Assembly (NCBI GenBank): GCA_002421785.1
Contig: DIRZ01000003.1
Span: 120,001 to 152,000 of the forward strand
Direction: 5' to 3'
DNA: 32,000 bases
Source: Candidatus Saccharimonadota bacterium
Lineage (GTDB): Bacteria > Patescibacteriota > Saccharimonadia > Saccharimonadales > Saccharimonadaceae
Shown here: piece after piece, positions 1 to 32,000 of the stretch
Layout: the number at the start of each line of letters is the position of its first letter
Position numbering within the stretch: position 1 is the first letter of the stretch
Made by a program: the position numbers and the translations under genes
The notes under the pieces: generated by a model
Seen by the model: the letters and a program-made list of their open reading frames with translations, nothing else
Told to the model about the DNA's origin: nothing
The model's database searches: none

Positions 1-274
1 CTGGGCGCTCAAGAACTTGTAGTTTATTTTCGATAAAGCTGGTTGCGACCGCCTTACTGAGGGCGTTTTCTAGCGTTTCCTGGGCTAATACATTCGGGTC
101 GACGTTCTTCGCCACCATTTCTAGCGGCACATGACCTTTACGAAAGCCTGGGACTTTCGTGTCTTTAGATAATTTTTTTAGGGCAACTTGCTCAGCGTCG
201 GCAAGCTCATCCTTGGTGACAGAAATCGTCACGAGGACGCGGGTGTCGGATACATGTTTAACAGAACTCTTCAT
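1..274 (-). CDS. tig: Trigger factor, N-terminal part (gene runs off the window start)
   Basis: Not in the ORF track because it is partial. Hand translation of the reverse strand from ATG 274..272 gives MKSSVKHVSDTRVLVTISVTKDELADAEQVALKKLSKDTKVPGFRKGHVPLEMVAKNVDPNVL.... This contains the trigger-factor signature GFRxGxxP, and the frame stays open to position 1. Confidence 0.8.
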   Translation of the reverse strand, partial: MKSSVKHVSDTRVLVTISVTKDELADAEQVALKKLSKDTKVPGFRKGHVPLEMVAKNVDPNVLAQETLENALSKAVATSFIENKLQVLERP

Positions 275-310
275 AATAACGCATTATAACAGATAAGCGC
301 CCGGCTGTCG

Positions 311-886
311 CTATTTGTACTGGAAGCAGATTCCGCCACGCATACCATACGTATCACGCTGCACAATCGTTCCAGCTGGGTTTAAGCCACATCGCGTCAT
401 CTCGGCGTTGAAGGAACTAGTATCTGCCGCGGTAGGGCTCTGCTGGCTATAAAAGACCATCGCCTTATCAGTGCCCATAGAATAGAGCATTAACGACTGG
501 TTATAGGTCGCCGTAGGATAGGTGGGGTTCTGTGGCAACTTAGCCATAAACCCTGCAGGCAAGTAGCCACTCGCCACCAGTGTATCCTCGACTGTACAGG
601 TATATGTGCCGATTGCCGCCCAGCCTTCCGCGCCGTTCGCACATTCCGTTGCGGCCCCGATGGCAGTAGAAGAGCCAGAGCCGCCGCGCGGCAATCGTCC
701 GGCCTTGCTGGCAAATAGCTGGATCGCATCAGCAACTTTATCGGCGGCATCACGCACGCGGACATCCTGAGCCTGCGTCTGTGCGTTCATATACATCACC
801 GCGGTAAGAGTCGCCAAAATCGCCACAACGACGATAACAATGAGAATCTCAACGATAGTAAACCCTTGCTTGGCGCGAACGTTCAT
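311..886 (-). CDS. Type IV pilin-like protein (prepilin-type N-terminal cleavage/methylation domain)
   Basis: ORF 311..904. The sequence MNVRAKQG/FTIVEILIVIVVVAILATL is the classic class III signal peptide (G-FTxxE plus a hydrophobic helix). There are four Cys in the C-terminal globular part. I prefer ATG 886 over the track's TTG at 904 because TATAGT sits 6 nt upstream of it. Confidence 0.8.
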   Translation of the reverse strand: MNVRAKQGFTIVEILIVIVVVAILATLTAVMYMNAQTQAQDVRVRDAADKVADAIQLFASKAGRLPRGGSGSSTAIGAATECANGAEGWAAIGTYTCTVEDTLVASGYLPAGFMAKLPQNPTYPTATYNQSLMLYSMGTDKAMVFYSQQSPTAADTSSFNAEMTRCGLNPAGTIVQRDTYGMRGGICFQYK

Positions 887-907
887 GAATCTACTATAGC
901 ACAAGCA

Positions 908-2257
908 CTATGCAGCGATATCTAGGTCGAATTCTTCGTCTTCGCTACTTCGCTTGATTCGATGATCTTTCACAGCGCTCACAACACGCTCGAGGCTGAA
1001 TTTTTGCTCGGTGCCCGTGATAATATTCTTTATCGTAAAGACTTCACTTTTTAGTTCTGTTTCACCCACAAACATAACATAGGGAATGCCTTTTTTATCC
1101 GCGGTTTTTAGCTGCTTATCAATCTTGCGATCAGTAAAGTCGAGCTCAACGTTCACGCCTTCCGCGCGCAGCTCCTTGGCAACGAGCATGGCACCGCGTA
1201 GTGATTCACCAATCACTATCATGTACACGTCTGTCGATGAATATAGCCTTGGTAAAAGATTATGGGTTTCAAGGAACAATTGCATCATCGTCAGCCCCGG
1301 AGCAAACCCAACCGCCGTTACCGGCTCGGCGCCAAACAGTCCCACCAGGCCGCTATATCGCCCACCGCCAAAAAGTGAACGGTTGTTTTCGGGGTGCGTG
1401 TCAAAGAATTCAAATACCGTGCCCGTATAGTAATCAAGTCCGCGCATCAGGGTAATATCAAATGTTGCGTTGCGCACACCGGCACGCTCAAGGTAGGTGA
1501 ACAACTCTTGGATTTCACGAACAGGCTCGCTGTCACGAATACTTTCAGGCAGGTCGGCCATTGTCTTAGCGGCGAGCAACTGCGCAATGCGCTGTAGACC
1601 GGTGGCGGCCGCTTCCGGTCCATAGATATCAATCGCCTGGTCGCGGAAGGATTCTGGTGCAATTTTGTTCTTTCGATCAAAAAGCTTCATCATCAGCTGA
1701 GCCTGAACAGCGTCAAGCCCCAGGTAGTGTGCCATCATGTAGTCGATAATCTTACGGTTGTTGATACGCACCACAAACATATCGTCAGTCGCGCCGAATG
1801 CGCGCATGATATCGACGCCCATCGTAATAACCTCGGCCTCAGCAAGAGCACCGTCAAGTCCGAATACATCGCAGTTAAGCTGCCAAAACTCACGCTCCCG
1901 ACCACGCTGCGGTCGCTCGTAGCGCATAAATTGAGCAATACTATACCAACGCGCCGGAAAAGGGATTTCCTGTACTCGATTTGCGATCATGCGACTCACG
2001 CTTGGAGTCATTTCAGGGCGGATAGCCACGCGCCGTTCACCTCGGTCGATAAACTGATACGTCTGTTCGGTTACAAGTTCTTGTCCACTTTTAGCTGCGT
2101 AAATATCAATTGGTTCAAGGAGCGGCGTATCATAGGCTTCATAGCCATACCCTTTGACAATTTTGCGCCAGGTACGAAATATATAATTGCGTACACGCAT
2201 ATCTTCTGGATACCAGTCGCGTGCACCCTTGTATGGTTCGCTACTAAGTGAGCTCAT
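908..2257 (-). CDS. hisS: Histidine--tRNA ligase
   Basis: 449 aa. The class II HisRS motifs are visible (AIRPEMTPSVSRM; RYERPQRGREREFWQLNCDVFG), followed by a C-terminal anticodon-binding-like region. Confidence 0.92.
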   Translation of the reverse strand: MSSLSSEPYKGARDWYPEDMRVRNYIFRTWRKIVKGYGYEAYDTPLLEPIDIYAAKSGQELVTEQTYQFIDRGERRVAIRPEMTPSVSRMIANRVQEIPFPARWYSIAQFMRYERPQRGREREFWQLNCDVFGLDGALAEAEVITMGVDIMRAFGATDDMFVVRINNRKIIDYMMAHYLGLDAVQAQLMMKLFDRKNKIAPESFRDQAIDIYGPEAAATGLQRIAQLLAAKTMADLPESIRDSEPVREIQELFTYLERAGVRNATFDITLMRGLDYYTGTVFEFFDTHPENNRSLFGGGRYSGLVGLFGAEPVTAVGFAPGLTMMQLFLETHNLLPRLYSSTDVYMIVIGESLRGAMLVAKELRAEGVNVELDFTDRKIDKQLKTADKKGIPYVMFVGETELKSEVFTIKNIITGTEQKFSLERVVSAVKDHRIKRSSEDEEFDLDIAA

Positions 2258-2313
2258 AGTGTGTATAGTGTTGCATTTTTTAGCAAATATTGCAAGCTTA
2301 AGAATTTTTTGGC

Positions 2314-2343
2314 AATAAAAAGTCCCTCCATGTTGTAGGGGGG
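2314..2343 (-). terminator. Intrinsic terminator (AT-rich backbone type) downstream of CDS 2392..2898
   Basis: The reverse strand reads CCCCCC-TACAACAT-GGAGGG-AC-TTTTTATTGCC, a 6-bp stem followed by a T-run. Confidence 0.55.
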
Positions 2344-2348
2344 TGGGC

Positions 2349-2378
2349 GACCCGGCACGACGGGGGTCGTGCCGGGTC
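2349..2378 (-). terminator. GC-only perfect hairpin just after the stop of CDS 2392..2898
   Basis: GACCCGGCACGAC-GGGG-GTCGTGCCGGGTC is a 13-bp perfect stem with a 4-nt loop and no T-tail, the style of high-GC actinobacterial terminators. Confidence 0.6.
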
Positions 2379-2391
2379 TAACCCGACTGAG

Positions 2392-2898
2392 TCAGCTGGC
2401 TGCCGTGGCGGGAACCTGCTTGTTCCGTACCACGGACGGCTTGGCTGGCTTCTTGCGGAGGGTGATGGGGTTCGAGCGCGCGGGACGCCGGTCGTGCTGC
2501 GCCTTGTTGGCGGTGGCCTCCAGCGACTTGGCGAAGAACATCGCCGCGAAGCGGTAGACGCCCGGGGTGATCTCGACGGGGTAGCCGTTGGGCCCGAGTA
2601 CGTCCAGCATTCCGGGCAGGTGATCGGGTGCCTCCTCGATGACGGCAGCCACTCGACCCATCGGCTTGAGGCCGCGTGCCGCCCTTGCAGCGTTGTGCTC
2701 CTCGAGGTCGAAGACCAAGAACTGCCAGTACATGACCCGCAGAGCCTCGTACACGGCGGCAGTGACTGGCTTTACGCCGTCGGGGTTGCCGGGAACGGGG
2801 TTGTACGCGTACGTGCCGGTTGCGGACCGAACGGCGAAATTGCCTTCCCAGACACGCTTGACGTGCGCCAGGCGTGCCATTACGGGATCGTTGCCCAT
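2392..2898 (-). CDS. Hypothetical protein, GC-rich islet a (168 aa, no Cys, basic disordered tail)
   Basis: ORF track. GAGGAG lies 6 nt upstream of the ATG, most codons end in G/C when translated by hand, and the amino-acid composition is protein-like. The overlapping plus-strand ORFs are R/G/P-rich nonsense. I recognise no family. Confidence 0.7.
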   Translation of the reverse strand: MGNDPVMARLAHVKRVWEGNFAVRSATGTYAYNPVPGNPDGVKPVTAAVYEALRVMYWQFLVFDLEEHNAARAARGLKPMGRVAAVIEEAPDHLPGMLDVLGPNGYPVEITPGVYRFAAMFFAKSLEATANKAQHDRRPARSNPITLRKKPAKPSVVRNKQVPATAAS

Positions 2899-2948
2899 GA
2901 ATTACTCCTCAGTAGTCGGGTTCGTGGTGTTGCCAAAACGGCAGCACA

Positions 2949-4014
2949 AAGTACGGAATATACTAGGACACCCACTAACTCCCAGTAGCTAAAATAGATT
3001 CATGCAGGCTAAGAAATACATTGGTTTGAGCGACGCGGAGCGGAGCGAAATAGAGATCTTAAAATGTAAAGGATACAGCATACGCAAGATAGCTGAGGTG
3101 CTCGGGCGAAGCCCGAACACCATCAGCCGAGAGATTAAGGTTAATAGCGTAGCTGGTGAGTACACTGCCAAAAAAGCCAAGGCGAAGAGTCGAGTGTCTA
3201 GGCGTAGTCGACGGTACCAGTGGCAGAAGATCGAGAACTACCCCGCGCTTTGGTTGTTCGTAGCTGAGCACTTAGCTCCTCCATACGACTGGAGTCCGCG
3301 AGCAATCTCGGGCTACTTAAGAACGCAGCAGACCATACTGCCATATGTCAGTACGACGCAAATCTATGCTTGGCTTTACAGCTCTAGAGGGCAGCCATAC
3401 TGCCAATACCTCTACTCCGAAAGATACCACCCAAGGAGGCGCCACAAAAACAAGACCGAGCGTGTCATGATTCCCGACCGTGTATCTATTACAGAGCGGC
3501 CAGTGGCTGCTCTGGACCGTTTTGAATCAGGACACTGCGAATACGACTCAATCGTAAGTACTAAGCGTAGCAAGAGTACGGCTGCACTCGCTGTGCTTCA
3601 AGAAAGAACAACGCGGCTCGTGTGTGTAAAGCTTGTTCCCAGCCTCAAGCCAGCGCCGTATGCTGCAGCCATCGTACGGCTTGCTAGCGGGCTGAGAGTA
3701 TACACCATGACAACCGACAACGGCATTGAGAACAAACAGCATAAACTCATTACTGAGAAGACGGGCGCGCCCGTCTTCTTTACTGACCCATACTCCAGTT
3801 GGCAAAAAGGTGGCGTTGAGAATGCCAACAAAATGATCCGACGCTACTTCCCTAAGGGCACTGACTTTAGCGCAGTGAGCCAAGCGGAGATAGACGAAGT
3901 TGTTACTCGCATAAACAACAAGCCGAGGCAGTGCCTCGGCTTTAAAAGTGCGTTACAATGTGCAGTAGAGAAAGGTTTATTGCTGGACGTAGTGTCCTAG
4001 TAATGACCGTACTT
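2949..4014 (+). mobile_element. IS30-family insertion sequence (about 1066 bp)
   Basis: The terminal inverted repeats are AAGTACGGaatatACTAGGACAC (2949..2971) and the reverse complement of 3992..4014, AAGTACGGtcattACTAGGACAC. They flank a single IS30-type transposase gene. I could not see a clear target-site duplication. Confidence 0.85.
3002..4000 (+). CDS. IS30-family transposase
   Basis: 332 aa. There is an N-terminal HTH (YSIRKIAEVLGRSPNTISREI) and a DDE core with the typical DNGIEN ... FFTDPYSSWQKGGVENANKMIRRYFPKG motif. Confidence 0.92.
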   Translation: MQAKKYIGLSDAERSEIEILKCKGYSIRKIAEVLGRSPNTISREIKVNSVAGEYTAKKAKAKSRVSRRSRRYQWQKIENYPALWLFVAEHLAPPYDWSPRAISGYLRTQQTILPYVSTTQIYAWLYSSRGQPYCQYLYSERYHPRRRHKNKTERVMIPDRVSITERPVAALDRFESGHCEYDSIVSTKRSKSTAALAVLQERTTRLVCVKLVPSLKPAPYAAAIVRLASGLRVYTMTTDNGIENKQHKLITEKTGAPVFFTDPYSSWQKGGVENANKMIRRYFPKGTDFSAVSQAEIDEVVTRINNKPRQCLGFKSALQCAVEKGLLLDVVS

Positions 4015-4035
4015 AAGTCAGACATCCATTCTATT

Positions 4036-4064
4036 ATTATACCTGATAACATTCGAAATGTCAA
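4036..4064 (-). promoter_or_regulatory. Perfect consensus sigma70-type promoter firing leftward into the IS30 right end
   Basis: The reverse strand reads aTATTGACA-tttcgaatgttatcagg(17)-TATAAT. The -10 box ends 22 nt before IS30 IRR, and there is no ORF between the promoter and the IS. Confidence 0.6.
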
Positions 4065-4126
4065 TATGCTTATGTTCAAAAACCCAACAACGTTCAGCTG
4101 AACCGCACTGTCACCAGAGGTCGTAT

Positions 4127-4654
4127 TTATGACAAGTGGTGCTGCTGTAGCCACACATACATGGCTATGCCGGCGGCAACCCCCACATTAACGCTCCGTG
4201 TACTTCCCAACTGCTCAATGGCCACGATTCGTGAAGCGCTACGCAGCAGCTCCTCGCTAATGCCCGGTCCTTCTGCGCCAAACAGCAAGACTGGTTTAGC
4301 TGGTAGTTTCGTATGGTGAAGTGGCTCGCTTCCTGCTACATTATCGACTGCAATCAGTGTTTTATCTTGGACTGCTTTCATAAACTCATGCGGTGTCGCG
4401 TAATAGTGAATGTGCAGATATTTATCTGTCATCATGGCACCGCGCTTATTCCACTGCTTACGGCCAATCACATGGAGGTGTCGCACCCCGAAAGCGTTGG
4501 CATTGCGTACGATAGTGCCCATATTGAAGTCGCGTTCGACATTTTCGATTGCGATTTCGAGCTCAATCGGCGAACGATCCAGGTCTGCAACAATTTGCTC
4601 GTGCGGAACACCCTTGTATTTATCGATGACGTTTCGCCTATCTTGTGTTGTCAT
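4127..4654 (-). CDS. TrmH/SpoU-family RNA 2'-O-methyltransferase
   Basis: 175 aa. SpoU motifs are present: NMGTIVRNANAFGV, LLFGAEGPGIS and IEQLGSTRSVNVGVAAGIAMY. Confidence 0.8.
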   Translation of the reverse strand: MTTQDRRNVIDKYKGVPHEQIVADLDRSPIELEIAIENVERDFNMGTIVRNANAFGVRHLHVIGRKQWNKRGAMMTDKYLHIHYYATPHEFMKAVQDKTLIAVDNVAGSEPLHHTKLPAKPVLLFGAEGPGISEELLRSASRIVAIEQLGSTRSVNVGVAAGIAMYVWLQQHHLS

Positions 4655-5316
4655 GACTGAGTATTACTCCCAAGTACGTCGAGAATTATCGAGCTATCAC
4701 TCACCGTTAAACGCGTCAAAGACGCGTTCGACAATCGCGTTTTGTATACCCACTCTTGATCATAGCCTTTTATTTGGGCGACAAGCGCCTTAATCGCGGT
4801 TTCGTGAGTAACAATCAATCCACATTCGGGCAGCATAATCCCCCGCGCAGCTTCATAGGCTGCATCTTCGCGTGGAGTGTATCGCACCAAATTACCCATG
4901 CGACATACAGCCGCTTTCATTCGCTCACCGACCTCAGCTACCGACTCACCACCCGGTAGTTTAAAGTTCTTGCCTCGTTGCGCAATCTGTTCAAGTCGCT
5001 CAGGCGTATACGTCTCTATGCGTGATTGCCCTTCGAATGCCCCCTGTGACAGTTCTTGGAATGCAGGGTCAATCACCACCCTTCCCCGATAGTTCATTTG
5101 ACGTAATGCGTACGCAGCGGTGTCCATAGTGCGCACCGCAGGTGAAACCGCCACGAGCGATGGCCTGATGAGCATACGCGCCATGTATGCCCCGGCACGT
5201 TTTGCCTGATTGACACCTAATTCGCTCAATGGCGATTCGGGTGTACGACCACCAATCAGCTCTGGGCGTAAATTCGCCTGGGATTGGCCGTGTCGAAGTA
5301 GGTATAGTAGCGCCAT
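4651..5316 (-). CDS. Histidine phosphatase family protein (phosphoglycerate-mutase-like)
   Basis: 221 aa beginning MALLYLLRHGQSQAN (RHG catalytic motif). It overlaps the downstream trmH-like start by 4 nt. Confidence 0.75.
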   Translation of the reverse strand: MALLYLLRHGQSQANLRPELIGGRTPESPLSELGVNQAKRAGAYMARMLIRPSLVAVSPAVRTMDTAAYALRQMNYRGRVVIDPAFQELSQGAFEGQSRIETYTPERLEQIAQRGKNFKLPGGESVAEVGERMKAAVCRMGNLVRYTPREDAAYEAARGIMLPECGLIVTHETAIKALVAQIKGYDQEWVYKTRLSNASLTRLTVSDSSIILDVLGSNTQS

Positions 5317-5337
5317 AGCTATCCATTATGCCACAGC

Positions 5338-5361
5338 AATAAAAAAATACCCATGCGGGTA
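5338..5361 (-). terminator. Intrinsic terminator downstream of CDS 5506..5994
   Basis: The reverse strand reads TACCC-GCAT-GGGTA-TTTTTTTATTGC. It ends with the same TTTTTATTGC tail as the terminator at 2314..2343. Confidence 0.55.
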
Positions 5362-5505
5362 TAGGGGGGTGCTTACCCCAGGAGATGAACGGCGATGCGA
5401 GGACGAGAACACATTGTCTCGTCAGCACGTCCATCCCCCGGGGGTTCACACACTACTTGTATCGTTCAATCGTTACCGAGCGGCGGCGATCAAATGAGGA
5501 TGAGC

Positions 5506-5994
5506 TCAGACGTTGGCCGGCTTCTTGCCGAACACCTGCATCGGGTTCGGCACAGTGGTCGGGGACTTGACCGGGGCGGCGGAGCTGGGCTGCGTGTTGC
5601 TGCGGTACAGCTGGTTGCCGGCCCAGTACAGGGCCTCCTGGGCCCACTGCGACGCCGCCAGGGCGGCTTCGGCCGTGGCCTTGTCGTCGAAGAACGGCTT
5701 GTTCTTCTTGGTGGCGGCTTCGGCGGCGACGTGGATGGCACCCTTCAGGACCTTGCCCGTGCGGCTTTTGACCGCCCGTGCTGCCCTGAACTCCTCCATG
5801 ACGGAGAGGAAGATGACTCGCTGGGGATCATCGTCCTTCATCTTGGTGACGTCCATGGTGATGCCCTTGTTGCACTCGACGTGCTTCATCGCCATGAGGA
5901 TCTGGGGGTCGCGCTGCGCGGCGAGGCGCAGGTACTCGTCCTTGGCCTGGGTCCTGGTGCCGCCTCCGACGATGTGACGCGTGCGGTTAGGCAT
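5506..5994 (-). CDS. Hypothetical protein, GC-rich islet b (162 aa from MPNRTRH)
   Basis: ORF 5506..6006. I prefer the second ATG (5994) because GGAGG lies 5 nt upstream of it. Nearly every codon ends in G/C. The antisense ORFs 5395..6087 and 5513..5977 look like high-GC artefacts. I recognise no family. Confidence 0.7.
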   Translation of the reverse strand: MPNRTRHIVGGGTRTQAKDEYLRLAAQRDPQILMAMKHVECNKGITMDVTKMKDDDPQRVIFLSVMEEFRAARAVKSRTGKVLKGAIHVAAEAATKKNKPFFDDKATAEAALAASQWAQEALYWAGNQLYRSNTQPSSAAPVKSPTTVPNPMQVFGKKPANV

Positions 5995-6091
5995 GGTGAC
6001 CTCCATCCCTTCCCATTAGGGGAAGATTGTAGTGTGTTGAAAACTGCTGATTCCATGCGGGCGAAATGCCTCGTCATGTCATCGTGAAAGC

Positions 6092-6120
6092 ATTGTAGCA
6101 TAAACATGATAATTTGTCAA
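6092..6120 (-). promoter_or_regulatory. Near-consensus promoter for islet-b CDS
   Basis: The reverse strand reads gTATTGACA-aattatcatgtttatgc(17)-TACAAT, about 95 nt upstream of ATG 5994. Confidence 0.6.
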
Positions 6121-6150
6121 TACTATGATATCAAAATGGCGTATTCCTCA

Positions 6151-6179
6151 TTGATTACACCCCTGTTGCATGATATGAT
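6151..6179 (+). promoter_or_regulatory. Promoter of tRNA-Leu(CAG)
   Basis: TTGATT-acacccctgttgcatga(17)-TATGAT, ending 11 nt before the first tRNA nucleotide. Confidence 0.55.
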
Positions 6180-6190
6180 ACTGATAGCAT

Positions 6191-6277
6191 GCGGATGTGG
6201 CGGAATTGGTAGACGCGCTAGCTTCAGGTGCTAGTGCCCTTCGGGGCGTGGAGGTTCAAGTCCTCTTATCCGCACCA
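6191..6277 (+). tRNA. tRNA-Leu (anticodon CAG), CCA encoded
   Basis: Hand fold: acceptor GCGGATG/TATCCGC, anticodon stem CTAGC/GCTAG with loop TTCAGGT (CAG), a long variable arm GCCCTTCGGGGC, T arm GGAGG-TTCAAGT-CCTCT, and terminal ACCA. Confidence 0.9.
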
Positions 6278-6315
6278 GAATAAGAACCCAGGTTATACAC
6301 CTGGGTTTTTATTCT
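6277..6315 (+). terminator. Long hairpin terminator after tRNA-Leu(CAG)
   Basis: AGAATAAGAACCCAGGT-tatac-ACCTGGGTTTTTATTCT is a 17-bp stem with one mismatch, and the T-run lies within and after the 3' arm. Confidence 0.7.
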
Positions 6316-6346
6316 GGCTCTGTTTGGTGATTTTGAGCCTTCACCC

Positions 6347-6467
6347 CGGGGCGTGGAGGTGAGAACTGCCTGTGGCAGTTCGGAAACGAACCTTCCGATG
6401 AAAGCTGTGCTTTCAGTCGTAAAGTTCGGGGGTCGCCTAAGGTGACTAAGTCCTCTTATCCGCACCA
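6347..6467 (+). other. Partial duplicate of the tRNA-Leu(CAG) 3' end, split in the T-loop by an 87-nt structured insert (candidate tRNA-like ncRNA or att remnant)
   Basis: CGGGGCGTGGAGGT (6347..6360) equals 6242..6255, and AAGTCCTCTTATCCGCACCA (6448..6467) equals 6258..6277. In the tRNA these two blocks are 2 nt apart; here they are separated by 6361..6447, which forms three hairpins. No matching 5' acceptor strand lies upstream, so this is not a complete tRNA. Confidence 0.5.
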
Positions 6468-6469
6468 TA

Positions 6470-6501
6470 GTAAATGCCCGGGGAATTCCTCGGGCATTTA
6501 C
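6470..6501 (+). terminator. Hairpin terminator after the tRNA-like fragment
   Basis: GTAAATGCCCG-gggaattcct-CGGGCATTTAC is an 11-bp stem followed by TTTGG on the plus strand. The T-tail is better on plus than on minus. Confidence 0.55.
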
Positions 6502-6549
6502 TTTGGTGGTATACCTGCAATGAACCGGCGATATACATGCTTGTTATGC

Positions 6550-8175
6550 CTATAGACCAAACCGAGCAAGCTGGCCGGCGTCATGGCTGTCGCGGAGCAT
6601 CGCGGCCAGCTGGCGGGTATCGGTTGGTTCTTTTACCCCAGTATTCATAAACCCGTACGGATCACACACCTTGCGGATCGACGCATACATTGCAACGACC
6701 TGTTCATCCAATTGAGCATAGATAAACCGAGATTTCAAGCGCCCCTCTCCCCCCTCTGCGATCATCGTGCCACCATGCGCGTAGACCAGCTTTGTCAGGT
6801 CGTCGAGCAGCTTAAATATCCGCTGCTTATCGCTCACCTTGTGCAGCTCAAACGTCGGATACACACTATAGGTATTGGTATATACATGCCCGGCAAGCGG
6901 TAATGCAACATGGTCTTTCGCGGCTAGCTCCTGCAACGACCGAGCAAATTCCTCTAGACGTTCCGTGGGCACGTGGAACCCGCCGTAGAGGTTCGGCGCA
7001 GCCAAGCTCGCGTGATCAGGCAAGGTCGTATAGTAAGCAACATCAAGAGCCGCCAATAAATCATCGGCAGCATCACCATTCGCAAATGTCGTCGCAACAT
7101 CATCCGCATTTGCAAACATTTTCGTAATCTTTTTTAGTGCTTTTGCCCGGTGGTGCTCGCTAAAATCATCAAAGCCTATAATCACGACGCTTTCCGGCTT
7201 CAGTTTTTCGGAGGCCTGAGTATAAAAATCGTATTTACGCCCGCATGTTGCCGCAGTGTTAAAAAGTTCTGCATCGTAATATTCAACGAAGGCCGGCATC
7301 ATTTTACATAAATCATCCAATGCATCACGAGCCGCATTGGCGCTTGCAAACACCAATGCCGCGACTCCGTAATGAAGGCTGCGATATTCTGCACGTAAAA
7401 TCATTTCAGTAATAATGCCAAGCGTGCCCTGACTCCCAATAAATAACGGTGTAAGGTCGAAGCTACCATCCTTTTGCTTTACGTCCGCAATAGTGTTGTA
7501 CCCAGTAGCATCATTTGAGCGCAAGTTATCAAGGATGTCTGCACTTTCTTCAATAATGCCATCGATTCCGCGGTAAATATCGCCTTCGAACGTCTGCAGG
7601 CCCTTGCGTCGGCTCAGCTCGCGCTTGTTGATCCGGCCCGTTTGAATAACATCACCGTTCGCCAGTACAACCTCGAGCTGATCAATCGCTCGTTCAATGG
7701 TGCCATACTTACCGGCCAGCGGCCCTGCGACCGCACTGGCAATTGCGCCACCGATTGTTCCAAAAACCTGCGAGCCTGCGAGCGACATAATAGAAGTGCC
7801 ATGAAGCGAGAGTGCCTGCGATAAGGCACCTATGGCTACTCCTGGCTGCAAACGCACCAATTTCTGCTTTGCATCATACTCAAAAATTTTGTTCATATGG
7901 GCGGTCGTCACGACAGACGCCCCCTTGCCAATCGCCGCACCGGTACCGTCTGTCCCAGCGCCGCGCACGGTAACAGGAATAACATGGCCCTTTTCTGCAA
8001 GTTGCCAAGCAAACCGGCAAACCTTACGAATATCATTTGTAGAGCGGGGATAAATTACCATTTCAGGAACAATTTTCAGGACACCCGCATCTGTACTCAT
8101 TGCCTCTCGGACATCGGTGCGGGTAGAAACTTCGCCTGTTAAATGACCGCGTAGATAGGTCGCAACCTTACTCAT
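6550..8175 (-). CDS. FAD-binding oxidoreductase (GlcD / D-lactate dehydrogenase-like, PCMH-type FAD domain)
   Basis: 541 aa. The N-terminal FAD-binding region reads PEMVIYPRSTNDIRKVCRFA...VTVRGAGTDGTG...GTIGGAIA. Confidence 0.7.
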   Translation of the reverse strand: MSKVATYLRGHLTGEVSTRTDVREAMSTDAGVLKIVPEMVIYPRSTNDIRKVCRFAWQLAEKGHVIPVTVRGAGTDGTGAAIGKGASVVTTAHMNKIFEYDAKQKLVRLQPGVAIGALSQALSLHGTSIMSLAGSQVFGTIGGAIASAVAGPLAGKYGTIERAIDQLEVVLANGDVIQTGRINKRELSRRKGLQTFEGDIYRGIDGIIEESADILDNLRSNDATGYNTIADVKQKDGSFDLTPLFIGSQGTLGIITEMILRAEYRSLHYGVAALVFASANAARDALDDLCKMMPAFVEYYDAELFNTAATCGRKYDFYTQASEKLKPESVVIIGFDDFSEHHRAKALKKITKMFANADDVATTFANGDAADDLLAALDVAYYTTLPDHASLAAPNLYGGFHVPTERLEEFARSLQELAAKDHVALPLAGHVYTNTYSVYPTFELHKVSDKQRIFKLLDDLTKLVYAHGGTMIAEGGEGRLKSRFIYAQLDEQVVAMYASIRKVCDPYGFMNTGVKEPTDTRQLAAMLRDSHDAGQLARFGL

Positions 8176-8280
8176 ATATTTCCCCTGTTAGACTCATTGT
8201 CACTAGTATAACATAAGGATATTCCATTCATAAACACGCTATTGGTCGACAACTTAGTTTCACTATTCAACAATATCCGC

Positions 8281-8853
8281 ATGACAAGTCCCGAGATATC
8301 ACCTGCACGATTACCATACCACCTAATGCCGCGCACAGTCGGCAACCTCGAAATTGAATCGCCTCGATTCATAAACCCCGATCGCGTCTATTTGCGCGAC
8401 GATACAGGTGAGCTATTCGTCTACTCAGACGACTTACTTGACAGTGCGACAAGAAACCCTAGGGCCCTTATGGGTAAAGTCGGGCTGATGAAAGCCGTGA
8501 TTACAGACCCCGAGCTAACGAATACACAGCACCTCCTCACAGGCTATGTTGTAGATCTGCGGTTCGTGCCTTCAACCGACAAGTTTGACGCTGCTCCCCC
8601 TGCCGAGAAGCCAGATGATGACGAAGCCAACGCTTGGCTCGAAGATATGAAGACACTCGTACCCATTGCCTCGATTGCCTTTACGCACGAACAGGGCTCG
8701 AAAGAAATTGACACAACAGGTGATGCTCGATTTGCTAAAGCCGCCCTCCATCTTGCATCACTTGCAGACGAGCTCGACCATAAGCTCAAGCAGCAAGCAA
8801 AGGTCGCTACCAATAAGCCAACGAGAAAAACGTCGAAAGCACGCAAAAAATAA
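8281..8853 (+). CDS. Hypothetical protein (acidic core, K-rich C-terminal tail)
   Basis: ORF 8242..8853. The track start is a TTG, and the first ATG is at 8281, so the start is uncertain. I recognise no family. Confidence 0.5.
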   Translation: MTSPEISPARLPYHLMPRTVGNLEIESPRFINPDRVYLRDDTGELFVYSDDLLDSATRNPRALMGKVGLMKAVITDPELTNTQHLLTGYVVDLRFVPSTDKFDAAPPAEKPDDDEANAWLEDMKTLVPIASIAFTHEQGSKEIDTTGDARFAKAALHLASLADELDHKLKQQAKVATNKPTRKTSKARKK

Positions 8854-8885
8854 CGAGAATATGATACAATTGTCATACACATCTT

Positions 8886-8970
8886 GCGGATGTGGTGGAA
8901 TTGGTAGACACGCTAGCCTTAGGAGCTAGTGCCTCCGGGCGTGAAGGTTCAAGTCCTTTCATCCGCACCA
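8886..8970 (+). tRNA. tRNA-Leu (anticodon TAG), CCA encoded
   Basis: Hand fold: acceptor GCGGATG/CATCCGC, anticodon stem CTAGC/GCTAG with loop CTTAGGA (TAG), a long variable arm, T arm GAAGG-TTCAAGT-CCTTT, and terminal ACCA. Confidence 0.9.
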
Positions 8971-8972
8971 AC

Positions 8973-9004
8973 GCAAAAAGACTGGCTACTGCCAGTCTTT
9001 TTGC
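8973..9004. terminator. Bidirectional hairpin terminator
   Basis: GCAAAAAGACTGGC-tact-GCCAGTCTTTTTGC is a 14-bp perfect stem with A/T runs on both sides. It lies between the tRNA (+) and CDS 9021..10034 (-). Confidence 0.75.
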
Positions 9005-9020
9005 GTAGCTTTGTACTAAA

Positions 9021-10034
9021 TTACCAGTTCCGAACCCAGAATTGTTGGGTCTTATTAAATATTTTGTAACCGTTTTGATCTGTACTAGCCGACCAGCCAA
9101 AATCATTGCTGTTGAGCCATCCATAGTGTCGCTCCAAAGCACCAATTCGCGTGTTACCATTCATGCCCACGGCATTGAACCACCCGTAGTCGCTAACCGT
9201 TCCGGTTCGTTTTACATCTGGATCTGATGCGCACGTTGCCCCAGCCTGCCATGACACATTGAAGTTCGTGTTCCACAGACTTTGGTGAATCGCTCTGTGG
9301 TCTCCATGGTCGTAACGGTAGCAGTTCGAGTATCTGGCGTTCCTGTATGGACCAACTATATTATAAAATGGAATGCTCGGTAGGCCATAAAGACTTGGGT
9401 TGTCTCGGATTGATCTGATTGCCCAGTCGACCTCATCTTGAGTCAAGTCACCGTCGCCGAGGTTAAAGAATATGACTCGACCCTTGGCGCTATTGTTGCT
9501 AGCAAATGGTTCACTACTCGAATAGAAGACCTTTGCTGAGCTATCTTGGATGAGCGTAGATCCTGCATCAACATGCCCAAGCGATTTGCCCTGAGAATTT
9601 GGCCATACAGTTGTCGACCTGCTCATAGAAAAGCCGCCCGGTATGGCGCTATCTGTCTGAGACATCGTATTTAAGAAGCCTAACGTTGAAGATATTCGTG
9701 CGTTATGGCATTGGGTAGACCACCTAGCATTAGGCAGCACGCTTGGAGAAACCTCATTCCAATGAGTCTGCAGGCTAGGGTTGGCGCAATAAGCGGACTG
9801 CTCGCCACGCGTAAAATAGACAAACACTTTGTAATTGTCTGACGATCCCTCAATCAAGGACCAAGCTTCGAGCTCGTCATCTGGGTGAGGCATAGCCACA
9901 ATCTGCATATGAATTGGTGCGGCCATAACCTCGGCGTCCGTAAATACACTAAAAGACAACGATGTTACGACTAGCGCCAAAGCCGCTAAAGGTAGCGTCA
10001 GACCTTGCTTAATTCGGTGCATTATTTTGTTCAT
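9021..10034 (-). CDS. Secreted protein with PIG-L/LmbE-like deacetylase signature
   Basis: 337 aa. There is an N-terminal signal peptide (LTLPLAALALVVTSLSFSVFTDA) followed by QIVAMPHPDDELEAW, matching the (A/P)HPDDE motif of PIG-L/LmbE deacetylases. AAGGAG lies upstream of the ATG. Confidence 0.6.
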   Translation of the reverse strand: MNKIMHRIKQGLTLPLAALALVVTSLSFSVFTDAEVMAAPIHMQIVAMPHPDDELEAWSLIEGSSDNYKVFVYFTRGEQSAYCANPSLQTHWNEVSPSVLPNARWSTQCHNARISSTLGFLNTMSQTDSAIPGGFSMSRSTTVWPNSQGKSLGHVDAGSTLIQDSSAKVFYSSSEPFASNNSAKGRVIFFNLGDGDLTQDEVDWAIRSIRDNPSLYGLPSIPFYNIVGPYRNARYSNCYRYDHGDHRAIHQSLWNTNFNVSWQAGATCASDPDVKRTGTVSDYGWFNAVGMNGNTRIGALERHYGWLNSNDFGWSASTDQNGYKIFNKTQQFWVRNW

Positions 10035-10065
10035 GTTTCTCCTTTTTTATTAATAATCCCCATAA

Positions 10066-10095
10066 ATAATAGCACGAACATTTTAGGGCGTGCAA
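10066..10095 (-). promoter_or_regulatory. Candidate promoter of CDS 9021..10034
   Basis: The reverse strand reads TTGCAC-gccctaaaatgttcgtgc(18)-TATTAT. Confidence 0.4.
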
Positions 10096-10420
10096 TCATG
10101 GAAGTAATCAGGAATTCATCCTTAGGCGGGACTGCCGAATGACGCCAAGAAATCGTCTTTCCTAGCAGTAATTTGTCAGTTTTCGTGATCATGCGCTCTA
10201 CTACGTCGTTAACTATGGGTTTACGATTTTGTTTTTAGGTTTAAGGTCTAATTCCGGTCGTTCTTATGTTTGCTTATCACAATCTATTCTGGCGCAATAA
10301 CCCATTAGGACAGACTATATGTCAAATCGTTAATAGTGGACTTCCAGGGCGGATAAATGGAGCGTACGGATACGCTTTGTTGACCCGCTCTGGAAAGAGT
10401 TAGGTCAACAAAGGATAGCT

Positions 10421-10639
10421 ATGATCAGTGTACGGCAGCGAAAGACGAAGTCTTTCACCGAGAAGCTCAAGGGATGTTTTGATCAGGGCAAGTTCCTGTG
10501 TGTCGGACTGGACCCGTCGGAGAAGGAGCTTGAGAAGGTCCATAACCGCAACTCCGCCGAAGACACTCTGGAGTACCTGACCGACATTGTCAACGCGATC
10601 GCCTCGTTCGCGACAGCGTTCAAGCCGAACTTCGGGTAG
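10421..10639 (+). pseudogene. pyrF: 5' fragment (72 codons) of a type-2 orotidine-5'-phosphate decarboxylase gene
   Basis: The sequence ...KGCFDQGKFLCVGLDPS...ASFATAFKPNFG* carries the FLCVGLD and (A/Y)KPN motifs of long-form PyrF. It stops where KPNxxFFE would continue, and the remaining roughly 200 codons are absent. An AAGGA SD precedes the ATG. Confidence 0.6.
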
Positions 10640-10830
10640 TCGACGAAGTCCCGGCCGTCGATCTGGAGCCCTACAAGGCCGAGATCGCAGCCAAGTGCAG
10701 CGTCATCGCCGTCAAGCGACCGCACAGTTCCGGCTACACTCCCGCTCAGGCAGGATTCGCCATGGGCGCATGGCACGACGACCCCGACCACAACGACCCC
10801 TACGAGAACACACGAGAAGACTACCGATGA
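10639..10830 (+). pseudogene. Start-less 3' fragment of an unidentified GC-rich gene, stop overlapping the E1-like start (ATGA)
   Basis: Hand translation gives VDEVPAVDLEPYKAEIAAKCSVIAVKRPHSSGYTPAQAGFAMGAWHDDPDHNDPYENTREDYR*. The frame is open only back to a TAA at 10543..10545, with no ATG/GTG/TTG codon upstream of residue V1. Its codons are strongly G/C-ending. Confidence 0.5.
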
Positions 10831-11567
10831 CCGACCCCTTCACCCTGACCGTCGACGACACCGAGGATGGCATGCTCTACACGGCCGTTCGCCAGAACGC
10901 ACCGGACTGGGCAGACCAGACCGGCTGGTTCGATCCCGACAAGGCGACCTCACCCGTCACCATCATCGGGTGCGGCGGCATCGGCAGCAATGTGGCGTTC
11001 GAGCTCATCACGATGGGCTTCAAGCGCTTCGTGCTGTACGACGATGACATCGTCGAGCCGCGGAACCTTGTCTCTCAGAAGGCGTTCCGCCCTCGCGACC
11101 TCTACCGTCCCAAGGTGGAGGCGCTTGCGGAAGTACTCATCGAGTACGGCGCCGTCGAGGTGCTGGTTCGCCGGCGTCTCTTCACTGCCGAAGACATCAT
11201 CGAAGGTGCCATCGTCATCGGTGCCGTCGACTCCATGAGGTCCCGCAAGATCATCTGGGAGGCAGTCACCAATTCGCCGGATGTCGAGCTCTACCTCGAT
11301 GGACGACTGGGCGGCCAGACCGCCCAGATCTTTGCCATCGAGCCGCTCGACGGCGACTGGTACGAGGCCGACTGGCTGTTCGACGACAGCGAGGCGACGA
11401 CCGGGATCACCTGCACGATGCGTGCCATCGTGTACCCCTCGACCGTCATGGCCGGCATCATGTGCCGCCACCTCTCGAGGTGGTCACGCGGCCAGTCGGT
11501 GTGCCGGTTCACACAGTGGGAGGGATCCACGAACGAGATCACCACGTTCGGAGACATCGAGGAGTGA
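10827..11567 (+). CDS. ThiF/MoeB-family E1-like adenylyltransferase (246 aa, minimal, orphan)
   Basis: ORF 10587..11567 trimmed to ATG 10827, because the upstream extension is RSPRS-rich nonsense from a TTG. Motifs: Rossmann IIGCGGIGSNVAFEL, YDDDIVEPRNLVSQ (the DxDxVexsNLxRQ type), RPKVEALAEVL and GAVDSMRSRKII. Confidence 0.8.
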   Translation: MTDPFTLTVDDTEDGMLYTAVRQNAPDWADQTGWFDPDKATSPVTIIGCGGIGSNVAFELITMGFKRFVLYDDDIVEPRNLVSQKAFRPRDLYRPKVEALAEVLIEYGAVEVLVRRRLFTAEDIIEGAIVIGAVDSMRSRKIIWEAVTNSPDVELYLDGRLGGQTAQIFAIEPLDGDWYEADWLFDDSEATTGITCTMRAIVYPSTVMAGIMCRHLSRWSRGQSVCRFTQWEGSTNEITTFGDIEE

Positions 11568-11572
11568 GACCA

Positions 11573-11610
11573 GCGGAGACCCCTGGGCACTTGTGCCTGA
11601 GGGTCTCCGC
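11573..11610 (+). terminator. GC-only hairpin after the E1-like gene
   Basis: GCGGAGACCC...GGGTCTCCGC is a 10-bp perfect stem with an inner GGCAC/GTGCC helix and no T-tail. Confidence 0.6.
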
Positions 11611-11714
11611 GACCGACCACGAATGATAAAGTCGTGCTGATGAGCTGTAGACAGCGAATCGGTCAAATCTATTACAAAGCTAGGCAACAATGCACCATAC
11701 CGTGCATACTACCA

Positions 11715-12140
11715 CTACTCCTCTGGGTATTTACTCGGGTCACCAAGACAATAGCGTACCCATCGTGAATCCTGCTCAACCGTGATGCTTTCAATATAGT
11801 CACCATTATCGAACTTGCCGCGTTTCGCAGCCTTGGCCTCACTCGCAGCAGCCGTCATGGCGTCGGTCACTCCATAATGTTTTTTGAGCGCGACGACGAC
11901 GTCCTCCAGATCAGCAATCTCTGCGACAATTTCACCAAATTCTGCTTTAGTTGGGCTATCGGTGACTGGAATCTCATCCGCCTCTTCATGAACCTTCGCA
12001 ATAAGCTCACGAATTAGCTCAATGCCGTGCAGCGTTCGATGGGACATGCCAACAACCGACGCTTCTTCCTGATAGTCCGGGACTGTCCTGTCACGAACAA
12101 GCTTCCTAAAATAAAATGTCCTGGGTTGTTGCTCGCTCAT
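11715..12140 (-). CDS. MazG-like all-alpha nucleoside triphosphate pyrophosphohydrolase family protein
   Basis: ORF 11715..12290 trimmed to ATG 12140, which has GGAGGAAGGG upstream. The opening MSEQQPRTFYFRKLVRDRTVPDY and an acidic helical core (EEADEI...EIADLEDV) resemble the house-cleaning NTP-PPase family. Confidence 0.55.
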   Translation of the reverse strand: MSEQQPRTFYFRKLVRDRTVPDYQEEASVVGMSHRTLHGIELIRELIAKVHEEADEIPVTDSPTKAEFGEIVAEIADLEDVVVALKKHYGVTDAMTAAASEAKAAKRGKFDNGDYIESITVEQDSRWVRYCLGDPSKYPEE

Positions 12141-12183
12141 TTTCCCTTCCTCCATTCGATGGGATGAACCTATCAAATATAGC

Positions 12184-12420
12184 TTACCACTCTCCTTCCT
12201 GAAGTGCCACCGCACCCATATAATGACGTCGAGCCATGTCCAGTTGTTCCTGGAGCCGACACTGTTCTTCGAATGACGCGCCCGCAGCAATTCCGCGCCT
12301 CAGTAGTATTTGCGCCTGCCATGTCGAAAACTCTGCACCCAGATTCCTCGTTCGGGGCAAAAAAATAGACCCCAATGGGTCGAATGCGTCGATTTGTTTT
12401 GCGTGTTCACCGTTTGTCAT
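12184..12420 (-). CDS. Hypothetical small protein (78 aa)
   Basis: ORF 12184..12444 trimmed to ATG 12420. It lies between rsmD and the MazG-like gene on the same strand. I recognise no family. Confidence 0.4.
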   Translation of the reverse strand: MTNGEHAKQIDAFDPLGSIFLPRTRNLGAEFSTWQAQILLRRGIAAGASFEEQCRLQEQLDMARRHYMGAVALQEGEW

Positions 12421-12453
12421 ATCCCCCCTATAAAAAATCGCCAATCGGCGAAA

Positions 12454-13002
12454 TTAACCAACTCGGCGGAAGGAGGTGAGGTGTGCATTTCCATAACTAC
12501 GATTGTCCACCACAACAATTCCGAGTTCACTTAGATTTGGTACCTCACCTCTTCCTGTATGGGATAATACCATAAGCCCATTGGGTTTGAGAATAGCAAA
12601 TAACTTACTAACTGTGGATAACTGCAAATCATGGTATGGCGGGTCAGCGAATATGATGTCATAGTAATCTGGCTTGGCAGTCTCAATCCACGCATTTACA
12701 GATGATCGAATAATTTGACTTTGCTCATCGGCACCTAGCGAAACCACATTTTTGGCTAACACCTTTTGCGCGATTTTATCACGCTCCACGAATGTACATG
12801 CCTTCGCGCCACGACTCAGCGCTTCCAGGCCTATCGACCCCGTCCCTGCAAATGCGTCCAGCACCCGTGCACCGACAATTTCATCGACAATGCTATTGAA
12901 CATCGCGTTGCGTACCCGCTCACCCATCGGGTGAGTGCGACCGCTATCAGGCGCGTCTATCTTGCGACCACCGTATTTTCCCGAAATGATTCGGATAAAC
13001 AT
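12454..13002 (-). CDS. rsmD: 16S rRNA (guanine966-N2)-methyltransferase RsmD
   Basis: ORF 12454..13107 trimmed to MFIRIISGKYGGRKI. Motifs include GRTHPMGERVRNAMFN, LDAFAGTGSIGLEALSRGA and FADPPY. The start overlaps the upstream stop as TAATG. Confidence 0.85.
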   Translation of the reverse strand: MFIRIISGKYGGRKIDAPDSGRTHPMGERVRNAMFNSIVDEIVGARVLDAFAGTGSIGLEALSRGAKACTFVERDKIAQKVLAKNVVSLGADEQSQIIRSSVNAWIETAKPDYYDIIFADPPYHDLQLSTVSKLFAILKPNGLMVLSHTGRGEVPNLSELGIVVVDNRSYGNAHLTSFRRVG

Positions 13003-13808
13003 TACAGCCCAGCCTCGCGGTACGCGGTATACCATGCATAGGTAACCATGCGAATAATCTCTGGCAATAGCGCTTCCCGGCTCTGCCTGGCAAGTTTTGC
13101 GGTCCATCCTTGGCTCCAGAATGTTTGATACATATTTAGCGCATAGACATGCTGCACTGAATGGAGAAACACTTCGTCGAGGGGCAGTTTCTCTGCGCGC
13201 TTAAACCATGCGCCACTAGGCGTGGTATCCAAAAACCTCGTCGTTTTAATACTTGTCGCAATACCCAGCTCGAAAAGCCCATGCGTAATGAACACACCCT
13301 TTGCACCCCAGTACTCCCAGTTTTTACTGATTGTATCGCGTTTATTTTTACCTTTAATCAAGTTTTTGTCTTTTATCGTCAGTCGCTCTTCTTTAGGCTT
13401 TCCCCAAAGCTCTTCGATTTTGTCACCTAGTGGATAGTGATGCGCCGGGGTCAATCCGTCGACAATCGCATGCGCCATCCAGGCCGCTTCGAACGCTGCA
13501 CGAGCATGATTGCGCGTACGAAGCGCGTGAACGAGATTATGATGGTGGTCAAGGATCATATCGGCTAGCTCTCGATCGTCAGGCTGCGAAGGGTCAATAT
13601 AATGCCATGGCTCGTCCTGACTAGGGCTTTTCCTTTTAATGCCGTCGGGTCCATTGTCGCCTTCAAAGTGAAGTATTTCGCGTATTCCAGGGAAGCCGGG
13701 CCCCACGCCAGGAATGGTGCGCAAATTACGTCGCGCAACTCGGTCAATCTTTTGATGAACACCTATAAAGTGTCCTGATTTGTTTCGGATTGTTGTACCA
13801 GAATACAT
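13002..13808 (-). CDS. Hypothetical His-rich protein (possible metal-dependent hydrolase, zinc phospholipase C-like)
   Basis: 268 aa with clusters of His/Asp (WHYIDP, DHHHNLVHAL, AHAIVDGLTPAHHYP). The family assignment is a weak impression only. Confidence 0.55.
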   Translation of the reverse strand: MYSGTTIRNKSGHFIGVHQKIDRVARRNLRTIPGVGPGFPGIREILHFEGDNGPDGIKRKSPSQDEPWHYIDPSQPDDRELADMILDHHHNLVHALRTRNHARAAFEAAWMAHAIVDGLTPAHHYPLGDKIEELWGKPKEERLTIKDKNLIKGKNKRDTISKNWEYWGAKGVFITHGLFELGIATSIKTTRFLDTTPSGAWFKRAEKLPLDEVFLHSVQHVYALNMYQTFWSQGWTAKLARQSREALLPEIIRMVTYAWYTAYREAGL

Positions 13809-13857
13809 ATTGATTTATATTTTAACAGAAACTCCGCAATAACGCTCTTGTTGTTTA

Positions 13858-13886
13858 TTGACTCTATTCCGAAAAAATGCTATAAT
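13858..13886 (+). promoter_or_regulatory. Near-perfect promoter of islet-d small ORF
   Basis: tTATTGACT-ctattccgaaaaaatgc(17)-TATAAT, followed by AGGAG (13906..13910) 5 nt before ATG 13916. Confidence 0.65.
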
Positions 13887-13915
13887 TGCTATACTGTCGA
13901 ACCTTAGGAGTACGG

Positions 13916-14113
13916 ATGAGCAAGCACTTCTTCATCATCACCTTGAACAGCCTACGTCCCGGCGAGAACGCTACGGTTACATGGAGCGGCACTTGCAATG
14001 GCATTGACGACCCCCAGTTGCGTTACCAAAGCATCTTCAACCAGGCGTGCGCCAATTTCGACCTCCCTCCTGGCAGGACATCGGTCATCTTCTACTCAAT
14101 TGAGAAGATGTAA
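13916..14113 (+). CDS. Hypothetical microprotein, islet d (65 aa)
   Basis: ORF 13886..14113 trimmed to MSKHFFIITLNSLRPGENATVTWSGTCNGIDDPQLRYQSIFNQACANFDLPPGRTSVIFYSIEKM. It has a strong promoter, an SD and a terminator, and a C-ending codon bias. I recognise no family. Confidence 0.55.
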   Translation: MSKHFFIITLNSLRPGENATVTWSGTCNGIDDPQLRYQSIFNQACANFDLPPGRTSVIFYSIEKM

Positions 14114-14122
14114 CATCTACCC

Positions 14123-14164
14123 GCCCCGGCCCGTTGCAGGCTTTCAGCCTCCGGAGTCCGGGGC
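14123..14164 (+). terminator. GC-rich compound hairpin after islet-d ORF
   Basis: The outer stem is GCCCCGG/CCGGGGC and the inner stem AGGCT-ttc-AGCCT, followed by TGTTTG. Confidence 0.55.
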
Positions 14165-14179
14165 TGTTTGCTACACTGC

Positions 14180-16213
14180 TTAGTTTAGCGTTGTTAGTCG
14201 CTGGTAATACTGCACCTGATCGTTCAACTCCTTGTATTGTACCAAATCATGACCGCTTTCAATAAATGTCTTTGCTGCTTGTTGGGCGCGCGCGATGAGC
14301 TTTGTATCTGCCAAGGTGGCGATTTGAAGATTCAAGGCTCCGTGCTGTGCCTTACCATAAATTTCACCTGGCCCACGTAGCTCCATGTCTACTTCAGCGA
14401 GGTAGAAGCCGTCGGTACTTTTTTCAATCTCCTCCAGCCGTCTCGACGGCTTATTGGTTGTACTGAGCATCAAATAACAATAGCTTTGGTGTTTGCCGCG
14501 ACCAACGCGTCCACGAAGCTGATGTAACTGGCTGAGCCCAAATTGATCAGCGTTTTCAATAATCATAACGGTGGCATTCGGTACATCTACGCCCACCTCC
14601 ACAACCGTCGTACTGACGAGTATGTCGTACTTGCCCGATTTAAAGTCCTGCATCACCTGATCTTTTTCGGATGGTTTCATTTTACCATGAAGTAACCCGA
14701 TTGAACGATGGCCGAATACGCTATTCTTCAATCGCTTATGCTCTGCTTGGACGCTCTTAATCTCATTGTCCGGGTTGTCATTAATAAGGCTGCAAACAAC
14801 GTAGACCTGGCGACCCGCCGAAATCTCCTGATCAATATGTCCGTAGATGGTTTTGGCGCTAATCGGCGATACAAGCTTCGTCTTAATGGGCATCCGGTTA
14901 GCGGGCAGTTCATTTAGCACACTAACATCAAGCTCACCATACACCGTTAACGCTAAACTGCGAGGAATCGGTGTGGCTGTCATTGCAAGCAAATGCGGTA
15001 AATGCTCGGATTTTGCAAGCAGCCGCTGTCGCTGATCTACTCCAAACCGGTGCTGCTCATCAATGACCACGAATCCGAGGCGTTTAAACGATACCTTATC
15101 TTGAATAAGCGCATGCGTTCCAACGACAACGTCAACCTCACCGTTCGCAATCTGCTCGTAGAGCGTCGCGCGCGCTTTGCCTTTAACGCTCCCTACCAGA
15201 AGGCCGACACGCACGCCGAATGGCGCAAGGAGTGTTTGGAGAGTTTCCGCGTGCTGGTTCGCCAAAATCTCGGTTGGTGCCATCAAAGCAGTCTGGAACC
15301 CTGCATCGGCGGCCTGGCGTGCCGCAAGTCCAGCAACGACCGTCTTACCGCTTCCCACGTCACCCTGAAGGAGGCGGTTCATAGGTACCGCACGCTCAAA
15401 ATCTTGCAAGATATCCCATGCCGCGCGACGCTGCGCACCAGTGAGCGTAAATGGTAGCTGCTCAACAAACTGCTTGACCACTGGCTGCTGAAATGGAATA
15501 TGCCACCCTTCCAGTTTCGAGTTCTCAAGCTTGTTAAGCTGGCTTGCCAACAGAAGTTCAAACAATTCTTCAAATGCCAGTCGTTCGCGCGCACGCGCTA
15601 CCTGTTCCATTGTTTCCGGAAAATGCATCGAGCCAACTGCATCTGCTCGGGTTATAAGATTCTCGGCAGCCACAACACTAGGTGGAAGTGTTTCTGGCAA
15701 TACACCCATGAGTGGTCGCAATGTTTCAAGTACCTTTCGCACCACTTGACTCTTCAACCCATGGATACTCCGATACACTGGCATTAGCCGTTCTGCTTGG
15801 ACCGGCAAATCACGTGCAAGCTCGGCACTCGGGTTTGTTAGTTGATACCGCCCGTAGTTATACTCGAATTCGCCGCTAAAATAGAATTCGTCATTACTCC
15901 CCCCTAGCTGCTGTGTACGGTACGGCTGATTAAACCATACCGCATTCAGTTTACCGCTTTCGTCAGTGAGCACGGCTGTCGTAAGTCTGAGACCACGGCG
16001 AACCGTCCGAGTGCTAATCTTTTCACACCGAGCCTTTATTGTTGCTTTTCCAGGTTGTATGTCAGCGATACTTACGACACCCGTAAAATCTTCGTGGCGA
16101 CGCGGCAAAAACATAATCAACTGCGCAACCGTTAATAGCCCGGCAGCACGCAGCTGGTCGGCCGTCTTTGGACCGACGCCTTTGATTTGCTCTACGCTTG
16201 TGGAAAGATTCAT
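14180..16213 (-). CDS. recG: ATP-dependent DNA helicase RecG
   Basis: 677 aa. It has an N-terminal wedge/OB region, helicase motifs GDVGSGKTVVA and DEQHRFG, and the C-terminal RGRVGRG. Confidence 0.92.
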   Translation of the reverse strand: MNLSTSVEQIKGVGPKTADQLRAAGLLTVAQLIMFLPRRHEDFTGVVSIADIQPGKATIKARCEKISTRTVRRGLRLTTAVLTDESGKLNAVWFNQPYRTQQLGGSNDEFYFSGEFEYNYGRYQLTNPSAELARDLPVQAERLMPVYRSIHGLKSQVVRKVLETLRPLMGVLPETLPPSVVAAENLITRADAVGSMHFPETMEQVARARERLAFEELFELLLASQLNKLENSKLEGWHIPFQQPVVKQFVEQLPFTLTGAQRRAAWDILQDFERAVPMNRLLQGDVGSGKTVVAGLAARQAADAGFQTALMAPTEILANQHAETLQTLLAPFGVRVGLLVGSVKGKARATLYEQIANGEVDVVVGTHALIQDKVSFKRLGFVVIDEQHRFGVDQRQRLLAKSEHLPHLLAMTATPIPRSLALTVYGELDVSVLNELPANRMPIKTKLVSPISAKTIYGHIDQEISAGRQVYVVCSLINDNPDNEIKSVQAEHKRLKNSVFGHRSIGLLHGKMKPSEKDQVMQDFKSGKYDILVSTTVVEVGVDVPNATVMIIENADQFGLSQLHQLRGRVGRGKHQSYCYLMLSTTNKPSRRLEEIEKSTDGFYLAEVDMELRGPGEIYGKAQHGALNLQIATLADTKLIARAQQAAKTFIESGHDLVQYKELNDQVQYYQRLTTLN

Positions 16214-16232
16214 TTGGCAAGGCCTCTGGCGG

Positions 16233-16991
16233 CTACTTGCTTACGCCCAGGACGCCATCAAGTGCATATGCTGTGGTTTCCCAGCCCTCAACTGCGATTG
16301 AATCGATACCCATCGCCCGTACAGGGAAGTCGTTGCCACCTTCTTGAAGCTTATCGCCGAAAAACAGAATCTCATCCTTACTGATATCAATCGCTTCGAT
16401 TAGCTTTTGCATGCCATACGCCTTGTCAATCCCAGGCAATGTAATGTCCGTGCTTGTCGTGCCGCCAATGCGAACTTCGAGGTCAGGCAAGAGCTCCGCC
16501 ACTTTATCGCGATAAACTGGACGCACGTCTTTATACTTTTCCGCCCAGGCGTATTTATCTTCCGGGGTTGCCTGTTGACCAAGCGCAGACATCGTTATCT
16601 GACTAAATCGGTCCTCAATGATTTCGCCCGCAGGGTTGTCACACCAAATCCCCATATCTTTAGCGACTGTCTCGAGTACTTTTACTATTTTTTGCTTCTG
16701 CTCTTTTGTAAGGTCTTCAGCGTATTGCATCACCCACTTGTGATCCAGCTCATCATAGCGGTAGTAGCGAGTTCCACATGTCGGCATGAGGTGCAGCTTG
16801 CCAAGCAAGTGCTCCGGCACCTCGAGTCGCTTGACCACTTGTTTCTCAATCTGTTCAAATCGGCCGCCCGTAATGACACATACGTCATATTTTTCTAGTA
16901 GTCGCCCGAGCAGTACACTCATTCGGTCAGATATTTCAGATTTTGTGATAGCAAGTGTGTCGTCGAGGTCAAATGCAATAAGTTTCTTCAT
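16233..16991 (-). CDS. HAD-superfamily hydrolase, subfamily IIB (phosphomannomutase-like)
   Basis: 252 aa beginning MKKLIAFDLDDTLA (DxDxT), with a cap domain and a C-terminal GDKLQEGGND. Confidence 0.75.
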   Translation of the reverse strand: MKKLIAFDLDDTLAITKSEISDRMSVLLGRLLEKYDVCVITGGRFEQIEKQVVKRLEVPEHLLGKLHLMPTCGTRYYRYDELDHKWVMQYAEDLTKEQKQKIVKVLETVAKDMGIWCDNPAGEIIEDRFSQITMSALGQQATPEDKYAWAEKYKDVRPVYRDKVAELLPDLEVRIGGTTSTDITLPGIDKAYGMQKLIEAIDISKDEILFFGDKLQEGGNDFPVRAMGIDSIAVEGWETTAYALDGVLGVSK

Positions 16992-17043
16992 ACACTCTAG
17001 TATACATCAGCTCGGCAATACTGCGACAACACCTTTAGTGGCG

Positions 17044-18258
17044 CTAGGCCCGGACCAGCACAAAGACGTTTTTACCTTTTTTCAGTAAACTTGTTGTGGC
17101 AACTTCCCTGTCTTCGATCACTTTTTCGCCATCAAGGCTCACCGCACCGCCCTGGATCAATCGCCGTGCGTCGCCGTTACTGGCGGCTGCACCTGCGGCT
17201 ACCAATGCGCTAACAATTCCCTGAGCGGGCACCGTTGGAATTTCAGCCGCTAGGGCATCCAAGTCATCGCTCGAAAGATCATTCAACTTACCACCGCCAA
17301 ACAAAACGCCCGTCACTCGCTCCACTGATTCACGACGCTCGCGCCCGTGCACCAGCTCGGTTACTTCGCGCGCAAGGGTTTTCTGAAGTGTACGCTCACC
17401 AGGATTGACCTGGTGATTTGATATGATGCTTTCGATTGTTTCGCGGTCAAGAAGTGTGTATACCTTGATAAGGTCTTCGCTCGTCTCGTCATCGCAGTTG
17501 AGCCAAAACTGGTAAAACTTATACGGGCTGGTTTTGTCTGGGTCTAACCATACCGCGCCTGCTTCACTTTTACCAAATTTCACACCTGTTGCTTTGTTAA
17601 TGATAAGCGGCGTTGTAAAGACATGTGTCTCTGCACCTTCAAGTTTACGAATCAGCGATACACCCGCAACGCTGTTTCCCCACTGGTCAGCACCAGCCAC
17701 TTGCAACGTCGCACCCTTTTCCCGATACAGGTGCAGAAAGTCGTAACCCTGTATAAGTGCGTAGCTAAATTCTGCGTAACTAATTCCATCGCCACCCTCT
17801 CCAATCCGACTTTGGATGAATTCTCGGTCAAGCAGCTGTGTCATACTCATGTGTTTTCCAACTTCACGCAGGAACTGTAGGTACCCTATTTCTTTAAACC
17901 AATCGTAGTTGTTTACAATCTCAAACTGCTGATCGGTAAATATATTTTTGTATTGCGTCACGATTCCTTCAACATTCTTTGCGATCTCTTCAGGCGTCTT
18001 TAGGTCCCGCTCTTGCTTCTTGCCGTCTGGGTCACCGATCATTCCGGTCGCACCGCCCGCTAGCAAGATTGCCTTATGGCCGTGATTCATAAAGTGACGA
18101 ATCATCATTGCCGGTGCCAAGTGACCAATCGTCATGCTGTCAGCGCTTGGATCGACACCCCAATAGAAAGTACGAGTCTCTTTATCGAGGTCAGTAATAT
18201 CGGCAAAGGTCATCTGATTGACAAAACCGCGCCACGCTAGTTCTTCTGATAGCGTCAT
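17044..18258 (-). CDS. tyrS: Tyrosine--tRNA ligase
   Basis: ORF 17044..18345 trimmed to ATG 18258, which has AAGGAGAG upstream. It has the HIGH-type motif DPSADSMTIGHL, the KMSKS-type KFGKS, and a C-terminal S4-like domain. Confidence 0.92.
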   Translation of the reverse strand: MTLSEELAWRGFVNQMTFADITDLDKETRTFYWGVDPSADSMTIGHLAPAMMIRHFMNHGHKAILLAGGATGMIGDPDGKKQERDLKTPEEIAKNVEGIVTQYKNIFTDQQFEIVNNYDWFKEIGYLQFLREVGKHMSMTQLLDREFIQSRIGEGGDGISYAEFSYALIQGYDFLHLYREKGATLQVAGADQWGNSVAGVSLIRKLEGAETHVFTTPLIINKATGVKFGKSEAGAVWLDPDKTSPYKFYQFWLNCDDETSEDLIKVYTLLDRETIESIISNHQVNPGERTLQKTLAREVTELVHGRERRESVERVTGVLFGGGKLNDLSSDDLDALAAEIPTVPAQGIVSALVAAGAAASNGDARRLIQGGAVSLDGEKVIEDREVATTSLLKKGKNVFVLVRA

Positions 18259-18370
18259 ATGAAACTCTCCTTTCCGTTTCTTACGATAATCGTAGCATAC
18301 ATTTTGCATCCTCGCATCCACGGTTAGGTGGTATAATGAAGACAATATTGCTTATGGGAAGTGAACAAAA

Positions 18371-20992
18371 GTGGTAAAAAAGAAGAAGCCAACACGTAGC
18401 GTCAGCGTGTACTCCAACCTAGTGACCAAACGGCGCACCAAAAAGGACGCCAAAGCTCGTAAAAAAGCCGAATACTTAGCAACGCTTCCAAAGCATCCGA
18501 TAAAACGTATTCTGCACCGTCTCCACCCAAAACGTGTTGCCGCTTTCTGGTTTAGTAAACAGGGCCTACTTACGCTCCTAAAGGGCGTTGGTGTCCTCTC
18601 TCTTATCGTGCTCCTTCTTGGTTTCGCACTATTTTCTTACTATCGCAAAGATCTCGATGCAATTCGTCCCGGCACACTCGCGCAGCGCGTCAAAACCACT
18701 GTTACTACCTACTATGACCGTAACGACAAGCTGCTCTGGGAAGACAAGGGTGACGGCGACTACACGCTTGTTGTTGATGGCGACAAAATTTCACCTTACA
18801 TGAAGCAAGCTACTGTCGCCATTGAAGATAAAGAGTTTTATCAGCACGCAGGAATTAGCATCAATGGCATCACGCGCGCAGTACTAAGCAACGCGCAGGG
18901 CAACAACACCCAGGGCGGCTCAACACTTACCCAGCAGCTCGTAAAACAAGTTTTCTTCCCGCCAGACCAAGCTCAGGAACGTGGGCTCGCCGGTATCCCG
19001 CGCAAAATCAAAGAAATGATTCTCGCGGTCGAGGTTGAACGCATGTATAGCAAAGAGCAAATTATTAACCTGTACCTCAACGAATCCCCCTACGGTGGAC
19101 GTCGTAATGGGGTCGAATCGGCAGCACAGACCTACTTTGGTAAGACCGCCAAAGATCTTACCCTCGCGGAATCAGCGCTACTTGCAGCGATCCCTAATCA
19201 GCCTGGCCTCTATGACCCATACAATGTCGAGGGTCACGATGCGCTCATTCAGCGACAGCATAAAACGCTCGACAACATGGTGGACTTAAAGTACATCACA
19301 ATAACCCAAGCAGAAGAAGCAAAAAAAATAGCGGTTCTTGATACTGTCCATCCGCTCGCCGACCAGCTGACTGGAATCAAGGCCCCTCACTTCGTCTTGA
19401 TGGTCAGAACTCAGCTCGAAAAATCACTCGGCAAAACGGTTGTTGGCAACGGTGGGCTAAAAGTTAAGACCACGCTTGACCTCGATGTCCAGAATAAGCT
19501 GGAAGAACAAATGGCCGCTATGTTTAATTCAACGTGGCCAGGCTACGCCGGCTTTACAAATGGCGCCGCCGTCGTGGAAGACGTAAAGACGGGGCAAATT
19601 ATCGGACTCATGGGCAGTCGAGACTACACATATGCCGGTTTCGGCCAAGATAATGCAACGACAGGCTTTATTCAGCCCGGTTCATCCGTTAAGCCACTCG
19701 TATACGCACAGCTTTTCCAAAACCAGGGTGAAGGAAACGCAAACTACGGTAGCGGCTCAGTGCTCGCTGATACGGCTACTACCTTCGAAGGTGGCTACAA
19801 ACCACAAAATGCCGACGGTGGATTTAAGGGCAATATCAATCTTCGTAAAGCACTGGATATGTCTCGCAATATACCCGCTATCAAGGCGATGGCGATCAAC
19901 GAACGCAACGCCCCTGGTAGCACCTGGAAGACAATCCGGGATATGGGCAACACCTATTACTGTACCCAGGGACCAGACGCACAGGCGGGCTTGTCCAGCG
20001 CCATCGGTGGCTGTGGTGCGCGCATGATTGACCATGCTAACTCGCTTGCCTCGCTTGGGCGCATGGGGGTATATATGCCTAGCTCAACGGTTCTCGAAGT
20101 CAAGAGCAGTACTGGTGAAGTGCTCCAAAAGTACAAAGCAGAGTCCAAACAAGTGATCGATCCTCAGGCTGCATACATCGTGAATGATATCCTTGGGGAT
20201 GGTGCTTCGCGGAATCTATTGTTCGGTCGAACCATTGTGCCGCAAACCGAAAGTGCGGGCTATAAGATTGCCGTTAAAACAGGTACCTCCGATATTAACA
20301 AGCAACCAAAGGACATATGGACTATCGGCTACACTGCTCAGGTTGCAATGACGGTCTGGCTAGGAAACCCGGATACATCACCGCTTCGCAATGGTAACTC
20401 ATCTATTCCCGCACGGGTACTTGACCCTGTCATGGCATTCACCCTTGACCGATACAAAGCAGCTGGCGCAGACATGTCGTGGTTTGCGGCGCCCGCCGGC
20501 ATTCAGCGTATCGGTGGTGAAGTCTATCCATCGTACTATAACAAAGCAGCTGGCGTTACCAACGATAAAATGATGTTCGATCGTGTGTCTAAGAAAAAGG
20601 CTACAACTTGTACCCCAACGGGCGCACAAATCGAACTAGGGGTGACTAAAACAGTCGATCCATATACCAAGAAAGAGGTCATTGTCGCCCCTGACGGATA
20701 CGACGCAACTAAAGATGACGACGCACACCTTTGCACAGACGGAACACCCACAATTACCCTCACCATCGACAATGCTACAGATAAAGCAACCGTGGTGTAC
20801 GGCCAAGGTAAATACCAGCTTCAATCTATTGAAATCCGCGACTCAACCGGCAAGCTCATCGATAGTCGACAGGTTACAAACGGTGGCACGTGGACTGGAA
20901 TCCCGCTTTCTGGCGCTGCAACTGGGACAATAACTGCGACGATTACCGACACAGCCTACTACACCGAAAGCGATAGCGGCGCCTACAGCTGA
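18371..20992 (+). CDS. Class A penicillin-binding protein (transglycosylase/transpeptidase, PBP1A-type)
   Basis: 873 aa with a GTG start. It has a K-rich cytoplasmic tail and a TM helix, GT51 motifs EDKEFYQHAGI and GGSTLTQQ, and transpeptidase motifs SSVKP, SRN and KTGT. There is a Thr-rich C-terminal extension. Confidence 0.9.
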   Translation: MVKKKKPTRSVSVYSNLVTKRRTKKDAKARKKAEYLATLPKHPIKRILHRLHPKRVAAFWFSKQGLLTLLKGVGVLSLIVLLLGFALFSYYRKDLDAIRPGTLAQRVKTTVTTYYDRNDKLLWEDKGDGDYTLVVDGDKISPYMKQATVAIEDKEFYQHAGISINGITRAVLSNAQGNNTQGGSTLTQQLVKQVFFPPDQAQERGLAGIPRKIKEMILAVEVERMYSKEQIINLYLNESPYGGRRNGVESAAQTYFGKTAKDLTLAESALLAAIPNQPGLYDPYNVEGHDALIQRQHKTLDNMVDLKYITITQAEEAKKIAVLDTVHPLADQLTGIKAPHFVLMVRTQLEKSLGKTVVGNGGLKVKTTLDLDVQNKLEEQMAAMFNSTWPGYAGFTNGAAVVEDVKTGQIIGLMGSRDYTYAGFGQDNATTGFIQPGSSVKPLVYAQLFQNQGEGNANYGSGSVLADTATTFEGGYKPQNADGGFKGNINLRKALDMSRNIPAIKAMAINERNAPGSTWKTIRDMGNTYYCTQGPDAQAGLSSAIGGCGARMIDHANSLASLGRMGVYMPSSTVLEVKSSTGEVLQKYKAESKQVIDPQAAYIVNDILGDGASRNLLFGRTIVPQTESAGYKIAVKTGTSDINKQPKDIWTIGYTAQVAMTVWLGNPDTSPLRNGNSSIPARVLDPVMAFTLDRYKAAGADMSWFAAPAGIQRIGGEVYPSYYNKAAGVTNDKMMFDRVSKKKATTCTPTGAQIELGVTKTVDPYTKKEVIVAPDGYDATKDDDAHLCTDGTPTITLTIDNATDKATVVYGQGKYQLQSIEIRDSTGKLIDSRQVTNGGTWTGIPLSGAATGTITATITDTAYYTESDSGAYS

Positions 20993-21026
20993 AGTGCTGG
21001 CGGCCCGTCGGGCAGGAAACGGAACT

Positions 21027-21059
21027 AAAAACACCCGCTCGTTACAGAGCGGGTGTTTT
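21027..21059. terminator. Bidirectional terminator between convergent PBP and PIN/TRAM genes
   Basis: AAAACACCCGCTC-gttaca-GAGCGGGTGTTTT is a 13-bp perfect stem flanked by A and T runs. Confidence 0.8.
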
Positions 21060-21063
21060 ATAC

Positions 21064-22023
21064 TTACTGATTTTGAATTGACTCAATTAGCGACGACTCG
21101 TGATCTTTGCGTCGCTGACGGTACTGCTGCTTCTGCTGCTGCGGACGCCGAGGAGCTGCATAGGACCGTTGACTGTTTTCAGCGCGTGGGGTCGCAGGCA
21201 CAGGCGCGGCGGGCTGTTTCGATGGAGCGGTACGTTCATCTTGTTTTGGTTGTCGAGGTTGACGACCGGCCGATTTGGCTTTTTGCGCAGCTTGCAGGGG
21301 CGGCTTTGCCATCTTTGCAACAGGCTTAGCATCGACTCGCTTCGCAAACATCATCTTTCCGGCTGCCGTTTGAAGGCTACGGATAATTTCCACATGGGCC
21401 TGTTGGCCTATCAGCTGGCTGCTCTGCTCCACAACGACCATCGTGCCATCGGGTAGGTAGGCGACACCCTGGTGGCTATCCTGGCCCTTCTGGACTATCT
21501 CAAGCACCATTTGGTCACCAGGTAGGTGGGCCATTCGAATAGACTGCGCGAGTTCATTGATATTAAGGACTTTAATCCCCTCAACAACCGCAACCTTATT
21601 CAGATTATAGTCTATCGTGCAAATGCTCGCTGAGTACTGTTTCGCGAGGCTAAGGAGCCGCTCGTCTACGCCTTCATCCGCTTTGCTTCCGTCTTGCAGC
21701 AGCTCCACGACGACTCCTGGCATGTGCTGTAGCTCGGTGACAACATCAAGCCCGCGACGTGCGCGTGCTCGCTTGTCTGCATCCGCATTATCAGCGAGAA
21801 ACTGCAGTTCGCCCACTACGCTTCGAGGGATTACGAGTGTCCCGCCAATAAAGCCTGTCGCAGCAATTCCAGTAATTCGTCCGTCCATTAGTACGGAGGT
21901 GTCAACCAGTACGGCGTTCCCCTTCGCTTTCATGGTCGTTTTCGGCAGCTTTGCGAGAAGGAAGCTTACCTCGCCCAAAATAAGCAGCGTGACTGCAAGT
22001 AATACTATATCTTTTGTATCCAT
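21064..22023 (-). CDS. PIN/TRAM domain protein (YacL-like) with Q/P/K-rich tail
   Basis: 319 aa. It has an N-terminal TM, a PIN-like region (LVDTSVLMDGRI...), a TRAM-like beta region and a low-complexity tail. Its position just downstream of radA matches Gram-positive yacL. Confidence 0.7.
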   Translation of the reverse strand: MDTKDIVLLAVTLLILGEVSFLLAKLPKTTMKAKGNAVLVDTSVLMDGRITGIAATGFIGGTLVIPRSVVGELQFLADNADADKRARARRGLDVVTELQHMPGVVVELLQDGSKADEGVDERLLSLAKQYSASICTIDYNLNKVAVVEGIKVLNINELAQSIRMAHLPGDQMVLEIVQKGQDSHQGVAYLPDGTMVVVEQSSQLIGQQAHVEIIRSLQTAAGKMMFAKRVDAKPVAKMAKPPLQAAQKAKSAGRQPRQPKQDERTAPSKQPAAPVPATPRAENSQRSYAAPRRPQQQKQQYRQRRKDHESSLIESIQNQ

Positions 22024-22032
22024 ATGTTCTTT

Positions 22033-23403
22033 CTACGACTCGTCCTTAAGATAGTCGATTAGTGCTTGGCGTAGATCTCGTACGCCTTTTATAAATGATT
22101 TCGCGCTCCCATTTGCTGTTGTGTGGGGAGCTATGGCTTTTGTGAAGCCGAGTTTCTGCGCTTCAGCGATACGCTTGTCCGCAAGTTGAGCGCTGCGAAT
22201 TTCGCCACCAAGCCCGACCTCGCCAAAAACAACAAGCCCGTCATCTAGACGACGTCCAGCTGCGGCGCTGGCGATTGCCATTGCGACAGCAAGATCGGCA
22301 GCAGGATCCTGTAGTTTCAAGCCGCCCACAACGTTTATATAGACATCTTTGTCAGATAAATTCAGTTTAGTGCGTTTCTCTAGTACTGCGATGAGTAGAT
22401 TGAGGCGATTCAAATCGAATCCGCTTGCCGTTCTTTTAGGATACCCGAAATTTGTAGAATTGACAAGCGCCTGAATTTCTACCAAAATAGGTCGGTTTCC
22501 TTCTAGTGTCGCAAGCACAACAGAGCCATCGGCATTTTGTCGTTCAGCAAGGAGTGCTGCTGATGGGTTCTCGACCACAACAAGCCCCGTCTCTTTCATT
22601 TCGAATATGGCAGCCTCACTCGTGCTACCGAAACGGTTTTTCACTGCTCGAACGACTTTAAATCCACCATATCGGTCGCCTTCAAACTGCAGCACAACAT
22701 CCACTAGGTGTTCTAACACTTTCGGCCCAGCAATTGAACCCTCTTTCGTTACGTGCCCCACCAAGATAACTGCAGCGCCGCTTTCTTTGGCCGCGCGAAT
22801 AATCACATTGCTACTATTCGTAATTTGACTAAATGTGCCTGGCGCACTAGTAATCTCGTCAAGGCTTAGTGTCTGTATGCTATCGATAATAACCAGCTTG
22901 TACTTCCCACTTCGAATGGTTGCAGCAATGTCATCGGCGCTCGTGCTTGCAATGAATGCCAAATCGTCACCCGCATCGGCGCCAAGGCGTGTTGCGCGCA
23001 GCTTCACCTGACTCGCGGATTCTTCACCGCTTGCGTACAGCACCGGCTGTGAAGCGGCAATGTTGCTGGCAACTTGAAGTAACAAGGTGCTTTTACCAAT
23101 ACCAGGCTGTCCAGCTAGTAGCACCACTCCTCCGGGCAGTATGCCTCCGCCTAGCACTACGTCGAGATCAGCAATCGCGGTTGACATACGCACAATAGAA
23201 TCTTCAGCGCTAATACTGCGCATCGCCTGTGGCTGCAGCACTTTGCCACTATGCGCACCCCGGGCCACCGCCGAGTTACCACTTGCCTGCGTGGCCTGCT
23301 CTACGAGCGTATTCCACTCGCCACAGTTATCACACTTTCCCACCCATTTAGGATAGCTTGCGCCACAGTTTTGACAGACAAATTGTGATCGCGCTTTTGC
23401 CAC
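22033..23403 (-). CDS. radA: DNA repair protein RadA
   Basis: 456 aa with the zinc finger CQNCGASYPKWVGKCDNCGEWNT, Walker A GQPGIGKST, the KNRFG motif and a Lon-like C-terminal domain. Confidence 0.93.
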   Translation of the reverse strand: MAKARSQFVCQNCGASYPKWVGKCDNCGEWNTLVEQATQASGNSAVARGAHSGKVLQPQAMRSISAEDSIVRMSTAIADLDVVLGGGILPGGVVLLAGQPGIGKSTLLLQVASNIAASQPVLYASGEESASQVKLRATRLGADAGDDLAFIASTSADDIAATIRSGKYKLVIIDSIQTLSLDEITSAPGTFSQITNSSNVIIRAAKESGAAVILVGHVTKEGSIAGPKVLEHLVDVVLQFEGDRYGGFKVVRAVKNRFGSTSEAAIFEMKETGLVVVENPSAALLAERQNADGSVVLATLEGNRPILVEIQALVNSTNFGYPKRTASGFDLNRLNLLIAVLEKRTKLNLSDKDVYINVVGGLKLQDPAADLAVAMAIASAAAGRRLDDGLVVFGEVGLGGEIRSAQLADKRIAEAQKLGFTKAIAPHTTANGSAKSFIKGVRDLRQALIDYLKDES

Positions 23404-23405
23404 TA

Positions 23406-24419
23406 CTATAGCCCAGATGTGGCACTTGCGCCATTTATGCTTGCGTTTAGCTGATCAACCCTAATAGCAAGAGCATTAAGCTGCGCAATGAGGTCGTTGT
23501 AAGCAGCAACGCGTGAATTTACTGCTTGCTGGCGAGCATTCATGCTACTTAGCCTTGCGGTAAGCGCATTTCGCGCAACATTAAACGCCGACTGCGAGGT
23601 GAAGCCGCCCGACTGCGCCCGAGCGTTAAAGGTCTGTATGTCAAGCTCAAGCTGCTGCCTGTCTGCTTCATAGCTAGCAAGTTCTGCCTGGATGGCTGGA
23701 CCCTCGGACTCAATCTTGGCTTCTAGCTCGTCGGCTTGCTTATTCAGCTCGCCGAACACCGCGTTATACTTGGTATTAAGCGCAACAATCGCTGCTCGAT
23801 CTGAAAAGTACTGCGCGTAATACGACTCGAGCTCGGGGCTAATATCCGAAACGGTCGTACCGATAATCGAATGAAGCTCGTTGCTCTCTGCGCCAGGTTC
23901 ACTTTCGGCATAGTACTGCATAATTTGTTTCAGCGCAGCGTTTCCACGATTGCGTTGGAATTCTTCTTCAACAAGGTTGTCGACACGCTCACGCTCGATC
24001 CAGTTCAGCCGCTCGTATGCAGCATGCAACATTTCATGCGCAGCCGTCACTTCTAGTGTTCCATCAAGCTCTTTGTTCTGCACATCAAACAAATGTATGT
24101 CGCGCTTCCAATAGCAACCTAAGATTGCAGCGGTGCGTTCGGTGCTCTGACAGCTCGTGTTGAAGGTGTTTTTGTCCTCTACGCGCGGGTCACTGGCATA
24201 AAAAATATTATAGGCATGTGGTGTCAAATTTAGTCGCTCGGTGACAGCTGCCACCTGCGCACTTGGCGTGAACATACGCGCTTGCACCATATCAACCACT
24301 CGCTGCCCATAAAAGAGCGTTGCGTAAGCAACCGCGGCAATAACGATGAACGATATCGCTAAATGCGCAAAGCGATGATTAGCTGGTTTCGGCGCCTCGA
24401 GACTCGGTTCGTTGTTCAA
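23406..24419 (-). CDS. Membrane-anchored HExxH protein with C-terminal coiled coil
   Basis: 337 aa with a TTG start and AGGGGA upstream. It has a TM helix (FAHLAISFIVIAAVAYATLFY), the motif TAAHEMLHAAYE, and a long heptad-like tail. The start overlaps the clpC 3' end by 41 nt. Confidence 0.6.
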   Translation of the reverse strand: MNNEPSLEAPKPANHRFAHLAISFIVIAAVAYATLFYGQRVVDMVQARMFTPSAQVAAVTERLNLTPHAYNIFYASDPRVEDKNTFNTSCQSTERTAAILGCYWKRDIHLFDVQNKELDGTLEVTAAHEMLHAAYERLNWIERERVDNLVEEEFQRNRGNAALKQIMQYYAESEPGAESNELHSIIGTTVSDISPELESYYAQYFSDRAAIVALNTKYNAVFGELNKQADELEAKIESEGPAIQAELASYEADRQQLELDIQTFNARAQSGGFTSQSAFNVARNALTARLSSMNARQQAVNSRVAAYNDLIAQLNALAIRVDQLNASINGASATSGL

Positions 24420-26859
24420 CGATTATTTCCCCTTTACGTGTCGTTACTTCTAGTATAGCGCCTTTTGTGTAATTTCCCGATAGTACGCCTTCAGCAATTT
24501 GGTGCTCCAGCTCGTCTTCGATAACGCGCCGCAGCGGACGTGCGCCGTATTTTGCACTATACCCTCGGCCGATCAAATGCTTTTTCGCTGCGGGTTTTAC
24601 TGCCAGGCCCAGGCCTTGACGAACGAGTCGCTGGCGCAGCTCTTCGATCTGGAGGTCGAATATTTTACCGACCTCTTGACGAGTGAGCGCGCGAAAGGTA
24701 ACAATTCCGTCAAAACGGTTGATAAGCTCGGGACGCATGAACTTTTCGAGCGCTTCACGCGTAAGTTTTTCATTACGCTGATGGAGATTTTCGAGTTCAC
24801 TGTCTTTCTGGGTCGACGCGTGGAAGCCCAGACTACTCTCTTTCATCATCTTATCGGCACCCAGGTTGCTGGTAAGTATCACAATCGTATTCCTAAAGCT
24901 GACGGCACGGCCCTTGGCATCAGTGAGCGTGCCATCTTCTAGAAGTTGCAGGAGCAACTGGAAGACATCTGGGTGAGCCTTTTCTATTTCGTCAAACAAT
25001 ACAACGCTATAGGGTTGCCGGCGAATTTTGTCGGTTAACTTGCCGCCATCTTCATAGCCAACATATCCCGCGGGCGCACCAACGAGGCGGCTGGTTGTGT
25101 GCTTTTCACCAAACTCGCTCATGTCGATTTTTATCAGGGCATCACTACTGCCGAACACTTCTCGTGCGAGCACCTTCGCAAGTTCTGTCTTTCCCACACC
25201 AGTCGGACCCATAAACACAAAGCTGCCGATAGGACGTTTTTGGCTCGCCACACCACTTCGCGTACGACGAATTGCCCGCGACACTTTTGTAACTGCTTCA
25301 TGCTGACCAATAATGTACTTGCCCAGGTGTTGCTCGAGGTGTCGGAGCAGTTTGGCCTCACTTGTTTGAACTTTTTCAGCAGGTATTCGCGTAATAGCGG
25401 CGATTGCATGAGCGATGTCATCTTCGGTTAGAACGATGGCATTTTTGGCCTCCATAGCTTCGCGCTCTGTTTCGAGGCGATCATTAATCTGACTGATGCG
25501 TTGCTTATATAAGGCGGCACGCTCGTAGTCTTCGCTTGCAACCGATTCTTCCATCTTTTCATTCAAGCCCTTTAGCTCCTTGAGCAATTCGCGGTGGCGA
25601 CTGGGGCGGTGCCCTTGCTTTACGCGTACACGGGCTGCTGCTTCATCGATGACGTCAATGGCTTTATCGGGCATAAAGCGATCGGCGATATAGCGGTCGC
25701 TCATATACACGGCGCTTTCCAGTACTTCGTCACTCATACTTACGCCGTGATGTTTCTCGTAGTACTTCCGAAGGCCCTTCAGAATGGCAAGTGTTTCCTT
25801 TGGCGTCGGCTCCTTAACCACAATGGCCTGGAATCGTCGCTCAAGCGCAGTATCTTTCTCGATGTGTTTTCGGTATTCATCAAGGGTTGTGGCGCCAATC
25901 ATGTGCAGCTCTCCACGCGCTAGCGCCGGTTTGAGGATGTTTGCCGCGTCCATACTACCTTCTGCCGCCCCTGCGCCAACAAGCAAGTGCAACTCGTCGA
26001 TAAAGACAATCACGTTCCCTTGTTTTTTAATTTCGTTCACGACTTTTTTCAGTCGATCTTCGAACTCTCCACGATATTTCGTTCCGGCGATCATCGCAGC
26101 CATGTCAAGCATAACCACACGTCGATCAAGCAAATGATCAGGTACTTCTTCGTGCACAATACGCTGAGCAAGCCCCTCAACAATGGCGGTTTTACCAACT
26201 CCAGGCTCACCAATTAGTACGGGATTATTTTTAGTGCGCCGGCTTAAAATAGTGATGAGCCGCTCAACTTCCTTTGCTCGGCCAATCATTGCATCAAGTT
26301 CCCCTGCCGCTGCTTTGCTGGTCAGGTCAATACCATACGTACTAAGCGCGCCACCGCGTACGGTTTTTTGCTTGGGCTCAGTAGCTACATCGCCGTGCTC
26401 ACCGCGCGTTCTGTCGAAGTAGTTTTCCAGCTCGCTCATTACGTCGTCGATATCGACATTTAATTCGCGCAGTAGCACTGTTGCGCGTGCATTATTTTGC
26501 TTCAAAAGGCTATACAGAATGTGCTCAGTCCCTAGAAAGTCCTGATTAAATTCTTGTGCCGCCTCCCAGCCCATTCGTAGCGTCAGAAGCGCCGTTTCGC
26601 TCAAACCAACAGCACCAGTGCTAACAGCGACCCGCTTGGGCTCAATGCCAAGGGCTTGCTCAGCACGTGGTAGCGTTACGCCTGCGTCTGCCAGCACCTT
26701 CGCGCCCATGCTACTCCCTTGAGCAAGTAGTCCGAGTAGCAGGTGCTCAGTTCCGATGTATGGATTGCCACTTCCACGAGCAATCATGTCCGCACTTTGT
26801 ACGCTCGCGCGTGCATTGTCGGTTAAGTGTGAAATAAAATCTGCAAAATCTTCAGGCAT
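24379..26859 (-). CDS. clpC: ATP-dependent Clp protease ATP-binding subunit ClpC
   Basis: 826 aa with Clp N repeats, two AAA+ modules ([15 protein letters not shown]; [12 protein letters not shown]), a UVR-like linker and an LGF ClpP-docking loop. Confidence 0.92.
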
Positions 26860-26898
26860 ATATCCTCCGTCGGGCGCCTATCCACCCTTGTAATCCAT

Positions 26899-26928
26899 AT
26901 TGTACCAAAAATAATTAGCACTCGTCAA
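26899..26928 (-). promoter_or_regulatory. clpC promoter
   Basis: The reverse strand reads TTGACG-agtgctaattatttttgg(18)-TACAAT, followed by GGAGG 4 nt before ATG 26859. Confidence 0.6.
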
Positions 26929-26941
26929 GTGAGAGTGCTAA
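26915..26941. promoter_or_regulatory. CIRCE element (HrcA operator), perfect consensus
   Basis: TTAGCACTC-gtcaagtga(9)-GAGTGCTAA matches the established CIRCE consensus TTAGCACTC-N9-GAGTGCTAA at 18 of 18 arm positions. It overlaps the -35 of the clpC promoter. Confidence 0.85.
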
Positions 26942-27006
26942 TTACCTTACTAGTTTTACTTCATTCTATACAAACAAAGGATTGCCACAGCAAGCGAAAC
27001 GGTGAA

Positions 27007-28125
27007 CTATTCGCCTTGTTCGTTGATAGCACTGAACAAATCGTCTTCGATGTTCTTCTTCACCTTCTTTTCAGCAGGCTTAGCAATCGCCGTTTCAATG
27101 TCAAGCTCATAGCCTGTTAGACGGCTTGCCAATCGAACGTTCTGGCCACCACGACCAATGGCAATGCTTTGCTGGTCTTCGGTAACAAATACTTTTGCTC
27201 GCTTTGCTTCTTTGTCAATTTCAACTTTTACAACTTCAGCTGGGCTCAGTGCATTACGGATATATGTGTCGATATTTTCATCATAGGTGACAATATCAAT
27301 CTTTTCCTGATCGCCAATTTCATTCATGACCGCATTTACACGCGTACCATGGCCGCCAACGAAGGTACCGACAGGATCTACACCTGGCACGGTGCTCGCA
27401 ACTGCAAGCTTAGTACGACGACCAGCTTCACGGGCGATCCCCTTAATTTCAACGGCGCCTGTTTCCATTTCTGGAACTTCTTGACGGAAAAGATATTCAA
27501 CGAATGCTTCGTTACCACGGCTGAGAATAAGCTGTGGGCCGCGATTGTCGCGCTCAATGTCTTTAATAAACACTTTAATTCGGCTACCGACGCTGTAAAA
27601 CTCACCCTGAATCTGTTCACTCTGTGGCAAGATGCCGGTTGCTTTGCCCATTTCAACACGAACAACACGTGGCTCTACGCGCTGAACAATACCGGTCACC
27701 ACGGTGCCAATCTTGTCTTCGAATTCAGTCAGCACGACTTCACGCTCTGCTTCACGAAGGCGCTGTAATACAACTTGCTTAGCGGTCTGTGCGGCAACAC
27801 GGCCAAAGCTGGTTACTTGATGCTTTTCTTCGATGATATCACCAAATTCAGCATCCTTCTTCACTTTTTTTGCATCTTCGAGGCTGATTTCGACAGCATC
27901 GCTACCGACCAGCTCAACAACTTCGCGCTGGACAAATACGTTTGCCGTTCCATCGTTTACATTCAGTTCAGCGCGCACATCCTGGTCGCGCTCGCCGTTG
28001 TCGCGTCGCCAAGCGGCAGCAATTGCCTGCTCAATAACACTCAATACTGTTTCTTCTGGCAAGTTCTTTTCTTCTGCAATGGTACGCACAGCAAGTGTAA
28101 GCTGTTTGATGTTCAAATCTTCCAT
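27007..28125 (-). CDS. nusA: Transcription termination/antitermination factor NusA
   Basis: 372 aa with the N-terminal domain, an S1 domain (GIVQRVEPRVVRVEMG) and two KH domains (GRGGQNVRLASRLTGYELDI). Confidence 0.92.
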   Translation of the reverse strand: MEDLNIKQLTLAVRTIAEEKNLPEETVLSVIEQAIAAAWRRDNGERDQDVRAELNVNDGTANVFVQREVVELVGSDAVEISLEDAKKVKKDAEFGDIIEEKHQVTSFGRVAAQTAKQVVLQRLREAEREVVLTEFEDKIGTVVTGIVQRVEPRVVRVEMGKATGILPQSEQIQGEFYSVGSRIKVFIKDIERDNRGPQLILSRGNEAFVEYLFRQEVPEMETGAVEIKGIAREAGRRTKLAVASTVPGVDPVGTFVGGHGTRVNAVMNEIGDQEKIDIVTYDENIDTYIRNALSPAEVVKVEIDKEAKRAKVFVTEDQQSIAIGRGGQNVRLASRLTGYELDIETAIAKPAEKKVKKNIEDDLFSAINEQGE

Positions 28126-28197
28126 TATATTTTTCCTTTCATTATCAAAGTTTTGTTACGAAAATATCCGACCTGCCGGCCGGATCTGTACCTTTTC

Positions 28198-28226
28198 AAT
28201 ATACGCCTTCAGCAAGCATAAGTCAA
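28198..28226 (-). promoter_or_regulatory. nusA promoter
   Basis: The reverse strand reads TTGACT-tatgcttgctgaaggcg(17)-TATATT, about 70 nt upstream of ATG 28125. Confidence 0.6.
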
Positions 28227-28247
28227 CTGCACCTATACAGACCCCCC

Positions 28248-28481
28248 CTAGGGGGCGGGATTGGTAAGTGAAGCCACCGTCACAACTGACCACGATTGGC
28301 CCTTGGGAAGCTGGTTTTGACGCGTGTGGTAGCAGCAATCACTAAAGCTCCCCACGATGTCGGTCGTCTCCCTCAGTGCCTCAAGGGCACCATTTAGCAG
28401 ACGAGTCTCGGTAACGAGCAGGAGCGTGTAGGGCACGATGCCGGTACCAGGAGTACGTCGGCACCGCGTGGGCTCAACCAT
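28248..28481 (-). CDS. Hypothetical protein, GC-rich islet e (77 aa); coding status uncertain
   Basis: ORF 28248..28571 trimmed to ATG 28481, which has GAGAGGA 6 nt upstream. The sequence is MVEPTRCRRTPGTGIVPYTLLLVTETRLLNGALEALRETTDIVGSFSDCCYHTRQNQLPKGQSWSVVTVASLTNPAP. Its stop lies inside the palindrome CCCCCTAGGGGG (28244..28255). It could instead be a structured RNA. Confidence 0.35.
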   Translation of the reverse strand: MVEPTRCRRTPGTGIVPYTLLLVTETRLLNGALEALRETTDIVGSFSDCCYHTRQNQLPKGQSWSVVTVASLTNPAP

Positions 28482-28544
28482 GAGCGTTCCTCTCACTATC
28501 AGAGCTAGGCAAGTCGCAGCAAAATACTTTTGACCTAAACACAC

Positions 28545-28571
28545 ATTATACTCTTTTTTGATATTTGTCAA
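28545..28571 (-). promoter_or_regulatory. Candidate promoter of islet e (short 15-nt spacer)
   Basis: The reverse strand reads gTATTGACA-aatatcaaaaaagag(15)-TATAAT. Its -35 shares nucleotides with the queA -35 on the other strand. Confidence 0.45.
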
Positions 28572-28594
28572 TACTGCCGTCGGTGGGCTATACT
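28565..28594 (+). promoter_or_regulatory. queA promoter (leaderless-type)
   Basis: TTGTCA-atactgccgtcggtgggc(18)-TATACT, then 8 nt to ATG 28603 with no SD. Confidence 0.5.
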
Positions 28595-28602
28595 ATTGCA
28601 AT

Positions 28603-29631
28603 ATGAATCTGTCTGATTTCTACTACGATATCCCAGAAGCCCTCGTGGCAACTGAGCCACCCAAAGAACGCGGAGATGCGCGGCTACTTGTACTTGACCG
28701 GGACACAGGCGCGATTACTGATAGGACTTACGCAGACGTCACCGAGTACCTCAACCCGGGTGATGTGCTAGTGATTAACGACACGAAGGTAATAAAAGCG
28801 CGCCTTATAGCGACAAAGCCTAGTGGCGGCGAGCGCGAGCTTGTCCTCGTCGAAAAGCATGGCCGTAGCGACGACTGGCATACGCACAAGGTGCTCTACC
28901 GGCGGAAACTTAAAGAAGGCGATGAACTCTACGTCGGGGACAATAAACTTATCGTCGAACGTATCTTAGGTGATGGCCTGGCGATTGTTCAGAGCAGCCG
29001 CGATCTACTCGAAATCGCCGAGGAGCACGGTTCGGTGCCGCTCCCTCCCTACATGCATCGAGATGCCACCGAGGCAGACGTGGAACGCTACCAGACGATT
29101 TTTGCGCGCGAACAAGGTAGCGTTGCTGCACCAACCGCTAGCCTAAATATGACAGCTGAGACCCTTGCTGCTTTGCAGGCAAAAGGAATTGTTGTCACGT
29201 ACGCCACGCTCCACGTGGGGCTTGGCACGTTTTTGCCAATTCGCGTCGACGACCTGACTGATCATAAAATGCATAAAGAATACTTTGAAGTGCCTGCGAC
29301 TACCATTCAAGCAATTCGCGAGGCAAAGGCAGGCGGTCATAGAGTAGTAGCGCTCGGGACAACCGTCACTCGAACGCTCGAGTACGCGCACGAACAAATC
29401 CTGGCGGGGCCAACCGTAGATATCTCTGGAGAAGCAGATATATTTATGTACCCCGGCTATGAGTTTAAGACAATCGATGGGCTACTCACTAATTTTCACA
29501 TGCCGGAGAGTACGGTCCTGATGCTCACCGCTGCTTTTGCTGGCTGGGACAAGCTAGGGCCTGCGTACGAGCACGCTGTTGCGCAGGAATATCATTTCTT
29601 TAGCTACGGCGATAGCATGCTTATCCTATAA
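28603..29631 (+). CDS. queA: S-adenosylmethionine:tRNA ribosyltransferase-isomerase QueA
   Basis: ORF 28558..29631 trimmed to MNLSDFYYDIPEALVATEP. Later motifs include VPLPPYM, ERYQTIFA, GSVAAPTASLN and GTTVTRTLE. Confidence 0.92.
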   Translation: MNLSDFYYDIPEALVATEPPKERGDARLLVLDRDTGAITDRTYADVTEYLNPGDVLVINDTKVIKARLIATKPSGGERELVLVEKHGRSDDWHTHKVLYRRKLKEGDELYVGDNKLIVERILGDGLAIVQSSRDLLEIAEEHGSVPLPPYMHRDATEADVERYQTIFAREQGSVAAPTASLNMTAETLAALQAKGIVVTYATLHVGLGTFLPIRVDDLTDHKMHKEYFEVPATTIQAIREAKAGGHRVVALGTTVTRTLEYAHEQILAGPTVDISGEADIFMYPGYEFKTIDGLLTNFHMPESTVLMLTAAFAGWDKLGPAYEHAVAQEYHFFSYGDSMLIL

Positions 29632-29636
29632 AAAGT

Positions 29637-29675
29637 GCTCGTGCCATCACTGCTTGTTGCAGCGACGGCACGAGC
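29637..29675. terminator. GC-rich hairpin shared by convergent queA and islet-f ORF
   Basis: GCTCGTGCC-(21 nt with inner CTGC/GCAG)-GGCACGAGC is a 9-bp perfect outer stem. Confidence 0.55.
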
Positions 29676-29689
29676 CTCACCGGCGAGCC

Positions 29690-30001
29690 CTACAGGAACA
29701 GGGAGATGATCGAGTCGGGCTCTGCTAGAACACGGTCAACGGCAGCGAGGCCGAGTGCGGTCAGCGTCCACTGCCCGTCGATGCTGACAAGCAGCCCGCC
29801 AACCTGCAGGTTCGCAAGGGAGTCGGCCTTGACCGAATCCGGACGAGCATCGATGAAGAGCATCGGCGTCGTGTTCATCTGGCCGCGCCGCTGATACTCG
29901 GACAGCTGCACCGCGTAGATGCCGCCGACGATGTCGTCGCGCAGGACCTGCGCGGCCTCCTCGATGTCAGTGTCGGCCAGTAGGGGTTCTTGGGTGGCCA
30001 T
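29690..30001 (-). CDS. Hypothetical protein, GC-rich islet f (103 aa, possible winged-helix C-terminus)
   Basis: ORF 29690..30016 trimmed to the second ATG (30001), which has GAGAGGAG 5 nt upstream. The codons are G/C-ending. The C-terminal ADSLANLQVGGLLVSIDGQWTLTALGLAAV resembles a recognition-helix plus wing pattern, which is a weak impression. Confidence 0.6.
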   Translation of the reverse strand: MATQEPLLADTDIEEAAQVLRDDIVGGIYAVQLSEYQRRGQMNTTPMLFIDARPDSVKADSLANLQVGGLLVSIDGQWTLTALGLAAVDRVLAEPDSIISLFL

Positions 30002-30037
30002 AGCCACTCCTCTCATTTGTAGGTACGAGGTGTTCTA

Positions 30038-30066
30038 TTTATATCATAGTTTTACGTAATTATCAA
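30038..30066 (-). promoter_or_regulatory. Promoter of islet-f ORF
   Basis: The reverse strand reads aTATTGATA-attacgtaaaactatga(17)-TATAAA. Confidence 0.55.
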
Positions 30067-30123
30067 TATATGCCGCCTCTGTTGCGCTCTTTACACCTAC
30101 TGTCCGCATTGTATACTATAGAA

Positions 30124-30630
30124 ATGATGATAACTCCCGATAAACTTTCCGAACAATTGATGCAATACGCGGCACCTACTGTAGCAATGATGGTGGGGGT
30201 TCCTGGCAGCGGTAAATCATACCTCGCCCAGCAGCTTGGTGAACAGCTGCAGTGGCCCGTGCTCTCCAGCGACGGCATGCGCTTTGAGCTAACGGGTGAC
30301 GAGAACGATTTATCGCGTGACAGCGAGGTGCGGCCGTTGCTATTCAAGAGAGCCGAGCAGCTTATCGCTCGCGATAGCTCGTTCATTGTCGACGCCACTC
30401 ACAACAGGCAAACACTGCGTCAAGGTGATGTTGGCTACTACCGGATACTCGGTGCACGTAGCGTCGCGGGTATTTACGTCGATACACCCCTACCCATATG
30501 TATTGAGCGCAACGCCACTCGTAGTCGTATTGTACCGACGTTTATTATAGAAGAATTTTGGAATAATCTGAGCCAGAATCCCCCAAGTAAAGATGACGGC
30601 TTCGACGCTGTATACACGGTTGCGCCGTAG
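30124..30630 (+). CDS. P-loop kinase (AAA_33 / polynucleotide-kinase-like ATP-binding protein)
   Basis: ORF 30070..30630 trimmed to MMITPDK, with TATACT 6 nt upstream. It has the Walker A motif GVPGSGKS and DATHNRQTLRQ, resembling the kinase domains of PNK/zeta-like proteins. Confidence 0.65.
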   Translation: MMITPDKLSEQLMQYAAPTVAMMVGVPGSGKSYLAQQLGEQLQWPVLSSDGMRFELTGDENDLSRDSEVRPLLFKRAEQLIARDSSFIVDATHNRQTLRQGDVGYYRILGARSVAGIYVDTPLPICIERNATRSRIVPTFIIEEFWNNLSQNPPSKDDGFDAVYTVAP

Positions 30631-30641
30631 CCTTGCTATAA

Positions 30642-32000
<1,359 letters not shown>

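Follow-up and report, generated by a model that had tools for sequence, protein, structure and literature searches.

Genes that bacteria acquire usually have a higher AT content than the recipient genome. The islets described here, small genes with G/C-ending codons in a 32-kb stretch of one Saccharibacteria genome (the window), share with the atypical genes of the amelioration model (Lawrence and Ochman) a third-position GC content (GC3) and a codon usage that deviate in accessory genes only, and they lie near an IS element and a tRNA gene, in conserved gene pairs and in slots whose content turns over. However, they deviate towards higher GC, are single-gene units rather than multi-gene islands, have no detectable donor, and have kept their GC3 in orthologues with flanking genes that have reached synonymous saturation. 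Phage 'morons' are likewise single ORFs, each with a dedicated promoter and terminator, that differ in composition from neighbouring genes, have mosaic alleles and lack an assigned function. Unlike morons, the islets sit between chromosomal housekeeping genes and not in a prophage, and no phage relative was found for islets a, b, d and f (for d, in a phage genome collection only). Integron gene cassettes are promoterless ORFs followed by an attC hairpin; the islets recall them in pairing a single ORF with an imperfect palindrome and in having variable content at a fixed position. In contrast to cassettes, the islets carry their own promoters, are dispersed rather than arrayed, and have hairpins that share no sequence or core site; no integron integrase was found in the window. 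Finally, prokaryotic Ubl conjugation operons with E1, JAB and Ubl genes include, for example, the Bil-type systems of anti-phage defence and the E1-JAB pairs that phages carry. In relatives of islet c, a small beta-grasp-like protein with a C-terminal Gly, a JAB peptidase and an E1 adenylating enzyme are encoded side by side in this order, and the JAB-E1 pair recurs in phage contigs; the differences are that no E2 was detected and that only the E1 is intact in the window.

Small genes with G/C-ending codons in a Saccharibacteria backbone

We compared the window with roughly ten related loci (given by L numbers). Its proteins cluster with proteins named Candidatus Saccharibacteria, as the sequence-only reading had supposed of the backbone, and the closest QueA loci are those of UBA669 and a Ca. 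Saccharimonas aalborgensis MAG. Window GC is 0.513, and 23 backbone genes have a GC3 of 0.515 ± 0.041 (range 0.43-0.60). That reading had proposed six GC3-rich islets, and four of these stood out clearly: a (2392-2898, minus strand; GC3 0.83, z 7.7), b (5506-5994, minus strand; 0.91, z 9.8), the E1 gene of c (10827-11567, plus strand; 0.86, z 8.5) and f (29690-30001, minus strand; 0.82, z 7.4). The compositional signal of d (13916-14113, plus strand; GC3 0.74, z 5.6) is weak, with a total GC of only 0.52, and e (28248-28481, minus strand; GC3 0.65, z 3.4) is unconvincing. In 300-nt windows, GC was at least 0.60 only in islets a, b, c and f and in two small bumps within recG and tgt. The window holds four to five small genes whose strongly G/C-ending codons are unlike those of their neighbours; the earlier spot counts (40 and 29 G+C) were exact on recount.

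The islets favour C-ending codons, with AAG at 0.99 and ATC at 1.00, the pattern expected of high-GC Actinomycetota, and in composition and codon choice the islets look like genes of a high-GC organism. One explanation is that they were captured directly and repeatedly from a high-GC Actinomycetota host or its phages and then domesticated, which their codon usage would favour. We consider this unlikely. Lys/(Lys+Arg) (0.49) and FYMINK (Phe+Tyr+Met+Ile+Asn+Lys; 23%) both equal the backbone values and are unlike those of high-GC proteomes. This usage speaks against direct capture. GC enrichment is also largely confined to coding sequence, even within an operon, which would not obviously be expected of a segment imported whole. 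Both observations weigh as well against the foreign source proposed in the explanation that we favor below.

Islets are complete units with their own promoters

Every islet has all the parts of a transcription unit: a promoter, an SD, an ORF and a hairpin or terminator. The compositional switch reported at the SD or start codon is real, with islet 5' flanks at a GC of 0.32-0.51. The islets had also been described as promoterless, but we found TTGACA-17-TACAAT at b, TTGACT-17-TATAAT at d and a plausible TTGATA-17-TATAAA at f. Since the units have their own promoters, the picture of a promoterless ORF plus hairpin is wrong. GC-rich hairpins do follow the stop codons of a, b, c and f (fold z -3.9 to -5.9), that of d is marginal, and e has none that is significant; nor do all lack a T tail, as a U run follows the f hairpin and b has a separate U-tailed terminator. 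The hairpin-bearing stretch directly past the stop codon is GC-rich in a, d and f (0.64-0.74); measured over longer 3' flanks, GC is 0.57 for b and 0.53 for c. GC enrichment is mostly confined to coding sequence and 3' hairpins; in promoters, 5' UTRs and operon spacers the composition resembles the backbone.

This confinement, like the Lys/Arg usage, also fits a second explanation, in which the islets are native lineage-specific genes whose third positions are driven and held G/C-rich by synonymous-site selection (for example on mRNA stability or expression) or by GC-biased gene conversion in cassettes with an unusually high rate of recombination. We regard this as possible but doubtful. Gene conversion would need to raise GC3 by 0.3 to 0.4, and we know of no report of bacterial gene conversion that large. 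Core genes with high expression lack GC3 enrichment (EF-Tu 0.55, S10 0.58, rpoB 0.51), which excludes ordinary translational selection as the cause.

Sharp compositional boundaries in metagenome-derived sequence could instead arise if pieces of a high-GC organism were joined into a Saccharibacteria contig during assembly or binning. This is exceedingly improbable. A JGI contig is 100% identical over positions 1-12898 of the window, and both junctions of islet a read identically in two independent Logan assemblies; because the junctions recur, where covered, in independent assemblies, the islets are not a chimera. The low-GC flanks of a and b are the same in different strains, and the boundaries are the start codons and terminators of intact units with native-type promoters. 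One shared error across different samples and strains is implausible.

Islet slots are conserved and their alleles are exchanged

The islet a unit (2300..2948, minus strand) encodes a 168-aa ORFan (SD GAGGAG at ~2903) without a family or fold match, followed on the same strand by a GC 13-bp hairpin (2349-2378; fold z -5.7) and a weak second hairpin plus U5 (about 2300-2345). Orthologues of the same composition lie upstream of hisS in L004-6, L013 and L093. Their alleles are mosaic (N1/N2 x C1/C2 recombinants) and near synonymous saturation (0.32-0.34 observed, 0.39 expected at saturation) with the same GC3. An IS30-family element (2949..4014, plus strand; transposase 3002-4000, HTH_38 match, clusters named IS30) with 23-nt terminal inverted repeats sits 50 bp upstream of the islet a start codon and has displaced the promoter seen in relatives; L004 has TTGACT-17-TATAAT at that position. 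Two assemblies break within this element.

The islet b unit (5347..6120, minus strand) comprises a promoter (6120-6092; 11/12 positions match), a conserved 5' UTR, a 162-aa ORFan, a structured 3' UTR (fold z -4.2) and a U-tailed terminator (5362-5347). Orthologues with 57-71% amino acid identity and a GC3 of 0.95-0.97 were found in L013, L091 and L092; those of L013 and L092 occupy the corresponding slot, and the L091 sequence is too short to tell. When the window is compared with L092, 11% of fourfold sites differ in the gene next to b, yet the b proteins of the two are only 59% identical. Conversely, the flank shared with L013 is saturated (74%), yet b codons 1-90 differ at only 6/74 identical-residue codons. 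The 3' end of a tRNA-Leu(CAG) gene (6191-6277, plus strand) is repeated at 6448-6467; this is probably a relic attachment site and does not flank islet b. The alignment shows this 3' end duplicated in L013 as well.

Islet d (13858..14164, plus strand) has a promoter at 13858-13886 (11/12 positions match), a 65-aa ORF and a hairpin at 14123-14164 (fold z -2.0), and its slot in L007 holds a 33%-identical ORF. The proposed islet e is a poorly conserved 77-aa ORF upstream of nusA (fold z -0.19) with 45% identity to L017 only, a different sequence in L014 and no Rfam match. With its GC3 of 0.65 and no significant hairpin, it is not convincing as an islet.

Orthologues of a, b, c and d with the same composition thus occur at the same loci in relatives, with flanks saturated at synonymous sites, which argues against the captured-gene reading. 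The same slots are also reused: in L007, hisS|spoU and spoU|FAD-oxidase contain unrelated ORFans (GC3 0.85 and 0.92), further GC-rich inserts occur in L004, L015 and L017, and a flotillin-like gene interrupts a conserved gene pair in L017. Mosaic alleles that conflict with their flanking genes indicate exchange between lineages, since exchange by recombination yields mosaic genes with a history at odds with that of their flanks. Allele divergence also bears a GC-rich substitution signature: of the differences at fourfold sites, G<->C changes account for 36-62% in islet pairs of greater divergence and 30-33% in the two closest pairs, compared with ~10% in the backbone. Evidence of recent exchange falls on the most GC3-rich genes, which would also suit native genes under gene conversion; however, the unrelated same-slot ORFans, the insertions into conserved pairs and the pyrF fragment described below point to gene gain and not only local drift.

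Relatives of the islets point to a probable accessory gene pool

Searched against 50,697 phage genomes and 72,556 plasmids (E <= 0.1), islets a, b, d and f gave no relative, and a, b and f had no match in IMG/VR. Searches of 5.8 billion protein clusters with a and b, and of 1.84 billion representatives with f (three relatives), yielded close relatives and nothing else; wherever their context was checked, it was of the Saccharibacteria type, as native genes would also predict. The Actinomycetota or actinophage affinity that had been anticipated was therefore not seen for a, b, d or f (for d, among phage and plasmid genomes only). Since no donor or reservoir was found, the case for a foreign origin is a compositional one. 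What survives of the proposed repeated capture is its Saccharibacteria backbone, the high-GC-like codons, the f insertion and the pyrF fragment; the missing donor, same-locus orthologues, own promoters and backbone-like Lys/Arg usage tell against it. The U-tail-less GC hairpins after a and c, and the broken gene pairs at f and at the L017 flotillin-like gene, are also consistent with capture. So is the biology of the group: cultured Saccharibacteria live on Actinobacteria, natural competence has been shown experimentally in Saccharibacteria (PMC10633639), and TM7x is bound and weakly infected by a host prophage (PMC13578794). A stronger version, in which competence supplies host DNA that keeps renewing the captured copies by recombination, would account for boundaries at the ends of coding sequences and for mosaic alleles.

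The islet genes are long-standing, recombining accessory genes, and fresh capture from high-GC hosts is not demonstrable. We somewhat favor the explanation that they are accessory (flexible-genome) cassettes of the Saccharimonas-related group of Saccharibacteria rather than fresh captures. Each cassette is a self-contained unit (sigma-70-type promoter, SD, small ORF, hairpin or terminator) in an intergenic slot between housekeeping genes, and slots are reused, with orthologous cassettes in close relatives and unrelated GC3-rich ORFans in a more distant one. Alleles move from lineage to lineage by homologous recombination, with natural competence as the likely route. The G/C-ending codons may have been acquired, probably from a GC-rich gene pool as ultimate source, and then kept under a GC-rich substitution regime absent from the backbone. 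We can only guess that fast-evolving, recombining a, b, d and f alleles would fit a role in interaction or conflict.

Islet c is the remnant of an X-Ubl-JAB-E1 operon

The islets had been taken to be single genes, but islet c comprises the N-terminal part of pyrF, the C-terminal part of a JAB gene and a complete E1 gene. The 72-aa pyrF fragment (10421..10639, plus strand; GC3 0.78) matches type-2 orotidine-5'-phosphate decarboxylase (TIGR02127, E 8e-9, profile positions 1-60 of 261). Saccharibacteria are not expected to need this gene, and its presence would favor capture. It is joined to the JAB remnant at about 10620/10621, and homology to the intact L173 operon starts at 10621. The JAB deubiquitinase-like remnant (10639..10830, plus strand; GC3 0.77) retains the C-terminal 63 codons, its 5' part being deleted; its VDLEPYKAEIAAKC aligned to VDLKPYKQAIEQMC of the L007 JAB protein, and its stop overlaps the E1 start (ATGA). 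The E1-like adenylating enzyme of the ThiF family (10827..11567, plus strand; 246 aa, Pfam ThiF 1e-21) is intact. Its best PDB matches are eukaryotic E1 enzymes and bacterial ThiF, the GxGGIG, Asp and Cys196 columns of its alignment are invariant, and its dN/dS is 0.18-0.30. A GC-rich hairpin without a U tail follows (11573..11610, plus strand; fold z -3.85). The L173 JAB-E1 is 78% identical to the window (blastn), and L173 homology runs through this hairpin to 11668.

L007, L009, L011, L171 and L173 carry the complete operon (the X gene is split in L172), which adjoins rsmD-recG in L007 and L009. Its partners X (~475 aa) and Y (~435 aa, with membrane-like segments) had no family match, and PADLOC returned only a weak BilD match (1e-5). 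Judged against these relatives, E1 is the sole complete gene left of an X-Ubl-JAB-E1(-Y) operon in the window. Because L173 (E1 81% identical) keeps X-Ubl-JAB-E1, this erosion is recent, and we propose that a recent deletion took most of the operon. JAB-E1 pairs occur at about 40/76 IMG/VR phage loci, and the JAB-E1 core is related to this module, which is common in large-phage contigs. The named relatives of the E1 itself are all Saccharibacteria, which counts against capture.

The operon is GC3-rich relative to the backbone in 7/7 Saccharibacteria lineages examined, at three or more loci. GC3 varies by gene, as native genes might, with Ubl always highest (0.87-0.96), and in L173 the spacers have a GC of 0.39-0.49 compared with 0.73 for the Ubl gene. 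Polarised third-position changes are balanced in the window E1 lineage (9 S>W vs 8 W>S, where S is G/C and W is A/T; implied equilibrium GC3 ~0.84), which hints at a local GC-maintaining force and again favors a native origin. The sister L173 E1 lineage, however, decays towards about 0.5 (22 S>W vs 4 W>S), counter to that explanation.

Two insertions separate queA and tgt

As the sequence-only reading had noted, f interrupts the conserved queA-tgt pair, whose two genes are direct neighbours in about a dozen of the 27 related loci compared; f is present in 0/27 related queA loci. The unit (29637..30062, minus strand) has a plausible promoter (~30062-30034), an SD, a 103-aa ORFan and a terminator with a 17-bp hairpin and U tail (29675-29637; fold z -5.9). 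It is the only lineage-specific insertion among the islets. The same interval holds an AAA_33/polynucleotide-kinase-like gene (30070..30630, plus strand; Pfam AAA_33 6e-21) with a backbone-like GC3 of 0.55, and L017 (UBA1944), where f is absent, has a 48%-identical copy at the matching position. The kinase-like gene is another, older insertion, and we propose that it entered the normally contiguous queA-tgt pair first and f afterwards.

Composition and integrity of the islets

Saccharibacteria, whose genomes are reduced, may take up genes from the Actinomycetota on which they live, and the islets look like an obvious example of this. A sequence-only reading had described six single-gene stretches (islets a-f) as rich in G+C at third codon positions (GC3) and proposed repeated capture and domestication of genes from an Actinomycetota host or its phages. 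We analysed 32 kb of this genome (the window) together with about ten related loci (designated by L numbers). The proposed Saccharibacteria identity of the backbone, the window's ordinary genes, was borne out by 90%-identity clusters of window proteins, which include 'Candidatus Saccharibacteria bacterium' entries. Among GTDB species genomes, the QueA loci closest to that of the window are those of UBA669 (79%) and a Ca. Saccharimonas aalborgensis MAG (77%). Gene order in the window includes a type IV pilin, hisS, an IS30 element, a spoU-type methylase, a histidine phosphatase, two tRNA-Leu genes, rsmD, recG, tyrS, a PBP, radA, a clpB-like gene, nusA, queA and tgt.

Overall GC of the window is 0.513, and backbone GC3 is 0.515 ± 0.041 (23 genes). 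Relative to this backbone, GC3 was strongly elevated (z = 7.4-9.8) in islets a (2392-2898, minus strand; 0.83), b (5506-5994, minus; 0.91), c (E1 gene, 10827-11567, plus; 0.86) and f (29690-30001, minus; 0.82), as had been claimed, and the G+C spot counts behind that claim were exact on recount. In 300-nt windows, GC of at least 0.60 occurred at exactly these four islets and at two bumps within recG and tgt. Islet d (13916-14113, plus) is GC3-rich at 0.74, but it has just 65 codons and its total GC is ordinary, while islet e (28248-28481, minus), with a GC3 of 0.65 and none of the hairpin attributed to it, is unconvincing as an islet. Codon choice in the islets is extreme (AAG 0.99, ATC 1.00, TTC 0.96, GGC 0.69, GCC 0.58). 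First-position GC is high in a (0.67) and f (0.70) and backbone-like in b (0.60), c (0.59) and d (0.39); Lys/(Lys+Arg), at 0.49, and the summed Phe, Tyr, Met, Ile, Asn and Lys content match the backbone, and Ala and Pro are enriched. GC3 and codon choice resemble those expected of high-GC Actinomycetota.

The abrupt compositional switch on the 5' side was confirmed, with 5' flanks of GC 0.32-0.51. On the 3' side, the switch said to follow a hairpin was seen in part: the post-stop hairpin stretches of a, d and f have a GC of 0.64-0.74, and the 3' flanks measured for b and c, which are longer, have 0.57 and 0.53. The post-stop hairpins in a, b, c and f form much more stable folds than shuffled sequences do (z -3.9 to -5.9). 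A JGI contig reproduces positions 1-12898 of the window without a difference, two Logan assemblies match the window identically across islet a, and the same junctions recur in other strains, which together exclude assembly chimerism.

Two further ORFans of the window lack a family match and are backbone-like in GC3: a 203-aa ORFan at 8242-8853 (0.51) and a 337-aa ORFan with a signal-peptide-like N-terminus at 9021-10034 (0.50). Lineage-specific genes here are not all GC3-rich. In L001 (6812-7405), the JGI gene caller placed a 197-aa protein on the antisense strand of islet b; high-GC3 genes give rise to long spurious antisense ORFs, and database entries at these loci can therefore have the wrong orientation.

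Islets form complete transcription units

The islets had been taken for promoterless ORFs. We instead found near-consensus promoters 5' of b (TTGACA-17-TACAAT with an upstream TG, conserved in L013) and d (TTGACT-17-TATAAT), and a plausible one for f (TTGATA-17-TATAAA). Islet b also has a conserved 5' UTR of ~100 nt and is closed by a U-tailed terminator; f ends in a 17-bp hairpin followed by a U run. Islet a has the promoter TTGACT-17-TATAAT in L004, and in the window an IS30-family element (2949-4014, with 23-nt inverted repeats) is inserted 50 bp upstream of its start codon, at the position of the relatives' near-consensus promoter. Two independent short-read assemblies terminate within this element. 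Rfam searches around b and e returned nothing credible.

A single ORF followed by a hairpin invites comparison with an integron gene cassette. Such a cassette is expected to be a promoterless ORF served by an external promoter and to share an attC core with its fellows, whereas b, d and f (and a in L004) have their own promoters and the hairpins of a, b, c and f show no sequence relationship to one another. No tyrosine recombinase was apparent among the window ORFs, which were read by eye and scanned in part with Pfam; the only transposase is that of the IS30 element. On these grounds we rejected the integron reading. With phage morons the islets share a single ORF that has its own promoter and terminator and a composition unlike that of its neighbours, but those neighbours are hisS, the spoU-type methylase, recG, nusA, queA and tgt rather than a prophage. 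Islets a, b, d and f had no PHROG matches, Pfam, PHROGs, NCBIfam and PADLOC assigned them to no family, and we could attach no function to any of the four.

Insertion of b as a tRNA-targeted island was also considered. The 3' end of tRNA-Leu(CAG) (6191-6277) is repeated at 6448-6467, 190 bp downstream, bounding a ~170-bp segment, and a second copy is likewise present in L013. This arrangement resembles an attachment site left behind by an integrative element that has since been lost. The repeat-bounded segment lies on the far side of the tRNA and excludes b, and no integrase is present, against this origin for b.

The islet genes belong to a pool within Saccharibacteria

Orthologues of islet a (75-94% identity) lie in the same place upstream of hisS, and in L013 and L092 the b orthologues (57-71% amino-acid identity by MAFFT) lie upstream of the same phosphatase gene as in the window. 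GC3 of the b orthologues is 0.95-0.97 in L013, L091 and L092, L091 being too short to show the slot. Islet d has a weak counterpart in L007. Flanking GC was 0.45-0.54 on all checked contigs carrying these islet genes. For a, b and f we recovered close relatives only, in a Saccharibacteria-type context wherever checked; for a and b the search relied on a word-indexed prefilter, which may overlook relatives sharing less than about 35% identity. All named relatives of the E1 protein of islet c are Saccharibacteria. No relatives of a, b, d or f were found by tblastn in 50,697 phage genomes or 72,556 plasmids, and scans of IMG/VR recovered none of a, b or f.

The idea that islets interrupt conserved neighbourhoods applied to f, which separates queA from tgt; a, b, c and d occur at the same loci in relatives. 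Islet f has just three relatives among 1.84 billion representative proteins and was absent from all 27 related queA loci, about a dozen of which have queA and tgt directly joined within roughly 35 bp while several others hold different inserts. Low-complexity noise accounts for a hit of f to a 1674-aa repeat protein. Comparison also dismissed the possibility that a and b are paralogues.

Fresh capture from an Actinomycetota host or phage is thus not supported: the closest homologues recovered do not lie there, the named E1 relatives are from Saccharibacteria and the contexts of a, b and f are of Saccharibacteria type where checked, and orthologues of the same composition occupy the same loci for a to d, a result that the sequence-only reading had itself named as refuting it. 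The islets are not fresh captures, except perhaps f; the genes belong to a pool circulating within Saccharibacteria. Saccharibacteria are naturally competent (PMC10633639), and a host prophage binds a Saccharibacterium (PMC13578794), which makes DNA entry plausible and identifies no donor. We found no prior account of GC3-rich cassettes in Saccharibacteria in the literature.

Islets recombine and occupy reusable slots

Slots occupied in the window carry other genes in relatives. Two of the same slots are filled in L007 by unrelated ORFans (GC3 0.85 and 0.92), L004 has a different GC-rich ORF at the position of the window's IS30 element, and L015 has GC-rich inserts around queA, of which the ORF in the slot of f shows no detectable relationship to it. 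Alleles of a join two N-terminal with two C-terminal types through recombination, and in the proteins of both a and b the N-terminal domain is conserved and a Pro/Ala/Lys-rich tail is hypervariable. For b, we compared divergence with that of the flanking phosphatase gene. Between the window and L092, phosphatase fourfold sites differ by 11%, yet the b proteins are just 59% identical; between the window and L013, phosphatase is saturated (74%), yet codons 1-90 of b differ at only 6 of 74 identical-residue codons. By these site comparisons, the history of islet b conflicts with that of the flanking gene. It is well supported that the islets are accessory cassettes resident in the clade, that they recombine and that the slots they occupy are reusable.

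Other genes and elements also mark these neighbourhoods. An AAA_33/polynucleotide-kinase-like gene of backbone-like composition (30070-30630) likewise lies between queA and tgt and has a copy in UBA1944 (L017 7115-7564, 48% identity); a promoter-like site inside its annotated start suggests that the start has been placed too far upstream. In UBA1944, a 672-aa SPFH/flotillin-like gene (L017 1806-3824) lies in a 2.1-kb stretch of GC 0.65 between clpB and nusA, which are adjacent in the window. Just upstream of nusA, the hairpin ATCCGGCCGGCAGGTCGGAT and a following U run (28166-28185) are conserved in the window, UBA669 and UBA1944, and may act as a terminator or attenuator before nusA.

High GC3 persists through divergence

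Host-like codon usage has been kept through divergence that saturated the neighbours' synonymous sites, and no donor was found. The problem posed is what holds accessory genes 0.3-0.4 GC3 above the core in a genome of roughly 0.8 Mb. Given this codon bias, synonymous differences in the islets are expected to saturate at 0.39, compared with 0.625 for the backbone. The two N-terminal allele types of a differ by 0.32-0.34, near this limit, and both have a GC3 of 0.83-0.85. Of the fourfold differences, G<->C changes account for 36-62% in the more diverged islet pairs and 30-33% in the two closest pairs; the backbone figure is about 10%. Islet divergence therefore built up under a GC-rich regime. 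Ordinary translational selection is ruled out because highly expressed core genes are not GC3-rich.

Three explanations remain: the genes may have been imported from a GC-rich pool as yet unsampled, possibly that of the hosts; GC may be maintained by a process acting locally; or both may apply. Polarised third-position changes in the E1 gene bear on these, though counts are small and rest on parsimony with divergent outgroups. Since the split from L173, the window lineage has 9 changes from G/C to A/T and 8 in reverse, which is balanced, while the L173 lineage decays (22 versus 4). Polarising islet a with three taxa was abandoned, as two share one allele and polarity is arbitrary. We regard it as rather unlikely that cassette GC3 is actively held at about 0.85-0.95, against a genome equilibrium of about 0.5, by GC-biased gene conversion in cassettes recombining much more frequently than the core or by continual conversion from host-derived GC-rich DNA. 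Were such maintenance real, these cassettes would carry an inbuilt record of how DNA moves and recombines in a CPR bacterium living as an epibiont; if they were simply imported from donors not yet sampled, they would be routine genomic-island biology.

Islet c is an eroded Ubl-JAB-E1 operon

The slots and cassettes now marked include a Ubl-JAB-E1 operon in seven Saccharibacteria lineages. In L007, L009, L011, L171 and L173 the E1 of islet c comes fourth in a conserved cassette: gene X (about 475 aa, no family match), a Ubl gene (75-103 aa, ending in Gly, with a weak SAMP2 match), a JAB peptidase and then E1, with a further gene Y (about 435 aa) in L007 and L009. X is split in L172, and Ubl and intact JAB are both present in all six loci. 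The L007 and L009 cassettes occupy the window's own locus, adjoining rsmD and recG. In the window, Ubl is absent, JAB is reduced to its last 63 codons (10639-10830) and E1 is intact. Homology with L173 starts at window position 10621; because L173, whose E1 is 81% identical, retains full X-Ubl-JAB-E1, the window deletion is recent. Fused to the truncated JAB is a 72-codon N-terminal fragment of a type-2 pyrF gene (10421-10639), which persists as a 62-81-aa ORF in 16 cluster members. A metagenome scan for its origin returned a single 34%-identical pyrF on a 53%-GC contig, uninformative as to donor.

E1 matches ThiF (1e-21) and E1 structures in the PDB (to 5e-19), retains all invariant family residues (G48, G50, G51, I52, G53, D74, K96, D135 and C196) and has a dN/dS of 0.18-0.30. 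For an E2-like enzyme of the Bil or CBASS Cap2 kind, Pfam and PADLOC profile scans of X and Y gave no domain match. Among IMG/VR phage loci, about 40 of 76 have adjacent JAB-E1 pairs (24-39% identity, loci GC 0.32-0.67). It is well supported that islet c represents an operon in decay whose JAB-E1 core is related to that of phages. Operon GC3 exceeds that of its own backbone in all seven lineages, with Ubl always highest (0.87-0.96), and internal spacers are GC-poor. The Ubl-JAB spacer is long in several lineages (430-520 bp, GC about 0.49; L007 8895-9324, L173 2020-2541). Upstream of Ubl-JAB-E1 in L009 (129-6783) lies a defence-like cluster with two PLD-domain genes and a 505-aa nSTAND3/AAA gene (GC3 0.82).

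Follow-up and report, generated by a model that had tools for sequence, protein, structure and literature searches.

What could place five small, GC-rich open reading frames, scattered amongst the housekeeping genes hisS, spoU, recG, nusA, queA and tgt, behind one and the same type of promoter? The question is raised by a stretch of 32,000 nt (the window) in a Saccharibacteria genome of 0.81 Mb; all the closest relatives of its spoU are in Saccharibacteria MAGs. A preliminary description had taken these five "islets" (a, b, d, e and f), whose promoters have TA directly 5′ of the -35 hexamer, for a dispersed, co-regulated or commonly derived family of expression cassettes rather than random junk. 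The reading that we favour, with moderate confidence, is that the five sites are promoters of the housekeeping sigma-70 type, each serving one small self-contained gene unit, and that the TA is part of an extended optimum reached by convergence and not by inheritance.

The pattern TATTGAYW-N15-17-TANAAW has exactly five matches in the window, where 0.02 are expected, and no shuffled sequence reached five. The five are also the sole strict consensus promoter matches within the window, and they lie where the preliminary description had placed them, with the same spacers and hexamers. Promoter a (4036-4066, minus strand; TA-TTGACA-17-TATAAT) agrees with the sigma-70-type hexamers TTGACA and TATAAT in 12 of 12 positions; promoter b (6092-6122, minus strand; TA-TTGACA-17-TACAAT) and promoter d (13856-13886, plus strand; TA-TTGACT-17-TATAAT) agree in 11 of 12, both with TG at -15/-14. 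These are the top three sigma-70-like sites in positions 1-16000. Promoter e (28545-28573, minus strand; TA-TTGACA-15-TATAAT) also reaches 12 of 12, and promoter f (30038-30068, minus strand; TA-TTGATA-17-TATAAA), with 10 of 12, is the weakest among the five. The sigma-70-type spacer of 17 ± 1 nt is found in a, b, d and f, while that of e (15 nt) falls outside; because of this spacer and the hexamers of f, not all five promoters are optimal. The 13-mer previously noticed in promoters b and e, ATTTGTCAATACT, indeed occurs at two positions only (6112-6124 and 28563-28575). Promoter b is kept in five related loci (L004, L049, L085, L147 and L150), and the orthologue of promoter e in L091 reads TA-TTGACA-16-GATAAT.

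ORF b (5506-5994, minus strand; 162 aa, family B; GC3 0.91) probably starts at 5994, behind a 5′UTR of 97 nt (5995-6091) with a hairpin ahead of the SD (GGAGG), and is followed by a terminator-like hairpin at 5347-5362. ORF d (13916-14113, plus strand; 65 aa; GC3 0.74; SD AGGAG) likewise has a terminator-like hairpin (14149-14163). Directly after ORF e (28248-28481, minus strand; 77 aa; GC3 0.66; SD GAGAGGA) come the nusA promoter and gene, into which cassette e may read. The true start of ORF f (29690-30001, minus strand; GC3 0.82; SD GAGAGGAG) is probably the second ATG, at 30001, from which its 103 aa are counted; it has a strong bidirectional terminator hairpin (29637-29675) in common with queA. 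ORF a (2392-2898, minus strand; 168 aa, family A; GC3 0.83; SD GAGGAG at 2905-2910) does not now adjoin its promoter, as had been assumed: an IS30-family insertion sequence of 1,066 bp (2949-4014, plus strand), with 23-nt terminal inverted repeats and a transposase (HTH_38) encoded at 3002-4000, is inserted in the 5′UTR between promoter a and ORF a. The uninterrupted orthologous arrangement is extant in L004. Islet c (10827-11567, plus strand) is a lone ThiF/E1-like gene with a GC3 of 0.86; it is without the TA promoter type and not among the five.

The backbone promoters named in the preliminary description were found as described: nusA (28226-28198; TTGACT-17-TATATT), clpC (26928-26899; TTGACG-18-TACAAT), tRNA-Leu (6151-6179; TTGATT-17-TATGAT) and queA (28565-28594, plus strand; TTGTCA-18-TATACT), the last of which stands back to back and overlaps with promoter e. 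The claim that strong SDs distinguish the islets holds only in part. An SD string is present upstream of each islet ORF start, but about half of the backbone genes have an SD-like motif, and the contrast is thus weaker than proposed.

The link between one promoter type and compositionally odd ORFs generalises to related genomes. In 110 Saccharibacteria loci (about 1.46 Mb), drawn from the spoU and queA neighbourhoods only, TA is present at the consensus promoters ahead of GC3-rich, SD-bearing ORFs in 17 of 18 independent clusters, against 15 of 56 other consensus sites (Fisher p = 3e-7), the latter class taking in chance matches inside genes that dilute its TA frequency. The enrichment ahead of GC-rich ORFs, which the preliminary description had suggested checking, is therefore borne out in these two neighbourhoods. 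When intergenic sites only are counted, under a looser promoter definition, the islet figure is weaker: 12 of 19, versus 24 of 134 (18%) for the backbone. The background frequency of TA before any TTGAYW is 7.1%, over which the other consensus sites are enriched about threefold. In a logo of 24 cassette promoters, T(-37) occurs in 22 and A(-36) in 21, conserved as well as the hexamer bases; the spacer is rich in A/T, about 16 have TG, and there is no conservation upstream of -37, in mid-spacer or after the -10. That TA marks islets and not the backbone holds for most rpoB promoters whose TTGACA is just as good, where TA occurs in about 3 of about 23 lineages (the window's own genome has CG-TTGACA-17-TATAGT), but an EF-Tu promoter and some rpoB promoters do carry it.

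As the preliminary description maintained, the islets are not random junk: other genomes carry syntenic homologues of ORFs a, b, d and e. Orthologues of family A directly follow spoU in several species (L004, L019 and L072), family B is located between tRNA-Leu and HisPhos/SpoU, ORF d has a 66-aa homologue in L143 (32% identity), and ORF e has one in L091 (46% identity). The cassettes differ in persistence: synteny across species is retained by some, and others are gained or lost. Neither the queA-tgt nor the nusA-queA slot is occupied in distant relatives, and in close ones they contain different GC-rich ORFs; tgt directly follows queA in L094, L097-L099 and L135, with extra ORFs there in the window and its close relatives. 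Recombination has left cassette b a mosaic of segments that resemble the window, L004 or L150; its dN/dS is 0.8-0.9, and it is flanked by SpoU and HisPhos with saturated dS.

The cargo ORFs are unrelated to one another and gave no Pfam, PHROG, NCBIfam or PADLOC matches, nor any in phage/viral collections or viral contigs. A search of 1.84 billion representatives gave 11 clusters for family B, and family A has 9 close matches; in searches of 5.8 billion and 1.84 billion proteins, homologues of both families, and of the ThiF-like gene as well, came from Saccharibacteria-type contexts only. The predicted structure of an A-family protein (pLDDT 75) matched no fold. The cargo is lineage-specific and fast-evolving, and at least one cassette has been exchanged piecewise between lineages by recombination, a pattern in the sequences which suggests a part for these proteins in conflict or host interaction.

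Could the islets be foreign? Their GC-richness stands, with a GC3 of 0.66-0.91 in the five ORFs and of 0.43-0.60 in 24 backbone genes, but the hint of foreign DNA seen in it does not, as the excess is limited to third codon positions (GC1 and GC2 are near backbone values) and the families were found only in Saccharibacteria. Under an import scenario, the ORFs would have arrived recently from GC-rich donors (actinobacterial hosts or their phages), and strong promoters would have been acquired later, by recruitment or evolution, as foreign genes come without usable signals. A GC3 of 0.8-0.96 does resemble actinobacterial codon usage, cultivated Saccharibacteria live on Actinobacteria, and slot contents vary between close relatives. 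We nevertheless judge this scenario highly improbable, given the first and second codon positions, the searches of cellular and viral proteins described above, and the synteny of families A and B across species. The GC3 of B orthologues stays at 0.84-0.96 although their codon identity is by now no higher than codon usage alone would produce; limited to synonymous sites and persisting over deep divergence, the GC enrichment is a maintained property, not a foreign trace. For a, b and c, recent import is largely refuted, and an island from a GC-rich donor was rejected on the grounds of GC1/GC2 and the restricted homologues. Nor are the promoters an accident of composition in five AT-rich intergenic stretches that fit a loosely drawn pattern. 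The sites had been seen before the pattern was written, and the octamer TATTGAYW alone is not over-represented (six in the window versus 3.2 expected; five belong to the promoters, and the other is found 48 nt upstream of d); the full pattern, however, far exceeds expectation, all five sites are correctly oriented and spaced before SD-bearing ORFs, and the association recurs in independent genomes. The window count and the 17/18 against 15/56 refute a chance artefact, the probability of which we regard as negligible.

A common origin of the promoters, either as a promoter-bearing mobile module or as a promoter-plus-slot copied around the genome with different ORFs captured behind it, would account for a uniform promoter before unrelated ORFs, for the turnover of slot contents, for the segments swapped between lineages in cassette b and for the short complementary arms that bracket some ORFs. 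It is nonetheless improbable: an alignment of the five regions revealed no similarity beyond functional elements, the logo is silent outside them, and the flanks of the cassettes are devoid of shared repeats, att-like sites and recombinase genes. The arms themselves differ in sequence between families; d and f are without them, and e has a weak, distal match only. The "commonly derived" family of the preliminary description is consequently not upheld, the ORFs being unrelated and the promoter likeness limited to functional positions. A less improbable, if still doubtful, alternative is that TA, the -35 and the A-rich start of the spacer (TATTGACAAA) constitute the operator of a dedicated regulator, or the site of a second sigma-70-family factor, and that the cassettes are a co-regulated regulon, switched, e.g., by host contact. 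T(-37) and A(-36) are conserved like the hexamers and yet mostly missing where rpoB has the same TTGACA in its promoter; this rarity speaks against TA strengthening any promoter and would allow for a factor specific to the cassettes. Promoters b and e have 13-18 nt in common, and at other places in this genome a regulator site, in the form of a CIRCE-like repeat, overlaps with the -35 in the promoters of clpC and clpP, which means that operator-in-promoter designs exist there. On the other hand, neither the logo nor the motif with its surroundings shows symmetry of the dyad or direct-repeat kind, both hexamers have the canonical housekeeping form, TA is likewise present at an EF-Tu promoter and some rpoB promoters, and no gene linked to the cassettes is a candidate for such a regulator.

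As the promoters show no similarity outside functional positions and the ORFs are orphans without relationship to one another, convergence on a single functional optimum is a better fit than common descent. The proposed unit consists of a near-consensus promoter, a leader of 30-100 nt, a strong SD, an orphan ORF of 65-170 aa and mostly a terminator-like hairpin. Located between unrelated housekeeping operons, such cassettes could not borrow operon signals. The optimum would read TA, TTGACA, a 17-nt spacer that is A/T-rich and has an A-rich start, often TG at -15/-14, and TATAAT, with TA at -37/-36 possibly contributing to polymerase binding; judging by sequence, it would probably direct strong, regulator-independent transcription and high expression. 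Since it recurs in related genomes, the packaging of such a promoter with an orphan gene is real, and it is apparently undescribed.

The cassette promoters resemble the consensus and extended -10 promoters of sigma-70/sigma-A in Escherichia coli, Bacillus subtilis and early phage genes in their TTGACA/TATAAT, 17-nt A/T-rich spacer and frequent TG at -15/-14, and both are presumably strong and constitutive. They depart from the textbook definition in the near-invariant T(-37)A(-36), which marks one gene class and not all strong promoters; the phage T7 A1 and A2 promoters presumably also read TATTGAC. Phage morons offer another likeness: single small ORFs of unknown function and deviant composition, with their own promoter (motifs in 5/5) and mostly a terminator-like hairpin (after b, d and f), inserted between genes adjacent in relatives (queA-tgt). 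The cassettes, however, reside in a cellular chromosome without nearby phage genes, several are ancient and syntenic, one promoter type serves throughout, and they are GC-richer, not AT-richer, at synonymous sites only. Residence in a phage or prophage was rejected in view of the housekeeping neighbours and the lack of PHROG or viral-contig matches. Integron gene cassettes are also small, mostly orphan ORFs in variable content between relatives, but they are usually promoterless, whereas the present ones have their own promoters and lack an attC-like shared element, an integrase and an array. This identity was rejected too: cassette ends share no repeat, and the only recombinase in the window is the IS30 transposase.

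More tentatively, Saccharibacteria may keep a class of "mini-genes" for context-independent expression, combining a maximal promoter with class-specific TA, a strong SD, synonymous sites saturated with GC, in many cases an RNA clamp from leader to trailer, and a hypervariable, recombining orphan protein. If so, TA would be a dedicated recognition step, read by a factor or a polymerase contact; codon usage would be selected, e.g., for survival of the message during host attack, or the message might even be used in the GC-rich actinobacterial host; and the proteins would be the parasite's fast-evolving interaction or defence effectors.

The putative clamp is seen in families A and B as covarying 5′UTR/3′UTR pairing, a helix of 7-13 bp between a leader segment and one just past the stop codon, inside the promoter-to-terminator unit. 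The arms are complementary in cassette a (5′ arm 2914-2922, 3′ arm 2380-2388; AACCCGACT/AGTCGGGTT) and in cassette b (6029-6037 with 5448-5456; ACACACTAC/GTAGTGTGT). Such a leader-trailer helix is reminiscent of the 5′UTR-3′UTR pairing of icaR in Staphylococcus aureus and hbs in Bacillus subtilis, but here it involves covarying arms and recurs across several cassettes that are unrelated though of one gene class, d and f excepted. In L049, the 3′ arm covers the SD.

The pattern TATTGAYW-N15-17-TANAAW, a promoter type in which TA at -37/-36 directly precedes the -35 hexamer, matches the 32-kb window at exactly five places, against a mean of 0.02 and never five in dinucleotide-preserving shuffles. 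Each match stands before a small orphan ORF, and we refer to these five units as cassettes a, b, d, e and f. Our pattern scan confirmed the five sites reported in the preliminary description, a sequence search likewise recovered the 13-mer common to promoters b and e, and a strong Shine–Dalgarno sequence was seen ahead of all five ORFs. The window contains six TATTGAYW octamers, of which five fall in these promoter sites. With a generic sigma-70 scan, sites a (12/12), b and d (11/12 each) were the top three in the first half of the window; site e is absent from that scan solely because its spacer is 15 nt, and site f is weaker (TTGATA, TATAAA). The promoters of the ordinary neighbouring (backbone) genes nusA, clpC, tRNA-Leu and queA are present as previously quoted, without TA.

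The ORFs behind the promoters are a (2392-2898, minus strand; 168 aa, GC3 0.83), b (5506-5994, minus; 162 aa, GC3 0.91), d (13916-14113, plus; 65 aa, GC3 0.74), e (28248-28481, minus; 77 aa, GC3 0.66) and f (29690-30001, minus; 103 aa, GC3 0.82). The GC3 of 24 backbone genes lies between 0.43 and 0.60, and the GC1 and GC2 of the islet ORFs are near the backbone values. Since only GC3 is high, what had been described as GC-rich islets are ORFs with GC-saturated synonymous sites and not GC-rich blocks of DNA. High GC3 is not confined to small ORFs, as the locus L091 of a close relative carries between clpC and nusA an ORF of 672 aa (1806-3824) with a GC3 of 0.90 and an SPFH/Band-7 domain; its upstream region showed no strict consensus promoter. 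Terminator-like hairpins occur 3′ of b, d and f.

Scans with Pfam, PHROGs, NCBIfam and PADLOC gave no match for the five proteins, nor was there a family match for ten more cassette proteins from relatives, except the Band_7 domain of one large ORF. A tblastn search of 50,697 phage genomes with a and b as queries was negative, and so were scans of viral contigs with a, b and f. In a set of 1.84 billion representative proteins, family B (ORF b and its homologues in relatives) accounts for only 11 clusters, and family A, built likewise around ORF a, has nine close matches among 5.8 billion proteins. The AlphaFold model of family A is fair (pLDDT 75) and matches no fold of PDB or BFVD, and that of family B (pLDDT 56) is too poor for use.

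Their conservation in place across relatives nevertheless shows that the islet ORFs are real genes. A metagenomic contig of 812,921 bp contains the window at 100% identity. A comparison with 185,579 species genomes gave Saccharibacteria MAGs, at 60–73% identity, as the best 80 relatives of the spoU gene of the window, and the gene content (a pilin-like protein, a small genome, few biosynthetic genes) is in keeping with Saccharibacteria. In the window and in three related loci (L004, L049 and L085), family B has tRNA-Leu on one side and the HisPhos-SpoU pair on the other; it is directly upstream of SpoU in L149 and differs in its order relative to HisPhos in L148; two more contigs with family B (L147 and L150) are short, without readable flanks. 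All family B copies have the same promoter type and a GC3 of 0.88–0.96. Family A adjoins the 3′ side of SpoU in the window, L004, L019 and L072, while ORFs d and e have syntenic homologues in L143 (32% identity) and L091 (46% identity), respectively. With ORFs a, b, d and e thus found in place in relatives, and the pattern matches so far in excess of the shuffles, the preliminary view that the cassettes are not random junk holds, and a chance match is excluded. The content of other slots changes: tgt directly follows queA in more distant relatives, and the two gaps nusA-queA and queA-tgt of close relatives (with a nusA about 90% identical) are occupied by different GC3-rich ORFs.

An IS30-family element of 1,066 bp (2949-4014), with 23-nt terminal inverted repeats and an HTH_38 transposase (3002-4000), lies within the leader of cassette a, where it parts promoter a from ORF a by its full length and is antisense to the ORF. 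The end of the element carries a -10-like TATATT facing ORF a. L004 keeps an uninterrupted cassette a, in which TATTGACT-17-TATAAT is followed by a 59-nt leader and the ORF.

The TA extension was followed in about 1.46 Mb of sequence collected around spoU and queA at 110 Saccharibacteria loci, where strict consensus sites (TTGAYW-N15-18-TANAAW) were collapsed to 74 independent clusters, the islet class being those ahead of a Shine–Dalgarno-bearing ORF with a GC3 of at least 0.70. The enrichment upstream of GC-rich ORFs anticipated in the preliminary description was borne out: TA directly precedes the -35 box in 17 of 18 islet clusters versus 15 of the 56 elsewhere (Fisher p = 3e-7), the latter class including chance intragenic matches. 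As a background, TA precedes 7.1% of all TTGAYW. When a looser promoter definition was applied to intergenic DNA only, the contrast (12/19 islet versus 24/134 other promoters) was less extreme but still strong. The rpoB promoter is a clean internal control: identifiable in some 23 lineages, it nearly always has TTGACA, with TA in only about three, and in the genome of the window it reads CG-TTGACA-17-TATAGT. TA is enriched at islets but not exclusive to them, as an EF-Tu promoter and a few others also carry it. A logo of 24 islet promoters, defined blind to the flanks by their hexamers only, has T at -37 (22/24) and A at -36 (21/24) before TTGACA, a spacer A-rich at its first three positions and nearly devoid of G and C throughout, and T at -15 (17/24) and G at -14 (16/24) before TATAAT; there is no conservation upstream of -37. 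We also considered TA as a Tc1/IS630-like target-site duplication and set this aside, since no matching inverted end was seen at the 3′ sides of the cassettes when the sequences were read by eye.

On these sequence grounds, the best-supported reading is that the cassettes are autonomous mini-genes, probably with strong and constitutive expression, that the housekeeping polymerase would drive them from an extended-consensus promoter, and that TA at -37/-36 would be a near-obligatory part of the consensus in genes of this class. In the main rival reading, TA serves a class-specific recognition step, by a regulator or by a second sigma-70-family factor; the rarity of TA at the otherwise consensus-like rpoB promoters leaves room for it, while the absence of any symmetry speaks against a classical operator. 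That the promoters are copies of one module, as “commonly derived” in the preliminary description had implied, is disfavoured: the ORF families are unrelated, the five promoter regions lack similarity beyond the functional elements, and the cassette ends share no repeat, so that convergence on one optimum better accounts for the common promoter.

Recent import from GC-rich hosts is likewise disfavoured, by the normal GC1 and GC2 and by the persistence of GC3. In distant A and B orthologues, codon identity at conserved residues has fallen to the expectation from codon usage alone, yet GC3 is still 0.84–0.96 with normal GC1 and GC2; the high GC3 is therefore maintained rather than inherited from a donor, which would be the work of either selection acting on the mRNA or GC-biased gene conversion. 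The codon bias associated with high expression was set aside as the cause, rplT and infC, the few translation genes available, having a GC3 of 0.49–0.60. Between the window and L004, dS is saturated in the flanking SpoU and HisPhos genes (dN 0.15–0.22), whereas cassette b has a dN of 0.20 and a dS of 0.24 (dN/dS about 0.8), and its ORF contains a 100% identical stretch common to both despite the saturated neighbours. A three-way alignment (window 5200-6400, L004 500-1800 and L150) resolves cassette b, with a dN/dS of about 0.8–0.9, into a fine-scale mosaic of three lineages: in L150, the promoter and leader are window-like (95–100% identical), the ORF core is divergent (about 60%) and the trailer is L004-like (97–100%). 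Pieces of the cassette therefore pass between lineages by recombination.

The leaders of families A and B contain a segment with complementarity to another that lies just 3′ of the stop codon. The 9-nt 5′ and 3′ arms of cassette a in the window are AACCCGACT (2914-2922) and AGTCGGGTT (2380-2388), the corresponding pairs being CCCCGAC/GTCGGGG in L019 and GTCCCGAC/GTCGGGAC in L072. For cassette b, they are ACACACTAC (6029-6037) and GTAGTGTGT (5448-5456), again of 9 nt, with CCACTGCTAC/GTAGCGGTGG in L085, GCACGAC/GTCGTGT in L147 and CCCCCTACA/TGTAGGGGG in L069. Among orthologues, the arm sequence varies and the complementarity is kept. As MAFFT misaligned the arms in the divergent B-family UTRs, pairing was assessed by an alignment-free comparison of cognate and non-cognate pairs: in 25 cassettes, the mean helix length was 8.2 for cognate leader and trailer versus 7.0 for different-family pairs (Mann–Whitney p = 3e-4). 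Whole-UTR RNAduplex energies proved too noisy for use. No such pairing was found for ORFs d and f, and only a weak, distal match for e. The varying but complementary arms suggest RNA-level contact between both mRNA ends in A and B cassettes.

Like phage morons, the cassettes have their own promoter, a deviant composition and a placement between conserved genes, but they are not in phage, are GC-richer only at synonymous sites, in several cases are ancient, and all have one promoter type; neither are they integron cassettes. Judged by its sequence, the promoter is probably of the sigma-70 type with a previously unreported two-base extension. Full-text searches of the literature yielded no account of such a promoter class, of orphan genes rich in GC3 or of the leader–trailer pairing in Saccharibacteria. 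Saccharibacteria live as obligate epibionts; their genomes are tiny, their regulators few, and to our knowledge almost nothing is known of their gene-expression signals. A sequence-defined class would offer a ready-made strong promoter for new genetic tools in the phylum, and singles out a small set of fast-evolving, lineage-specific genes that are candidates for a role in host interaction or conflict. It also poses an evolutionary puzzle, GC saturation at synonymous sites only, across deep divergence and beside ordinary genes, for which mRNA selection, recombination hot spots with biased gene conversion or a stranger process are candidate causes; the question is now testable, as a simple scan for motif and GC3 finds the cassettes.

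Islet c, a ThiF/E1-like gene without this promoter type, belongs to a Saccharibacteria-specific family with the same picture of maintained GC3 as A and B. In other genomes, its homologue belongs to a JAB-ThiF operon, each gene of which has its own promoter and is likewise GC3-rich; this five-gene block (L143 1987-7312; L145 2192-5675) encodes a 471-aa protein, an 83–103-aa protein with a weak, below-threshold SAMP2-like match, Prok-JAB, ThiF and a 438-aa protein. The block may be a ubiquitin-like conjugation or defence system. At 10421-11567 of the window, only the GC3-rich ThiF is left of it. The ORF upstream of ThiF (10421-10639) was considered as a pyrF fragment and rejected, with no Pfam support and no family match.

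The Rfam scan of the window returned two tRNAs and no other RNA family. tRNA-Leu(CAG) (6191-6277) is followed by a second copy of its own 3′ part (6347-6467) with an interruption of about 87 nt in the T-arm, an arrangement kept in a related species (L004, about 500-730); in L085, a serine recombinase/TetR block lies at this locus. The duplication resembles an old site of integration, but it may also be a tRNA-derived RNA. On opposite strands, promoter e (minus) and that of queA (plus) overlap in back-to-back orientation (28545-28594), and as their -35 boxes have TTGTCAA/TTGACAA in common, they may compete for polymerase. The -35 of the clpC promoter (26899-26940) sits within a CIRCE-like inverted repeat, GCACTC-N9-GAGTGC, as does that of the clpP promoter in L001 (about 17030-17070), which suggests that this Saccharibacterium and its relatives have heat-shock control of the HrcA type.
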